This document shows, in pieces, positions 1-64,000 of a stretch of DNA of 64,000 bases. A model generated the notes under the pieces. It saw only the letters and a list, made by a program, of their open reading frames with translations. It was not told the origin of the DNA and ran no database searches. The position numbers and the translations under genes were made by a program. The DNA comes from Betaproteobacteria bacterium (GTDB taxonomy: Bacteria > Bacillota > SHA-98 > UBA4971). Location: the NCBI GenBank assembly GCA_050260395.1, contig JBLNCC010000058.1, positions 3,466 through 67,465 on the forward strand, given 5' to 3'. Within the stretch, counting starts at the first letter, position 1. Each line of letters opens with the position of its first letter.

Positions 1-792
1 GCCGAGGATGTGACCGTGCGGGTGAGCCTTGGTGAGCGGCTGAGGCGGGCCGAGCGCCTCAAGGCCGTGGGCGAGTTCGCGGCCGGCATAGCGCACGAGA
101 TAAACAACCCGATCGGCATCATATCCGCCTGCGCCGAGCATCTTGCGGACAAGATCTCAAGGTCCGTCGATTCGCCCAATGAGTACCTGAAGCCGCTCCG
201 GGCCATCGAAGAGGAAGCTGCCCGGTGCTCTGGAATAGTCAAAAACCTTACGGTGTTCTCGCGCCATCAGGAGATGCACCTGCGGCCCACGGACGTGCGG
301 CGGGTCGTCGAGGACACGATCTACCTTGTGGAGCATCAGGCGACCGCGGCGGGCGTGAGGATACAGGTCGAAGGAGAGACGGCGGAGCTTCCGCCGGTCC
401 TGGCGGACGAAGGGCAGCTCAAACAGGTGTTTATGAACCTCGCCGTGAACGCCATACAAGCAATGCCGTCGGGTGGAATTCTCAAGGTGCGCCTGGGCTT
501 TGACCACAGGCGCCTTGGAACGGGCAGGCCCTCCGCGCGCGGCGCGGGCGCGGCGGGTGGGAGTCGCGGCTACGTGTGGGTGGAATTCGCGGATACCGGG
601 GTTGGCATCCCTCGGGAGAATCTCTCTAAAATCTTCACGCCATTCTTCACCACTCGGACCACGGGGGTCGGCCTTGGCCTTGCCGTGAGCCACGGCATCG
701 TGGAGGCTCACGGGGGCACCATCTCTGTGGAAAGCAAGGAAGGGGAAGGCAGCACCTTCACCGTGCGGTTTCCCGTTGCAAGACAGCGGTAA
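1..792 (+). CDS. Sensor histidine kinase, C-terminal part (HisKA + HATPase_c); 5' end outside the window
   Basis: ORF 10..792 has H-box 'FAAGIAHEINNPIGII' and ATPase boxes 'DTGVGIP' and 'GVGLGLAVSHGIVEAHGGTISVES'. No sensor domain or credible start lies in the window. Confidence 0.85.
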   Translation, partial: AEDVTVRVSLGERLRRAERLKAVGEFAAGIAHEINNPIGIISACAEHLADKISRSVDSPNEYLKPLRAIEEEAARCSGIVKNLTVFSRHQEMHLRPTDVRRVVEDTIYLVEHQATAAGVRIQVEGETAELPPVLADEGQLKQVFMNLAVNAIQAMPSGGILKVRLGFDHRRLGTGRPSARGAGAAGGSRGYVWVEFADTGVGIPRENLSKIFTPFFTTRTTGVGLGLAVSHGIVEAHGGTISVESKEGEGSTFTVRFPVARQR

Positions 793-1064
793 AGGAACCA
801 AGGACGATGCCGGGCGTGCTGTGGGTGAACGGCGGGCCCGTTCGCGCGCGGCCTCGCCGCACGTGCGACGCGCCGAAATGGCGCGTCGACGGGGCGCGGT
901 CCGTGCCGTAGCCGGTCAGGCGCCTGTTACCTGCAGTGCAAGCCCGGGATAGAGCCACGTGGGCGTGAGCGTAGGCGCGAAAGCGTGCGGGTGCAGGAAT
1001 TCCGTAGCAGGGGAAGAATAAGCCATGAGTATGCGGCTGCCTGTGGAGGAGGCATATCTAAGAA

Positions 1065-2420
1065 GTGGACGTACACACCTCAACGGGTGAACCCCGTATA
1101 CCTGCGCCAGAGGAGCTTGCGGCGCGCTCGAATGAGGAAATCGAGCTCGCGCTTGTAAACGCCACCCGGAGCATGCAGGGCGCCGCGGTGCCCGGCCTCG
1201 AGCGGCTTGCGACCTGTGGTGACGTTCGCGTCGCCTGCGCGGCGGCGCGCGCCCTCGGCGAGGTGCGAGATGAATCTGCCGCCCGGGTGCTGGCGGAGAT
1301 TCGCGATTCGGCGGAGGACAAGGCTGTGCGCAAAGAGGCCGGCCGCTCACTGCACAGACTGAGGTCTGCCGGGGTGCATGCCGCCGACGAGCTCGCGCCG
1401 GGCCTCGGGCGCGTCCCGGTCATCGCCGCGCCGTCAGGCAAGGTCGAGAGCGCGTTCGCCGGGTACTACGATTGGATGGGCACGCGCCTCCTCGCGACCC
1501 AGGTGTGGGCGCCCGGCGAGGGCAGGGCTCTAATCGCGTGGGTCGTCAAAGAGGATGAGGGAATCGACGACTGCCGCGTGTTCCGAGGCAGCAAGCGAAG
1601 GCTGCAAGAGGTGGCGAGCGACCTCGTAAGCGAGGCGAAGCTCGTGGAGATCGATACCGGGCACGCGCGCTTCCTGCTGAAAGAGGCTGCCGAGACCAGG
1701 CGACGGGCCGGGGAAGAGATGCCCCAAGGGTATTCCCTGTACAGCGACGCGGTTAAGAGCCTGCCCCCACCGCCTACCCGTCCCATCATTTACGAAAAGA
1801 TGGACGCCGACGACGTAAGGGCCGACGTCACGGCGCTGCGCGATTCTGGGCGCCTTCTCGGCCTTCGGTCTGCGTGTTCGTGGGCTTTCGACGAGGACAA
1901 GGTGAAGCCATACTGGGCGAGAGCTCTCGCGATCGCTGAGAGCGTCATTTACACAAGCAAGGCCGTCCAGAGTGAGCGCTTGCGCGCGGTGGTCGAGGAT
2001 GCCATACAGACCCTCTTAACGCCGAGCGTCGCCCGGAAATACCAGCGTCGCCTGGAGGAGACGGCGTACTTGCTGCTTTTGAAGGGCCGCGAAAAACCCG
2101 CGCGTTCCGCATTCGCCGCCGCGATTGCCATCGCGGACGGGAAGCCCCCTCGCGACATACCCTTTGTGGAAGCGCTCGTGGCAAGGAGCATCGGCGTCGT
2201 GCGCGACGGCACGCCCGAGGCGAGGAGGCTGCGGGGGCGGGAGGCCGAAGGTGAACACGGTGAGCGCGAACGGCGGCTCATCGTGACCCCTGCTTTCGGG
2301 GGCGCGACGGCTGCAGGCGCTGCCGGTGGGGCTCTCGGTGAGGATGAAGAGGACGATTGGGGGCGGGGCTGGAGCCGCGCCCGTGACGAGGATTGGGACG
2401 AAGAGGAAGATGCCGAGTGA
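1065..2420 (+). CDS. Hypothetical protein with N-terminal HEAT/PBS-lyase-like repeats and a very acidic C-terminus
   Basis: Repeats such as 'AARALGEVRDESAARVLAEIRDSAEDKAVRKEA', tail 'EDEEDDW...DEDWDEEEDAE', and GGAGGAGG upstream of the GTG start. Function not recognised. Confidence 0.5.
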   Translation: MDVHTSTGEPRIPAPEELAARSNEEIELALVNATRSMQGAAVPGLERLATCGDVRVACAAARALGEVRDESAARVLAEIRDSAEDKAVRKEAGRSLHRLRSAGVHAADELAPGLGRVPVIAAPSGKVESAFAGYYDWMGTRLLATQVWAPGEGRALIAWVVKEDEGIDDCRVFRGSKRRLQEVASDLVSEAKLVEIDTGHARFLLKEAAETRRRAGEEMPQGYSLYSDAVKSLPPPPTRPIIYEKMDADDVRADVTALRDSGRLLGLRSACSWAFDEDKVKPYWARALAIAESVIYTSKAVQSERLRAVVEDAIQTLLTPSVARKYQRRLEETAYLLLLKGREKPARSAFAAAIAIADGKPPRDIPFVEALVARSIGVVRDGTPEARRLRGREAEGEHGERERRLIVTPAFGGATAAGAAGGALGEDEEDDWGRGWSRARDEDWDEEEDAE

Positions 2421-3055
2421 AAGTCGTAGTCGGCTCAACGAACCCAGTGAAGGTCCGGGCGGTCCGCAGGGTGTTTGCCCGGGCCTTTCGGGATAGGAAC
2501 GTCGAGATTGAAGTTGAAGGGGTCAATGTTGACCTGGGCCTGCCGGACCAGCCCTTGGGCGATGACGAGACGCGAAGGTGTGCCGTGGCCCGCGCCGCGC
2601 ACGTCCTTGCGACCACCGACGCAGACGTTGGGGTGGGGCTCGAAGGCGGAGTTGCGTTCGAGAACGCCAAAGAGGCCTGGTCCGAGGGTGAGCGCGATGG
2701 CGGCAACCGGGCCGATGGGGCGACGCTTGAAGCCCATGAAGCCCATCTTATAGGATGGTGCGCCATAGCCACGCGCGACGGGACCCTATCGGTCGCGCAC
2801 GGGGCCTCGATGCCGCTTCCCTCGGCCGTTGGGCGCGAGATAGCGGCCGGGCGCGAGCTCGGCCCGGTCATGGACGAGCTCACGGGAGTGCACAACTCCA
2901 AACAGAAGCTGGGCGCCATAGGCTATTTCACGTGCGGATTGCTCCCGCGCGAGAAGTCGTGGGAGTACACGATAACATGTGCCCTGGTGAAGCTCCTCCG
3001 CCCCGAGCACTACCGTTCCGGGCACGGCGACGAGGCTGGCGACCTGGCAGGGTAG
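2417..3055 (+). CDS. Inosine/xanthosine triphosphatase (YjjX-like non-canonical NTPase)
   Basis: 'VKVVVGSTNPVKVRAV', 'GLPDQPLGDDETRRCAVARA' and 'ELGPVMDELTG...GAIGYFTCGLLPRE' match the E. coli YjjX pattern. GTG 2417 is preferred over the track's TTG 2393 because the conserved N-terminus begins there. Confidence 0.7.
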   Translation: MKVVVGSTNPVKVRAVRRVFARAFRDRNVEIEVEGVNVDLGLPDQPLGDDETRRCAVARAAHVLATTDADVGVGLEGGVAFENAKEAWSEGERDGGNRADGATLEAHEAHLIGWCAIATRDGTLSVAHGASMPLPSAVGREIAAGRELGPVMDELTGVHNSKQKLGAIGYFTCGLLPREKSWEYTITCALVKLLRPEHYRSGHGDEAGDLAG

Positions 3056-3101
3056 ACGGCGCGACGCGACCGCCCGCCCCGATCCTCAGGCCCTGCCGCG
3101 C

Positions 3102-3308
3102 CTAAGTGGGGGTGCAGAAATGCTCCCGACTTTTGGGCGATGGGAGAGGTTGCCGGTGACTGCACGAGGGGTGTCAAAATCCGGCCACCAGCGGGCCGGG
3201 CCGGATTTTGGCGAAGCGCGCCCCGCCTGCGGCGCCGTCCCCGAGTGCAACACCGGCAACCCGGCAACTACTGGAAATGGGGCAAGGACTAACGCATCCT
3301 CACATAGG
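3102..3308 (+). repeat. ~200-bp TIR-bounded structured interspersed element, copy 1 (full length)
   Basis: Starts cc-TA-AGTGGGGGTGCAG and ends GCATCCTCACA-TA-gg. Near-identical to copy 2. Lies in the convergent intergenic gap between the YjjX-like and AbrB-like genes. Confidence 0.9.
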
Positions 3309-3318
3309 CCCCTTCACG

Positions 3319-3594
3319 CTACTGAAGAATTCGTCGCTCCACCGGCCTCCGGGCAATCTGTGCCTGCTCTAGGTGGGTCATGGCGAGCTTCTGCGCCTCG
3401 ATCTTTCCGTGGCGGGATCTCACTATGAGCTTGTCCCCCGCTGCCAGCCTGTGCTGGCTGAGAAGGTCTTGGGGCAGGGCGATCCTGCCCTTCTTGTCGA
3501 TCTCCAGGATGTATTCGGCCACCGCGCGGCGCGCCTCCCGCAAGTTGTTTTCACGAGCGTGACGCAAAGGTCCCAGGTCTTCTTCACGGGCCAA
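3319..3594 (-). CDS. AbrB/SpoVT-type (looped-hinge helix) DNA-binding domain protein
   Basis: 'KKGRIALPQDLLSQHRLAAGDKLIV' resembles the SpoVT/AbrB/MazE fold signature. Start uncertain. Confidence 0.5.
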   Translation of the reverse strand: MAREEDLGPLRHARENNLREARRAVAEYILEIDKKGRIALPQDLLSQHRLAAGDKLIVRSRHGKIEAQKLAMTHLEQAQIARRPVERRILQ

Positions 3595-3742
3595 GGTCGG
3601 TACCTGTAGTATTGTCTTCGCGCCTGGACGTATTCACCCCCGAAGCTGGTTGGGAAAGTGCCGCTCCGTTCCCCTCGACTCGACCGACGCGAAGGCATAA
3701 AATCTCGTTCTCGTGGCACCCTTTTGGGTGGAGGTGATGAGA

Positions 3743-4057
3743 ATGGGCAGGATAACTGGGGTGAAGTGCACGGTGAGTGAGTGCGCTTACTGGGGCTCGG
3801 GAAACGTGTGTGAGGCTGACGCCATCGAGGTGGACAGGAATTCCGCCTTGCGAGGCGGGGCAAGGGACTCCGGCATGGAAGTCGGCCGAATCGGTGAGCG
3901 CGGGGAAGCCCGCGGCCGCGCGCGCGCGACCGATGTGGAGGTCGGGCGAATCGGGGAACGGGGCGGCGCCGCGGCCGGAACCGAGTTCGCGGTTTCGGCG
4001 TCGGAACACACCATGTGCAAGACGTTCAAGCCCAAAGCCGCCGGGTACACTCGGTGA
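3743..4057 (+). CDS. DUF1540-family small Cys-containing protein
   Basis: 'VKCTVSECAYWGSGNVCEADAIEV' and C-terminal 'HTMCKTF' fit the DUF1540 pattern as recalled. GGAGG sits 8 nt before ATG 3743. Internal duplication '(M/V)EVGRIGERG'. Confidence 0.6.
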   Translation: MGRITGVKCTVSECAYWGSGNVCEADAIEVDRNSALRGGARDSGMEVGRIGERGEARGRARATDVEVGRIGERGGAAAGTEFAVSASEHTMCKTFKPKAAGYTR

Positions 4058-4214
4058 CCCTCCCTCCTAATCTTACCGGTCTTGCCGGCGGCACGACGAC
4101 TCAGCCGTAGAGCAACACAATGAGTGCCGGCAGCCGGGCGCGGACCTCGCGCCCGGCTAGCTCGTCTTGAGCGCCTGCCGGGGCTCCGCCGCCCCGCCCG
4201 CTCCGCCGGTGTCG

Positions 4215-4243
4215 TTGACACGCTTTGGGTCCAGGAATATAAT
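4215..4243 (+). promoter_or_regulatory. Perfect sigma-A/sigma-70 consensus promoter (TTGACA-17-TATAAT)
   Basis: TTGACA at 4215-4220, 17-nt spacer, TATAAT at 4238-4243. Predicted TSS about 4250, roughly 9 nt before repeat copy 2. Confidence 0.7.
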
Positions 4244-4258
4244 AGCGGCGCAGGAAAT

Positions 4259-4464
4259 CTAAGTGGGGGTGCAGGAATGCTCCCGATTTTTGGGCGATGG
4301 GAGAGGTTGCCGGTGATTGCACGAGGGTGTCAAAATCCGGCCACTGGCCTGGCGGGCCGGATCTTGGCGAAGCGCGCCCTGCTTGGGGCGCCGTCCCCGA
4401 GTGCAGTACCGGCAACCCGGCAACTACTGGAAACGGGGCAAGGACTAACGCATCCTCACATAGG
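4259..4464 (+). repeat. Structured interspersed element, copy 2 (full length), inside the speE 5' leader
   Basis: tc-TA-AGTGGGGGTGCAG ... GCATCCTCACA-TA-gg. Lies between the consensus promoter and the speE RBS (4481-4489). Confidence 0.9.
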
Positions 4465-4496
4465 GTCCAACCCAAGACGAAGGAGGAGGCGGTGAA

Positions 4497-5381
4497 TTGG
4501 AACTCTGGTTCACCGAACGGCAGACCCCGGGCATGGCGTTGTCTATGAAGATCGCCCGGACCATCCACCGCGAAACGAGCAAGTACCAGGACGTTGCGGT
4601 TCTCGAGACCGTCGACAACAAGAGGGTGCTCGTGCTCGACGGGTGCGTGATGACCACCGACCTGGACGAGTTCGTGTACCACGAGATGATCGCCCACGTG
4701 CCGCTCTGCACCCATCCTTGCCCCAGGAAGGTCCTCGTGGTCGGAGGCGGCGACGGCGGCACGATTCGCGAGGTCCTAAAGCACGGGTCGGTGGAGAGCG
4801 CTGTGCTCGCCGAGATAGACGAGGGAGTCATCGAGGCGAGCCGCCGGTACCTTCCTCACCTCTCCGGCTCCCTTCAAGACCCTAGGTGCCAGATAATGGT
4901 GGGCGACGGAGCCGAGCACGTGAAGTCGCATCGCGAGGAGTACGACGTCATCATTTGCGACTCCACAGACCCCGTGGGCCCTGGAACCGTGCTCTTCTCT
5001 GAAGACTTCTATCGCGCTTCGTACGCCTCCCTCACCAGCGATGGAGTGTTCTGCGCCCAAATGGAGTCGCCGTTCTTTTATGGCGAACTCATAAGGCGCG
5101 CCGTTCGCGAGCTTCAGCGGGTCTTCCCCATCGTGCGGCTTTACCTCGCCGTGGTTCCGTCTTACCCGGGGGCGTTGTGGAGCTTTGTGCTCGCGTCGAA
5201 GAAGCACCACCCGGTCCGGGACGCGCGGGTCGCGAACCTGAAGACGCGTTACTACACGCCGGAGGTCCACAAGGCCGCGTTTGTCTTGCCGAAGTTCGTC
5301 GAGGAGCTTGTAAAGCCCCAGGACCCGTCGGGCATGCCGGGCGCGCCGGTCCCGCAAGGCCAAGGGTCCGCGGGCCCGTGA
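4497..5381 (+). CDS. speE: Spermidine synthase
   Basis: 'ELWFTE', 'SKYQDVAVLET...LVLDG', 'DEFVYHEMIAHVPL' and 'VLVVGGGDGGTIREVLKH'. AGGAGGAGG sits 7 nt before the TTG start. Confidence 0.9.
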   Translation: MELWFTERQTPGMALSMKIARTIHRETSKYQDVAVLETVDNKRVLVLDGCVMTTDLDEFVYHEMIAHVPLCTHPCPRKVLVVGGGDGGTIREVLKHGSVESAVLAEIDEGVIEASRRYLPHLSGSLQDPRCQIMVGDGAEHVKSHREEYDVIICDSTDPVGPGTVLFSEDFYRASYASLTSDGVFCAQMESPFFYGELIRRAVRELQRVFPIVRLYLAVVPSYPGALWSFVLASKKHHPVRDARVANLKTRYYTPEVHKAAFVLPKFVEELVKPQDPSGMPGAPVPQGQGSAGP

Positions 5382-5405
5382 GCGGCCGCAAACGGGGGTG
5401 ACGCG

Positions 5406-5996
5406 GTGCCAAGGGAGCTTTCTGACATAAAGGAGCTTTTTGCCGAGAAAGACATGCGACTTACCCCGCAGCGGGAGGCAATTCTGCGGGTTCTAGTGAA
5501 AGGCGCAGACCTACACCTCTCCGCCGACGAGATATACCGCCGCACGAAAGAGGAGTGCCCGGACATCGGCCTCGCCACCGTGTACCGGGCTCTCGACATC
5601 TTCGAGAGCCTGGGCATCATCCATAAGCTGCAGTTTGGGGAGGAAGGAAGCCGTTACGAGTTCAACCCCGAGTTCGAGAAGCATTACCACCATCACCTCA
5701 TATGCCTGAGCTGTGGCGGCATCTTCGAGTTCAACGAGGACCTTCTCGACGATATAGAGGAGGCCATCTCGGAACGCACCGGCTTCCAGGTCGTGGACCA
5801 CAGCCTCAGGGTCTACGGGTACTGCCGGAACTGCCGGGTCGCTGCCGCCCGGGACGCGCGCGATAGTGCTGAGGTCCGGGGCGCGGCCCAGGTGCAGGCG
5901 GGCTCCCACTCCCGATCCGGGCGCGGGGACGGGAGTTCTCCAGGGGAAGGCGACGCAGGCAACGAAGGTGGAGCAAACACCCGCGATAGCGAATAA
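5406..5996 (+). CDS. fur: Fur-family metalloregulator with a ~50-aa low-complexity C-terminal tail
   Basis: 'RLTPQREAILRVL', 'SADEIYRR...GLATVYRALDIFESLGII', 'HHHLICLSCG' and 'CRNC'. Directly upstream of feoBA. The Fur versus PerR/Zur assignment rests on context only. Confidence 0.75.
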   Translation: MPRELSDIKELFAEKDMRLTPQREAILRVLVKGADLHLSADEIYRRTKEECPDIGLATVYRALDIFESLGIIHKLQFGEEGSRYEFNPEFEKHYHHHLICLSCGGIFEFNEDLLDDIEEAISERTGFQVVDHSLRVYGYCRNCRVAAARDARDSAEVRGAAQVQAGSHSRSGRGDGSSPGEGDAGNEGGANTRDSE

Positions 5997-6030
5997 CATA
6001 CCAGTGTCGCACCTGCTAGGGGGAGTCTTC

Positions 6031-8080
6031 GTGCGCCGAAGGAAGCTTGCCATCGTCGGGACCCCCAACGTCGGCAAGAGCGTGCTCTTCAACGTCCTCA
6101 CGGGCGCGTACGCCACCGTGTCCAACTACCCCGGGACCACGGTCGAGGTTTCGCGCGGCCTCGCCAGGATTCGCGGCATCCCGTTCGAAGTCATAGACAC
6201 ACCCGGCACGTACTCACTAGTGCCCATGACCGAAGAGGAACGCGTCACGCTTTCGCTTCTGCTCGCTGAGGAAGTCGATGTCGTGGTACATGTGGTGGAC
6301 GCGCGCAACCTCCGCAGGATGCTTCCGCTCACCTTGCAGCTAATCGAGGCCGACCTCAGGCTGGTCCTCGACGTGAACATACTGGACGAGGCGGAGCGCA
6401 TAGGGATATGGATAGACATCCCGGGCCTCGAACGCGAGCTCGGTGTGCCTGTGGTCGGCACTGTGCTCACGCGCGGTTTCGGGGTGGACGTCCTGATGGA
6501 TAGGGTGGCTGGATGTGTCCAGGGCATCTCGAGCGTTTCCGGGGTCTCCGGCATCGCGGGTGCCTCCGGCATCCCGGGCGCGTCGGGCATTTCGGGCATC
6601 CGCGGCACTCCCCGCCTCACCTGCGCTCGCCTCGGAGCGTATCGTGGGCCCGATAGCACGCGCGGCGCGCGAGATCGAGGCCGAGCTCCACGGGCGTTAC
6701 TCCATGTCCCGGAAGGCCATCGCGCTCTTGCTCCTTTCCGGCGCGAGGGATGTGCACGCTCTCGTGCGTAGCAGCGAAGGGCGCGAGCGTTACGAGCGGA
6801 TCCGCGCGATCGTGGAGTCCACCGCAAGCCGCTGCGACCTCCCTCTATCATACGTCATCGGCCTCGAGCGGCAGGAGAGAGCGGACCTCATCGCCCGCCG
6901 CGTGACCAGGACGGCCCCGCGTCAGGGCCAGGACCGGAGCCGGGCCGCGCGGGTTCTGGATTTCGTGACGCTTTTCCCGCCGACGGCTGTCCCGCTGCTT
7001 CTCTTGGTGCTCTACTTTGGGCTGTACCGGTTCGTGGGAGCGTTCGGCGCCGGCACCCTCGTGGACTTCTTTGAAAGGCGAGTGTTCGGCGAGATCGTGA
7101 ACCCCGCCGTGAACGCCTTCGTGGCGCGGCACGTAAGCAGCGTTGCCTTGAGGGAGCTTGTCGCCGGCGAGTACGGCTTTATCACGCTGGGGCTCCGCTA
7201 TTCCGTGGCGATCGTGCTCCCCATCGTGGGCACGTTCTTCCTGATGTTCTCGGTCCTTGAGGATACCGGTTACCTGCCGCGGTTGGCCCTCATGGCCGAT
7301 GCCGCTTTCAAGTTGGTCGGCTTGAGCGGACGCGCGGTGATCCCGATAACGCTGGGCTTCGGCTGCGGCACCATGGCTACGATGGTGACGCGCACCCTCG
7401 AGACCAAGCGGGAGCGGACGATTGCCACCCTGCTCCTTGCGCTTGCGGTGCCGTGTTCGGCGCAACTCGGCGTGATCTTGGGGATGCTTGCGACGAGGCC
7501 GCGGGCCCTTCTTCTGTGGGCTGGCGTAGTGGGCGGAACCTTCCTGGCCGCCGGGCATGCGGCCTCGCGCCTCATTCCGGGGGAGAGGCCGGTCTTCTAC
7601 ATGGAGATCCCCCCGCTCAGGGTGCCGGTCGCCTCGAACGTGCTCGCCAAGACCTTCACTCGCATGAAATGGTATTTCTTCGAGGTGATGCCGCTGTTCA
7701 TGGGCGCAAGCCTCGTTATCTGGCTTGGCAGGATGACGGGCTTGTTTCAACTCGCGCTCAAGGTGCTGGAGGTCCCGGTGAGGCTCATGGGCCTTCCACC
7801 GGAGGCCGCATTCGCGTTTCTATTCGGGTTCTTTCGGCGGGATTACGGTGCGGCGGGGCTTTACGACCTGGCGAGCGCAGGCAAGTTGACCAGCTCCGAG
7901 CTTGTCGTGGCGTGCGTGGTCCTCACGTTGTTCGTCCCGTGCGTGGCCCAGTTTGCCATGATGTGGAAAGAACACGGCTGGCGCGTGGCGCTGGGCATCG
8001 CGGGACTGGCCGTGGGAGTCGCCTTTGCCTGGGGCTGCGCGCTCAATCTCATCTTGACGTGGAGCGGCGCGGTGTTATGA
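6031..8080 (+). pseudogene. feoB: Ferrous iron transporter FeoB, reading frame interrupted (+1 shift needed around 6540-6635)
   Basis: The G-domain ('LAIVGTPNVGKSVLFN', 'DTPGTYSL') is in the frame of ORF 5866..6771. The helical and membrane domains ('ERIVGPIARAAREIE...', multiple TM segments) are in the frame of ORF 6515..8080. The switch follows a GVS-GIA-GAS-GIP-GAS-GIS-GIR-GTP repeat. Confidence 0.6.
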
Positions 8081-8442
8081 GCGCGGGCGGCGGGAAGGGC
8101 GCAAGCGGCGCAAGCGGCCCGAACAGCGGGGCGAGGATATTCCGCGTCCGAAGCGGCACAATAATCCGCGAGGGCCGCGGGCCCACGTGCGTGCTTGCGG
8201 CGCTCGGGGCGGGCGAGCGCGGGCGGGTGATGCGCATCAAGAGCGCGAACGCGCGGCTCCTCCAGAAACTTCTTGCCATGGCCGTCCTTCCGGGGAGCGA
8301 AGTCACGGTGAATCTGACGTTTCCGGCGTTCGTGTTCGAGGTTGGGAACACGCGGGTTGCCGTAGATCGCTCCATCGCACGACAGATCGAGGTCGAGCGG
8401 TTGGCGTGCCCGGACGGGCGGCGTCACAACGCGGGAGGATGA
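8077..8442 (+). CDS. feoA: FeoA-domain protein
   Basis: 'LGAGERGRVMRIKSANARLLQKLLAMAVLPGSEVTV...FEVGNTRVAVDRSIARQIEV' is the FeoA SH3-like pattern. The ATG overlaps the feoB stop (ATGA). Confidence 0.75.
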   Translation: MSAGGGKGASGASGPNSGARIFRVRSGTIIREGRGPTCVLAALGAGERGRVMRIKSANARLLQKLLAMAVLPGSEVTVNLTFPAFVFEVGNTRVAVDRSIARQIEVERLACPDGRRHNAGG

Positions 8443-8900
8443 CAAGAGGCTTGCTTCTCATGGGTGTCCGGTCCCTCCTGGCCACCGTCCTTGCGTCGGG
8501 GGCCGCTTTCTTGTTCAACAGGGCGGCGTCGCGAGGCGCGCGGCCGGGTCCGCTTCTCGCGCTTGTGCTCGGCCCGGGCGTGGAGGAGACCGCAAAGACC
8601 GGCTTCGCGCTGGCGATGGCGGCGCCCGTGGTCGTGGTGCACCTCGGTTTCGGCGCGGTTGAGGCGGTGTACGACGCTTCGGCGCGGCTCGGGCCCGGGG
8701 GCGGGCCTGCTTCGTTGTCGGCGCGCGGGCTTGCGGCGGGGGCCATGAGCCTCTTGAGCCATGCCGCTTTCGGCGCTGTGACCCAGGCGGTGCTCGCCCT
8801 CACGCTCGAGCCGTTCCTCGCGGTAGCCGCGGCCGTGCTCGTGCACGCCGTTTGGAACCTCACGATAGTGGCGCTGGTTGGCGCGGGCGGGCGCCCGTAA
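8439..8900 (+). CDS. Short PrsW-family-like intramembrane protease homologue
   Basis: Motifs 'VEETAK' (EExxK), 'FGAVE' (FxxxE) and 'HAVWN' (HxxxN) lie in predicted TM segments. The ATG overlaps the feoA stop (ATGA). Confidence 0.5.
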   Translation: MTRGLLLMGVRSLLATVLASGAAFLFNRAASRGARPGPLLALVLGPGVEETAKTGFALAMAAPVVVVHLGFGAVEAVYDASARLGPGGGPASLSARGLAAGAMSLLSHAAFGAVTQAVLALTLEPFLAVAAAVLVHAVWNLTIVALVGAGGRP

Positions 8901-8957
8901 GCGGGACGTGCGGCGGGAGGTTCTTGGTTCCGTCGTTGTGGAGCGGCCCCGGCGGAA

Positions 8958-8987
8958 TTGACTTAGTTTCGTCCGGGATAATATAAT
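8958..8987 (+). promoter_or_regulatory. Candidate sigma-A promoter (TTGACT-18-TATAAT)
   Basis: TTGACT 8958-8963 and TATAAT 8982-8987, in the intergenic region upstream of mfd. Confidence 0.45.
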
Positions 8988-9024
8988 GAAGCGCGGGCAA
9001 GAACCGAAAACGCTGGCGTCGGCA

Positions 9025-9062
9025 GGGCTTTAGACATGGGTGTTGGGCTCTAAAGCCCTTTT
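9025..9062 (+). terminator. Intrinsic-terminator-like hairpin about 35 nt downstream of the 8958 promoter
   Basis: Perfect 10-bp stem GGGCTTTAGA/TCTAAAGCCC, 14-nt loop, then TTTT. Confidence 0.45.
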
Positions 9063-9223
9063 CGGCATGGGCATTTCCGGCCGTGTCGTGCCCCGACGCG
9101 CGTGCGGCCGATTCGCCTCGGCGCGCCCTCGCTCTCGACCGACGCATCTTGACCCGCGCGGGATACCTGCGATGCAGGCGCGGACGAGCCCGATGTGAGT
9201 GAAAATCCCAGGAGGAGTGCTTC

Positions 9224-12200
9224 TTGAACAGCTTTCTCTCAGTGCTCCGGGAGTCTCCCGAGTTCGCGAATATCGCATCCGGCCTCGAGAGAATGGCCCC
9301 GTCCCAGGTGGTTTTGGGGCTCGGTGGGTCGATGAAGAGCTACGTCCTCGCTGCCCTGTACCGGGCTGTGCCCGGGCGCCCGTTCATCGTGGTGACGTAC
9401 AGCCCGCAGCAGGCCGGGAGGCTTGGGGAAGACCTCGCCACGCTGCTTTCTCCGGGGGAAGTGTTGAGCTTTCCCGCGCTCGAGCTGTGGCCCCACGAGG
9501 AGGCCGCAGAGAGCGCCGACGTGCTTTTCCAAAGGCTCGCCGTCAAGGCGTGCCTTGCTAGAGGCAGGCGGGCTCTGGTGATAGTCCCCGCGAGGGCCTT
9601 TGCGAGAAGGCTCGTCCCGGCGGAAGTGTTCTCGGAGTTCTTGCTGACCTTCAAGGCCGGCGAAAGACACGACAGGGATTATCTCGTTACACGTTTCGCC
9701 GCGATGGGTTACGAGAGGGCGGAGCTTGTGGAAAGGCGCGGGCAGTTTTCCGCAAGGGGCGACATCCTCGATGTCTTCCCCCCCGATGCCGAGTCGCCGT
9801 TGCGAATCGAGTTCTTCGACGACGAGATCGACTCGATAAGGGAGTTCGACCCGGCGACCCAGCGCTCGAGCCGCGAAGTGGACCACGCGAGCCTTGCGCC
9901 GGCTCGGGAGTTTCTGGTCTCGCAAGACGCCCACGAGGCGGGCCTGGCCCGCATCGAGGCCCAAGCCGCCGCGCAGTGTAAACGACTCGAGGGGCTCGGG
10001 CGCGCGACCGAGGCCAGGTCGCTCCGCGACCGGACCGATTCCGCTCTGGAAAAGCTCCGTCAGGGTTTCATGTTTGACGGCGACGACCAGTACGCTCCAG
10101 CGTTCTACGCGCAACTCAGCACGATTCTGGACTACGCCGCCGACCCGGTCGTCGTCGTGGATGAACCCGCGCGTCTCAGGGAGGCGTTTCTCGGCTTCGA
10201 AGCCGAGGTGCGCGAGGCGTATGCCACGCTCCTCGAGGCCGGAAGGGTGCTTCCGATGGAGGCCTCGCTCTTTGCCTCCGCCGAGGAGGCCATGGCATGC
10301 CTCGGCCGCTACCAGCGGTTGGAATTCGTGCTCCTGGCCCGGGGCGCGGATCTCGGCAACACCGACCGCGTCAGGCCGTTTTCTGCAAAGCCCGCGAGCC
10401 CCTACCATGGCAAGTTCGACTTGCTCGTGAAGGACCTCAAAGCCTGGCGCAGGAAAAAGCACCGGGTGGTCGTGGTCGTGAGCACCGAAGACCGCGCCCG
10501 GAGGTTCCGCGAAGTCATGGTGGAGAACGGCATCGAGGCCGCCTGCGTGCCGTCCATCACTGATGAGGTCAAGCCAGGGAACGTCATTGTGAGTGTTGGT
10601 TCCCTCGAGAGCGGTTTCGAATTCCCGTCACTGCGACTCGTGGTGCTCACCGACGCCGAGCTCTACGGGGCGGAGAGGCGCAAGCGCAGGCTCACGCAGG
10701 CTCAAAGCGCCGGATCGCGGCTCGCTGCGTTCACGGACCTCAGGCCGGGCGACTACGTAGTGCACGTGGCGCACGGCATAGGGAGGTACATGGGCATCAA
10801 GACGCTCGAGGCCGCCGGTGCGAAGCGTGATTACCTGCTGATCCAGTACGCCGGCGAGGACAGGCTGTACGTGCCCACGGACCAAATCGGTCTTCTGCAA
10901 AAGTACATCGGTCCCGAGGACTCCCCGCCCAAGCTCTACAAGCTGGGCGGGACCGAATGGAGCAGGGTGAAGGCCAGGGTCAAAGAGTCCGTCCGCGATA
11001 TGGCCCGCGGGCTTCTCGAGCTCTACGCGGCGCGCGAGGCCATACGCGGGCACGCGTTCAGCCCGGACACGCCGTGGCAGAAAGAGTTCGAGGACGCGTT
11101 CCCTTACGAGGAGACCCCGGACCAACTGAGCGCGATCACCGAAGTGAAAGCCGACATGGAGAGGCCGAGGCCCATGGATCGGCTTCTCTGCGGAGACGTG
11201 GGGTACGGCAAGACTGAGGTAGCGATCCGGGCGGCCTTCAAGGCCGTCATGGACTCGAAGCAGGTAGCGGTGCTGGTGCCCACGACGATCCTGGCGCAAC
11301 AGCACTTCACCACCTTCAAGGATAGGTTCGCCGGTTACCCGGTCCGGATCGCCGCGCTATCGAGATTCCAATCCGAGGCGGAGCAGCGTGATATCCTGAA
11401 GGACTTGCGCAAGGGCGCGATAGACATAGTCATCGGCACACACAGGTTGCTTCAGCCCGACGTGAAATTCCGCGACCTCGGCCTCGTGGTGGTCGACGAG
11501 GAGCAAAGGTTCGGGGTCGCGCACAAAGAGTTTTTGAAGGAACTAAGAAAGACTGTGGACGTTCTTACATTAACGGCGACTCCAATTCCGAGGACGCTCC
11601 ACATGGCTCTCACCGGCGTCCGCGATATGAGCGTCATCGAAACGCCTCCCGAGGACAGGTTCCCCGTGCGGACCTACGTGATGGAGCACGACGATTCGGT
11701 GATCCGTGAGGCGATCGTGCGCGAGCTCGCCAGAGGCGGGCAGGTCTATTACGTGCACAACCGCGTGCAGACCATCGATTCCGCGGCGATGTTCCTCGCC
11801 CGGCTCGTTCCGGAGGCCAGGATCGGGGTGGCGCACGGTCAAATGCCCGAGGACAGGCTGGAGGAGGTCATGCTCAAATTCCTGGACCGCGAGTACGACG
11901 TGCTGGTAGCGACGACCATCATCGAGAACGGGCTCGACATACCCAACGTCAACACGCTCGTGGTGACCGACGCGGATATGCTGGGTCTCGCCCAGCTGTA
12001 CCAGCTGCGCGGCCGGGTGGGGCGGAGCAACCGCGTGGCGTACGCATACTTCATGTACCGTAGGGACAGCGTTCTTTCCGAGGTCGCGGAGAAGAGGCTC
12101 TCGGCGATCCGCGAGTTCACAGACTTCGGGTCGGGCTTCAAGATCGCCATGCGCGACCTCGAGATCAGGGGCGCCGGCAACCTCCTCGGTGCCGAGCAGC

Positions 12201-12829
12201 ACGGCCACATTGCGGCTGTGGGATTCGAGCTATACTCGCGTCTCGTGGAGGAGGCCGTGAAGGAGCTGCGCGGCACCGCGGCGGTCGAGGAGGAAAAGAC
12301 TGAGCCCGTCATCGACTTGGGTGTGAGCGCCTTCATCGGGGACGACTACATCGCCGACTCCAGGCTGAAGATCGAGATGTACAAGAAGATCAACGCTGCC
12401 TCGACTGTTGAGGACGTCTGCGACCTCGAGGAAGAGATCGAAGACAGATTCGGTCCGGCGCCGGAGCCGTGCCGGAACCTCCTTGCCATCGCGCGCATCC
12501 GTGCCATTGCGAAGAACATCGGGGTGGCCCAGGTGGCGTCCGAACGCGACCAGGTGGTCGTGAAGCTGCTTCCCACGGCGAGAGTGTCGCAGGACCAGGT
12601 CATGGAGGCCGTCAGGGCGAACAGGGGCAGGGTGTACGCGAACTTCGGAAAGAGCCCTTCCGTGCGAATCAGGCGTGCCGGCCTGTCTGACGAGGACCTT
12701 CTGCGTTTGATCGAGGACACGCTCTACCGTGTCCGGGAGCGGCCGCCTCAGGCGCGGCTCGGCCGGGACCAAGGGATGCGGGGTCTTTCCAGTGGTCGCC
12801 GGGCAGGCAGCGCCACGTCCATCGGGTAG
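9224..12829 (+). CDS. mfd: Transcription-repair coupling factor
   Basis: About 1200 aa. CarD/TRCF motif 'GDYVVHVAHGIGRY', helicase motifs 'GDVGYGKTEVA', 'VVDEEQRFGV', 'TATPIPRT' and 'QLRGRVGRS'. GGAGGAG sits 6 nt before the TTG. Confidence 0.95.
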   Translation: MNSFLSVLRESPEFANIASGLERMAPSQVVLGLGGSMKSYVLAALYRAVPGRPFIVVTYSPQQAGRLGEDLATLLSPGEVLSFPALELWPHEEAAESADVLFQRLAVKACLARGRRALVIVPARAFARRLVPAEVFSEFLLTFKAGERHDRDYLVTRFAAMGYERAELVERRGQFSARGDILDVFPPDAESPLRIEFFDDEIDSIREFDPATQRSSREVDHASLAPAREFLVSQDAHEAGLARIEAQAAAQCKRLEGLGRATEARSLRDRTDSALEKLRQGFMFDGDDQYAPAFYAQLSTILDYAADPVVVVDEPARLREAFLGFEAEVREAYATLLEAGRVLPMEASLFASAEEAMACLGRYQRLEFVLLARGADLGNTDRVRPFSAKPASPYHGKFDLLVKDLKAWRRKKHRVVVVVSTEDRARRFREVMVENGIEAACVPSITDEVKPGNVIVSVGSLESGFEFPSLRLVVLTDAELYGAERRKRRLTQAQSAGSRLAAFTDLRPGDYVVHVAHGIGRYMGIKTLEAAGAKRDYLLIQYAGEDRLYVPTDQIGLLQKYIGPEDSPPKLYKLGGTEWSRVKARVKESVRDMARGLLELYAAREAIRGHAFSPDTPWQKEFEDAFPYEETPDQLSAITEVKADMERPRPMDRLLCGDVGYGKTEVAIRAAFKAVMDSKQVAVLVPTTILAQQHFTTFKDRFAGYPVRIAALSRFQSEAEQRDILKDLRKGAIDIVIGTHRLLQPDVKFRDLGLVVVDEEQRFGVAHKEFLKELRKTVDVLTLTATPIPRTLHMALTGVRDMSVIETPPEDRFPVRTYVMEHDDSVIREAIVRELARGGQVYYVHNRVQTIDSAAMFLARLVPEARIGVAHGQMPEDRLEEVMLKFLDREYDVLVATTIIENGLDIPNVNTLVVTDADMLGLAQLYQLRGRVGRSNRVAYAYFMYRRDSVLSEVAEKRLSAIREFTDFGSGFKIAMRDLEIRGAGNLLGAEQHGHIAAVGFELYSRLVEEAVKELRGTAAVEEEKTEPVIDLGVSAFIGDDYIADSRLKIEMYKKINAASTVEDVCDLEEEIEDRFGPAPEPCRNLLAIARIRAIAKNIGVAQVASERDQVVVKLLPTARVSQDQVMEAVRANRGRVYANFGKSPSVRIRRAGLSDEDLLRLIEDTLYRVRERPPQARLGRDQGMRGLSSGRRAGSATSIG

Positions 12830-13134
12830 CCGCCCGGCAACCGGCTGGCAACGGATGGCAGGGCGCGGGAGCCTCAGCCGGGTAGCTCTGCATGATTGTT
12901 GCGCAGTTGGATACCATATACTCTGCGAGACGGGGTTGGAAAGCGGAAGAGCCCAACGTCAGAGCCGCGTTTCAAGTAAGCCTCGCACCAAGCCGGACAC
13001 GGCGGTGTCGTGAGAGCGCTTGAGCGCCGAAAGCTTGACGGACGGGTGGCAAAACTGAATAAAAATGTCATAAAAGCAATAGGCTATCAATGAAGACAGG
13101 GCTGAACGAGATCTACTCGAGAGGAGGGACGACG

Positions 13135-13698
13135 GTGAAGGCTACGGGCATTGTGAGACGCATCGATGACCTTGGAAGGGTAGTCATCCCCAAGGAGATC
13201 AGAAGAACGCTGCGAATCCGCGAAGGCGACCCGCTCGAGATCTTCGTCGACCGCGAGGGAGAGGTCATCCTCAAGAAGTACTCGCCCATCGGAGAGCTCG
13301 GCGACTTCGCGAAAGAGTACGCGGATTCGTTGTATGAATCTACAGGACATATCGCGTGTATCGCCGACCGTGACGCCATCATCGCGGTGGCCGGGGGACC
13401 AAAGAAACAATTCATGGACAAGCGGGTGTCCCCGGCTGTCGAAAGGGCCATGGAGAGCCGCAAGTCGGTTATCATCAACGAGCCGGGAAAGCATGAGTAC
13501 TGCGAGACCTGTCCGGTGGTTGAGGATGCCAGAGACTGTAAGTTCTCTAGCCAAGTGATCGCGCCGATCATAGCGGAAGGCGACCCGATCGGAGCTGTGA
13601 TACTGTCCTCGATGGATCCCAATGTAAAGATGGGCGACCTCGAGTTGAAACTGGCTGAGACCGCCGCGGGATTCCTGGCCAAGCAAATGGAGCAGTAA
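13135..13698 (+). CDS. spoVT: Stage V sporulation protein T (AbrB-type regulator)
   Basis: 'KATGIVRRIDDLGRVVIPKEIRRTLRIREGDPLEIFVDREGEVILKKYSPIGELGDFAKEYA' is almost identical to the B. subtilis SpoVT N-terminus. GTG 13135 follows GAGGAGGG. Confidence 0.95.
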   Translation: MKATGIVRRIDDLGRVVIPKEIRRTLRIREGDPLEIFVDREGEVILKKYSPIGELGDFAKEYADSLYESTGHIACIADRDAIIAVAGGPKKQFMDKRVSPAVERAMESRKSVIINEPGKHEYCETCPVVEDARDCKFSSQVIAPIIAEGDPIGAVILSSMDPNVKMGDLELKLAETAAGFLAKQMEQ

Positions 13699-14224
13699 CC
13701 CGCCGAATGTTTCTTCGGGTGCCTCACCCGCCTTCCTCGTGAAGAAAGCCCGCGCGCGTTGGGGGATGGCCGTGCCGAGGTGCGTCGCGCCGGATGCGGG
13801 GCGTGCTGGGGGGCGGCGCGTAACGCGGGCCGTGGATGAGAGGCGTGAGGCAGCGGGGGCCGCCCGAAGGGGCGGCGTACCGACGGAAGCAGGCAGCGAG
13901 CCGTTTAGGCTGGCTGCCTGTTCGCGTCCACGGGACGGCGCGCGCCACCCGCTTCACTAGTTTCCCCTGGCAGGTCGTGCGGCGGCGCGCGTGTTGCCTG
14001 CGAGCCTGCGCTGTAGTACAATTGGCCTGTGCGTAAGAGGGCGGCTTCCGGGCTTCGTGCGGCGCGAGGGGCTCGAGGACCGCGGCGTGCGTTCGGCCGC
14101 CGGCGAGCGGCCTCCGGGCCTGCGGCCGGCTGGGGTGAGGGAAAGAAACGTGGCGCCCTGTGCGCGCTCCGACGCTGACGCGGAGGCGAGCGGGTGCGCA
14201 TTCGGGCATGTGAGGCATCGGTAG

Positions 14225-15949
14225 ATGACAAGGAAGTCTCTCGTCAAGGGGGCGGCGATCCTCGCCGCTGCGGGCTTGGCCAACAGGTTCCTGGGCGCGG
14301 TCTCCCGAATCGTCCTGCCCTCGCTCATAGGGGATGAGGGCGTCGGCTTGTACCAGATGGCTTATCCCGTTTACGGGGTGTTCCTGGTAGTCTCGACCGC
14401 GGGAGTCCCGGTGGCCGTATCCAAGCTTGTGGCGGAGCAAACGGCGAGAAATAACCCTGCGGGCGCCCTCAAGATCTTGAAGGTCGCCACGGCGATCCTC
14501 TTTTTGACCGGCGCGTTCTTCTCGGCAGCCCTCGCTCTAGGAGCGGGGCCGATCGCCAAGTACGTGGCCCGGGACGCCCGGGCGGCCCTTGCCATCATGG
14601 CTGTGTCGCCCGCAGTGCTTATCCTGTCGGTAACGTCGGCGTTCCGCGGGTACTTCCAGGGCATGCAGGAAATGGGGCCGAGCGCGCTCTCCCAGGTGAG
14701 CGAGCAGATCGTGCGGGTCTCCGCTATGATTGGCCTCGCATGGCTCCTCTTGCCGCGGGGGATCGAGTTCTCCGCGGCGGGGGCGAACCTGGGCGCGGTG
14801 CTCGGCGGGGCCGCGGGTTTCCTAGTGCTGCTCGTCGCCTATTTCAGGCTCCAGCACGTGCCCGGGTCATGGAGGGTGACGTGGGCCCAGGTCATGGCGG
14901 TCTTTGCCAAGATCGGCAGGGAGGGGGGCGGCGCGAGAGGACGTGGCAACGGCGGAAACCGGGACCGCTCCGCGGGTGAGGACGGCGCACAGAGAGGCGG
15001 GCCGCGGGACGCTGAGGATTACATGGGCTCCACGCTGGCGCTTGTCCGCCGCATCTTCGACCTGTCGCTGCCGGTGGTCCTCGCCGCGGCGATAATGCCG
15101 CTCATGCAGTTCCTCGATATAGCCATCGTGCCTATGCGCCTCGCTGCTGCGGGATTCTCGCCGGACGAGATCACAAAGCTTTTCGGGCGGCTCACGGGGA
15201 TGGCGCAACCCCTCATGTACTTTCCAACGCTTGTCACGGCGGCCGTGGCGGCGAGCGCTGTGCCGGCGATCTCTGAAGCCCTCGCGCGGCGCGACAGGAG
15301 CACCCTCTCGGCAAGAGCCGAGGAGGCCATCAGGCTTGGCTTCCTGTTCGCCTTGCCCTCCGCGGTGGGGCTTTTCATATTCGCCAAGGAGTTCTCGGTC
15401 ATGCTCAGATGGCCTGCGGAGGTGGCAGTTCCGCTGCGGGCCCTCGCGTTCGGCACCGTGTTCCTGGCGCTCCAGCAAGTCAGCTCCGGCATTTTACAGG
15501 GGCTCGGCGCGGTCACGGTGCCCGTGCGGAATCTCGCGAAGGGCGCTGTAGCAAAGCTGGTGGTGAGCCTCGTGCTCACCGGCATGCCGGCATACGGCAT
15601 TCGGGGCGCGGCCTTCGGCACCGTGGCCGCCTTCGCCGTGGCGGGGCTCCTTAACGTGGTAGCGCTGGTGCGGACGCTCGGTCTCAGCATTGATGTGATG
15701 AACACAGTGGTGAAGCCAGTTTTGGGCGTTGCGATGATGGCTTTGGCGGCAAGGGCCACGTACGCGGCGGTGTACGGAGCCGTCGCGAGCAACAGCCTTG
15801 GGGCGCTTGCCGCGATAGTGGCGGCGGTCGCCGTGTACGGGCTGGCGCTTCTCGTCACGGGAGTCGTCGGCTGGCACGAACTCGAGGTTTTCCCCGGCGG
15901 AGGCAGGATCGCGAGCGTCCTCGAACGGCTCGGGCTCCTGCGCCGTTGA
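14225..15949 (+). CDS. SpoVB/YabM-family MOP-superfamily flippase (polysaccharide/lipid II-type), with a Gly/Arg-rich insertion
   Basis: Multi-TM protein 'GAAILAAAGLANRFLGAVSRIVLPSLIGDEGVGLYQMAYPVY' in the position held by yabM after spoVT in Bacillus. Insert 'GREGGGARGRGNGGNRDRSAGEDGAQRGG'. Confidence 0.8.
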   Translation: MTRKSLVKGAAILAAAGLANRFLGAVSRIVLPSLIGDEGVGLYQMAYPVYGVFLVVSTAGVPVAVSKLVAEQTARNNPAGALKILKVATAILFLTGAFFSAALALGAGPIAKYVARDARAALAIMAVSPAVLILSVTSAFRGYFQGMQEMGPSALSQVSEQIVRVSAMIGLAWLLLPRGIEFSAAGANLGAVLGGAAGFLVLLVAYFRLQHVPGSWRVTWAQVMAVFAKIGREGGGARGRGNGGNRDRSAGEDGAQRGGPRDAEDYMGSTLALVRRIFDLSLPVVLAAAIMPLMQFLDIAIVPMRLAAAGFSPDEITKLFGRLTGMAQPLMYFPTLVTAAVAASAVPAISEALARRDRSTLSARAEEAIRLGFLFALPSAVGLFIFAKEFSVMLRWPAEVAVPLRALAFGTVFLALQQVSSGILQGLGAVTVPVRNLAKGAVAKLVVSLVLTGMPAYGIRGAAFGTVAAFAVAGLLNVVALVRTLGLSIDVMNTVVKPVLGVAMMALAARATYAAVYGAVASNSLGALAAIVAAVAVYGLALLVTGVVGWHELEVFPGGGRIASVLERLGLLRR

Positions 15950-15976
15950 GTATTGAGTTGTGAGAAGGTGCAAGAG

Positions 15977-16846
15977 ATGGCGACGAAACGCAGGGACAAC
16001 CAAACGAAAGCCGCGAACGACGCAAACGGCCGCTATTCGCTGGCCCCGCTCGTCGAGATCATGCGGCGGCTCCGGGGCGAAGGCGGGTGTCCCTGGGACC
16101 GCAAGCAGACCCACGAATCTCTCAGGAGCTACGTGGTAGAAGAAGCCTACGAAGTGGTCCAGGCCATAGACGACAACGACGATGGCGAGCTATGCGAGGA
16201 GCTCGGTGACCTGCTGCTCCAGGTGGCGTTCCACTCCCAGATCGCGAGCGAGGCCGGAAGGTTCGATGTAGGCGACGTCATCGAGGGAATCGTCAGCAAG
16301 CTCATCCGGCGTCACCCTCACGTGTTCGGCGATGTCGACGCGAGAGACAGCGAGACCGTCCTGCGCAATTGGGAGCGGATAAAGCAAAGAGAGAGGTCGG
16401 ACGAAGCCGGCGAACCGGCGTCGGTCCTCGACAACGTCGCGGGCGCCATGCCTGCCCTCATGAGGGCGTTGAAGGTCCAGGCGAAGGCGTCGAGGGTGGG
16501 CTTCGATTGGCCGGACGTCTCCGGGGCGATCGCAAAGGTCCGGGAAGAGATGCACGAGCTGGAGGAGGCGCGGGAGGCGGGAGACCAAGCGCGTATCGCC
16601 GAGGAGATCGGCGACGTGCTTTTCGCTTTCGTCAACGTGGCCAGGTTCCTCAAGGTGGACCCGGAGATCGCTCTCGGGCGGACGGTGGACAAGTTCATCG
16701 CGCGGTTCAAACATATCGAGGCGCGCGCTGGTGAGAATAACCGGCGCATGGAGGACATGACTCTCGACGAGATGGACTCGTTGTGGGAGGAAGCCAAGAG
16801 GGTGTCGGCGAGCGGCGAGGAGCAGCGCAGCGCAAAGAAGCCGTAG
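15977..16846 (+). CDS. mazG: Nucleoside triphosphate pyrophosphohydrolase MazG (tandem MazG domains; no N-terminal methylase domain)
   Basis: 'GGCPWDRKQTHESLRSYVVEEAYEV', 'ELGDLLLQVAFHSQIA', 'RRHPHVF' and second domain 'EEIGDVLFAFVNVARF'. Confidence 0.9.
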   Translation: MATKRRDNQTKAANDANGRYSLAPLVEIMRRLRGEGGCPWDRKQTHESLRSYVVEEAYEVVQAIDDNDDGELCEELGDLLLQVAFHSQIASEAGRFDVGDVIEGIVSKLIRRHPHVFGDVDARDSETVLRNWERIKQRERSDEAGEPASVLDNVAGAMPALMRALKVQAKASRVGFDWPDVSGAIAKVREEMHELEEAREAGDQARIAEEIGDVLFAFVNVARFLKVDPEIALGRTVDKFIARFKHIEARAGENNRRMEDMTLDEMDSLWEEAKRVSASGEEQRSAKKP

Positions 16847-16888
16847 GCGTCGCGGGTTCCCAACCACGCGGTTTGACGAAGAGGCTGT

Positions 16889-16924
16889 GACCTGCCTGGT
16901 TTGTCCACAGGCAGGTCTTTTTTT
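16889..16924 (+). terminator. Rho-independent terminator after mazG
   Basis: Perfect stem GACCTGCCTG/CAGGCAGGTC followed by TTTTTTT. Confidence 0.85.
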
Positions 16925-17068
16925 CTGGGGACTGGCATAACCATTCATCAGGAAGGGCCCGCGGCCGGGCTCGACGCCTTGCACAGGCACGGAGTGGACG
17001 CCGGGTGTGAGCTCGGGACGTTTCCCGATCATCTGGTTATGGGCAGGACGCATCCTCGGGGGTCACAC

Positions 17069-17266
17069 CTAAGTGGGGGTGCAAAAATGCTCCCGACTTT
17101 TGGGAGGGGTTGCCGGTGATTGCACGAGGGGTGTCAAAATCCGGCCACTGGCCCCGGGCCGGATTTTGGCGAAGCGCGCCCCGCTTGGGGCGCCGTCCCC
17201 GAGTACAACACCTGCGACCGAGCCACCGCCGGAAATGCGGCAATGACTTGCGCACCTTCACACGGG
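17069..17266 (+). repeat. Structured interspersed element, copy 3 (3' third diverged), immediately upstream of the yabP RBS
   Basis: cc-TA-AGTGGGGGTGCAAAAATGCTCCCGAC... matches the 5' 140 nt of the family consensus. The 3' end 'GCGCACCTTCACA' is degenerate and has no TA. Confidence 0.85.
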
Positions 17267-17277
17267 AGGGAAGAGGG

Positions 17278-17568
17278 ATGATTGACGAGAAGAGACGGAC
17301 AGCCATGTCGTCGCAGCACAGGGTGACGGTTACCGAACGCGAGACGATAGCGGTTGACGGCGTGAACAACGTGGAGAGTTTCGACGACCAGGAAGTCGTC
17401 CTCGAGACGACCGCGGGGATGTTGATGTTGCATGGGAGGGATTTCCACATCAAGCAACTCAACCTCGATGAAGGGAACCTGACCATCGAAGGGTATCTCG
17501 CAGGAATGGAGTATGCCGAGGAAGTCGGCAAGAAGGCTAGGAGTTTCTTGGGGCGGCTGCTGAAGTGA
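17278..17568 (+). CDS. yabP: Sporulation protein YabP
   Basis: 'HRVTVTERETIAVDGVNNVESFDDQEVVLETTAGMLMLHGRDFHIKQLNLDEGNLTIEG' is the YabP family pattern. GGGAGGG RBS. Confidence 0.9.
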   Translation: MIDEKRRTAMSSQHRVTVTERETIAVDGVNNVESFDDQEVVLETTAGMLMLHGRDFHIKQLNLDEGNLTIEGYLAGMEYAEEVGKKARSFLGRLLK

Positions 17569-17984
17569 TCGAGCCGGTCGAGTCGCAGGCGTTCACACTC
17601 CTGGTTACCATTCTAACGGGCGTCATCGTTGGCGTGTTCTTCGACCTTTACCGCGTCGCCAGGTCCGTGCTGGGGCTGGGCCCAGTCGCCACGGCTGCGG
17701 GCGATTTGTTGTTCTCGCTTTTCGCGACCACTGTCGCGTTCACGTTTCTCCTCGCCACCTGTTGGGGTGAAGTCAGGTTCTTCATGTTCCTTGGGTTCGG
17801 CGCGGGTTTCGCCGGGTACAGGGCGGTTCTGGGGCGGCGGGTGATAGGAGGCGCGGTGTCAGTGGTCGAAGGCTGCCGCCATGTGAGAAGGCGAGCAAGG
17901 CTGGGGCTTCGTGAAGCCTCTTTCAGGATGCGCCGGGCCGCTCGCGGCGTCTTCAGGCTTCCGCGTCCGCGATGGAGACGGTGA
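17565..17984 (+). CDS. yabQ: Spore cortex biosynthesis protein YabQ
   Basis: TM protein 'LLVTILTGVIVGVFFDLYRV...GDLLFSLFATTVAFTFLL' in the yabP-yabQ-divIC order. GTGA overlap with yabP. Confidence 0.8.
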   Translation: MIEPVESQAFTLLVTILTGVIVGVFFDLYRVARSVLGLGPVATAAGDLLFSLFATTVAFTFLLATCWGEVRFFMFLGFGAGFAGYRAVLGRRVIGGAVSVVEGCRHVRRRARLGLREASFRMRRAARGVFRLPRPRWRR

Positions 17985-18462
17985 GAAGGGATTCTCCGGG
18001 AAGACGTCGAATACCAAACAACAATCAGAAGAGGGCGCTGCAGTCCTCGAGGATCGGAGCACGGGGCCCGGGGGGTTGCAGAAAGCGAAGGTGGTTGCTC
18101 TGGCCGCGGGAGACAAGCCAAACCAATCGTCGTGGAAGCCGCTCAGGCGGGTGCTAGTCGGCCTGTTCATGTTCGGAATCGCGTTCCTGTACCTCAGGGG
18201 TTATCTCGAGCTCGTGCGGGTGAACTACCAAATCTCCGTGGTGCAGAAGGAGATTCAGGTCTGGGAAGCCAGGTGTGAGGAGCTGCGAAAGCAGATCGAA
18301 TACCTGTCCAGTGACGAGTACGTTGAGAAGGTAGCCCGCGAGGAGCTGGGTCTCGTAAAGCCGGGCGAGGTGCCGTTCATTGTCGCTCAGCCGCGCAACC
18401 CTGATTCGCCCCCCGCCGTCACAAAAAGACAGGGGGCCGACCCCGCCAGCATTCGCGACTAG
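17911..18462 (+). CDS. divIC: Septum formation initiator (DivIC/FtsB family); start codon uncertain
   Basis: A TM segment followed by the coiled coil 'VVQKEIQVWEARCEELRKQIEYLSSDEYVEKVAREELGLVKPGE'. The N-terminal 75 nt overlap yabQ. Confidence 0.8.
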   Translation: MKPLSGCAGPLAASSGFRVRDGDGEKGFSGKTSNTKQQSEEGAAVLEDRSTGPGGLQKAKVVALAAGDKPNQSSWKPLRRVLVGLFMFGIAFLYLRGYLELVRVNYQISVVQKEIQVWEARCEELRKQIEYLSSDEYVEKVAREELGLVKPGEVPFIVAQPRNPDSPPAVTKRQGADPASIRD

Positions 18463-18556
18463 CCCGGTCGCATTCCGTAGCCGGGCAGCGAAATCCTTGA
18501 TGCCGCGTCTCCCGGGCGTTTGGTTGAGCCGAAGGCCTGGCGGGCTTGGGTTTGGA

Positions 18557-18586
18557 TTGACACAACAGCGGCGTACGAAGTATAAT
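18557..18586 (+). promoter_or_regulatory. Consensus-like sigma-A promoter (TTGACA-18-TATAAT) for the S1-domain gene
   Basis: TTGACA 18557-18562 and TATAAT 18581-18586. Confidence 0.6.
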
Positions 18587-18648
18587 GAACTGAAATTCGG
18601 GCTTTGTTTTCTGCTGACCACGACCACATGAGGGGGAGTTCACCAGGT

Positions 18649-19056
18649 ATGCCGTCGCTCGAGGTAGGCAGCATCGTCGAGGGCCGCGTGACGGGAATCA
18701 CGCACTTCGGGGCCTTCGTCGAACTGGCCGGGGGTCAGACCGGACTGGTTCACATTTCCGAGGTCGCTGACACGTATGTACGAGACATAAAGGACTACTT
18801 GAAAGAAAACGACGTCGTGAAAGTGAAGATCCTGGCCGTCGAAAACGGCAGGATCGGGTTGTCGATCAAGCAAGCTGATCCAAATTACCAGCCCGGTCGC
18901 GGCAGAAGGATGAACGCGGCTGCAAGGCAGTCCTTTGAAGAGAAGCTTTCGAAGTTCCTGAAAGACAGCGACGAGCGGCTGTCAGACCTCAAGAAAAGCC
19001 AGGAATCGAAGCGGGGTGGGCGCGGCACTCGTTACTCCAGAATGGGAGGGGCGTAG
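18649..19056 (+). CDS. yabR: S1 RNA-binding domain protein (YabR-like)
   Basis: 'MPSLEVGSIVEGRVTGITHFGAFVELAGGQTGLVHISEVADTYV' parallels the B. subtilis YabR N-terminus. Confidence 0.85.
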   Translation: MPSLEVGSIVEGRVTGITHFGAFVELAGGQTGLVHISEVADTYVRDIKDYLKENDVVKVKILAVENGRIGLSIKQADPNYQPGRGRRMNAAARQSFEEKLSKFLKDSDERLSDLKKSQESKRGGRGTRYSRMGGA

Positions 19057-19169
19057 AGACGGGATCGCGTGGTCCCCTTGGCTTAGTCGGGTTGCCCCGG
19101 CGAGAGGGCGACGACTTCGGAAGCAAGATCCGGAAGCGAGAGACGACGAATAAGAGGGAGTGAGAGGAA

Positions 19170-19203
19170 AGCCGGTGCGCTTAGGCCACCGGCTATTTCT
19201 TCG
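19170..19203 (+). terminator. Intrinsic terminator after yabR
   Basis: Stem AGCCGGTG/CACCGGCT, 9-nt loop, tail ATTTCTTC. Confidence 0.55.
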
Positions 19204-19839
19204 ATGTGCCGGATGGATCGCAAGCCGCACATGACAGACATGACAGACGAGGAGCTCGTGGAGAGACAAATAGGCAGGAAACCGCGGGGGTTCCTCCGGG
19301 TGGCGACGCGGTGCCCGCTTGGCCTTCCGGAGACCATCGTGACGAAGCCGGTCCTGCGCGAAGAAGGTGGCACGTATCGAAAGAAGCGCGTGGAGCCGTT
19401 TCCCACGGTGTTCTGGCTCACTTGTCCTGGTGCGGTGCGAGCGGTATCCGAGCTCGAGGCCATGGGCTACGTGAGGAAGCTGCAGCAAAGGCTTGCGGGC
19501 GACCCGGCCGCCCTCGAGGCCTACCGTGAAGCGGCAAGGTCGTACGCGGACTACCGCATGTCCCTCCTGCCGGCTGAGGATGCATCGCGTCTCGCCGCGG
19601 AGCATCCGGGCCAGTACGAGGTAGTGGCGCGCTCCGGAATCGGCGGCGTGCTTGGGAAGCCCGATGTTGCCGGGATCAAGTGCCTCCACGCTCACTACGC
19701 TGATTACCTGGTGCGCGGAACAAACCCTATTGGCAAGTGGGTTCGTGAGCTGCTGATAGAGAAGGCGCGCGGTGAGCCTGGCTTTCCAGGGCGAGAGCAA
19801 ACGCCGCGGCCACGGCAAGCGCCCCAGGGAGAAGAGTGA
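19204..19839 (+). CDS. DUF501-domain protein (start uncertain; ATG 19231 also possible)
   Basis: 'FPTVFWLTCPGAVRAVSELEAMG' and 'IKCLHAHYADYLVRGTNPIGKWV' fit the DUF501 signature as recalled. That family is often adjacent to ftsB/divIC. Confidence 0.65.
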   Translation: MCRMDRKPHMTDMTDEELVERQIGRKPRGFLRVATRCPLGLPETIVTKPVLREEGGTYRKKRVEPFPTVFWLTCPGAVRAVSELEAMGYVRKLQQRLAGDPAALEAYREAARSYADYRMSLLPAEDASRLAAEHPGQYEVVARSGIGGVLGKPDVAGIKCLHAHYADYLVRGTNPIGKWVRELLIEKARGEPGFPGREQTPRPRQAPQGEE

Positions 19840-20971
19840 GCGCCATCCGAATGCCGAGGGCATCCGCGAGGACCCCTATGCCCGCTGCCCCCAGCGACCC
19901 CGCTCCCCACGCGACGCCCATCATGAACGCCGAGACCGTGCCCGCTCTTGCGGGAGCGAGGTTCTGGGCGGTCATCGTGATGATGGGCATGGGGAGGTAT
20001 ATGGTGAACCCGGCCGCGGCGAGCAGCGCGTACGAGGCGAAGCCGTTCGCATGCATGAACCCGAGAAGGAGTGGGATGGGCGCCAGCAGGCCCGCGACCA
20101 TCAACTTGAAAGGCCCCATCTTGTCAGCTGCCGGTCCCGCCACCATGATCCCGATGATCCCGGCGAATACGAATACCGACGCGACCGACCCGTACACCAT
20201 GAGCGGCAGGCCCATCTCCCTCAGATAGATGGGCACGAACGTCGTGTAGCTCATGGAGACGGCCAGGCGCAGCGCGGCGATGATCCAGAGCATCACGAGC
20301 GCGCCGACCGGCACCTTCCCGCCGCGCGCGCCGTCGGTCACGGCTCCGTCACGATTGGCGGGGGCGTCATTCGCCGGCGCCGGGCGGGAGCGCCTCGCCT
20401 CGCTGAGGCCGGCGCGGCTGACCGCGCGGCGACGTGGTGCGAAACGATATATGAGGAGCGAGACGAGAATGCCCGGGACGACCGTGACGTAAGTATAGCG
20501 GAGGCCGAGCGTGCTCACGACTGAGAGCACCACGAGAGGCCCGAGGGCATACCCGACCTCTCCCGCCGTGGTAAACACCGACAGAATGAAGCCTTTACGG
20601 GTCTGGTCTATTGAGCCGGCCATTGCGGCACCCTGCGGGTGGAACATGCCTGAGCCGATCCCGCCGATAACGAGCAAGGCTACGAGCAGACCCTCGCTGC
20701 CGGCGAGGCCGATCATGCACATAGCCGTGGCGGTGACCGTCGGGCCGAGGACGATAAAGATCCTGCTCTTGGTGGTGTCGGCGAGGTGCCCCACGACAGG
20801 CTGGACGACCGACGACGTGGCGGCGTACACGGCCGAGAGAAGCCCTGCCATTGCCAGCGATATGTCGAACTTCGCCACGAGCATCGGCAAAAGCGGTGTG
20901 AGGAAGGCTGCGTATAGGTCATTCACCAGGTGTCCGGATGTTACTGCGGCAAGCTCGAGACGATTACGCAT
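19727..20971 (-). CDS. MFS transporter (Fsr/fosmidomycin-resistance-like subfamily)
   Basis: 12-TM pattern with 'HLVNDLYAAFLTPLLPMLV...SSVVQPVVGHLAD'. Confidence 0.8.
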   Translation of the reverse strand: MRNRLELAAVTSGHLVNDLYAAFLTPLLPMLVAKFDISLAMAGLLSAVYAATSSVVQPVVGHLADTTKSRIFIVLGPTVTATAMCMIGLAGSEGLLVALLVIGGIGSGMFHPQGAAMAGSIDQTRKGFILSVFTTAGEVGYALGPLVVLSVVSTLGLRYTYVTVVPGILVSLLIYRFAPRRRAVSRAGLSEARRSRPAPANDAPANRDGAVTDGARGGKVPVGALVMLWIIAALRLAVSMSYTTFVPIYLREMGLPLMVYGSVASVFVFAGIIGIMVAGPAADKMGPFKLMVAGLLAPIPLLLGFMHANGFASYALLAAAGFTIYLPMPIITMTAQNLAPARAGTVSAFMMGVAWGAGSLGAAGIGVLADALGIRMALTLLPGALAVAAAFALALESQAHRAPSLSAAHEPTCQ

Positions 20972-21084
20972 GAATCATCATATTCGACCCGGCGGAAGGA
21001 TATCCTTGCAGGCACGTAGAAAAACCGCAGGAAAAGTCGAAAGGCGCCCCGCTGAAAGGTGCCTGAAGGAGGAAACTGTGAGGC

Positions 21085-21372
21085 ATGGACTGGAAACTCT
21101 TTGCCCTGACCTTCACCACTCTTTTCCTGGCTGAAATGGGCGACAAGACGCAGCTTGCCGTGTTCACGCTAGTCGCCCAACATCGCTTGGTTATCCCGGT
21201 GTTCCTGGGCGCGTCGCTTGCCTTGTCGAGCGTCAGCCTCATCGGTGCTCTCTTCGGGGGCGTGGTCTCCAAGTTCCTCCCGACGGAATACATTCAGATC
21301 GCGGCCGGCATCCTTTTCATCGGCATGGGCGTGTTCATCCTGGTGCAGGCCGTTGCCAAGCTGATTGGGTAG
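21085..21372 (+). CDS. UPF0016 (GDT1/TMEM165-like) half-size cation transporter subunit
   Basis: Signature 'LAEMGDKTQL' (E-x-G-D-K-T). 95 aa with three TM segments. Confidence 0.8.
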   Translation: MDWKLFALTFTTLFLAEMGDKTQLAVFTLVAQHRLVIPVFLGASLALSSVSLIGALFGGVVSKFLPTEYIQIAAGILFIGMGVFILVQAVAKLIG

Positions 21373-21477
21373 CGGAGTGGATGGGCGGGGCGCGATAAAC
21401 GCGGCTTTGCCTCGTTCCCACGGCTGTTTGGCCGAGCTCGGGCTTCCGGGAGAGGCGGAAGGAGGAGAATCACGGAG

Positions 21478-22263
21478 ATGATCCTTGTACTGGACATCGG
21501 CAACACCAACATCGTTCTGGGGGTTTACGAGAACACACGCCTCGTGGCAAGCTGTCGCATAGCCACCGACCGGCTAAAGACCGCGGACGAGTACGCCATG
21601 GTCATCCGCGACCTCTTTTCGTACCACGGCCTTGACTTTGGCGCGATAAGCGGCGCTGCCATCTCATGCGTCGTGCCCCCTGTCATCGGCACTTTCGAGG
21701 ATCTTGTCAGGCGCTATTTCCACTGTGAGCCCGTGGTCGTGGAGCCTGGGATCAAGACCGGCATAGTCATACGTTACGAAAACCCCAAGGAAGTGGGGGC
21801 GGACCGCATCGTCAACGCCGTGGCGGCTTACGAGAAGTACGGCGGCCCCGTGATCGTGGTAGACTTCGGCACCGCCACGACGTTTTGCGCCATATCCGCG
21901 TCCGGCGAGTACCTGGGTGGGGCCATCGCGCCTGGCATCGGCATATCCAGCGAGGCCCTGTTCGCACGCGCCGCAAAGCTCCCCCGCGTCGAGCTGGTGA
22001 AGCCAAAGTCGGTCATCGGGCGCAGCACAGTCGCGAGCATGCAGGCGGGCATAATCTACGGGACGGTCGGGCTTGTGGACGGGATAGTGAGGAGGATGAA
22101 ACTCGAGATGGGAGGCGACGCCCGCGTGGTCGCGACCGGGGGCTTCGCGCCGCTCATCGCGGAGGATTCGTCCGAGATAGACGTGCTCGAACCCGACCTC
22201 ACCCTGGAAGGCTTGCGCATGATCTTCGAGAAGAACGCGCGGGTGCCTGAGCCTTCGAACTAA
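21478..22263 (+). CDS. coaX: Type III pantothenate kinase
   Basis: '[17 protein letters not shown]', '[11 protein letters not shown]' and '[10 protein letters not shown]'. Confidence 0.95.
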
Positions 22264-22475
22264 GTATGAGGTCATGAGACTGTTGATGTTTCCCACAGTC
22301 CTCGCCTCTTTTCCAGCAGTTGCCGGGTTGCCGGTGTTGCCCGCCGGGGACGGCGCGCTTGCGGCGCGCCTCGTTCGAATTTGGCGCGCGGGCTAGCCAA
22401 ATTCTCGACGCCCCGTCGTGCAAGCACCGGCAACCCCTCCCAAGAGTCGGGAGCGTTTTTGCATCTCCACTTAGG
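22260..22475 (-). repeat. Structured interspersed element, copy 4 (reverse orientation, most diverged full-length copy)
   Basis: The reverse complement reads CC-TA-AGTGGAGATGCAAAAACGCTCCCGACTCTTGGGAGGGGTTGCCGGTG... and ends ...CCTCATACT-TA-G. The coaX stop TAA (22261-22263) lies in its terminus. Confidence 0.85.
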
Positions 22476-22534
22476 CGGTGCGCTGCGGCTCCCAAAATAG
22501 AGAGAGTCGGCCGTGTCCTTGACGTGTCCTTGAT

Positions 22535-24727
22535 TTGAGGAGTGAGCGGGATCTGAGAAACTCAGGTCAAAAGGTCGAGAGAGCCATAACCGTAGGTCTT
22601 GAGGTGGCTGGCACGCCAGGCTGGGAGGTCGAGGACTCCCTCGACGAACTCGACCGGCTCGCGGCGACGGCCGGTGCCGAGGTGGTCGGGAGGGTGGTCC
22701 AAAAACGGACGTCGCCTGACCCTGCCACGTACATAGGCGAGGGGAAGGCCCGGGAGATCGCGGCCCTCGCGATCGTGGCCCGCGCTGACCTCGTGATCTT
22801 CGATGACGAGCTCAGTCCTGCCCAGCAACGCAACCTCGAGGAGATCATAGGAGTCAAGGTCATAGACAGGACGTGGCTCATCCTCGACATCTTTGCTTCC
22901 AGGGCCGCGAGCAAGGAAGGCAAGATACAGGTCGAGCTCGCCCAGCTTTCTTACCTGCTCCCGCGGCTCACAGGCAAGGGCGTTGAGCTCTCCAGGCTCG
23001 GCGGCGGCATCGGCACCCGTGGGCCGGGGGAGACGAAGCTCGAGACCGACAGGCGCCGGATCAGGAAGCGCATCGCGGTCCTCCGCGGCGAGCTCGCCGA
23101 GATAGCGGCGCGGCGGGGGTTACAGCGTTCCCGCCGTAAGGAAGCCGGGATGCCCGTGGTGTCGCTCGTTGGCTACACCAATGCCGGCAAGTCCACGCTG
23201 TTCAATGCCCTTACTGAATCGCAGGTGCTGGTGGAGGACAAACTGTTTGCCACCTTGGACCCGACGATACGTAGGTGCCGCCTACCAGGAGGGCAGGTGG
23301 TGCTCCTCGCGGACACCGTGGGGTTCATTCGCAAGCTACCCCACGATCTCGTGGCGGCGTTCCGCGCCACACTGGAGGAAGTTGCCCAGGCTGATGTCAT
23401 CTGTCACGTGGTCGACACCAGTCACCCGGGCAAGGACGAGCAGTGCGCGGCGGTGAACGCGGTCCTCGCGGACCTCGGCCTTCAAGACAAGCCTATGCTC
23501 ACCGTTCTCAACAAGATGGATCTCGTCAGCGGGGAACTCGAAAGAGAACGCTTGCGCGTGGAACACCCAGGCGCGGTCCTGATCTCCGCCGCCGAGCGAT
23601 GGGGCCTGTCTGACCTGCTCCGGGCGGTCGAGGATATGCTTGCCACGAGGGGGCGGCGAAGCGATCCGCAGACCGAGCCCGGTCCTCGCCCGGCCGTTGG
23701 CGGCCCGCACGCTTCGGGTGTCCCCGACTCGGACCGCGGTCGACGCGCCGTGGCCATTGGTGACGTGGGCCTGGCGGCCCCCGTAGTACTCGCGCCCATG
23801 GCTGGGGTGACCGACCTCGCTTATCGACTGCTCGCGAAGGAGATGGGATGCGCTCTGGTGTACACGGAGATGATCTCCGACAAAGCGCTCATCTTCCGCA
23901 ACGAGCGGACTTTCGAGCTTCTGCGGATCTCAGAGCTTGAAAGGCCTGTGGCGGTTCAACTTTTCGGGAGCGACCCCGAGAGCATGGCGAGCGCGGCTGC
24001 GATCGTCCGGGACCGGGTGCATCCTGACATCATCGACATCAACATGGGGTGCCCCACGCCGAAGATAGTCAAGAACGGCGAGGGGGCCGCGCTCATGCGG
24101 GACGTGCCCCTCGCGCAGGATATCGTCGCAGCCGTGGCCGGGGTGGCGGGGGTGCCCGTGACAGTGAAGATGAGGAAGGGCTGGGACGGGGAGCACGTCA
24201 ACGCCGTGGAACTCGCACAGGCGGTCGAGGCTGCCGGCGCGGCCGCTGTGGCGGTGCACGGCCGCACCCGCGACCAGTTCTATTCCGGCGAGGCTGATTG
24301 GAACATCATCAAGGATGTGAAAGGGGCCGTCGGAATCCCGGTGATCGGCAACGGGGACGTCCGGTCGGCCGAGGACGCCGCGCGCATGCTCAAGGAGACG
24401 GGCTGCGACGCGGTCATGATAGGCAGGGCGGCGCTCGGGAATCCCTGGATATTCAGGGAGGTCACCGCCTATCTCGCGACAGGCAGGAAGGTGCCACCGC
24501 CTTCGCTTGCCGAGCGGGTTGCCATGGCCATCCAGCACCTCGACATGATGATCGAGCTTTTCGGGGAGAAAAGCGCCGTCCTTCAGATGAGAAAGCATGC
24601 GGCGTGGTACCTGCGCGGCACTCCCGGCGCCGCCCAGGGCCGGGTGCGGATAAACGCGGCGAAGACCAGGGCTGAGATGGTGGAAGCCATCACCTCGGTC
24701 CTTGCTCGGCCTTGTCGCTCTGTGTGA
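22535..24727 (+). CDS. hflX/dusB: Single ORF fusing GTPase HflX (N-terminal ~395 aa) to a DusB-like tRNA-dihydrouridine synthase (C-terminal ~300 aa)
   Basis: HflX: '[17 protein letters not shown]', '[12 protein letters not shown]', '[12 protein letters not shown]', 'DTVGFI', 'NKMD'. Dus: '[15 protein letters not shown]', '[11 protein letters not shown]', 'VKMRKGW', 'VHGRTR', '[13 protein letters not shown]'. No in-frame stop lies between them. The start codon (TTG 22535) is uncertain. Confidence 0.8.
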
Positions 24728-24918
24728 GGGCGCGTCAGTCATTACCGCATTTCCAGCGGTTGCCGGGTCGCACGTGTTGCGCTAGATGACGGCGCCCTCG
24801 AGCGGGGCGCGCTTCGCCGAAATCAGGCCCATGAGGTTAGTGGCCGGGTTTTCACACCCCTCGTGCAATCAGCGGCAACCCCTCCCAAAAGTCGGGAGCG
24901 TTTTGCACTCCCGCTTAG
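24720..24918 (-). repeat. Structured interspersed element, copy 5 (reverse orientation)
   Basis: The reverse complement reads GC-TA-AGCGGGAGTGCAAAACGCTCCCGACTTTTGGGAGGGGTTGCCGCTGATTGCACGAGGGGTG... The hflX/dus stop TGA (24725-24727) lies in its distal end. Confidence 0.85.
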
Positions 24919-24927
24919 CGACGGAGT

Positions 24928-24956
24928 TTGCGTTTTCGGGGGCGTCCTGCTAGAAT
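24928..24956 (+). promoter_or_regulatory. Candidate promoter with extended -10 (TTGCGT-17-TAGAAT, TGc upstream)
   Basis: TTGCGT 24928-24933 and TGCTAGAAT ending at 24956. Confidence 0.5.
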
Positions 24957-25050
24957 AGGAATGTGCACAATAATGTTGACACCGCTGGGGGCGGGAAGGC
25001 CAGCGAGGCGCGCTCGCGCTGGATGCGCGCCGGAGGCAGACAGGGGGGTG

Positions 25051-25584
25051 ATGGGGCTGGAGCTCATTCGCATCGGTGACAAGGTCGTGGACAAGGCGCG
25101 GGTGTACAAGGCCATCGATAAGATCCTCGAGCTCCGCGTCAAGGGCCTCTCGCAACAGGAGGCCGCGGACCAAGTAGGCATCGACAGAGCTTTCGTGTCC
25201 CGCTTGGAGAGCCTCGGCGAGGTTCGTAAAGGCGCGCGCATCGCGATCGTGGGCTTCCCCGTGGGGAACAAGGAGGAGATCCGCAGAGTGGCGGAGGAGG
25301 AAGGTGTGGATTTCGTCCTCCTACTGAACGACGTTGAACGGTGGGCCTATCTCAGGGAGAGGTCGGGACAAGAGGTCTTCAACGAGATCATGGCCATAAT
25401 CACGAAGCTGAAGACGTACGACGCCGTCGTCTTCATAGGGTCCGACATGCGGGTGGGCCTTGTGGAATCCATCCTCGGCGACCGAGTGGTTGGGATCGAG
25501 GTCGGAACGTCCCCGATCAAAGGCGACCGCTATGTGGACCCGGAGTTCATCCGCAACATTCTTCGCAGCATAACGACGGCATGA
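25051..25584 (+). CDS. Helix-turn-helix domain protein, function unknown
   Basis: HTH 'LSQQEAADQVGIDRAFVSRLE' followed by a ~110-aa alpha/beta-like domain. AGGGGGG RBS. Confidence 0.6.
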   Translation: MGLELIRIGDKVVDKARVYKAIDKILELRVKGLSQQEAADQVGIDRAFVSRLESLGEVRKGARIAIVGFPVGNKEEIRRVAEEEGVDFVLLLNDVERWAYLRERSGQEVFNEIMAIITKLKTYDAVVFIGSDMRVGLVESILGDRVVGIEVGTSPIKGDRYVDPEFIRNILRSITTA

Positions 25585-25638
25585 CCGCGGCGGCAGCGTC
25601 GCGCAGTCGTACAAGATGGGATTGGGGGGCAGGTTCGT

Positions 25639-26541
25639 ATGAAGCACGTTGTTAGCGTAAGTCTGGGCTCATCCAAGCGCGACCATAAAGCCACGGTCAT
25701 CCTGCTCGGCGAGGAAGTGGTGATCGAGAGGCGCGGGACCGACGGGGACATCCAGAAGGCCATCGATCTCATCCGCAGCCTCGATGGCAAAGTGGACGCG
25801 TTCGGCATGGGCGGCACGGACCTTTGGTTTTACGTGGGGCGGAGACGCTACATGCTGCGTGATGCGGTCCCGATAGCGCGTGCGGCCAGCAGGACTCCCA
25901 TTGCCGACGGGAGCATGCTGAAGGGCGTAATCGAGCGGAGGGCCGTCGAGTACATTCGTGATGAGATGAAGATGCCCCTCGCGGGCAAGAACGCTCTCAT
26001 CGTGTGCGCCCTGGATAGGTTCGGCATGGCGTCAGCTCTCCTCGAGTCCGGGTGCGACATGATGTACGGCGATTTGGCGTTCGGGCTCGGCATACCCATT
26101 TTCCTGAGGTCGTTTTCCACGTTCCAGGCGCTCGTCACCGTGCTTATGCCGGTGATACGGCTTCTCCCCATCAAGATGCTTTATCCCACCGGCAAGAGCC
26201 AGGAACGCGTGGTGCCGAAGTTCGGAAAGGCGTACGCATGGGCGGACATCATCGGGGGAGACTGCCACTTCATCAAGAAACACATGCCCGACGACCTCGC
26301 GGGGAAGGTTATCATAACGAACACCGTCACCAAGGACGACGTGGAAGCGTTCAGAAAGAGAGGGGTGAAGACGCTGGTGGCGTCGACCCCAGAGATCGAG
26401 GGCAGGTCGTTCGCAACGAACGTCATGGACGCGGTGTTCGTGGCTCTGACAGGGCGGCGACCGGAGGAGTTCACGCCCTCGGATTATCTGGACCTCATCA
26501 GGCGGCTTGAGATAAAGCCTAGAGTGGAAACACTGAACTAG
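25639..26541 (+). CDS. Conserved protein of unknown function (family often loosely annotated 'quinate 5-dehydrogenase')
   Basis: 'MKHVVSVSLGSSKRDHKATV...' reads as a clean 300-aa ORF. The family assignment is from memory only. Confidence 0.5.
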   Translation: MKHVVSVSLGSSKRDHKATVILLGEEVVIERRGTDGDIQKAIDLIRSLDGKVDAFGMGGTDLWFYVGRRRYMLRDAVPIARAASRTPIADGSMLKGVIERRAVEYIRDEMKMPLAGKNALIVCALDRFGMASALLESGCDMMYGDLAFGLGIPIFLRSFSTFQALVTVLMPVIRLLPIKMLYPTGKSQERVVPKFGKAYAWADIIGGDCHFIKKHMPDDLAGKVIITNTVTKDDVEAFRKRGVKTLVASTPEIEGRSFATNVMDAVFVALTGRRPEEFTPSDYLDLIRRLEIKPRVETLN

Positions 26542-26558
26542 CCAGCCTCGACCGAGGC

Positions 26559-26587
26559 TTGACAACGCCGGGAGCACACGACATAAT
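26559..26587 (+). promoter_or_regulatory. Candidate greA promoter (TTGACA-17-CATAAT)
   Basis: TTGACA 26559-26564 and CATAAT 26582-26587. Confidence 0.55.
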
Positions 26588-26700
26588 AGTGGCATGCGAA
26601 AAGCGGCATCGCGCAACGGGCACAGGCGCGCGAAATGGCGCCGAGGCGCGTTGCGCGATGTCCGGATGTACATGGGCCGGTTAAGGGAGGAACCAGCTTG

Positions 26701-28759
<2,059 letters not shown>

Positions 28760-28810
28760 GGACGCGGAGCACTCCGACTGCTCGCACTCTTGATGGCACT
28801 CCTGATGCAA

Positions 28811-28857
28811 GGCAGGGGTTGCGCGATGCCCAGTCGCGGAGCCCCTGCCTTTTTCTT
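28811..28857 (+). terminator. Rho-independent terminator after lysS
   Basis: Stem GGCAGGGG ... CCCCTGCC followed by TTTTTCTTCTC. Confidence 0.7.
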
Positions 28858-28931
28858 CTCTGAGGGTTCCACGGATAGAAGGATTTCCGGGTTGGGTGGC
28901 GAATCACTTTCCTGTGGGTGAACAATTGTGC

Positions 28932-28945
28932 TGCACATATGTGCA
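28932..28945. promoter_or_regulatory. Perfect 14-bp palindrome TGCACATATGTGCA (candidate operator)
   Basis: Read directly. Lies just upstream of the regulator RBS (AAGGAGGG) and its GTG 28959 start. Confidence 0.5.
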
Positions 28946-28958
28946 AAGGAGGGTCTCA

Positions 28959-29903
28959 GTGTCTTTCGACAAGAAGGTTCTCTATGAGATCGCTCACCAG
29001 TACTACGAGCTCGAGCGCACGCAACAGGAGATCGCGAAGAGCCTGGGCGTGTCCAGGAGCCAGGTATCGCGTGCGCTACAACAGGCTCGCGAGGCCGGAA
29101 TAGTGCTCCTGAAGGTCATAGATCCTGATGCAGACTACAGCGACCTTGCGCGGGCGCTGAAGGAGAGATTCGGCCTCAAGGACGCTGTGGTAATAGGAGG
29201 AATCGACTCCCCGCGCCTGCTTGCGCAGAACCTGGGGCGTGCCGCGGCGAACTACCTAGCCCATTGCGTTAAGGAGCGTTCGGTGGTCGGTGTGTCATGG
29301 GGGGCTACTCTACGTGAGGTCGCGACGGCACTTGGTGCTGCGATACCCTCATCTCTCAATGTCACGGTTGTGCCTCTGCTTGGAGGGCTTGGTCAGGTAG
29401 TGGCTGATCTCCAGATCAACGAGCTTGCTGCACGAGTGGCAAAAGCACTCGGAGGAGTCAATTTCTACCTCCACGCCCCGTCTTTTGTTGACACTCCTGA
29501 GGCGAAGGCGGCCATCATGGCTGATAGCAACATAAAGAGAGTCGTGGAGTTGTGGGAACACGTGGATGTAGCTTTGGTCGGAGTGGGAACCTTCAGGCCG
29601 CCTTCGACCCTCCTCGAGCGAGGCGGTTTTCCTGATGCAGATCTCCGCGAGCTGCGGCGGATCGGTGCAGTAGGCGACATGTGCATGCGATTCTTCGACA
29701 TCCACGGGGCTCCTTTAGAGACGTCGCTTAACGACAGGATCGTCGGGGTGACTCTGGAGGAACTTGGCCGCATGGACCGCGTCATAGCTGTTGCTGGCGG
29801 GCTAAACAAGACTGAGGCAATCCTCGGAGCTCTCCGCAGCAAGGTTGTGGACGTGATCATCACGGACGATGCCGCGGCGAGAGGGGTGATGTCGCTGGCC
29901 TAG
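28959..29903 (+). CDS. SorC/DeoR(Bsu)/LsrR-family sugar-phosphate-binding transcriptional regulator
   Basis: HTH 'TQQEIAKSLGVSRSQVSRALQQAREAGIV' plus a C-terminal sugar-binding domain ('VGVSWGATL', 'VGDMCMRFFD', 'VIAVAGG..K'). Confidence 0.85.
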   Translation: MSFDKKVLYEIAHQYYELERTQQEIAKSLGVSRSQVSRALQQAREAGIVLLKVIDPDADYSDLARALKERFGLKDAVVIGGIDSPRLLAQNLGRAAANYLAHCVKERSVVGVSWGATLREVATALGAAIPSSLNVTVVPLLGGLGQVVADLQINELAARVAKALGGVNFYLHAPSFVDTPEAKAAIMADSNIKRVVELWEHVDVALVGVGTFRPPSTLLERGGFPDADLRELRRIGAVGDMCMRFFDIHGAPLETSLNDRIVGVTLEELGRMDRVIAVAGGLNKTEAILGALRSKVVDVIITDDAAARGVMSLA

Positions 29904-29957
29904 TGAAGCGTGGCAGGCTGTACACTCCGTATCTGAGCTCAACTGGAGGTGTCTTTC

Positions 29958-30575
29958 ATGGGGCTTGGTCAGGGAGCCCTCGGTCTTGGAGTGTCCTACC
30001 TTCTTGCTATTGGCTATCTTGTTCTCATGTGGGCCATCGGGCGATATCTTTCAGCGCATTATCCTGAGGAACACAGGGTCCGCTGGGACACGAGGACCAT
30101 CGCCAGGGTCACCATCCTCGCCGCAGTATCTGGTGCCGGTGCGATGATAAAGGTGCCCGGACCCGCTACCACGATAGCTTTGGACGCAGCGGCGGGCTAC
30201 TTTGCGGCCGTGTTCTTCGGCTGGCCGGTGGGTGCGACCGTGGCCGCCATCGGCTGTTTTATCAGCAACGCTCTCGGCGGCTTCGCGAGTTGGCTGCCCA
30301 TGGTGCCGATATACCTCTCAGGGATGGCATTGACTGTGACGCTCACCGCGTTCATGGCGAAGAAGGCGGGGGTCGTGCCGGCCGTCATAGTCGGCACAAT
30401 CGCAAATACGGTGACATGTCTTGGACCCTGGGTCATCATGATTGGCCTGCCCCTTATGATCGCGATCCTTCCTTCGCAGATCATTGGATCTGCAGCGAAC
30501 GCTGCGATCGGTCTGGCTGTGGCTGGGATGCTGAAAACGGCACAGCACAGAAAGCGGCCGGAGCAGGTGGTATAG
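29958..30575 (+). CDS. ECF-transporter S (substrate-capture) component, specificity unknown
   Basis: A ~200-aa protein with about 6 TM segments, immediately upstream of the fused ECF ATPases and the T component. GGAGGT sits 7 nt before the ATG. Confidence 0.6.
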   Translation: MGLGQGALGLGVSYLLAIGYLVLMWAIGRYLSAHYPEEHRVRWDTRTIARVTILAAVSGAGAMIKVPGPATTIALDAAAGYFAAVFFGWPVGATVAAIGCFISNALGGFASWLPMVPIYLSGMALTVTLTAFMAKKAGVVPAVIVGTIANTVTCLGPWVIMIGLPLMIAILPSQIIGSAANAAIGLAVAGMLKTAQHRKRPEQVV

Positions 30576-30629
30576 GGGCGCCGCCAGCGAGTTCCAGCCA
30601 GTTCACGCATAGCCGCAGTTGGTGAAGAG

Positions 30630-32402
30630 GTGTTCCATTTGACAGACAAGGCCGTATGCTTGAAGAACGTGAGGTTCAGGTACAAGGGCTCCAATCGCTG
30701 GGTGCTGGATGGTGTCTCACTCGACGTCGCAAGGGGTGAGTGCGTGGCTGTGCTGGGCCCCACAGGCTCGGGAAAGAGCACCCTGTGCGGAGTGATGAAT
30801 GGCACGGTGCCCCTCTTCCTCGAGGGTGACCTCCAGGGCGATGTGCTTGTGGACGGCATGGTGCCCGCGAAGGTGGGCACCGCGAAGATGGCGGCTCATG
30901 TGGGGCTTGTTTTCGGCGATCCTGACATGCAACTCTTCGGCATGACGGTGGAAGAGGACGTAGCCTTCGGGCCGGCAAACCTCGGGCTGGACTATCCCAC
31001 GATCATGGAGCGCGTTCACAAGAGCCTCGTTGATATGCGCCTTACAGGCCTCGAAAGGCGCGCTCCGTACAGGCTGTCCGGCGGGGAAAGGCAGGCCACG
31101 GCCATCGCCGGGGTATACGCAATGCTGCCTGACATCATGGTCCTTGACGAGCCCACATCCATGCTCGACCCGCAGGGCAAGGCCCGTGTCTTCTCGATTA
31201 TCAAACGATTGAAAGAAGAGCTGGGGATCACGGTCATCCTCGTCGAACAGGAGGTCGACGATGTTCTCGAGCTTGCGGACAGGGTGTTCGTGATGAACGC
31301 GGGCAGATTCGTGCTGCAGGGCACGCCTCGCGAGGTCTTCGGGCGCGTTGCTGAGGTAGCAGCCGCCGGGGTCCGTGTTCCGCACGTGGTCAGATTCGGC
31401 ACCCTGCTCGGTGCGGAAAGGGTTCCATTCACGCTAGACGAGGCCGTCCAGCTCCTGGAGAGCGGTGCTTGGCGGGACATGGGCAATACCGGCGGTGATG
31501 GCCTGCAATGCATGACCGCAGGTCACGCGGCAAGCACTGTCAGCAGGGCAACCTCTCCGGAGCGCCCGCTAGGTGACGTGATCATCGAGGTGAAAGGTCT
31601 CGAGCACAGGTACCCCCAGGGCGCGCTTGCGCTGCGGGGTGTCGACTTGACGATAAGAGAGAGGGAGCTCATCGCTATAATCGGCCAAAACGGCGCGGGC
31701 AAGACTACGTTGACGCGCCACCTCAACGGCTTATTGAAGCCCACGGCAGGCGACGTAAGAATCGGTGGCAGGTCAATCAAAGACCTGACGGCGGCCCAGG
31801 TTTCGCGCACGGTAGGCTATGTGTTCCAGAACCCTGACGAGCAGCTGTTCTGCAACAGTGTAGAGGAAGAGTTGCGTTTCGGCCCTGGCAATGTGGGTAT
31901 CGTCGGTGAAGAACTCGACCAAAGGGTCGAGGAAATCTTGCAAGACATCGGGCTCGCCAGGTACCGCGAGGTGTGGCCCAAGTACCTGACGAAGGGCGAG
32001 CGGCAGAGGCTGGCTCTGGCTTCAGTAGTGGCCATGGACCCTGCCATACTCATCGTGGACGAGCCGACTACCGGCCTTGACTGGCTCGAGTCCCTGCAGA
32101 TCATGGACTACCTGAAGGAACTCCACGATGACCGAGGCAAGACCGTTCTCATAATCACGCACGACATGAACATTGTCAGTTTATATGCCAGACGCGTGGT
32201 TGTTATGGCGGGCGGTCGCGTGGTCGGCGATGGCTCACCGCAGGAAGTGTTTTCGAGTCCTGAGCTCATGGCCGAGGCAAACTTGAAACCACCTGCCATT
32301 GCGGAACTATCGGTCAGGCTATGCGGCCAGGTGGCCCTTACGCCAGAAGAGGCGGTTGAGGCGCTCATGCACCTGAAAACCGCAAGGGAGGGCTTGCAAT
32401 AA
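30630..32402 (+). CDS. ECF transporter ATPase, fused EcfA1-EcfA2 (two ABC domains)
   Basis: Two Walker A boxes ('GPTGSGKST', 'GQNGAGKTT'), two signatures ('LSGGERQ', 'LTKGERQ') and two Walker B boxes ('VLDEPTS', 'IVDEPTT'). Confidence 0.9.
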   Translation: MFHLTDKAVCLKNVRFRYKGSNRWVLDGVSLDVARGECVAVLGPTGSGKSTLCGVMNGTVPLFLEGDLQGDVLVDGMVPAKVGTAKMAAHVGLVFGDPDMQLFGMTVEEDVAFGPANLGLDYPTIMERVHKSLVDMRLTGLERRAPYRLSGGERQATAIAGVYAMLPDIMVLDEPTSMLDPQGKARVFSIIKRLKEELGITVILVEQEVDDVLELADRVFVMNAGRFVLQGTPREVFGRVAEVAAAGVRVPHVVRFGTLLGAERVPFTLDEAVQLLESGAWRDMGNTGGDGLQCMTAGHAASTVSRATSPERPLGDVIIEVKGLEHRYPQGALALRGVDLTIRERELIAIIGQNGAGKTTLTRHLNGLLKPTAGDVRIGGRSIKDLTAAQVSRTVGYVFQNPDEQLFCNSVEEELRFGPGNVGIVGEELDQRVEEILQDIGLARYREVWPKYLTKGERQRLALASVVAMDPAILIVDEPTTGLDWLESLQIMDYLKELHDDRGKTVLIITHDMNIVSLYARRVVVMAGGRVVGDGSPQEVFSSPELMAEANLKPPAIAELSVRLCGQVALTPEEAVEALMHLKTAREGLQ

Positions 32403-33235
32403 TGATAGTCGAGTATGAAAGCAAGAACACCCCCATACACTCGCTCGACCCGAGGGCCAAGATTCTCTGGTTGCTCGTCGTGGTGGTTATCAGCGTCATC
32501 TGGTCGGACCCGGTATACCTCTTCGGGCTTGCCGTAGGCGTCTTCATCTTCGGTGCCGTTGCAAGGTTCCCATGGGAGAAACTCAAAGGCTTCACGGCCT
32601 TCCTGGCTGTGGTGGCGGTGGTCATCACACTCGCTCAGGGTGTGTCGTACACCCCGGCGGTTGCCCACCTGAAAGCACCAGGCCGCGTCCTATTCCATAT
32701 CGTGCCCGCATGGGTACCGGGCATTGGCCCGGCGTGGCCGGTGAAGCTAGGTGGGTTTCTCTACGGCATTGGCATGACTCTCAAGGTTTTCACCGTTCTG
32801 GTGGCAGTGGCCGTGCTTGGGTATGTCACTTCCCCATCAGAGATAGTGCAGCTTATCGCGAGGATTCCCAAAATGCCCTATCAGGTCGGGTTCATAGTCT
32901 CGACAGCATGGAAGTTTGTGCCGGTGGTTCAGGCCCAAATCAGATCGCTCATGGACGCTCACAAGTCCAAGGGGGCCGAGCTCGACAGGGGCAGTTTCGT
33001 GGAGAGACTCAGGAAGACCTCACGAGTGGTGTCCCCTCTGTTTGCAAATGCGCTCTCCATGGCTGATACGCTTGCCCTTGCAATGGAATCGCGCGCTTTC
33101 GGTTCAAGCAAGCGGTTCACGTTCATGCGGCCGTACAGGTTCAAGGCACTCGACTACGTGGTGGTTCTAGCGTGCCTGGGTGCGGCAATCACAAGCATAG
33201 CGGGCCTTGCCCTCTATAAGGTGGGATCGCTCTAA
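32402..33235 (+). CDS. ecfT: ECF transporter T component (CbiQ/EcfT family)
   Basis: Multi-TM protein with 'DPRAKILWLL' and 'ALAMESRAFG' (EcfT Ala-Arg-Gly motif region). 1-nt overlap with the ATPase stop. Confidence 0.85.
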   Translation: MIVEYESKNTPIHSLDPRAKILWLLVVVVISVIWSDPVYLFGLAVGVFIFGAVARFPWEKLKGFTAFLAVVAVVITLAQGVSYTPAVAHLKAPGRVLFHIVPAWVPGIGPAWPVKLGGFLYGIGMTLKVFTVLVAVAVLGYVTSPSEIVQLIARIPKMPYQVGFIVSTAWKFVPVVQAQIRSLMDAHKSKGAELDRGSFVERLRKTSRVVSPLFANALSMADTLALAMESRAFGSSKRFTFMRPYRFKALDYVVVLACLGAAITSIAGLALYKVGSL

Positions 33236-33238
33236 GGT

Positions 33239-34204
33239 ATGAAAACCGTCGTGGCGCTGGGGGCTGCTGCCATCGATATGGTGTTCAAAGTGGATCGGCT
33301 TCCGAGGCCCGACGAGATGGTATTCGCTGAGGATGGCCCACATCTCCTACCGGGCGGTTCAACAGCGAACATCGCGGTGGGCCTGGCTCGCCTGGGACTG
33401 TCCCCGCGGTTCGTAGGGAAGGTCGGACCCGATGACAACGGGCAGCGACTCCTCAAGGCATTCAGGCAGGACAACGTGGATACATCATTCGTGCTTGTGG
33501 ATGGCCAGGGAAGGACCTCCGAAACCATCATCGCCGTTGATCGCAACGGGGCGCGGGTCATCTTCTCGCTGGGCGGGACGGCTATCCTTGAGAAGCCGGA
33601 TGAGTTTCGGGCGGAAGCGCTCGCAGGCGCACAGGTCCTCTACGTGGGTGAGGCGATACCATCCGTCGGGGTGAGGGCGATGAGAGCGGCAAGAGACGTC
33701 GGAGCCCTCGTGGTTTACGGCCCGGGCGGGGCCTTCTCCGGTCTCGGGATGAGCACGCTCGGCGAGATGATTGCCCTCGCTGACTATCTAGTGCTCAGCC
33801 GAGGGGAGGCGCGTTTGCTCACTGGAGAGGACGATCTCGATGCAGCGGTTGGAAGGCTCATGGCTGCAGGCGCCAAGCGTGTCGTGGTAACGCAGGGAGA
33901 CCGCGGGGCAGATCTTTTCGAGCGACACATGCGGGGACCTTCGGCAGCGAGGACCGTTGACAAATGGCACCGGGATGCTTTGAAGGTTCCCGTTGTGGAT
34001 ACCACCGGTGCCGGGGACGCATTCACGGCGGGGTTCATACGCGGTCTTGTGAGCGGGCTCGACAAAGACCGCTGCCTCGCCCTGGGCAACGCATGCGGAG
34101 CGCTGGCGGTGTCAAAGGTGGGAGCAAGGGAGGCCATGCCGACCTGGGACGAGGTTAGTCCCTACATCGAGTCGCTGGAAAGAGGGGGGTGCTCCCGCGC
34201 ATGA
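33239..34204 (+). CDS. PfkB-family (ribokinase-like) carbohydrate kinase
   Basis: 'GGSTANIAVGLARLG' and 'VDTTGAGDAFTAGFIRG'. Confidence 0.85.
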   Translation: MKTVVALGAAAIDMVFKVDRLPRPDEMVFAEDGPHLLPGGSTANIAVGLARLGLSPRFVGKVGPDDNGQRLLKAFRQDNVDTSFVLVDGQGRTSETIIAVDRNGARVIFSLGGTAILEKPDEFRAEALAGAQVLYVGEAIPSVGVRAMRAARDVGALVVYGPGGAFSGLGMSTLGEMIALADYLVLSRGEARLLTGEDDLDAAVGRLMAAGAKRVVVTQGDRGADLFERHMRGPSAARTVDKWHRDALKVPVVDTTGAGDAFTAGFIRGLVSGLDKDRCLALGNACGALAVSKVGAREAMPTWDEVSPYIESLERGGCSRA

Positions 34205-35232
34205 GTGACGAGCTCTTGGCGAGGGCTGCAGGCTGCCTTGCAGGAGTGGCAGTTGGAGACGCAATGGGAATGCCGGTGGAATTCCTGACCAGGGAAGAGA
34301 TCAAGGCGCGGTTCAGCAGGGTCGACCGGTTTCTCGAGCCCCCGCCAGGCCACATCCACACGGGAACACCCCCGGGTCGAGTGACGGACGACACGGAACA
34401 GACCTGGGCGCTTGCGAGAGCGCTCGTGGCTTCGGGACGGATCACGCCACGTGTGGCGGCCGACGCATATCTAGAATGGGCGGACCGTGTGAACGCGTTC
34501 GACACGTCCTTCCTCGGCCCCAGCTCAAGAGGCGCGCTTGAACGCCTGCGTGCGGGCGAAGACCCGGCGCGCACCGGCGACAAGGGAGCCACCGTGGGGG
34601 CGGCTATGCGAGTCGCGCCGATCGGCATCGTCAATGCGGGGGATGCGGAGGCGGCCGCGTGTGAGGCATACTTCTCATCCCTGCCCACGCACGGCGTGAA
34701 CATCGCAATAGCGGGAGCCTGCGCCGTGGCGGCGGGCGTGGCGTGTGCAGTGGCCGGGAGACCGCTCGAGGCTGTCGTGGAGGCTGCCGTGGCTGGTGCG
34801 GCGTACGGGCAAGGCTTGGGCGTTCAGTGGGCGGGCGCGACGGTTCCCGCACGCATGAGGCTTGCTCTCGACCTTGTCTCGCACAACAAGAGCGAGCCGG
34901 AGAGAGCTGAGGAGGCCCTCTACGAGACCGTCGGGGTTGGCATGTACCCCACCGAGCTCGTGGCGACCGCCCTAGGCCTCGTGGTGCTTTACGACGGGCG
35001 GCCCCACCTTGCGATCCCGGCCGCCGCAAGCATGGGCGGTGACACAGACACGCTTGCGGCGATAGTAGGTGCGCTTTCAGGGGCGCTTGGCGGCATTGGT
35101 GCCTTGCCAGCCCAGTGGGTGGCGGCGGTGGAGCGAGTAAACGACCTCGACTGCGAAGCTCTCGCGTCACAGCTCATTGCGACTCGTGCTCACAGGCTGG
35201 ATGCCGGAAGTGTTCGGAGGGACGAATGGTGA
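34201..35232 (+). CDS. ADP-ribosylglycohydrolase-family protein
   Basis: 'AGCLAGVAVGDAMGMPVEF', 'VTDDTEQT' and 'MGGDTDTLAAIVGALSGALGG'. ATGA overlap with the kinase. Confidence 0.85.
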   Translation: MSDELLARAAGCLAGVAVGDAMGMPVEFLTREEIKARFSRVDRFLEPPPGHIHTGTPPGRVTDDTEQTWALARALVASGRITPRVAADAYLEWADRVNAFDTSFLGPSSRGALERLRAGEDPARTGDKGATVGAAMRVAPIGIVNAGDAEAAACEAYFSSLPTHGVNIAIAGACAVAAGVACAVAGRPLEAVVEAAVAGAAYGQGLGVQWAGATVPARMRLALDLVSHNKSEPERAEEALYETVGVGMYPTELVATALGLVVLYDGRPHLAIPAAASMGGDTDTLAAIVGALSGALGGIGALPAQWVAAVERVNDLDCEALASQLIATRAHRLDAGSVRRDEW

Positions 35233-35987
35233 CAGGCAAGGAAGTCAGGTTGCGGAGGATTTTCAGGAGGGGCAGAAGCTTCATAAGCGCCCTTGACTAT
35301 GGAGGTTTCATGGGGCCTGCCCCGGGGATAGAGGATCCCGGGGCGATCGTGCGGCAGGTGGTGAACGGCGGGGCCGATGCCATCCTTGTGAACCCCGGTG
35401 TTGCTAGGAGCGAGTGGGCGACCTACGCTGGGCGGTGCGGCCTCATAATCCGGCTCACCGGCGGCGCAACGCGGTACAATCCGAATATGTCCTACCACGC
35501 GCTCGTGTGCGGAGTGGAAGAAGCTGTGTCCTTGGGCGCTGACGCGGTGTGCATCATGGTCCTGGTGGGCGCGCCGGAGGAGCAGCGCATGTTCGAGAAC
35601 ATGGCCGAGGTGATATCGCAGGCGACGAGATATGGGTTGCCTGTGCTCGCCGAGGTCATTCCAGCCGACATGAACATGAGCCATGATCCGGAGTGCATAG
35701 CCGTTTGTGCCAGAGTAGGCTACGAGCTTGGCGCGGACTTTGTCAAGACCTACTTTACTGGCCAGGGATTCGACAGGATCGTAAGGGCATGTAAGATTCC
35801 CATAGTGATCGCCGGCGGGCCCCGGACTTCGGACCCTATCTGCGTGGCGAGGGAAGCGCTCAACGCGGGGGCCGCGGGGATCGCATTTGGCCGCAACGTT
35901 TTCGAGGCCGCCGACCCTGAGGCTATGGCGCGCGAGCTTGCGCGCGTGGTCCACGAAGGCGGGCGAGAGGAAGTGGCTGTGCGGTGA
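35226..35987 (+). CDS. Class I aldolase of the DhnA/FbaB/LsrF (DeoC/LacD) family
   Basis: 'ISALDYG', 'GADAILV', 'GADFVKTYFTG' (Schiff-base Lys context) and 'AGIAFGRNVF'. Confidence 0.75.
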   Translation: MVTGKEVRLRRIFRRGRSFISALDYGGFMGPAPGIEDPGAIVRQVVNGGADAILVNPGVARSEWATYAGRCGLIIRLTGGATRYNPNMSYHALVCGVEEAVSLGADAVCIMVLVGAPEEQRMFENMAEVISQATRYGLPVLAEVIPADMNMSHDPECIAVCARVGYELGADFVKTYFTGQGFDRIVRACKIPIVIAGGPRTSDPICVAREALNAGAAGIAFGRNVFEAADPEAMARELARVVHEGGREEVAVR

Positions 35988-37027
35988 AGGCGGCGGTTTA
36001 CTACGGCCCGAGGGACGTCCGGGTGGAGAACGTCTCAGAACCTGCTCTCGAGCCCGGCGAGGCCCTGTTGAAGGTCATGTTCTGTGGAGTCTGCGGAACC
36101 GACATAAAGACGTACCTGAGGGGGCACCCAATGTTCGAGCCGCCCTGCATCCTCGGTCACGAGCCAGTCGGCGAGATCGTCGAGATGCGCCCGGGGAACG
36201 ACGCGCGCGGGACGGGACGCGTGTCCGTGGGCGACGTCGTGGCCGTCGCGCCCTACGTTCCGTGCGACAAGTGCCGGCTGTGCCTCAAGGGCAGGCAGGA
36301 GATGTGCGCATCGAAGGAGGGGATAGCTGGCGCGTTTTGCGAGTACATCAGGCTGCCCGGCGAAGTCCTGGCGAAAGGCGTGTGCAAAGTCCCTGGGGGC
36401 CTGTCGCCAAGGGCGGCCTGTCTTGCCGAGCCGGTGGCGTGCTGCCTGAACGCGATCGAGGCCACACCGTTCGACCCGGGGGACTGCGTGCTCATCAACG
36501 GCACCGGCCCGATGGGACTCCTCATGCTAGAGCTGTGCAAAATCAGGGGCGCAGGGGCGATCTTCGTAAGCGAACCCGGCGAGACCAGACGTCTGGAAGC
36601 CGTCCGGCGCGGGGCACAAGTCATCGACCCCCGGGTCGAGGACGTGCGCAACCGGGTGAACGCGGAAACCGGAGGTGACGGGGCGGATGCCGCTTTTGTG
36701 TGCGTAGGTGCGGCTGGCGCACTCGAGGACGCCGTGGCATCGGTCCGTCCGGGCGGCAGAGTCAACCTATTCGGTGGATTCCCTGGCGGGTCCGAGGTAC
36801 CTCTGGACCCCAACGCGATCCACTACCGCGAGGTAATGCTCCTCGGTAGCTTCGGCTTTGCCCCGCGTCACTTCCACATGGCGATTCGGCTTCTCGCGTC
36901 GGGAAGACTGGACGTTTCAGGCCTCTTGAGCCAGGAGTTCAGCCTCGACGACGTCGGGCTTGCCCTGGATACCGGTGCCTCCGGAGAGACGCTGAAGGTG
37001 CTCTTGAGGATGGACGGGGATGAATAG
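35984..37027 (+). CDS. Zn-dependent medium-chain dehydrogenase (sorbitol/threonine-DH-like)
   Basis: 'CGVCGTDIK', 'GHEPVGEIVEM', structural-Zn 'CDKCRLCLKGRQEMC' and 'INGTGPMGLL'. Confidence 0.85.
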   Translation: MKAAVYYGPRDVRVENVSEPALEPGEALLKVMFCGVCGTDIKTYLRGHPMFEPPCILGHEPVGEIVEMRPGNDARGTGRVSVGDVVAVAPYVPCDKCRLCLKGRQEMCASKEGIAGAFCEYIRLPGEVLAKGVCKVPGGLSPRAACLAEPVACCLNAIEATPFDPGDCVLINGTGPMGLLMLELCKIRGAGAIFVSEPGETRRLEAVRRGAQVIDPRVEDVRNRVNAETGGDGADAAFVCVGAAGALEDAVASVRPGGRVNLFGGFPGGSEVPLDPNAIHYREVMLLGSFGFAPRHFHMAIRLLASGRLDVSGLLSQEFSLDDVGLALDTGASGETLKVLLRMDGDE

Positions 37028-38606
37028 AAACAGAAACGAAGCATATGTCGGGATCGATGTCGGAACCTCGTCTGTGAAAGTCGGGCTTCTTGTGGGAGAC
37101 TCGTACCACGTGGTGACCCGTCCCGCGGGACTCACCACGTCACGAGCTGGCGGTGCCGAGCAGGACGCTCGCGGGCTGTGGGCTACGGTCGCGGGAGCGG
37201 TCCGGGAGGTAGTGCACGCCGCAGGCGATGACGTGCACGTACGGGCGGTCGGTCTCTCGGGACACAGCCCCTCCCTGGTTGCGGCCGTGCCTTCTGGAGA
37301 CCCGCTCACGCCCGTGATCACGTGGATGGATAGAAGGCCGCTTCTCGATGGGCGCGGAAACCCTGCACCCCTGGACGGCAGCGCCGATTATCGTGCGCAA
37401 GGGCCGTCGTTCGAGGCGACCGCGCGGTGGCTCGCAAGCCTTCGTGCGCTCCAGGCGGAGAGCGGGTGGGTCCTCCTTCAGCCGAAGGACTTCATTGCCC
37501 TTCGCCTCACCGGCCGGGCGTGCATCGATTCATCGTCAGCCTCGTGCTTCTCCTGGTACGATCCTGCAAGAGGCTGGGATGTCCGTGGCGGACACGACGT
37601 CGCCACCTTCCTGCCCTCGGTCGTTCACCCCTGGGAGGCGTGCGGGACGGTCACTCATGAGGCCGCCCGCGAAACCGGGCTCCCCGCCGGCATCCCGGTG
37701 GCTCCGGGCGGCATAGATGCCGTTATGGAAGCTCTGGGCGCCGGGATCCTCGGGCCAGGTGCAGCTTGCGACGCCACGGGCACGTCGACGTGCGTGTCGC
37801 TGGTCTGTCCAGCTGAAGAAGGTCAGGGCAGCTGCATGTGCCACGTTGCGCCCGGCAGATTCCTTCGCGTAGCCCCGGTATCATACACCGGGGGCTCGCT
37901 TAAGTGGGCCCTATCGGTCCTTTTCCCCGCTGAGGCAAGCGCGACCTACGACTGGAGGGAGTTGGTAACCGAGGCCGTTGCGGCGTCACGGCCAGGAGCT
38001 TCGGGCCTTCTCTTCATCCCGCACTTGGTGGGCCAACGGAGCCCGAAGGCGAACCCACATGCTCGAGGCGCATTCGTCGGGCTCGAGCCCAAACACACCA
38101 GGGCTGACATGTTGAGGGCGGTACTTGAGGGTTGCTCGTACGCTGTAAGGGAGAGCCTTGAAGCAACGAGCTGCCACCAGATGACTGCGGAGATGAGGGC
38201 GGTGGGTTCCGGGGCGAGGCATGATCCATGGCTCCAGATTAAGGCGGATGTGCTCGGTATCCCCTATAAGGGGATGTCAATCACAGAGGGGGCCGTGCTC
38301 GGGGCCATCGTCCTCGCCGGGCACTGTTGCGGGGATTTCGCGTCGCTCGAGGAGGCAACCAGGCGTCTTGTCAGCTCCAGGCGGGTTTTCGAGCCTTGCG
38401 ACGACGTGCGCCGCGTCTATGACGTCATGTATGAGGCGTATCGAGAAGCAAGCATTGGTCTTGAGCGCGCCCAAGAGGTTTTGACGGGCACTCGGACGGA
38501 CATTTGCTGGGAGGAAGCCCCCGCTCCCGAGACTGGCCCTGGCCTCCAGGCGCACGCTCTGATGCGGGACACGGAGGACGAGGCATGCCAAGAGACATCA
38601 AGTTGA
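37020..38606 (+). CDS. FGGY-family carbohydrate kinase (xylulokinase/LsrK-like)
   Basis: 'VGIDVGTSSVKVGLL', 'GIDAVMEALGAG' and 'AVGSGARHDPWLQIKADVLG'. Confidence 0.85.
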   Translation: MNRNRNEAYVGIDVGTSSVKVGLLVGDSYHVVTRPAGLTTSRAGGAEQDARGLWATVAGAVREVVHAAGDDVHVRAVGLSGHSPSLVAAVPSGDPLTPVITWMDRRPLLDGRGNPAPLDGSADYRAQGPSFEATARWLASLRALQAESGWVLLQPKDFIALRLTGRACIDSSSASCFSWYDPARGWDVRGGHDVATFLPSVVHPWEACGTVTHEAARETGLPAGIPVAPGGIDAVMEALGAGILGPGAACDATGTSTCVSLVCPAEEGQGSCMCHVAPGRFLRVAPVSYTGGSLKWALSVLFPAEASATYDWRELVTEAVAASRPGASGLLFIPHLVGQRSPKANPHARGAFVGLEPKHTRADMLRAVLEGCSYAVRESLEATSCHQMTAEMRAVGSGARHDPWLQIKADVLGIPYKGMSITEGAVLGAIVLAGHCCGDFASLEEATRRLVSSRRVFEPCDDVRRVYDVMYEAYREASIGLERAQEVLTGTRTDICWEEAPAPETGPGLQAHALMRDTEDEACQETSS

Positions 38607-39829
38607 TGACGTTGAGCTTGTTCTTGTGGGGGTGGGGGTACGGCCTTTACGCCTACGTCTTTCCCCTGTACATACGGTCACTGGGCGCTTCGCCGGGGCA
38701 GGTTGGGGTCGTCTACTCCGTCATGATGGTCGCCTTGGCTTTGTCGTACATCCCTGGTGGCGTCATCGCGGACAAGTACGAGAGAAAGCGGACGATGATT
38801 CTTTCCTGGCTCGTTGGGGTTCCGGCGCCTCTTCTGTACTATTTCGCCCGGGACTACAAGGTTGTCGCGGCCGCATCGGCGCTTTACTCGTTGTCCATGA
38901 TAGGCTACCCCGCGATGAACGCGTACGCAGCGACGAGAGCGCCGGCGGGCATGTCCGGCCTCGTGTTCGGCGTCATCAACTCCGGTTATGCAGCGGGAAT
39001 GATAGCCAGCCCCATATTGGGTGGATGGCTTGCACAGGTAATCGGCACGCGCAACGTCTTCCTTATCACGTTCGTGTTTTTCCTAGCTTCCGTCGCTGTG
39101 CTGTGTCTTGTTGACCAACAGGCGCCAAGTGCTTCCAGCTCTCATGGTTCAGCCCATACAGAAGACGCAGCAGCAGGCTACGCAGGTCTTCTGCGGCAAA
39201 AGCGATTCGTGAGGTTTGTAGTCACGTACTCATGCATGGCGGTTGCCTACTACATGATCCAACCTCTCATACCCCAGTACCTTGGGGACGAAATGGGAAC
39301 GAGCTTCGCGTTTATAGGGCTCACCGGCTCCATTATGTCGCTGGGTCAGGCGGTCATAACGGTCATACTCGGTCGGTGCGCGGATAAGTGGGGTACCGTT
39401 GTTGCTCTTGGGGGCAACGCGCTCGTGTTCTCCGCTGCCATGCTGGGCCTCGTGACGGTACGAAGCCTTGTGCCGCTCGCTGGAGTTCTCTTCTTCGCAG
39501 GCGCATTCATGGCTGGACAAGGGGTTGCACTTGCCGGCGTCGGAGAGGTTCTCGGTGGGTCGGCCACGGGGCGTGCTTTCGGGCTTTTCAATCTGGCGGT
39601 CGCCACAAGTTCGATCATCGGGCCGTACGCTGGTGGGGTCTTGTACGAGCGGTCTTCGGCGGCGCCCTTTCTTGCATGCGGAGCAGCGTTCGTGGTGCTG
39701 TCCCTGGTCTTGTTCTTCAATGAACGCGGACCACACCACAATGAGGAGGTGGTTCATGCTGGAACACCTGCGGGTTTGGACGATTCTCCGTCAACCAACT
39801 CTTATCTAGGAGGGACAAGAGATGCGTAG
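38585..39829 (+). CDS. MFS transporter
   Basis: 12-TM pattern with 'GGVIADKYERKRTM' (MFS loop 2-3 motif). The start overlaps the end of the FGGY gene. Confidence 0.8.
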   Translation: MPRDIKLMTLSLFLWGWGYGLYAYVFPLYIRSLGASPGQVGVVYSVMMVALALSYIPGGVIADKYERKRTMILSWLVGVPAPLLYYFARDYKVVAAASALYSLSMIGYPAMNAYAATRAPAGMSGLVFGVINSGYAAGMIASPILGGWLAQVIGTRNVFLITFVFFLASVAVLCLVDQQAPSASSSHGSAHTEDAAAGYAGLLRQKRFVRFVVTYSCMAVAYYMIQPLIPQYLGDEMGTSFAFIGLTGSIMSLGQAVITVILGRCADKWGTVVALGGNALVFSAAMLGLVTVRSLVPLAGVLFFAGAFMAGQGVALAGVGEVLGGSATGRAFGLFNLAVATSSIIGPYAGGVLYERSSAAPFLACGAAFVVLSLVLFFNERGPHHNEEVVHAGTPAGLDDSPSTNSYLGGTRDA

Positions 39830-40340
39830 GACTTTCATCTGGTTCGTGATCATCTGTCTCGTTGCGGGCATTGCGCCTATCGGTTTCGCTGAGACGCCAA
39901 AGCCTGCGGGGAAAGTGGTGCTTACTGTAACCGGAGATATCACGGTCAAGAACTCCGATACTGGGTTCGAGTTCGACATGGCGATGCTGGAGGGACTCGG
40001 CCTGACCAAGTACGAAGTCAAAGACCCATGGCTCGGCAAGAAGGTGTATGAGGGAGTCCTCATCAGCACCATACTTGAATACGCTGGAGCGGCGGACACA
40101 GCGGATGAGGTGATCGTCGTGGCGAAGGACGGGAAGAAGGTTTCCGTCAAGGTTGCCGACGCGATCAAGTATCCGATCATGCTTGCGACGAAAGACGGTG
40201 GCAAGGCCATAGGAAGCGGCCTTGGCGGTCCGGTGAAGCTGGTGTTCCCGTACGGTACGCACCCAGAAGTAGAGAAAATCCACGACAAGAATGACTGGAA
40301 CTGGTATGTCGTGACCTTAGAGGTGAAAGCGAAGTCATGA
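39822..40340 (+). CDS. Secreted protein with an oxidoreductase-molybdopterin-binding-like domain
   Basis: Signal peptide 'MRRTFIWFVIICLVAGIAPIGFA', then 'VLTVTG', 'YEGVLISTILEYAG', 'VVAKDGKK' and 'GGPVKLVFP'. Confidence 0.55.
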   Translation: MRRTFIWFVIICLVAGIAPIGFAETPKPAGKVVLTVTGDITVKNSDTGFEFDMAMLEGLGLTKYEVKDPWLGKKVYEGVLISTILEYAGAADTADEVIVVAKDGKKVSVKVADAIKYPIMLATKDGGKAIGSGLGGPVKLVFPYGTHPEVEKIHDKNDWNWYVVTLEVKAKS

Positions 40341-41590
40341 CTTCCGAATGGATTAGGAGAACGTGTGGTGTCTTCTCTGTCCTTCTTGTCTGCTTGCTGG
40401 CGGCCGCCGCGCCTGCGGCCGCCAGCGGAAGCACGCGCGAGGTGCCCCACACCTTAGTGGTGTTGGTCATCCTTGATGGCTGCTCTGCTCAATCGCTGGA
40501 CGCGCTGCCGTCCGAAGCATATCTTAGGCAGGCGGCGGCGGAAGGGTTCTACCAGCACGTGCGGACCGTGTTCCCGTCTTCCACGGCAGCCGGACATGCG
40601 GCCATACTGACCGGCAAGTGGCCCGATGAGAACGGGGTCACAGGCAAACAGTTCATGGGGAGCGACGGGACGCTGAATGGGTTCAGCTCGCCTCAATTGC
40701 TGGAAGCTCCCACAGTGATCGAACGGGCGGCGAAGGCTGGCCTGCGCACGGCGGTGATCTCCGGAAAGGAAGGAGTCAGGGCCCTGTTTGGCGAAGGTGC
40801 GGACCTTGCAGTAAGCCCGGCGGCAGTGCCATCATGGGTGCTCGAAGAGGTCGGGCCTCCTCCGGATGAGTCCACCCAATATGAGGACTACTGCGGCTGG
40901 TATGAGAAGCTCGACAGATGGGTGATCGATGTGGCGGGCGCCTTCGCGAAAGAGGCAGGACCTGGCGCGCTCATTGTGCTCAACCTTGCCGGACCCGACA
41001 AGGTGGGACACAGGTTTGGACTCGTGCCTGCGTCTGAGACCACTCAATGCCTCATCTCGGCGGGAGAGGCTCTTAGCAGGCTGACGGCAATCCTCGAGGA
41101 GGCTGCGGGGGAGGACTGGGCCGTGGTGGTAACCGCAGACCACGGGATGACCAATGTGAGCAAGGCCATTCTGCCAGCAGATCTCCTGGAGGGCATTGAC
41201 GAAGACAACTGTGTATACAGCCTCGACGGCGGCGTCTTGTATGTGTGGCCGACAGCGACAGTAGAAGATGCTGTCGTGACCGCACTCAAAAGCGCTGAAG
41301 GTATAGCCGAGGTGATCACGCTGTCAGATGAAGCACGGGCGCTTCTTCATGCATCGCATCCGAGGAGTGCTCCAGTCATCGCGATAGCGCGCCAAGGTTA
41401 CATGTTCATTGAGTCTGCCGCGTTCATGGAGTATACAAAGGGCAGCCACGGAACGCTTCTTGACACAGACGTGACAGTCCCACTAATAGTGTATGGCCCC
41501 CGGGCGGCTAGAACCGACATCGGCGCAATTAGGGACACGGTGAACATAGCGGGAATACTCGCCGAGTTACTGGGCGGCCTCGAAAACTAG
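40337..41590 (+). CDS. Secreted type I phosphodiesterase/nucleotide pyrophosphatase (alkaline-phosphatase superfamily)
   Basis: Signal peptide, then 'VILDGCSA', 'FPSSTAAGHAAILTGKWPDENGVTG', 'GPDKVGHRFG' and 'VVTADHGM'. ATGA overlap with the upstream gene. Confidence 0.75.
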   Translation: MTSEWIRRTCGVFSVLLVCLLAAAAPAAASGSTREVPHTLVVLVILDGCSAQSLDALPSEAYLRQAAAEGFYQHVRTVFPSSTAAGHAAILTGKWPDENGVTGKQFMGSDGTLNGFSSPQLLEAPTVIERAAKAGLRTAVISGKEGVRALFGEGADLAVSPAAVPSWVLEEVGPPPDESTQYEDYCGWYEKLDRWVIDVAGAFAKEAGPGALIVLNLAGPDKVGHRFGLVPASETTQCLISAGEALSRLTAILEEAAGEDWAVVVTADHGMTNVSKAILPADLLEGIDEDNCVYSLDGGVLYVWPTATVEDAVVTALKSAEGIAEVITLSDEARALLHASHPRSAPVIAIARQGYMFIESAAFMEYTKGSHGTLLDTDVTVPLIVYGPRAARTDIGAIRDTVNIAGILAELLGGLEN

Positions 41591-41727
41591 GCCGAGCGCG
41601 CCGACCGGTTCCAACTGCAGTCGGAACCGCGAGACTTGCCAAGTTTGGAAGCTGCGAGGCCGGCGACGGAGGAGTCGTGAGCAAACGTCGACGGACTTTC
41701 CCGGCTTGTCAACGGACTTTCCCGGCC

Positions 41728-41756
41728 TTGACTTCGGTCCGGGCCTGTGTTAGTAT
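41728..41756 (+). promoter_or_regulatory. Candidate tRNA-Ala promoter (TTGACT-17-TAGTAT)
   Basis: TTGACT 41728-41733 and TAGTAT 41751-41756. The -35 region is tandemly duplicated upstream. Confidence 0.5.
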
Positions 41757-41791
41757 TCTACGTGCGAGACACATAGCGCATAGGTTTGGGT

Positions 41792-41867
41792 GGGGACGTA
41801 GCTCAGTTGGGAGAGCGCGTGAATCGCACTCACGAGGTCGGGAGTTCGAATCTCCTCGTCTCCACCA
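41792..41867 (+). tRNA. tRNA-Ala (anticodon CGC), CCA encoded
   Basis: Folds as a cloverleaf by hand: acceptor GGGGACG/CGTCTCC with G3:U70, anticodon loop ATCGCAC, T-arm GGGAGTTCGAATCTCCT. Confidence 0.9.
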
Positions 41868-41874
41868 AGATGTT

Positions 41875-41904
41875 ACGCCAGGCGTGAGCCTGGCGTCTTT
41901 GCTT
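41875..41904 (+). terminator. Rho-independent terminator after tRNA-Ala
   Basis: Stem ACGCCAGGC/GCCTGGCGT, GTGA loop, CTTTGCTT tail. Confidence 0.75.
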
Positions 41905-41952
41905 GTGCTTGCTTGCGGGGTGGATCTTCGCGCGATCTATCCATGCCCCATA

Positions 41953-42088
41953 GAGCAAAACCTGGCCACCCGACCGGGCGGCCGGGTCTTGTCAAGACGC
42001 CCGCTGGGGGCGGCGCTGTCCCCGAGTCCAGCACCGGCAACCCGGCACCTACCGGAAATGGGACAGGGACTAACGCCCCCTTACTTAG
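41953..42088 (+). repeat. Structured interspersed element, copy 6 (5'-truncated or internally deleted)
   Basis: Matches the family from the central hairpin onward: ...AAAACCTGGCCAC...GGCCGGGTCTTG...GTCCCCGAGTCCAGCACCGGCAACCCGGCACCTACCGGAAATGGGACAGGGACTAACGCCCCCTTACT-TA-G. A weak left-end-like 'GCTTGCGGGGTGG' lies at about 41909. Confidence 0.75.
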
Positions 42089-42936
42089 TCGCGCCGCCCC
42101 CGCTCCACCGGCTCACGCCGCTCGAACGGCACCGGCACGTACTGGACCGAGGGCCGGCGCTGGATAGGCTGCGGGTAAAGCTCCATCAAGCGGTAGACCT
42201 CGTAGGGCATCTCGTTGCTCACGGTGAGCCCCAGGCGCCGCAGCGCGTCGCAGGTGATGGGGTAATCGTGCGTCCAGCGCCCTTCTGTGAGGGTCTTCGC
42301 AATCTCGCGGGCTCTGTCCTCGGGCAGCTTCGCCGCCAGGATCTCGTATACGCTTTCATATACCTGCACCATGGCTTTGGCGGCCATGTCCCCCAGGATG
42401 AGCGTGGTGTCGCTCACGGAGTTCTTGTCCTTTTGCTCTATGGCTCGGAGGATGGACACCGCCGGGTAGTTCCCGAGTTGCGGGTCGACCGGGCCGAGCA
42501 CGGCGTTCTCATCCATGACGATCTCGTCTGCGGCTAGAGCCAGGAGCGTCCCGCCAGACATCGCGTAATGCGGCACGAACACGGTGACTTTCGCCTTGTG
42601 GCCTGCGATTGCGTGGGCGATTTGCTCCGCGGCGAGCACGAGACCGCCCGGTGTGTGGAGGATGATGTCTATGGGGACATCGTCCGGTGTGAGGCGGATC
42701 GCCCTCAGCACCTGCTCCGAGTCCTCAATGTCGATGTGGCGCGAGATGGGGATGCCGAGGAAACTGATGGCCTCCATGCGGTGGATCATGGCTATGACCC
42801 GCGACCCCCTCTTGCGCGACAGGGAGTTGAGGATGTGCAGCCTCGCGAGCTCGACCTTTCGCCTCCCGAACAGGGGCGAGAGGAGGCTCCACACCAAGAG
42901 AAGGATCCAAAAGAGGTTGAAAAACGTGTCGGACAT
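42085..42936 (-). CDS. Membrane-anchored ClpP-fold serine protease (SDH / 'serine dehydrogenase proteinase' family)
   Basis: 'IDIILHTPGGLVLAAEQIAHAI', 'VPHYAMSGGTLLALAADEIVMD' and 'LGPVDPQ'. The true start is ATG 42936; the 544-aa track ORF is read-through across repeat copy 7. Confidence 0.7.
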   Translation of the reverse strand: MSDTFFNLFWILLLVWSLLSPLFGRRKVELARLHILNSLSRKRGSRVIAMIHRMEAISFLGIPISRHIDIEDSEQVLRAIRLTPDDVPIDIILHTPGGLVLAAEQIAHAIAGHKAKVTVFVPHYAMSGGTLLALAADEIVMDENAVLGPVDPQLGNYPAVSILRAIEQKDKNSVSDTTLILGDMAAKAMVQVYESVYEILAAKLPEDRAREIAKTLTEGRWTHDYPITCDALRRLGLTVSNEMPYEVYRLMELYPQPIQRRPSVQYVPVPFERREPVERGRRD

Positions 42937-42971
42937 GTCCGCGCTCTCTCCCGTTCGCGATTCCGAGCTTG

Positions 42972-43162
42972 CTAAGTGGGGGTGCAGGAGTGCTTCCGAC
43001 TTTTGGGAGGGGTTGACGGTGATTGCGCGAGGGGTGTCAAAACCCGGCCACCCACCCGAGGGCCGGATTCTGTCAAGGTGCCCTGCTGGGGGCGCCGTCC
43101 CCGAGTGCAACACCGGAAACCCAGGATCTCTGTGACGTTGACGCATCTGCCCCTGAGTTAAG
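42972..43162 (+). repeat. Structured interspersed element, copy 7
   Basis: gc-TA-AGTGGGGGTGCAGGAGTGCTTCCGACTTTTGGGAGGGGTTGACGGTGATTGCGCGAGGGGTGTCAAAACCCGGCC ... GCCCCTGAGT-TA-ag. The 3' third is diverged. Confidence 0.85.
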
Positions 43163-43362
43163 TTTCCGTCCGGATGGCACGAATATGCGGCCCGACGAAG
43201 GAGCCGACCCCGGGATGGCGCGCCGGGCCGGCCTCCGCTCCCGGAGCCGTCCTTCATCCCGTGCCCTGGGAGATCGTGGTTTCCAGGCGCTTGTGTCTCG
43301 GAAACTCGTGTAGTAGAATTGCATGGGGGGAATGAGCTACAAGCTAATGGAGGGACGAACGG

Positions 43363-44247
43363 ATGGTTGAAAAGGCAACGTTTACCGTCAAGAAAGGCCT
43401 TGCGGAGATGCTCAAGGGCGGCGTGATCATGGACGTCACCACCCCCGAGCAGGCGAAGATCGCCGAGGATGCCGGCGCAGTCGCGGTCATGGCGCTGGAG
43501 CGCGTGCCCGCTGATATCAGGGCGCAGGGCGGCGTGGCCAGGATGTCCGACCCCGCCATAATCGAGGCGATCATGGAAGCGGTCACAATCCCGGTCATGG
43601 CCAAGTGCAGGATCGGGCATTTCGTTGAGGCGCAGATTCTTGAGGCCCTCGGCGTGGACTATATAGACGAGAGCGAGGTCCTGACGCCGGCCGACGAGGA
43701 GCATCACATAGATAAACACCAGTTCAAGGTGCCGTTCGTGTGTGGCTGCCGGAACCTAGGCGAGGCGCTGCGAAGGATCGGCGAGGGGGCGGCGATGATG
43801 CGCACGAAGGGCGAGGCCGGCACGGGCGACGTCGTCGAAGCCGTGCGACACATGAGGCGGGTCATGAGCGAGATACGCAAGCTTACTTCGATGCGCGAAG
43901 ATGAGCTCATGGCGGCAGCCAAGGAGATGCAAGCCCCGTACGAGCTCGTGATGCAGGTTGCGAAGGAAGGCAGGCTCCCCGTGGTGAACTTCGCTGCCGG
44001 CGGCATCGCGACTCCGGCGGATGCTGCTCTCATGATGCAACTTGGTGCCGACGGGATCTTCGTGGGATCGGGCATATTCAAGTCGGATAACCCAGCTGCG
44101 AGGGCGCGCGCCATTGTGGACGCGACGGCACATTATAATGACCCGGACATCCTCGCGAAGGTGTCTCGAGGCATCGGCGAGCCGATGAAGGGCCTTGCCG
44201 CTGCGTCCTTGAGGGAAGAGGAGAGGCTGCAGGCGAGAGGCTGGTGA
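43363..44247 (+). CDS. pdxS: Pyridoxal 5'-phosphate synthase, lyase subunit
   Basis: '[14 protein letters not shown]', '[10 protein letters not shown]', '[11 protein letters not shown]', 'GEAGTG' and 'FVGSGIFKS'. Confidence 0.95.
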
Positions 44248-44389
44248 CTCGCGGGTTCGCGGAGCGAAGGCTGACGCGTCATGGCCGGTGACCAACGGCC
44301 ATCGGGCAAGGGCGGCCCGACATCGGCCTCGAAGGTTTGATTGCACCGAGCTTTCCATGCGTGGGCGGTAGTGGCAGGAGGTCGCAGCA

Positions 44390-44965
44390 GTGAAAGTAGG
44401 AGTCTTGGCGCTTCAGGGTGACGTGGCGGAGCATTTGAGTATGATCGCAGCGGCGGGCGCGGACGCGGTGGAGGTCAGGTACGGCGACCAGGTCGAGGGG
44501 CTGGACGGCCTCATCATACCAGGCGGCGAGAGCACGACCGTGGGAAAGCTGATGGAACGGTTCGGGTTCGTGGAGGAGATCCGAAAGCACGCAGCCCGGG
44601 GCCTCGGTGTGTTCGGCACGTGCACCGGGCTTATTCTTCTGTCGCGCGAGGTCTCGGGTTCCAACCAGGTCTGCCTGGGCCTCATGGACTTTGTGGTGAA
44701 GAGGAACGCCTTCGGGCGACAGGTGGACAGTTTCGAGGCCGATATCGAGATCCCTGCCGTCGGCGGCCCCCCCATGCGTGCTGTATTCATCCGCGCGCCC
44801 TACATTCTTTCGGTCGGTCAGGGCGTCGAGGTGCTGGCGCGGTTCGAGGACAAGATCGTGCTTGCCCGGCAGGGGCGGCACCTCGCGTGCGCGTTCCATC
44901 CGGAGGTAACGCCCGACACGAGGCTCCACCGGTATTTCCTTGACATGCTAGCAGGCAGGGCGTAA
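44390..44965 (+). CDS. pdxT: Pyridoxal 5'-phosphate synthase, glutaminase subunit
   Basis: 'VKVGVLALQGDVAEH', 'IIPGGESTT', 'GTCTGLILL' and 'AFHPE'. Confidence 0.9.
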   Translation: MKVGVLALQGDVAEHLSMIAAAGADAVEVRYGDQVEGLDGLIIPGGESTTVGKLMERFGFVEEIRKHAARGLGVFGTCTGLILLSREVSGSNQVCLGLMDFVVKRNAFGRQVDSFEADIEIPAVGGPPMRAVFIRAPYILSVGQGVEVLARFEDKIVLARQGRHLACAFHPEVTPDTRLHRYFLDMLAGRA

Positions 44966-45158
44966 CGGCGGCTTCCGAGTGCGCCGTCCTGAGCGGCGGG
45001 CGCCGCGGTGCCCCTGCGGATGCGGCGCCGGCGACGGGTGCACCTGGCTGCTGCAGCAGCACGCGCTGATGGCGCCGCGACAGGGGTATTGCGGGCGGCG
45101 TTGGCCTTGGGCCGGGCCTTGAGCGAGTAGTGTACTTCTACGTGGGAGGGGCACAGAG

Positions 45159-46403
45159 ATGTATGATATCGTGAGGTCCGTCGACCCGGAAGTCGCGGAG
45201 GCCCTCGAACGGGAGACTTGCCGCCAGAGGCGAAAGATCGAGCTGATAGCATCGGAGAATTTCACGAGCAGGGCGGTGATGGAGGCGCAGGGGTCGACGC
45301 TGACCAACAAGTACGCCGAGGGATATCCCGGAAGGCGTTATTACGGTGGGTGCGAGTTCGTGGACGTGGTCGAGAGACTGGCTATCGAGCGGGCGAAGGC
45401 GCTTTTCGGGGCCGAGCACGCGAACGTTCAACCGCACTCTGGTGCCCAAGCCAACACGGCAGTCTATTTCGCGGTGCTGTCCCACGGCGATACGGTGTTG
45501 GGCATGGACCTCTCCCACGGCGGGCACCTGACCCACGGGCACCCTCTCAACTTTTCGGGCAAGTACTTCAACTTCGTCCCCTACGGGGTTTCCAGGGAGA
45601 CGGAGACCATCGACTACGACGCGCTTCACGCGCTTGCGAGGGAGCACAAGCCGCGAATGATCGTCGCGGGGGCAAGCGCGTATCCAAGGTTCATCGATTT
45701 CGCCAGGATCCGGCGCATCGCCGACGAGGTCGGTGCGTATGTCATGGTGGACATGGCTCACATCGCGGGGCTCGTGGCGGCGGGCGTGCACCCGAACCCA
45801 GTCCCATATGCGGAGTTCGTCACCACCACCACGCACAAAACCCTCCGCGGACCGCGCGGGGGACTCATACTCTGTCAGGCTCGATTCGCGAAAGACATCG
45901 ATCAAGCTGTCTTCCCAGGGACCCAAGGCGGGCCGCTCATGCACGTGATCGCGGCGAAGGCCGTTGCGCTCAAGGAGGCCATGACCCCGCAGTTCCAGGC
46001 CTACCAGGCGCAGGTGGTGAAGAACGCTTCGGCGCTGGCGGCCGCTCTCTCGCGCCGCGGGTTCCGGATCGTGTCAGGTGGCACAGATAACCATCTCATG
46101 CTCGTGAGCGTGGCGGAGAAGGGGCTCACCGGCAAAAAGGCGGAGAAGCTCCTCGACGATGTGGGTATCACCGTGAACAAGAACACCATACCGTTTGATC
46201 CCGAAAAGCCGTTTGTAACGAGCGGAATCCGCCTCGGCACCCCCGCCGTCACCACGAGAGGCATGCGGGGGGCGGAGATGGAGGAGATCGCCGAGATCAT
46301 CGCGCAGGTGCTCAACAAACCGGGGGATGACACGGTTATGGAGTCCGCTCGCGCCAAGGTTGCGCGTCTTACGGATCGCTTCCCCCTCTATCCAGACCTG
46401 TAG
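45159..46403 (+). CDS. glyA: Serine hydroxymethyltransferase
   Basis: '[10 protein letters not shown]', '[14 protein letters not shown]', '[10 protein letters not shown]' and '[13 protein letters not shown]'. Confidence 0.95.
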
Positions 46404-46608
46404 TCTTTAAGAGAGCCTGGGGCGTACGCGAGTGCGAGATGATGCAGGCGTCTGACCGGCTCGGGGGCTCGGGGCCCACCGGCCATTCCACTACGGCAAC
46501 GTGGCGCCTACCCGTCTCTTCGTGTTGGCCTCAGCCTTGCTCGGCAGGGCCAGGGCTGAGTACGCGCGCGCCTGCCCTCCCAATGTGGGTGGGCTGGCGC
46601 GCGCGATT

Positions 46609-48009
46609 TCAGTCGACGTTGATCACCGTAGTCTCGCCCGTGAAAAGGTCGACCACCCTAGACCTGTTGAAATCCGGGTGGCCGTTGCGTTCATGCACGG
46701 TCACTCTCGTGCCTTCGACGTCCAGCTTTATGGTGGCGTTACGCCTGGTGAGAGCGGCGGAAAGACCGTCCACAAGCTGCAGCAACCTCAGCATGGGCAT
46801 CAAGTGCCGCGGGAAGTCTAGTGGCAGTTCTTCCTCTCTGTGGTGGTGGTAACGAACCAGCCAGATCACGTCCTGGTCTTTGTGATAGAAGTGGGCCGCG
46901 ATGTCGGCGCTCCGGGCCGCGTGGGCAGGACTGTACTCGAAGACCTTTTTCGGATCCACAGTCTGCCCTATTTCTAGCTGCGGTTGGGACTTGCCGAGGT
47001 CGTGGAAGATTATGCTCTGGACGAGGACGTCCTTGCTGATGCCGAGGAGAGACATAATGCCCTTGGAGTTGAGGTCCGCGAGGACCTTGAGCGCGTTGAC
47101 CACGTGCTTATAGTTGCCGTCTTCGATGACTTCGGTTACAGTGATGAGACCGGTCTCGGGGTCGTACTTGTCTCTGTACTCTGGTGTATGTTTGAGCTTG
47201 TGTTCCACCCTCGAGTTCGGGAGGGTGAGCGCGAAGGCCCTGTCGAGCTCGTCCCTGGAGTTGACGAGCTGGGAGCGAAGCTCTTCCTGCTCTGTAATGT
47301 CGTGGAAAGTCTCAATGATCCCCTGCACGGTGCCGTCTTCCATAAGAGGCACGTAGTTTACGGAAAACACGCGTCCGTCGGCGAGCGGCGTCATCACGTT
47401 GTACCTGGCCTTGCCGGTCCTCATCACCTCGAAAATGGGTGACTCATCGCGGCTCACCATTACGGCCTTCTGGCCGACCCTGTCCTCGGCCTTCGCATTC
47501 ATAAGCCTCTCGGCCGCCGGGTTGAACTCCTGAATGATGAGGTCCTTGTCTATCACGATGAGCCCCTCGTGCAGGGAACGGAGGATGGCGAGGGCGCGCT
47601 GCTCGTGGTAACGATCGCCCTTCGACGAAGCGACTGTGCTGGAGAACGTCACGAGCACAGAGCGCTGAGGCAGGGAGGCCACCAACATCCCATTCTCGAT
47701 CACCGGCAGCTCGGGGACGCACGAGCTTTCGAAGAGGCCCGCGGCCGCCTGGAGATCGGTTTCAGGATCAACGCTTGGGAAGCTGCCCGCGGGAATCATC
47801 ACGTCTTGGGCGGTGGCGCCCTTCGCGTATGCTGAGGTCAGCGCGGATATGAGCTTGCTCCCCGTGACCACGCCCAATAGCTCGTTAGTCTGCGAAACAA
47901 CGTACACAATGCCCCGGTCGGTCACCAGGGGCGCGAGGCCCTCAAGACCTGCCCCGGGCCCTGCCGTGACAGGCTCAAGAGTCTCGACATCTTTGACTTT
48001 CATCTTCAT
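46609..48009 (-). CDS. CBS-pair / PAS / HD-domain signalling protein
   Basis: N-terminal CBS-like segments, a PAS-like segment ('LHEGLIVIDKDLIIQEFNPAAERL') and a C-terminal HD ('IFHDLGK', 'RYHHHRE'). Start taken as 'MKMKVKD'. Confidence 0.7.
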   Translation of the reverse strand: MKMKVKDVETLEPVTAGPGAGLEGLAPLVTDRGIVYVVSQTNELLGVVTGSKLISALTSAYAKGATAQDVMIPAGSFPSVDPETDLQAAAGLFESSCVPELPVIENGMLVASLPQRSVLVTFSSTVASSKGDRYHEQRALAILRSLHEGLIVIDKDLIIQEFNPAAERLMNAKAEDRVGQKAVMVSRDESPIFEVMRTGKARYNVMTPLADGRVFSVNYVPLMEDGTVQGIIETFHDITEQEELRSQLVNSRDELDRAFALTLPNSRVEHKLKHTPEYRDKYDPETGLITVTEVIEDGNYKHVVNALKVLADLNSKGIMSLLGISKDVLVQSIIFHDLGKSQPQLEIGQTVDPKKVFEYSPAHAARSADIAAHFYHKDQDVIWLVRYHHHREEELPLDFPRHLMPMLRLLQLVDGLSAALTRRNATIKLDVEGTRVTVHERNGHPDFNRSRVVDLFTGETTVINVD

Positions 48010-48387
48010 GTGCTTGCCAGCCCCTCGGCGTATTAAGAATTCTGCTACCTGAATCCGAATGCCCCTTCGGCGCCCTGGGTGTCCCCAGGCGTCCAAAAGC
48101 AATTCTAGCATAGCCTGCCTACAAAGTAAATAGCTGGTGCGTTACGGATCGTCATGGATCGACCTCGCACGACACTGTACCCCGAGTATCGCGGGGCGAG
48201 TAACCTTGGTCACCTCCGCGCAGTTTCATACTGCCGCAAAGTTGTAGATAGTGCTGCGCGTTCTGGACTTCTATGCTAAAATAGGTAGGGCGCAAAACAC
48301 GTTCGGGCGCTTCGGGCTCCGGGGTCTCATGGCTAGGAGCCCGTGGCTCGAGGTGCGTGACAAATTCATATGTGAGGAGGACGAGCT

Positions 48388-48966
48388 ATGGCACAGGTTC
48401 TCGAGATTCGCTGGCATGGGAGGGGTGGCCAAGGGGCGAAAACCGCCGCCATCCTCCTGGGCGAGGCCGCCGCTTCGGTGGGCAAGTACATTCAGGCCTT
48501 TCCTGAGTACGGCCCCGAGCGGATGGGCGCGCCCGTGCTGGCATTCAACCGGATCAGTGACGAGCCCGTGAGGATGCACTGCCACGTGTCGAACCCTAGA
48601 ATAGTGGTGGTCCTCGACCCGACGCTGATCGGGAAGAATGACGTGACGTCGGGGGTGCCGGAAGACGGGATCTATCTTGTGAACACGAATGTTCCTCCGG
48701 CAGAGATGCGGGCTAGGCTCAAGGTGAAAGGCGGCAAGGTTTTCACCGTTGACGCCACGCAGATATCCATCGACACCATCGGCCGGGCCATTCCAAACAC
48801 CCCGATGATGGGTGCCCTAATAAGGGCGACAGGCCTTATGACGCTTGAGGAGTTCATAGCTGATACCCGGCACAAGCTTGAGATGAAGTTCAGGTCGAAG
48901 CCTGAGGTCATCGAGGGCAACATCAAGGCCATCGAGCGGGCCTACCAGGAGGTGCAGTCGGAGTAA
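48388..48966 (+). CDS. 2-oxoacid (pyruvate/2-ketoisovalerate-type):ferredoxin oxidoreductase, gamma subunit
   Basis: 'IRWHGRGGQGAKTAAILLGEAA' and the gamma-delta-alpha-beta gene order. Confidence 0.85.
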   Translation: MAQVLEIRWHGRGGQGAKTAAILLGEAAASVGKYIQAFPEYGPERMGAPVLAFNRISDEPVRMHCHVSNPRIVVVLDPTLIGKNDVTSGVPEDGIYLVNTNVPPAEMRARLKVKGGKVFTVDATQISIDTIGRAIPNTPMMGALIRATGLMTLEEFIADTRHKLEMKFRSKPEVIEGNIKAIERAYQEVQSE

Positions 48967-49364
48967 TGAGCGCTAATGGAAAAGCAAAGGGCTGGAAGGA
49001 CGTGCCCATAGGGGGGCTCATCCTGGAGGCCGGCAGTGCGGATAAGTATGAGACCGGCGACTGGCGAACGTACCGTCCCGTCTGGGACCAGGCGAAGTGC
49101 AGGCACTGCATGATATGCTGGATTTACTGCCCTGACTCATCCATACTGGTGCGCGAGGGCAAGATGATCGGCATCGACTATAAGCATTGCAAGGGCTGTG
49201 GAATATGCGCCCACGAGTGCCCTGCGAAGTGCATAGACATGCGCCTCGAGACGGAGCTCGAGGCTGAAAAGCCCGAGCGCTCCGCAAGCGCTGAGGCGGG
49301 TGCTTGCGCAGGCGCGGGCTGCGGGTGCCGTGCAAAGAGTAGCGGGAAGGCTGGTGGAAAGTGA
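48966..49364 (+). CDS. 2-oxoacid:ferredoxin oxidoreductase, delta (2x[4Fe-4S]) subunit with a C-terminal Ala/Gly/Cys-rich tail
   Basis: 'CRHCMICWIYCP' and 'CKGCGICAHECP'. Confidence 0.85.
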   Translation: MSANGKAKGWKDVPIGGLILEAGSADKYETGDWRTYRPVWDQAKCRHCMICWIYCPDSSILVREGKMIGIDYKHCKGCGICAHECPAKCIDMRLETELEAEKPERSASAEAGACAGAGCGCRAKSSGKAGGK

Positions 49365-50539
49365 TGAAGAAAGTGGCGATTACCGGAAACGAAGCTGTAT
49401 CGCAGGCGATGCGTCAGATCAACCCTGACGTGGTAGCTGCCTACCCGATAACTCCGCAAACCGAGATCGTCCAGATCTTCTCAACTTTCGTGGCAGACGG
49501 GGATGTCGATACGGAGTTCGTCACCGTGGAGAGCGAGCACTCGGCCATGAGCGCGACGATCGGCGCGTCGGCGGCGGGTGCAAGGGCGATGACCGCTACT
49601 TCATCGCAGGGGCTTGCCCTCATGTGGGAGATGCTGTATATCGCGGCCGGCCTGAGGCTCCCCATCGTGGCGCCCGTCGTGAACAGGGCGTTGTCAGCGC
49701 CCATCAACATCCACTGCGACCACAGCGATACCATGGGCGCGCGCGACTCTGGCTGGATCCAGATTTACTCTGAGAACGCCCAGGAAGCGTACGATAACCT
49801 GATTCAGGCCGTGCGCATTGCGGAGCATCCCGATGTTCAGCTTCCCACCATGGTCTGCATGGACGGCTTCATCGTGAGCCACGGCATGGAGAACGCCGAG
49901 CTCCTCGATGACGGCGTGGTGCGCAGCTTCATAGGCCAGCGGACGCCGAAGCACTCGGTTCTCGACGTGGACAACCCCGCGACGTTCGGGGCGCTCGACT
50001 TCGCCGACTGGTACTTCGAGCACAGGCGGCAGATAGCTGAAGCCGAGTCGCATGTGAAAGGCGTCGTGCTGGACGTAGCGAAGGAGTTCGCGAAGATATC
50101 CGGCAGGAACTACGGCCTCTTCGAAGCATACAGGTTGGACGACGCCGAGCTGGCCGTCGTCGTGTTGAACTCCGCGGCAGGAACCGCGAAGGTGGTCGTT
50201 GACGACCTGAGAGATAAGGGTTTGAAGGCAGGCTTGCTAAAGATAAGGCTGTTCAGGCCGTTCCCGCACGAGGAGATAGTGGCGGCGCTTGCAGGCAAGA
50301 AGGCCATCGCTGTTCTCGACAGGGCAGACGGCCTCTCCACGATGGGTGGGCCCGTGTTCGTGGACGTGCGATCCGCCATGTATGACGCGCCCGGGCCGAA
50401 GATGGTGAACTACATCTACGGCCTCGGCGGCAGGGACATCGACACCGAGCAGATAGCCGGGGTATTCTGGGATCTTGCCAAGATCGCCGAGACGGGCAAG
50501 ATCGCATCGCCCGTGACTTACCTCGGGGTCAGGGAATAG
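49361..50539 (+). CDS. 2-oxoacid:ferredoxin oxidoreductase, alpha subunit
   Basis: 'ITGNEAVSQAMRQINPDVVAAYPITPQTEI' and 'ESEHSAMSA'. Confidence 0.9.
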   Translation: MMKKVAITGNEAVSQAMRQINPDVVAAYPITPQTEIVQIFSTFVADGDVDTEFVTVESEHSAMSATIGASAAGARAMTATSSQGLALMWEMLYIAAGLRLPIVAPVVNRALSAPINIHCDHSDTMGARDSGWIQIYSENAQEAYDNLIQAVRIAEHPDVQLPTMVCMDGFIVSHGMENAELLDDGVVRSFIGQRTPKHSVLDVDNPATFGALDFADWYFEHRRQIAEAESHVKGVVLDVAKEFAKISGRNYGLFEAYRLDDAELAVVVLNSAAGTAKVVVDDLRDKGLKAGLLKIRLFRPFPHEEIVAALAGKKAIAVLDRADGLSTMGGPVFVDVRSAMYDAPGPKMVNYIYGLGGRDIDTEQIAGVFWDLAKIAETGKIASPVTYLGVRE

Positions 50540-50551
50540 GAGGCGGCAGGA

Positions 50552-51475
50552 ATGGCAAACTTGAGGGAGCTTACGAAGAAGGAAGAACTCCTGTGCGGTG
50601 GGCATCGTGCTTGCGCGGGTTGCGCCGCTCCGATAGCCGTGAGGCAGGCGTTGAAAGCCGTTGACACCCCTGTTGTCGTCGGGTGCGCCACCGGGTGCCT
50701 CGAAGTAACGACGACGATATATCCCTTCACGTCGTGGAGGGTTCCGTTCATCCACAGCGCTTTCGAGAACTCCGCCGCCACCATCAGCGGGGTGGAGGCC
50801 GCGTACAGGGCGCTCAAGAAGAAGGGTAAGATAACACGGGACATCCAGTTCATCGCGTTCGGCGGCGACGGCGGCACGTACGACATCGGGTTCCAGTCGC
50901 TGTCCGGGGCGATGGAGCGCGGGCACGACATGGTCTACATTTGCTACGACAACGAGGCCTACATGAACACGGGCATACAGAGGTCGAGCGCGACTCCCAA
51001 GGGTGCGTCCACGACCACGAGCCCGGCCGGGAAGGTCATTCCCGGGAAGGTGCAGTTCCGCAAGGACCTGACCGCGGTCATGGCGGCCCACAACATCCCG
51101 TACGTCGCGCAGGCCGTGCCGAGCCACTGGAACGACTTCGTCACTAAGGTCCAGAAGGCGCTCGCTGTGAAAGGCCCGGCGTTCATCAACGTGCTCGCGC
51201 CGTGCAGGCTCGGGTGGCAGTTTGATCCCTCCGAGACCATCGACATCATGCGGGGGGCTGTGGAGACCTGCTTCTGGCCGCTATATGAGGTCGAGAACGG
51301 CGTATGGCGCATCACCCACAAGCCTAGGGAGAAGAAGCCCGTCCGCGGGTGGCTTGAGAAGCAGGGACGGTTCCGCCACCTGTTCCGGCCGGAGAACGAG
51401 CACATCATCGAGGAGATCCAGGCCGACATCGACCGGAACTGGGAGGCCCTTCTGGCGCGGGCGGGCATGGCCTAG
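50552..51475 (+). CDS. 2-oxoacid:ferredoxin oxidoreductase, beta (TPP-binding) subunit
   Basis: 'GHRACAGCAAPI', 'GGDGGTYDIGFQSLSGA' and 'CYDNEAYMNTG'. Confidence 0.9.
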   Translation: MANLRELTKKEELLCGGHRACAGCAAPIAVRQALKAVDTPVVVGCATGCLEVTTTIYPFTSWRVPFIHSAFENSAATISGVEAAYRALKKKGKITRDIQFIAFGGDGGTYDIGFQSLSGAMERGHDMVYICYDNEAYMNTGIQRSSATPKGASTTTSPAGKVIPGKVQFRKDLTAVMAAHNIPYVAQAVPSHWNDFVTKVQKALAVKGPAFINVLAPCRLGWQFDPSETIDIMRGAVETCFWPLYEVENGVWRITHKPREKKPVRGWLEKQGRFRHLFRPENEHIIEEIQADIDRNWEALLARAGMA

Positions 51476-51558
51476 GCTCGTGCCAACCGGCGCAACGGCC
51501 CGACGGCGGCGACCCGCGGGCCTGCGGGCGACCGTCGCACCGTCAGCGCCTTCAAAGG

Positions 51559-51587
51559 TTGTGTGGCGGGCATCCCGGTGGTATAAT
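51559..51587 (+). promoter_or_regulatory. Promoter of the serS leader (TTGTGT-17-TATAAT with TGg extended -10)
   Basis: TTGTGT 51559-51564 and TGGTATAAT ending at 51587. Confidence 0.6.
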
Positions 51588-51629
51588 CGGATATACAAAT
51601 ACGCGAATTCGGACCAGGCTACAGCTGGT

Positions 51630-51997
51630 CCTAGCTAAGGCGATGATGAGGACAAGTAGGCCACAGGCCTCCCGCTCAAGAGAGCCGGGCCTGGTGTGAA
51701 CCGGCGCGCAGGCCGGCCGAATCCACCTCAGAGCCGCGGGTTGAAAGGCGCCGCAAGCGCCGAGTATGCCCTGCCGGGTTTGCCCGTTAACGCTTGTCGA
51801 GAGGGTCGAGCGGGCGTGATCGACGGCGGCGCGGGAAAGCAGGTTCCCGTTGCCTGCGCGTGCGGGGTCGCCCTTGCGGGCGCTATGGGTGCGCAAAAGC
51901 GCGGGGCGTCGTCCGTGCCTTCGGCCAATCGGGGTGGCAACGCGGGAGCAAGCCTCTCGTCCCCTTGGGTTCGTCCAGGGGGGCGAGGGGCTTTCTC
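51630..51997 (+). promoter_or_regulatory. T-box riboswitch leader, serine specifier (UCC)
   Basis: GA motif 'GCGATGATGAGG', 'AGAGAG', distal 'GGTGTGAACC', specifier context 'GAA-TCC-A' (51722-51724), F-box 'CCGTTA', T-box 'AATCGGGGTGGCAACGCGGGAG' (51927-51946), and terminator CCTCTCGTCCCC/GGGGGGCGAGGGG followed by CTTTCTC. Confidence 0.8.
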
Positions 51998-52209
51998 ATA
52001 TCTGCTGTCCGCCATTGCCGCTTTCCAAAGCGCGCCGGGGAGCCGGGAGCTTCACCGCGCCGGAGCCACCCGCGCGCAGCGCTGGGATTATGCAGCGCCG
52101 CACAGCGCGGGCGCACGAGGCCCTTGCGGACATTCGCGGTCGTGGGTGCCCCATGCGGCAAACGTCTTTGGTCATAGATAGCGGACTTGTGGATTACGGA
52201 GGGATGGAC

Positions 52210-53490
52210 ATGCTGGACATCAAGCTGTTGAGACAGAACCCCGAGGTTGTGCGGGACGCCCTCGCGCGGCGGGGGGAAGACGACGCCATTCTAGACGAGG
52301 CGCTCGCTTTAGATGAAGAGAGGCGCAAGCTTATCTATGAGGTGGAGCAGCTCAAGAAGCGGCGGAACGAGGTTTCCGACGACATCGCCCGTATAAGGAA
52401 GAGCGGGGGCGATGCCGGGGCCGCCATCCTGGAGATGCGCGAGGTCTCTGCCAAGATCAAGGAGATGGACGACGCGGTGAGGGCACTGGACGAGAAGCTC
52501 ACCTCGCTCTTGCTCGCGATCCCGAATATCCCGCACCCGTCGGTCCCCATCGGCAAGGATGAGTCCGAGAACGTCGAAGTCCGCAGGTGGGGGACGCCCA
52601 GGCGGTTCGACTTCGAGCCGAAGCCCCATTGGGAGCTCGGTGTTGACCTCGGCATCCTCGATTTCGAGCGCGCCGCCAAGATAACTGGTGCAAGGTTCAC
52701 CGTGTTCCGCGGGGCGGGGGCGCGCCTGGTCCGGGCTCTCATCTCGTTCATGATCGACCTTCACACGAAGGAGCACGGCTACACGGAGGTTTACCCGCCG
52801 TTCCTGGTGAACCGCGAAAGCATGATAGGGACGGGCCAACTCCCGAAATTCGCCGAGGACATGTTCCGCTGCGAGGGCACCGACTATTACTTGATTCCCA
52901 CGGCCGAGGTGCCGGTGACAAACCTCTATCGCGGGGAGATCCTCGATGCGAACCAGCTTCCCATATATCACGTGGCCTACACAGCGTGCTTCCGGGCGGA
53001 GGCGGGGTCCGCGGGACGCGACACTCGGGGCCTTGTGAGGCAGCACGAGTTCGACAAGGTGGAGCTCGTGAAGTTCGTGAGGCCTGAGACGTCCTACGAC
53101 GAGCTCGAGAAGCTCGTGGGCGACGCCGAGGACGTTCTCCGGCGCCTCGGGTTGCCGTACCGGGTGGTCATGATGTGCACTGGGGACGTCGGGTTCGCGG
53201 CGGCGAAGAAGTACGATCCCGAGGTCTGGATGCCGAGCTACGGCAGGTACGTGGAGATCTCGTCCTGCAGCAACTTCGAGGCCTTCCAGGCAAGGCGCGC
53301 GGACATCAAATTCCGGCCCGCGCCGGGGGCGAAGCCCGAGTATGTGCACACGCTGAACGGGTCAGGCCTTGCGGTGGGCCGCACATTTGCCGCGATCCTC
53401 GAAAACTACCAGGAAGCGGACGGCTCGGTGGCTATCCCGGAGGCCCTTCGACCGTACATGGACGGCCTCGAACGCATTACGAAGGAATAG
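52210..53490 (+). CDS. serS: Serine--tRNA ligase
   Basis: '[12 protein letters not shown]', '[16 protein letters not shown]', 'YLIPTAEVP' and '[11 protein letters not shown]'. The track ORF start (51850) lies in the leader; ATG 52210 follows GGAGGG. Confidence 0.95.
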
Positions 53491-53731
53491 TTGACCGGGC
53501 AGTTGACGCTGCCTGGCGCCGGCGGCCGCCGGGCACCAGCCGCATCCAAGTGGGTACACGCCTCTCACGACCCGGGCGCGCCCCGGACGGACCGACCCGA
53601 CCGATCGCCCGGGCGCACACGTGCCCAGCGCGCGGGCGGCGCTCCTTGCTCTGGGAAGGCCGTGCGTGGTATAATTGCCGTGTCGGGAGAAGCTGGGAGA
53701 GGCTTTTCGGGCGTCTCCCGGCGCGGCGTGC

Positions 53732-53823
53732 GGAGGAGTGCCCGAGCTGGCTTAAGGGAGCGGTCTTGAAAATCGCCAGGGTCCTCTGGGCCCTCGTGGG
53801 TTCGAATCCCACCTCCTCCGCCA
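53732..53823 (+). tRNA. tRNA-Ser (anticodon UGA), long variable arm, CCA encoded
   Basis: Acceptor GGAGGAG/CTCCTCC, anticodon loop CTTGAAA, T-arm GTGGGTTCGAATCCCAC. An extended -10 'TGGTATAAT' lies about 70 nt upstream. Confidence 0.9.
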
Positions 53824-53997
53824 TTATTCATGTACACGTACTATGTTCGTACGCCACGTGCGCGTGCACCTTGCGCGTGCCTCGCACGTGGCGTGTGCCA
53901 TGCATGGGTGCGCTGCGCGAGCGACGTTGGCGCCTCGCTTGCGCTGTTTGACACGCAGAGCGCAGAGGAGCGGCTCTTGGCGGGCGGCCCCTTTCAC

Positions 53998-54035
53998 AGA
54001 CTCTAGGCCGCACGCACGCGCGCGGCCTAGAGTCT
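53998..54035 (+). terminator. Strong hairpin (14-bp perfect stem), terminator-like
   Basis: AGACTCTAGGCCGC / GCGGCCTAGAGTCT with a 10-nt loop, followed by ATCCTCTTT. Confidence 0.5.
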
Positions 54036-54188
54036 ATCCTCTTTCGGGCGCCTAAGCCTTCGCCTGAGACTGCCGGGGCCGGGTTCGGTTACGCGCCGGC
54101 CGGGCCGGACGCGTGATGCGTGATGACGGCGTAGCGCGACGGCGAGACAAAGGGGCACGGAGCCAGGAAGCGAAGGAGTCGGTGACCG

Positions 54189-55001
54189 ATGGTGCCGGCG
54201 ACGAGAGAAGTTGAATGCAAGTCGATCCTAACGAAGTCAGGGATACCCGGGGTGGATTTCTCCCTGAACCCCTATGTCGGCTGTGCCCACGCGTGCGCGT
54301 ATTGCTACGCTCCGTGCATCGTCAACCGCTTCAGGGTGCGTCAAGAGCCGTGGGGGAGCTTCGTCGACATCAAAGTGAACGCCCCGGCCAAGTTGCGGCG
54401 CGCTCTGCGGCGGGTGAATCAGGAGGTCATCTTGCTGTCGAGCGTGACGGACCCGTATCAACCTCTCGAGCGCAACACCAGGCTTACGCGGGCGTGTCTG
54501 GCCGAGATATCGACAAGCGCTGCCCAGGTGTCGATTCTGACCAAATCCGACCTCGTCACTCGCGATGTGGACGTCCTCAGCGCCATTTCCTGGGTTGAGG
54601 TGGGGTTCAGCATCAGCACGGCGGACGACGGGATAGCCCGGGCGCTAGAGCCGGGTGCACCGCCTCCATCGAGGCGCCTCGCGGCTTTGGAAAGGCTTTC
54701 AGCAGCGGGCCTCAGAACGTGGGTTTTCATAGCCCCGGCCATCCCAGGGATTAGCGAATTCGAAGAGCAGCTCGAGCCCATCTATGTGCGAGCCAGGGAC
54801 TCAGGTGCGTCCTGCGTGCGGCTGGACCCGTTCAATTTCTACCCACCCATGACCGCGTCGCTAGCCGCCGTCCTGAAACGCCGCCTACCTGAAAGGCTGG
54901 CGCGGTTCCGAGAGGCGCTCGCGCACAAGGCGGAATTCATCTCTGGCGTGCGGGCCGTCGAGGCCGAGCTTGCGAGGCGTTACGAGTTTGACGAAGACTG
55001 A
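54189..55001 (+). CDS. Radical SAM protein (SplB / DNA-photolyase-like COG1533 type)
   Basis: 'NPYVGCAHACAYCYA' CxxxCxxC cluster motif. Confidence 0.7.
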   Translation: MVPATREVECKSILTKSGIPGVDFSLNPYVGCAHACAYCYAPCIVNRFRVRQEPWGSFVDIKVNAPAKLRRALRRVNQEVILLSSVTDPYQPLERNTRLTRACLAEISTSAAQVSILTKSDLVTRDVDVLSAISWVEVGFSISTADDGIARALEPGAPPPSRRLAALERLSAAGLRTWVFIAPAIPGISEFEEQLEPIYVRARDSGASCVRLDPFNFYPPMTASLAAVLKRRLPERLARFREALAHKAEFISGVRAVEAELARRYEFDED

Positions 55002-55150
55002 GCCGGGGGGGCCGTCCATGAGAGGTGGAGGTTCACCTCGTTGCGGGTTGCGGCACGCCGGCCTTCTCGGAAACCACGCGCGCGGCGGCACGGGCCTTGC
55101 CCTCTCGTCGGAAATATGCTAGAATGAAACTGCCTTGGAGAGTCTGAAGC

Positions 55151-55245
55151 GGAGAGATACCCAAGCTGGCTGAAGGGGAAGGTTTGCTAAACCTTTAGAC
55201 GGTTGAACAAACCGTGCGGGGGTTCGAATCCCCCTCTCTCCGCCA
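55151..55245 (+). tRNA. tRNA-Ser (anticodon GCU), long variable arm, CCA encoded
   Basis: Acceptor GGAGAGA/TCTCTCC, anticodon stem AAGGT/ACCTT with loop TTGCTAA, T-arm GGGGGTTCGAATCCCCC. 'TTGCCC-17-TAGAAT' promoter upstream. Confidence 0.9.
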
Positions 55246-55303
55246 TATTTCGATCATCACGACGGCCCACGGGCCGTTTGTTCACATCACACACAGGCGT
55301 CGC

Positions 55304-55380
55304 GCGCCCGTAGCTCAGTGGATCAGAGCATCTGACTTCGGATCAGAGGGTCGTGGGTTCGAGTCCCTCCGGGCGCGCCA
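55304..55380 (+). tRNA. tRNA-Arg (anticodon UCG), CCA encoded
   Basis: Acceptor GCGCCCG/CGGGCGC, anticodon stem TCTGA/TCAGA with loop CTTCGGA, T-arm GTGGGTTCGAGTCCCTC. Confidence 0.9.
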
Positions 55381-55488
55381 GCTATTTCCGGGGCGCACCA
55401 CGATTGGCACCTGGAAGCCCGGTTCAGAGCAACAAGTCGCCTGCCGGTTGGCGTTCATTCCGCTTTGCGTGCTGTTTCGCGCACGCCG

Positions 55489-56607
55489 CTACGTTCGTCG
55501 CCCGCGCGGCTCCAATTCGTCCATCACCGCGCCGGCCCAGAGGATGGCGGCGCTCAGAACAAGGGTTACCAGGGCCACACCCGGTGAATACTTGGTTGTT
55601 TCGTAGATCCGCCCTTCGCCGATCGGGGGTAATGGCACGGGATCAATCGGAAGCCCGTTCTTCAGCGCCAGACCGCGGACGTCAAGCAAGTTGATCACGG
55701 GAATGCCGGCCGCTGCGAACTCGAAGATGAGGCCCCGGTCGGGAGCTGTGGACATGACCGGTGGCCGCATGACGAGCCCGTTCGGGAAATCCAGCGAAGT
55801 CAAGGTATTGCCGTAATTCGGTGTTGCTCCTCCTATGTTCACGAAGCACCTTATGGGCCGGTCCGCGGCCTGCCTCCTGTACACTTCGAGCCTCCGCTGG
55901 ATGCTCGCGACTATGGTGTCTTCTCTTATGACCGGCACGCCCGCGCGTCGCGCTATCTCTTCCATGACACGCCTTCCGTTGCCGAACAAGGTGCCCTCGC
56001 CGGTGTCCTGGTCGCCCCCCAGCGACACGGCTGCGAGCGTGTATGGGATTAGTCCCTCCTCGTCCAATCGCGCCAGCATGTCGATGAAGGTTAGTTCTGG
56101 CACAGTGGCGCCGTACATAGATGCGCCTATCGAATATACCGTTATGGGCTCAAGGTCAAGGGCGCGCGCCGCTGAGAGCGTGGCGAGGATGAGCGCGGGG
56201 AACGACCCGCTCGCCCCGATCGCGACAACGTCCCCAGGCCCGAGGCCAGCCTCTTTGAAATACCGCACCATGAGAGCCGCGAACGCCGGATTGGTCGCCG
56301 TGCGCTTGGCCTCGAGATTACCCACGGTGGTGGTTATGTCCGTGAATTCATCCCCGATGAGCCCTGTCTCGTTTGGGTCGAGTTCAGGGTCGATGAGGAT
56401 CCCCAGCGAGAGGCGGTAATCTCTTATGGCGACCGCGCACCGCTTCATGAGTTCCGCCGCCTCTACCTGCGCGTCATAGTACGGGCCCAACGAGGCTCCA
56501 GCGCCGGGCGCTTTGCGGGCAGCCCAGAAACCGCCGATGGCCACGACGGCCGCGAGCGAGAGAAACACGAGTGATACCCGGCCGCGTTTCATTCCCCACC
56601 CAGACAT
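55489..56607 (-). CDS. Poly-gamma-glutamate 'system' protein (accessory protein co-occurring with PgsB/PgsC)
   Basis: N-terminal TM anchor, then a ~340-aa domain, immediately downstream of pgsC. The family name is recalled from TIGRFAM-type annotation and is not verifiable here. Confidence 0.55.
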   Translation of the reverse strand: MSGWGMKRGRVSLVFLSLAAVVAIGGFWAARKAPGAGASLGPYYDAQVEAAELMKRCAVAIRDYRLSLGILIDPELDPNETGLIGDEFTDITTTVGNLEAKRTATNPAFAALMVRYFKEAGLGPGDVVAIGASGSFPALILATLSAARALDLEPITVYSIGASMYGATVPELTFIDMLARLDEEGLIPYTLAAVSLGGDQDTGEGTLFGNGRRVMEEIARRAGVPVIREDTIVASIQRRLEVYRRQAADRPIRCFVNIGGATPNYGNTLTSLDFPNGLVMRPPVMSTAPDRGLIFEFAAAGIPVINLLDVRGLALKNGLPIDPVPLPPIGEGRIYETTKYSPGVALVTLVLSAAILWAGAVMDELEPRGRRT

Positions 56608-56617
56608 TGTCGCCCAA

Positions 56618-57049
56618 TCACCTCACCAGGACCAGCGCGAGACGAACGACAGCCGCTAGGAGCAGAACGGCTGCGAATGTCCGGAGGAGACCCTGCTTGG
56701 CGATGTCGTTCGCGATGAGCCCGGGGATGATGTACCCGATGGCCCTGAACTCCTGCCCGGCCGCAGGAACCCAGACGCCGAGCTTGACAGCAAACCAGCC
56801 TAGCCAAAACGCTGCCAGCACCATGGCCATGAACCTCCGCCGTCCGTAGAGGATGATCACGTGGGACAGTCCCCAGACTACGGCGTAGGTGGCGAGCGCA
56901 AGAAACAGGGTGGCGCCGACGCGTGCGGGCTGGTCCAGGTAGAGCGCTAGGTAACCTGGAACCACCAGGCCGCCGCCATATAGTCCTGTGATCTCCGTGA
57001 ACAGAAAGCTTGCGATAAGCCCAATCCCGATCGACAACGCGATGGTCAC
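56618..57049 (-). CDS. pgsC: Poly-gamma-glutamate biosynthesis protein PgsC/CapC
   Basis: 'GIGLIASFLFTEITGLYGGGLVVPGYLALYLDQP' is the CapC pattern. 4-nt overlap with pgsB. Confidence 0.85.
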   Translation of the reverse strand: MTIALSIGIGLIASFLFTEITGLYGGGLVVPGYLALYLDQPARVGATLFLALATYAVVWGLSHVIILYGRRRFMAMVLAAFWLGWFAVKLGVWVPAAGQEFRAIGYIIPGLIANDIAKQGLLRTFAAVLLLAAVVRLALVLVR

Positions 57050-58341
57050 AGCGTCTCACCGTCTCGTTCGAAAAACTCAGCGAATCGTTGCCCTATCCCC
57101 TTTGTATTGCCCATCGCACAGAGCACCGCCCCGCCCGGAACCATAGACTCAATCTCATCGAGCACCGCTCCGGGTTCGTGCAGGGACGTAATGTCCACCA
57201 CTCGGTCCGCCGGCACTCCGTTCCTGGCGAGTTGCGCCTTCGCGATCTTGCCGGCCTCGCCTATCAGGAAAACGCGGTCCGGCCGGATCTCCTGCACCAC
57301 AAGCTGGGAAAGCTCTCGGATCCTCGGGATTCGGTCGGCGCGGTTGTTCATCACGACTGCGACGGGCAAGCGCGTGTAGGAATCACGCAGGACGCCGCTT
57401 TCCACCACCGTTTTCCATATGAGCGAGGTGGACGTGTAGTCGTTGGCCGCAAACGCGTTCACCAGGATATACGGACCGCTCGCGCGTGCAATCTTGAGGA
57501 TTCGCATAACACCGGGGTCGCCTCGCGCCGCGAGCATCCCTGAAAGAGCCACATCCCGGGGGACCCCGGCAAGCTCACATACCTTCAGAGCACACGCCAC
57601 GTTTTCCTTGAAGCTCACGTATGGGAAAGCCCCATTCACATCGTCTGGAACTGTGGACCCGTCCACGACATAGACCGAAGTCCCAAGCTCGTGCGCCCTC
57701 TCCTCAAGGATATCGAGGAACGCATTCTCGGCCGTCACGAGGCGTCCTGTCCGGGGTATGGTAAGAGAAAGCGCCCGGGCCACATCGCGCGGCCGAGGGC
57801 CCATCACATCCAAGTGGTCGTCTCGGACGTTCGTAATCACCCCGATTGTGGACCGGACCATCCTGTGCTCGGACACCCACTGGTTTTCGGGTTCGAGGGC
57901 CATACACTCGAGCACGAGGGCGTCGGCCCCGCGCTTTGCCGCGACCGCCGCTATTTTCATCTGCTCGGCGATGTTCCCCCGTCCTGGCCCACGTCTCCGT
58001 ATGGGCTGCTCGGACCCGTCTTCCAAAATGAGTCTAGGCGCCGTGCCGGTGGTTTTGGCTATCACGCGGCGCCCCCCCGCGCGAAGGCCTGCTGCTATCA
58101 GACGGGTGGTGGTCGACTTTCCCCTGGTCCCGTTGACGTGGACTCTTATTGGGATCGCCAGCAACCGCCTGGTATGGGTCAAACACTCGAGAAAACCCGC
58201 AAGCGCGGCACCCGCGCACAACAACGCGAAAAGGACCATTCCGAGTTCGTTCTCCTTCCAGAGCGAGGACTTCGCGGTTACATGCCCCGTTTCCTCCTGG
58301 CCCGACATGCCGAGCGCCTCGGGATTGGATACCCGTGTCAC
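57046..58341 (-). CDS. pgsB: Poly-gamma-glutamate synthase PgsB/CapB (Mur-ligase-like); start may be ATG 58239
   Basis: 'IRVHVNGTRGKSTTTRLIAAGL' follows an N-terminal TM segment, as in B. subtilis PgsB. Confidence 0.85.
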   Translation of the reverse strand: MTRVSNPEALGMSGQEETGHVTAKSSLWKENELGMVLFALLCAGAALAGFLECLTHTRRLLAIPIRVHVNGTRGKSTTTRLIAAGLRAGGRRVIAKTTGTAPRLILEDGSEQPIRRRGPGRGNIAEQMKIAAVAAKRGADALVLECMALEPENQWVSEHRMVRSTIGVITNVRDDHLDVMGPRPRDVARALSLTIPRTGRLVTAENAFLDILEERAHELGTSVYVVDGSTVPDDVNGAFPYVSFKENVACALKVCELAGVPRDVALSGMLAARGDPGVMRILKIARASGPYILVNAFAANDYTSTSLIWKTVVESGVLRDSYTRLPVAVVMNNRADRIPRIRELSQLVVQEIRPDRVFLIGEAGKIAKAQLARNGVPADRVVDITSLHEPGAVLDEIESMVPGGAVLCAMGNTKGIGQRFAEFFERDGETL

Positions 58342-58639
58342 CGCTACATGTTCTTCATATCCCTTCTTACGCTGGATTTTTCGATCTCACTCGGCAGGAT
58401 TCGGCAAAGATTTGGAGAAGCTACTATGCCAAATTTCACATTCAAGCTCGGCAGGGCGACAAGGAGGTGATGAGTCGGGGGCGAACGTCGCTTGCGTTAT
58501 CGCCGCGCGACGCACGCAAGAAAAGTGTTTCGCACAACAAGTAACAGTTGTTGGTTCACTGTCGACGAAGACCGACACCAACAAGGGACGGAAACAGCTC
58601 ACACATGTCTCGACACAGGGTAGCGTAGGAGGGTCGTAA

Positions 58640-60313
58640 ATGGTCAAGAAGAGTTGTTGGATATGGCGCAAGACTTGCATCGTCCCGATTATCGTGATTT
58701 TCGTAATGGCCGTGTCTTCTCTTGCCGCGTTTGCGTGCACATCGATATTGGTGACTCCGGGAGCATCGGTGGACGGCTCGGCTTCGGTAACGCAGACGTG
58801 TGACAGCGGCTCGAGCCCGTTCCAGATCTGGAAGGTGCCCGCCAAGGACTGGGAGCCCGGTTCCATGGTGGACGTGCTGAACCTTCCTCAATACACCAAC
58901 GGTTACCAAATCCGCGAGGTCGCAATGAATCCGACCGGCAACAAGATCCCGCAGGTGCCGCACACCTATGGCTATATCATGGCCCTCTTCGGGGTGATCA
59001 ACGAGAAGCAGGTTGGAATAGGGGAAACCACCATAGGTGGGCGCCGGGAGTTTCGCAACTCCAATGGGTTCTTCGATATAACAAATCTGTCCGTGCTCGC
59101 GATGGAGCGCGCGGCGACCGCCCGCGAGGCCGTCCAAATCATGGGCGATCTTGCCGTCAAGTACGGGTACAAGGACAACGGGGAAGAGCTATCGATCTCA
59201 GATCCCAAGGAGTGCTGGGTGTTCGAGATAGTGGGGCCGGGTCCCCTGTGGGAGCAGGGGAGCAGTGAGCCTGGGGCCTTCTGGGTGGCGCAGCGGGTGC
59301 CCGATGGGCACGTCGCGGTTTCGGCGAACTCCGCTATCATCGGCAACATCGACTTCGATGACCACGAGAACTTCATGTATGGCCCCGGCATCAGGGAGTA
59401 CGCAACCGAGAAGGGCTGGTGGGACCCGGCAAGCGGCAAGCCTCTCAACTGGCGATGGGACTTCAATGGTGCGGTGAGGACCGACTACAGCTACAGACGC
59501 GTGTGCGAGGTCTTCCGGAGAGTCGCGCCGTCGCTTGCCTCTGAGATCACGGAATCGGATCCTCCGTTCTCAGTGCCTGCCGAGAAGAAACTGTCGATAC
59601 AGGACATCAACGCCCTGCAGCGTGACCACTACGAGAATACCCAGTTTGACATGAGGACGAGCATCACCGCCGGGCCGTGGGGCAACCCCCGCCGGTACCA
59701 GCCGCAGACCTGGAAAGTCGATGACCAGACTTACGCGTGGAACAGGATGATCTCCTCCGTCCAGTGCGAGTACACCATTACCACCCAGTCCCGGGGCTGG
59801 CTGCCGGACGAAATCGGCGCTCTCGTATGGTATGGCGCGGCGAACCCGGATGCCACATGCTATGTGCCGCTCTATGCTTCGATGACAGAAATCAATCCGA
59901 TCATGAACACCGAGGCCGGGTCGCAGCAGCAGTTCACCCGCAAGTCCTACTGGTGGGCCATCTCCGCGGTCAGCACTTACGCGGACCTGAAGTACTCCTA
60001 CATGATAAAGGACATCAACGCGTGGCAGGAAAAGTACGAAGGTGCCGCGTTCAAATCGCAGGCCGCTATAGAGGCTGCGGCGCTCAATCTCTACAAACAA
60101 GATCCGAAGCTCGCCGTTGAGTTTCTGACGAGGTACTGCAACAGGAACGTCGAAGTGGTGCGGGATGCCTGGTGGGAGCTGCTCGACTACCTCATCTGGA
60201 AGTACAACGCCGGGTTCATGGTCGAGGACGGGAAGATCAAGACCATAGGCTATCCTGAAACATGGCTGAAGAGGGTCATTCAGCTCGACGAGCCGGACCA
60301 CTACAAGAAGTGA
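58640..60313 (+). CDS. Secreted peptidase C69-family Ntn hydrolase (dipeptidase-like), paralogue 1
   Basis: A signal/anchor then the nucleophile context 'AFACTSILVTPGASVDGSASVTQTCD', plus 'GVINEKQVGIGETT'. About 555 aa. Confidence 0.7.
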   Translation: MVKKSCWIWRKTCIVPIIVIFVMAVSSLAAFACTSILVTPGASVDGSASVTQTCDSGSSPFQIWKVPAKDWEPGSMVDVLNLPQYTNGYQIREVAMNPTGNKIPQVPHTYGYIMALFGVINEKQVGIGETTIGGRREFRNSNGFFDITNLSVLAMERAATAREAVQIMGDLAVKYGYKDNGEELSISDPKECWVFEIVGPGPLWEQGSSEPGAFWVAQRVPDGHVAVSANSAIIGNIDFDDHENFMYGPGIREYATEKGWWDPASGKPLNWRWDFNGAVRTDYSYRRVCEVFRRVAPSLASEITESDPPFSVPAEKKLSIQDINALQRDHYENTQFDMRTSITAGPWGNPRRYQPQTWKVDDQTYAWNRMISSVQCEYTITTQSRGWLPDEIGALVWYGAANPDATCYVPLYASMTEINPIMNTEAGSQQQFTRKSYWWAISAVSTYADLKYSYMIKDINAWQEKYEGAAFKSQAAIEAAALNLYKQDPKLAVEFLTRYCNRNVEVVRDAWWELLDYLIWKYNAGFMVEDGKIKTIGYPETWLKRVIQLDEPDHYKK

Positions 60314-60363
60314 ACCAGGCGCAGAGCGGACATGATCGTTCCAGTTGATGGAGGTGGGAATAT

Positions 60364-62031
60364 ATGAGAAGACGCAGCTGGTTCGCGCGCCCGCAAGTGT
60401 GGGCGGTATCTTCCGTCGTCGTTGCCCTGGTGTGCCTCTTTTCGGTCGGGGCGTTCGCATGCACCACGATACTAGTCTCCCCCGGGGCGTCCGTGGACGG
60501 CTCCGCTTCGGTGACTCAGACCGCCGACTGTGGAATGTGCACGTTTGAAATCGAGAAAGTTCCGGCGAAGGACTGGCCGGAGGGCTCTACCGTTGAAGTG
60601 CCGTTTCTCCCGCAGTTTACGGGCGGGTATCAGATACACGATGTGATGAAGCCTACCGGCGTTTTCATCCCGCAGGTGAAGCACACCTATGGCTACATCA
60701 AAGGGATCTTTGGAATGATCAACGAGAAGCAGGTCGGGATCGGGGAGACAACAACGAGCAACCGTCCTGAGTCGAAGAACAGCAACGGGATCCTGGACAT
60801 CACCAACTTGTCCATGTTCGCAATGGAGCGGGCGGCCAGCGCGCGAGAGGCCATCCGCGTGATGGGTGATCTCGCGGTGAAATACGGTTACAAGGACAAC
60901 GGCGAGGCTCTCGCTGTGTCGGACCCGCACGAGGTATGGTTGTTCGAGATCTCCGGCCCGGGCCCGCTCTGGGAGCCCGGGTGCGGGGAGCCTGGCGCCT
61001 ACTGGGTAGCGGAAAGGGTTCCAGACGGGCACATCGCGTCGTGCTGCAACAACGCGGTCATAAATGTGATCGACTGGGACGATTCCGAGAACTTCATGTA
61101 CGGCCCTGGAATAAAGGAATTCGCCATCGAGAAGGGCTGGTACGACCCCTCGAGCGGCGAGCCGTTCAGCTGGAGGAAGCACTTCTGCAACGCCACCCGC
61201 TACGCCACTTGTGCGAGGCGCGTCTGGCGCATCTTCTCCCTTGCGGCTCCGTCTCTCGCCGGCACGCTCAATGAAGAGGATCTGCCTTTCTCGGTGCCTG
61301 TGGACAAGAAGCTGTCCATAGCTGACATTGCCGCGATCAACCGCGACCACTATGAAGGGACGCCGTACGACGCTACCAAGGGCATCATGGCCGGCCCCTG
61401 GGGCGATCCTCGCAGGAAGGGCACGATACCGCCTATCGATGGAGAGCGCTATGCTTTCCAGCGCATGATTGCCATACCTGGGTGCGAATACAGCATAATA
61501 ACGCAATCCAGGGCGTACCTTCCGGACGAGATCGGAGGGGTGCTCTGGTACGCTCCCGCGAACCCGGACGCCAGCACCTACGTGCCGGTCTACAACAGCG
61601 TCACTAAGATCTCGGACTCCTTGAATACCGAGGCTGGCGACCATCACACGCTCACCCGCAGCTCTTATTGGTGGGCGGTGTCGACTGTAAGCACATACGC
61701 TGACCTCAAATACTCCTACATCATCAAGGACATCCAGGCGGTTCGGGACCAGTATGAGGGGTTTGCCCTCAAGACGCAGGCGGCCATCGACGCGGCGGCG
61801 CTTCAGCTCTATCAGCAGGATCCAGCGCTTGCGGTGGACTTCTTGACGGACTACTGCAACCGGAACGTCGAGGCGGCTCGCGATGCGTATTGGGCGCTGC
61901 TCGACAAGCTCATGTGTAAGTACAACGCGCTCACGATCACCGAGGATGGGAAGATCACCACTCCGACCCTTCCGGCAGAGTGGGTGAGGATGATGATCAA
62001 GTTCGACTCCGGTGACTGGTACAAGCAATAG
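60364..62031 (+). CDS. Secreted peptidase C69-family Ntn hydrolase, paralogue 2
   Basis: 'AFACTTILVSPGASVDGSASVTQTAD'. Collinear with paralogue 1 along its full length. Confidence 0.7.
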   Translation: MRRRSWFARPQVWAVSSVVVALVCLFSVGAFACTTILVSPGASVDGSASVTQTADCGMCTFEIEKVPAKDWPEGSTVEVPFLPQFTGGYQIHDVMKPTGVFIPQVKHTYGYIKGIFGMINEKQVGIGETTTSNRPESKNSNGILDITNLSMFAMERAASAREAIRVMGDLAVKYGYKDNGEALAVSDPHEVWLFEISGPGPLWEPGCGEPGAYWVAERVPDGHIASCCNNAVINVIDWDDSENFMYGPGIKEFAIEKGWYDPSSGEPFSWRKHFCNATRYATCARRVWRIFSLAAPSLAGTLNEEDLPFSVPVDKKLSIADIAAINRDHYEGTPYDATKGIMAGPWGDPRRKGTIPPIDGERYAFQRMIAIPGCEYSIITQSRAYLPDEIGGVLWYAPANPDASTYVPVYNSVTKISDSLNTEAGDHHTLTRSSYWWAVSTVSTYADLKYSYIIKDIQAVRDQYEGFALKTQAAIDAAALQLYQQDPALAVDFLTDYCNRNVEAARDAYWALLDKLMCKYNALTITEDGKITTPTLPAEWVRMMIKFDSGDWYKQ

Positions 62032-62212
62032 CTGCGTCACATCCGTGCGGCAGCCGGGCCCCGCGGTTTGCGAGCCCTTTGACTCAAGCGCCGGGGCCCC
62101 CTGCCGCGCGGACAGCGCGCGTTTTGCCGCCCGGGCTTCCGGGTGGCGGGCGAGGCACATTCCGCTATGTCCTGGTATGAGAGACGGATACCCAACACAA
62201 GGAGGAAATGCG

Positions 62213-63055
62213 GTGAAATCCCGGCGTCTCCTTTCTGCCGTAGCTGTGGTGACAGTTGCACTTTGCTTGTGGCCCCTCGACTTGTCAAACGTGGCGGCCG
62301 TGGCGGCCGCGGCCGCGGAGCCAATCGTCAATATCCAGCTCAACGACGGCGACGAACTGGGCCCTGTGAAGGCGATGATGGACGAGCTTGTGAAACGTGG
62401 GATCAGGGCCACGCTGTGGGTTAGCCGGTCGGACCTCGTGCCCGAGTGGCAGGCGTACCTCAAGGAGATCGTCGGGAAAGGCTGCGAAATCGGTGTGAAG
62501 GCTGATGCGGACATCTCGAAGCTTTCATACGAGGAGCAGGTAGGGCTGGTGCAGCCCATCATGGGGGCGATCAGTGCGTGCACCGGGAAGCGTCCGAAGG
62601 GGTTCAGGGCAACGGGCTTTGCGTGGAACGAGGCCAGCATGGAGGTGGCTGACGAGCTCGGGTTCATGTATTTCATGGCCAGCGTGGGCTCCCCCCCTGG
62701 CGAGTTCGATAGCACTCTCTACTTCCCACCCAAGCACCGGTTCGGCGTGTTCGGTGTTACGAGGGCACTCTATCCCGACGGCACCAGGAACATTCTCTGT
62801 GATGTCCCCGCATCGAGGAGGATGAGCTCAAAGGAGTACCTGCACCTGCTATGTGAGACTCTCGATGACTGCATTGCCACCGGCAAGGCTCTTGTGGTGC
62901 AATGGCATCCGGCCACTATCACTAAGCCCGACCCTGGGAACCCGTGGTGGCAGGCTTTCATCGGGTTCCTGGACTACCTTGAAAGCCGCCGCGGGGAAGT
63001 CTGGTGCGCTACAGGGGAGGACCTCGTGGTATTCGGGACAGCGTGCGACTGCTAA
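62213..63055 (+). CDS. Secreted polysaccharide-deacetylase-like (CE4/NodB-like) protein, tentative
   Basis: Signal peptide 'VKSRRLLSAVAVVTVALCLW', then 'NIQLNDGDE' and 'FRATGFAWN'. AAGGAGG sits 7 nt before GTG 62213. The fold assignment is weak. Confidence 0.45.
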   Translation: MKSRRLLSAVAVVTVALCLWPLDLSNVAAVAAAAAEPIVNIQLNDGDELGPVKAMMDELVKRGIRATLWVSRSDLVPEWQAYLKEIVGKGCEIGVKADADISKLSYEEQVGLVQPIMGAISACTGKRPKGFRATGFAWNEASMEVADELGFMYFMASVGSPPGEFDSTLYFPPKHRFGVFGVTRALYPDGTRNILCDVPASRRMSSKEYLHLLCETLDDCIATGKALVVQWHPATITKPDPGNPWWQAFIGFLDYLESRRGEVWCATGEDLVVFGTACDC

Positions 63056-63247
63056 GCGGGGGCGCAGAAATGCTCCCGGTTTTTGGGAGGGGTTACGGTG
63101 ATTGCACAAGGGGCGTCAAAACCCGGCCATCTGCCCGACGGGCCGGGTTTTGTCAAGGCGCCTCGCTTGGGGCGCCGTCCCCGAGTGCAACACCGGCAAC
63201 CCGGCACCTACTGGAAATGGGGCAAGGACTGACGCACCCTCACTTAG
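63052..63247 (+). repeat. Structured interspersed element, copy 8 (full length)
   Basis: gc-TA-AGCGGGGGCGCAGAAATGCTCCCGG...GCACCCTCACT-TA-gc. The upstream gene's stop TAA (63053-63055) is formed at its left end. Confidence 0.9.
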
Positions 63248-63297
63248 CCGGAGAGATGGATTGAGAGTACTGGCTTGAAGGAGGCTGCGATTCTGAA

Positions 63298-63978
63298 ATG
63301 ACACGATTTCTGACGTCCAAACATGGTCCTAAAATGCTGGTTTTTGCGGTCCTGGCGGTAGTCTTGGCTGGAAGTGTCGGGACTTGCTTGGCGCAGGAGA
63401 CCCCATCGGCCAAGCTGCCGCTCCTGATCGTTTCGGCGGGGCAGAGCACGGGCATCTACGTGGCTAACGCGCTTGCGGACAGAATCAAACTGCCGTACGA
63501 CTGGGCTGACGTTCCTACGGAGAAGGAGATCGCGGCCGGGGTCGGCCTCGCGGGTATGAAGCCCGGTCCCGGGGTACACGTCGAGTCCCATCAGCAGGGC
63601 AAGTTCGCCAGCGGCGCTCCTTACAAGACGGTTATTCTCGTGATGGGCGCAAGCCTGAAGGGAATGGGCGCTTCGGGTCTTGACGTCGCGGGAGAGGTCG
63701 CGCGGCTGAAAAAGATAATCAACTACTGCAAGAGCAAGAACATACTCCTCATCGGGATGCACGTGGAGGGCAAGGCGGGACGCGGTCGGAAAGGAAGCGA
63801 GCAGGAGGACATCATAGACGCCGTCGCTCCTTACGTTGACTACCTCATGGTCATGAGCGCTAGCAACTTTGACGATAGGTTCACGAACATTGCGAAGGAG
63901 AAGAACATACCCCTTTCGGTTGCGAACAACATGAACGAAATGGCGGACTTCATGGCAAAGGTGTTCGGCATCAAGTAA
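63298..63978 (+). CDS. Secreted protein of unknown function
   Basis: Signal peptide 'MLVFAVLAVVLAGSVGTCLAQ' and a clean ORF with an upstream GAAGGAGG. No recognisable catalytic motif. Confidence 0.6.
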   Translation: MTRFLTSKHGPKMLVFAVLAVVLAGSVGTCLAQETPSAKLPLLIVSAGQSTGIYVANALADRIKLPYDWADVPTEKEIAAGVGLAGMKPGPGVHVESHQQGKFASGAPYKTVILVMGASLKGMGASGLDVAGEVARLKKIINYCKSKNILLIGMHVEGKAGRGRKGSEQEDIIDAVAPYVDYLMVMSASNFDDRFTNIAKEKNIPLSVANNMNEMADFMAKVFGIK

Positions 63979-64000
63979 TAGCGCGCAGCCGGTTTGCGTC

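Follow-up and report, generated by a model that had tools for sequence, protein, structure and literature searches.

A probable TA-duplicating MITE family with a conserved, sometimes inverted, T-shaped core in uncultured Bacillota from anaerobic digesters

Overall description

The eight ~200 bp repeats in the 64 kb window (the whole stretch of DNA analysed here) are very probably copies of a non-autonomous DNA transposon, a MITE, of the TA-duplicating type. MITEs are non-coding DNA transposons that depend for their movement on a transposase supplied in trans from another locus. The family is previously undescribed and the kind of element is itself ordinary; what is unusual is a strongly conserved, sometimes flipped, T-shaped palindromic core. 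The hosts are uncultured high-GC Bacillota of anaerobic digesters (biogas reactors), in which the family is found in at least 13 species-level genomes at a density of roughly one copy per 5–10 kb. A profile search gave 175 non-overlapping matches in 763 kb from 11 MAG species, or 183 including the eight in the window, and extrapolation from the densities in related genomes makes hundreds of copies per genome plausible. The elements are 125–210 bp in length, with a short form of ~125 bp and a long form of ~200 bp.

The family is small, non-coding and multi-copy, with terminal inverted repeats, a TA target-site duplication and both filled and empty sites, as expected of a bacterial MITE under the definition that we used (Delihas, 2008; PMC2229807). 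Coding capacity is absent: all copies are intergenic, and indels of 7 nt and other lengths among them rule out a conserved reading frame. The consensus is GC-rich (~62–65% GC), matching the 62.6% GC of the host, rather than A+T-rich, the latter being a frequent but non-essential trait of MITEs.

Copies in the window

An nhmmer profile built from the eight copies listed in the preliminary description, one of them truncated, found exactly those eight in the window and none further. The 19-mer GGGTTGCCGGTGATTGCAC occurs seven times in the window with up to three mismatches, against an expectation of 0.03. Seven copies are full length and one (c6) is truncated at its 5' end. The copies had been described as intergenic and present in both orientations, and all eight indeed lie between genes identified with Pfam, with both strands used. 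Four copies touch the end of a gene, three of them with a junction TA that contributes to the stop codon.

Copy c1 occupies 3103–3306 on the plus strand (TA/TA flanks at 3103–04 and 3305–06, body 3105–3304, nhmmer limits 3096–3313); it is full length, has the make-up arm a1–core A–arm a2 and lies between convergent NTPase_I-T and MraZ/AbrB-like genes. Full-length c2 (4260–4462, plus strand; TA/TA at 4260–61 and 4461–62, body 4262–4460, nhmmer 4255–4469) is located 35 nt upstream of speE and directly downstream of a perfect match to a sigma-70 promoter (4215–4243). Both carry the insertion GGGCGAT in the arm-1 hairpin, which is the 7 nt indel already reported to separate c1 and c2 from c3, c7 and c8. 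Copy c3 (17070–17264, plus strand; TA/CG at 17070–71 and 17263–64, body 17072–17262, nhmmer 17063–17269) is full length and sits between mazG and yabP. On the minus strand, c4 (22261–22473; TA/TA at 22261–62 and 22472–73, body 22263–22471, nhmmer 22273–22481) has a gamma-type core and lies between coaX and hflX-dus, the coaX stop (TAA) being made of the left TA and the first base of the element; one of its arms holds the 21 nt solo end of a second MITE (22276–22296). The other minus-strand copy, c5 (24721–24917; TG/TA at 24721–22 and 24916–17, body 24723–24915, nhmmer 24716–24923), is full length and lies between dus and an HTH gene, and the dus frame stops at a TGA within its terminal repeat.

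The truncated copy c6 (41955–42087, plus strand; body about 41955–42085, right flank 42086–87, nhmmer 41955–42091) begins at the first hairpin, extends to the right end and lacks ~75 nt at the 5' side. It lies 90 nt downstream of a tRNA, and its right TA is inside the TAA stop of an SDH-type protease gene on the minus strand. Copy c7 (42973–43140, plus strand; left flank 42973–74, body 42975 to about 43140, nhmmer 42965–43161), of which the right limit is approximate, has an intact left arm and core and a decayed right arm, and separates the SDH-protease gene from the divergent pdxS. Full-length c8 (63053–63246, plus strand; TA/TA at 63053–54 and 63245–46, body 63055–63244, nhmmer 63044–63253) is found between genes for a polysaccharide deacetylase and a DUF6305 protein, with the deacetylase stop (TAA) again formed by the left TA and the first base of the element.

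Ends, target site and occupancy

The ends are sharp and read TA-AGTGRGGGTGC...GCACCCYCACT-TA, with the outer hyphens marking the boundaries; the terminal inverted repeats (AGTGRGGGTGC and GCACCCYCACT) are 11–14 bp long. The flanking dinucleotides are TA/TA in 58 of the 81 elements with both ends defined, in line with the earlier remark that most ends are flanked by TA. Neither end is TA in six of the 81, and four of these six have identical direct repeats nonetheless (CG/CG, AA/AA, TG/TG and CA/CA); a rough hand estimate puts the chance probability of at least four matching pairs in six at p of about 0.01. Immediately outside the dinucleotide, 74 of the 81 elements have C on the left (-1) and 74 have G on the right (+1), which defines the target as C-TA-G. 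Positions beyond are random, and the sequence outside C-TA...TA-G is unrelated between copies. The element duplicates 2 bp of its target, normally the TA of C-TA-G. The preliminary description had proposed a comparison with empty sites, and three of these (L046 versus L076, L061 versus L096 and L005 versus L040) are colinear with left flank, 2 nt and right flank. Against the MITE reading, none of the three is a perfect CTAG; they have diverged to A-TC-G, T-TA-G and C-TG-C.

The element is present or absent at orthologous sites of close relatives and decays by deletion. In one relative, with a coaX product of 95% amino-acid identity and DNA 87–91% identical to the window, c4 is absent, only stumps of c3 (the right arm) and c5 (half deleted) are left, and three copies are present that the window lacks. 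More remote relatives have the same sites without a copy or with a decayed remnant only. At the position of c7, the relative L114 has a remnant still more decayed than c7, which marks c7 as an old insertion. The nearest non-orthologous copies reach 99.5% identity within one genome and 98% between species with ~82% identity in their orthologous DNA, a sign of recent movement. Orthologous sites may also carry inverted or different family members: at L005 and L040 the element is in opposite orientations in the two species, and the inverted copy is also a different variant, with a core that is 87% identical and flanks that are 94% identical. The target, the duplications, the empty sites and the differences in occupancy bear out the earlier proposal that the element is mobile, non-autonomous and directed to a TA target like that of IS630/Tc1-mariner.

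Architecture

The elements are nested palindromes, with the terminal repeat and arm outermost, then an internal inverted repeat and then a core or loop. The internal repeat, GGTTGCCGGTG(A)TTGCAC, is 11–18 bp long and encloses a two-hairpin core of ~90 nt in the long form or a loop of 19 nt in the short form. All features of the preliminary description are present: the consensus, the terminal repeats and the internal pairing of GGTTGCCGGTGATTGCAC with GTGCAACACCGGCAACC, and also its GA/GA internal loop, GGGG/CCCC helix and pair of terminal hairpins. The central hairpin consists of an A-tract, a GC-rich 12 bp stem and a T-tract (CAAAAYCCGGCC...GGCCGGRTTTTG) and is symmetric on both strands. The arms are ~36–52 nt long, fall into at least six types and are interchangeable around the same core.

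The core has a mean column identity of 90% across species, a figure inflated by the gathering of related copies with a pattern of 19 specified bases lying in the core, and the arms are far less conserved. This is the reverse of the usual MITE pattern and speaks against the MITE reading; it hints at constraint or at a homogenising process outside simple transposition. Core orientation is fixed per subfamily (a1-A-a2 versus a5-B-a6) except in a minority of copies (L071, L106, L020, L002 and L055), in which the core is inverted relative to the arms; one comparison gave three flipped cores among 56 alpha-type elements, and three more were seen elsewhere. The short form is also found flipped (L018:1121).

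Comparison with known systems

RUP, the repeat unit of pneumococcus, is likewise a small, non-coding and intergenic element of a Bacillota host. It inserts at TA, ends in inverted repeats and reaches about 100 or more copies per genome, and an IS630-family transposase (IS630-Spn1) has been proposed to act on it in trans (PMC2229807). RUP differs in being 107 bp long and AT-rich with ends that match a known IS, whereas the present element is ~200 bp, ~62–65% GC and built of nested palindromes with exchangeable arms and a two-hairpin core, and no matching IS was found; sequence similarity is neither expected nor claimed. The Correia/NEMIS elements of Neisseria have in common with the present family the TA duplication, long terminal repeats, related variants, a hairpin-forming transcript, a share of a few per cent of the genome and the lack of an identified transposase (in part PMC2229807). 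Both also come in two size classes, distinguished by the presence of an internal segment (~107 and ~155 bp in Neisseria, ~125 and ~200 bp here). The host phylum and the sequence of the Correia/NEMIS elements are different, and their variants differ chiefly in the terminal repeats, whereas here whole arms of 36–52 nt vary around a near-invariant and invertible interior. IS630 itself, of the IS630/Tc1-mariner superfamily, shares the TA duplication and the palindromic CTAG target but is an autonomous element of ~1.1 kb that encodes a DDE transposase; the present elements encode no protein. For the core, the flip/flop terminal hairpins of AAV, a parvovirus, offer a structural analogy only: a long stem and two small hairpins form a T-shaped three-way junction, and the enclosed part is found either way round with respect to the outer sequence. 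AAV owes its flip/flop to hairpin priming of replication at the termini of a linear genome, whereas the present copies sit within a bacterial chromosome, seldom show a flip and do not implicate an HUH nuclease.

Alternative explanations

The preliminary description also suggested a structured RNA, and a family of non-coding RNA genes or cis-regulatory motifs with the three-way junction as the functional part would suit the very stable fold (-101 kcal/mol, z = -4.7), the retained GA/GA loop, the 90% core conservation across species and the position of c2 after a perfect promoter match, from where it would be transcribed within the speE leader. The proposed core structure has 95.9% of cells paired, with double changes in ten pairs against 3.0 in shuffles. 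These double changes mostly separate just two core types, which four sequences represent, the RNAalifold covariation term is just -0.27, and the opposite strand folds equally well (-98 kcal/mol, z = -5.5); such weak covariation and equal folding of both strands make an RNA gene unlikely. Copies also occur in both orientations relative to genes, several with a core inverted relative to the arms have still spread, truncation is free in relatives, and correction by template switching can keep palindromes perfect without selection. At gathering thresholds Rfam matched three tRNAs alone in the window and none of the copies, in agreement with the earlier remark that the repeat was not recognised as a described Rfam family, and at E ≤ 1 it gave nothing over 2900–4700 (c1–c2). 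We regard the RNA suggestion as very unlikely. Co-option of a MITE core by the host, for instance to terminate transcription or insulate in both directions or to bind a protein as a cruciform, is improbable to a lesser degree, and is compatible with MITE origin and mobility. Such a role would account for the conservation of the core above the arms, and the strand-symmetric A-tract/GC-stem/T-tract hairpin, some compensatory T-A to C-G changes within it, and copies at gene ends and between convergent genes all point the same way. However, the T-run is merely 4 nt and the loop 12 nt, so that a terminator scan does not call the central hairpin; copies are also found upstream of genes (c2) and between divergent genes (c7), relatives lose orthologous copies without replacement, and short forms without any core still spread.

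The flipped cores and the opposite orientations at L005 and L040 might instead reflect an inverton, in which a recombinase flips the core between the GGTTGCCGGTG repeats and alters transcription of the neighbours. Flipped copies are a small minority on the background of a fixed orientation per subfamily, the core contains no promoter-like motif, and the 19 nt of the flipped short form is too short for recombinase-mediated looping; at L005/L040 the inverted copy is a different sequence variant as well, which argues for replacement and not flipping. An inverton is thus highly improbable, and we do not think that core inversion is a programmed switch. Least credible is a REP/REPIN-like origin, with paired palindromic units spread as ssDNA by a RAYT (IS200/IS605-like Y1) transposase into BIME-like mosaics. 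REP/BIME and REPIN–RAYT systems do resemble the family in being high-copy, strictly intergenic and hairpin-forming mosaics of modules, and the elements contain a hairpin-forming inverted pair of conserved ~18-mers. These 18-mers are internal and not at the ends, though, and no RAYT gene was noticed adjoining any copy in an unsystematic look. REP/REPIN elements need a Y1 (HUH) transposase and lack inverted repeats at their termini with a target duplication on the outside, and neither they nor IS200/IS605 elements are known to make such a duplication; the sharp termini, C-TA-G target and 2 bp direct duplication of the present family argue against a Y1 mechanism.

Mobilisation and the role of the core

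The MITE reading implies a mobilising enzyme, which we infer to be a TA-duplicating DDE transposase. The IS630/Tc1-mariner type is the most likely, since IS630 itself favours CTAG as its target; another candidate is the IS427 group of the IS5 family. The preliminary description had looked to a transposase with the same terminal repeats, and none was found: no autonomous element with these ends was detected in 763 kb of loci from related genomes, in two metagenome scans for arms that lead into something other than the MITE interior, in one viral scan or in plasmids, so that the IS630 assignment is drawn only from the target site. Insertion at CTAG would frequently strike TAG stop codons and recreate the stop (C-TA-A...); with the stop regenerated it would be harmless, and harmless insertions of this kind would explain the copies that abut gene ends. 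We attribute the shuffling of arms and the inversion of cores to exchange between copies at the internal inverted repeat, through recombination or template switching such as might take place when an excision is repaired.

It is also possible, though we consider it unlikely, that the internal repeat GGTTGCCGGTG(A)TTGCAC and the T-shaped core are the functional heart of the element and are moved or copied between pairs of arms by a hairpin- or cruciform-dependent mechanism, either akin to flip/flop or consisting of structure-specific recombination at the internal repeat. If so, the family would represent a new, modular type of MITE in which the termini are disposable and the interior is kept by selection, and the selected role could be that of a transposase-binding platform or of a DNA or RNA structure useful to the host.

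Copies in the window and in related genomes

A profile was built from the eight copies claimed in the preliminary description and searched against the window, and it returned exactly these eight and nothing else. In coordinate order they are c1 (3103-3306, plus strand), c2 (4260-4462, plus), c3 (17070-17264, plus), c4 (22261-22473, minus), c5 (24721-24917, minus), c6 (41955-42087, plus), c7 (42973-~43140, plus) and c8 (63053-63246, plus). Seven are full length, with 191-209 bp excluding the flanking dinucleotides, and c6 is without its 5' ~75 nt. An internal 19-mer occurs seven times in the window at ≤3 mismatches versus 0.03 expected. The family makes up ~2-2.5% of the window, which has a GC content of 62.6%. 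Judged from its Pfam gene content (matches to mfd, mazG, yabP, yabQ, coaX, hflX-dus, speE, pdxS and pdxT), the window is the origin-proximal region of a spore-forming Bacillota. With Pfam-supported gene calls all eight copies lie between genes, and both strands are used, as had been described. An ORF on the minus strand over c7 (42085-43719) was rejected as spurious upstream of residue ~255; its match to an SDH-type protease is limited to the C-terminal part. At gathering scores Rfam gave three tRNAs only in the window, and over c1 and c2 there was no match even at E ≤ 1; a known RNA family was therefore rejected. A perfect sigma-70 consensus (TTGACA-17-TATAAT, 12/12) is found at 4215-4243, ending 16 nt before c2; if it is used, speE (start 4497) would have the entire 200-nt hairpin element as its 5' leader.

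Loci from related genomes (at least 106, with L numbers) were gathered from species-representative genomes using a 19-specified-base pattern in the core, the ~90-nt two-hairpin interior of the element. Four aside, the matches listed all belong to 11 MAGs whose labels read only 'Bacillota/Firmicutes/Clostridia bacterium' and which do not include the window's own genome. The four, in Phycisphaerae and Pseudomonadales MAGs, have no profile match and are probably due to chance. At least one host MAG, AS02xzSISU_21, is from an anaerobic digester; it has been described as a 'Firmicutes sp.' with the Wood-Ljungdahl pathway and rose to 32% relative abundance in a reactor fed with Avicel (cellulose) (PMC7038595). 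The 763 kb of loci from the 11 MAGs hold at least 175 non-overlapping profile matches (at least 183 with the window's eight). The density is still ~1 per ~10 kb after discounting about one selected copy per locus, and five copies or stumps were counted in 20.8 kb of a close relative, R, a region free of this selection; the suggestion of hundreds of copies per genome is therefore plausible from the densities in relatives' loci. Many MAG contigs among the matches listed begin or end inside a copy (contig-edge copies in L013, L024 and L066, with the match at 71-95, and in L010 and L080, at 9-33; contig-end copies in L017, L069, L070, L072, L087 and L099); assemblies of these genomes are thus often broken by the family. 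A run of N is found inside the copy L015:7804-7917. Diagnostic 16-18-mers of the family had no match in the literature searched. A plasmid or phage origin was discarded: plasmids gave no match to the copy, and the sole viral match, on a contig of 32.5% GC, is a chance one.

Target site, mobility and decay

Outside C-TA-[AGTG...CACT]-TA-G the flanks are unrelated from copy to copy. We located both termini in 81 elements, of which 58 are flanked by TA on both sides. Both ends are non-TA in six, and four of these six have identical direct repeats (CG/CG, AA/AA, TG/TG and CA/CA), none of them inverted; by a rough hand estimate the chance probability of four such matched pairs is ~0.01. The next outer base is C on the left in 74 of the 81 and G on the right in 74 of the 81, and one position further out is random. 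Three sister-species empty sites match 'left flank + 2 nt + right flank', two of them in ungapped alignments (L046 versus L076 and L061 versus L096) and the third with one 1-nt gap (L005 versus L040). L040 has G...C as flanking bases, which assigns the usual C and G to the target rather than the element. The element is a transposon that duplicates 2 bp (TA) in CTAG, and the proposal of a mobile element with a TA target is upheld by the TA/TA flanks, the matched non-TA pairs and the 2-nt empty sites.

The stop codon of the neighbouring gene includes the junction TA at three window copies: coaX at c4 (22261-22263), the SDH-type protease gene at c6 (42085-42087) and the polysaccharide deacetylase gene at c8 (63053-63055). 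Each of these codons consists of the duplicated TA and one base from the element or the flank, as expected of insertion into CTAG where a gene stops with TAG; C-TAG would become C-TA-A..., which regenerates the stop. At c5 the dus frame terminates at a TGA (24725-24727) within the terminal repeat, so the Dus C-terminus is unlike that of relatives. The frame in question (22535-24727, 730 aa) joins an HflX GTPase (residues 33-369) to Dus (419-718); the fusion, of 730 or 721 aa, is also called in L107-L112 and L116, and Dus is called alone in L114 and L117.

R is the closest relative available (coaX 95% identical as protein, DNA 87-91% identical over the 20.8-kb region). It has no c4, and the coaX stop and hflX start are adjacent there; c3 is reduced to its right arm and c5 to one half, and three R copies are at sites that are empty in the window. 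Around c3, c4 and c5, larger indels set the intergenic DNA of R and L114 apart from that of the window, and these sites therefore show absence with no clean TA. L114 (coaX 87%) has no detectable copy in the 20.8 kb spanning the c3-c7 sites, apart from a heavily degraded remnant where c7 would be; c7 is therefore old. L115 (coaX 82%) has a copy of the divergent gamma type right after coaX, and L116 and L117 have no copies. L114 also has no counterpart, at 17091-17145, of the ~13-kb window stretch from lysS to a tRNA (28754-41719), which has ECF/ABC transporter genes, further genes and, last, one for a phosphodiesterase; the order in L114 is lysS, then directly tRNA, SDH protease, pdxS and pdxT. 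Non-orthologous copies are up to 99.5% identical within one genome (L060 versus L081, MAG-64) and up to 98% identical between species with ~82% identical orthologous DNA. Transposition must therefore have been recent, and the family must either have spread horizontally or have source copies under strong constraint.

Modular architecture and rearrangement

All members have the internal inverted repeat GGTTGCCGGTG / CACCGGCAACC, whose halves enclose the ~90-nt core in the long form and a 19-nt loop in the short form, which measures ~125 bp in all. The arms outside it are 36-52 nt and of at least six types (a1-a6), which all start TA|AGT or TA|GGT and are otherwise strongly different. The commonest arrangement is a1-core-a2 (42 long, 6 short), followed by a5-core-a6 (12 long, 1 short) and a3-core-a4 (about 6); hybrids are a2...a6 (2), a1...a1 (2) and a1...a4 (1). 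Identity per core column is 90% over 72 copies from 12 genomes, a value inflated by the core-based selection of loci. The usual MITE pattern is turned round here, the interior being more conserved than the ends. Elements whose arms are unrelated have neutral-looking loop variants (for example CTGCCTAGCC) in common, which shows that cores pass from one lineage to another and are not merely conserved.

Core orientation is constant per subfamily (a1-A-a2 versus a5-B-a6, where A and B are the two orientations), with exceptions in L071, L106, L020, L002, L055 and the short form L018:1121, where the stretch enclosed by the internal repeats lies inverted with respect to the arms. The asymmetric A-bulge and the GA/GA loop of the core invert too, the loop becoming TC/TC. 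Flipped copies are at unrelated sites and so still transpose. At one orthologous site with 94% identical flanks and identical boundaries (L005:4362-4567 versus L040:3025-3227) the whole element is opposite in orientation and of a different variant (core 87% identical). At another with the same boundaries, a divergent full-length element (L063:5572-5786) stands against a short form (L081:805-927), and the two have the mutated left dinucleotide CG in common. These sites suggest in-place replacement or gene conversion between copies. A recombinase-driven switch that flips the core is unlikely, because the 19-bp segment is also found flipped. Rare rearrangement is the most economical reading of the flips and content changes; copies could recombine, undergo gene conversion or switch templates at their nested inverted repeats, perhaps while an excision is being repaired.

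A second, unrelated MITE (~108-150 bp; terminal repeats GAGACTGTTGA(A/T)NTT(C/T)CC) is repeatedly inserted into copies of the first family, within the arm or terminal repeat, and apparently duplicates 5-6 bp, (C)TGCAC. It was seen at L002:6862-6969, L052:2002-2109, L026:2143-2290 and L049:~7330-7435; in c4 only a 21-nt solo end is left (22276-22296).

We searched for a parent IS as inverted terminal repeats 240-3000 bp apart in the 763 kb of loci and found no suitable autonomous element between them. The sole ~1.5-kb pair (L031/L077) was rejected; the enclosed ORF is common to both genomes (94-95% nucleotide identity) and is not repeated within either. There (L031:1352-2825 and L077:1505-3015) a ~412-432-aa gene is bracketed by two short-form copies in the same orientation, a truncated one overlapping its 5' end and the other downstream. 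The 763 kb had neither long within-genome repeats nor a long unit bounded by the internal repeat, and two metagenome scans for arm a1 or a2 without the MITE interior following gave zero matches. Short-read MAGs often lack IS copies. As no autonomous element with these ends was found in the loci and scans covered, we infer a probable transposase family from the target site alone; IS630 is known to duplicate TA within CTAG.

Predicted fold and possible function

The predicted fold is the multi-hairpin one that had been described. The terminal repeats form an outer stem, with a small hairpin in the left arm; GGTTGCCGGTG(A)TTGCAC pairs with GTGCAA(C)CACCGGCAACC in a long stem, followed inwards by the symmetric GA/GA loop, a GGGG/CCCC helix and a three-way junction with two hairpins. 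For c8 the folding energy as DNA is -54.7 kcal/mol (z = -4.6), and as RNA it is -101 kcal/mol for the plus strand (z = -4.7) and -98 kcal/mol for the minus strand (z = -5.5).

The suggestion of a structured RNA draws on the agreement of the copies with this fold: 95.9% of cells pair on a hand-drawn core structure, in which 10 pairs are changed on both sides versus 3.0 ± 1.5 in shuffles. However, the RNAalifold covariation term is only -0.27, and most of the double changes are differences between the common core and the gamma core (four sequences). The two strands fold equally well, copies occur in both orientations, the core is flipped relative to the arms in some copies and relatives hold freely truncated copies, all of which makes an RNA gene very improbable. 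In the central hairpin three copies have compensations from T-A to C-G, versus seven one-sided changes, as could result either from weak selection for pairing or from palindrome correction. That the core has been co-opted for a structural role, on top of its transposon nature, is unlikely, if less so than an RNA gene. The central hairpin, A4-stem-T4, resembles a weak bidirectional terminator; a terminator scan did not call it and gave only weak matches, in arm 1, and this function was set aside.

Comparison with known elements

The non-autonomous mobile element of the preliminary description is thus the reading that we retain, and the family shows all published bacterial MITE criteria except A+T-richness (PMC2229807). 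It works like RUP, which has been proposed to be mobilised by IS630-Spn1, and has in common with Correia elements a TA duplication, two size classes, variant ends and orphan status. Unlike both, it has exchangeable arms, a nearly invariant T-shaped core and flips. Present evidence makes it a new and hitherto undescribed family, in other respects an ordinary one, within a well-known class, and not a new class of system. A family profile would improve annotation and prevent spurious ORF calls over copies, and insertions would serve as strain-level markers for an abundant biogas lineage. The family illustrates clearly how an element can target CTAG at stop codons and restore the stop. Its extensive module shuffling, inversion and in-place replacement make a neat problem in palindrome recombination, and it is suited to the study of palindromic-repeat recombination and of possible selection on the cores.
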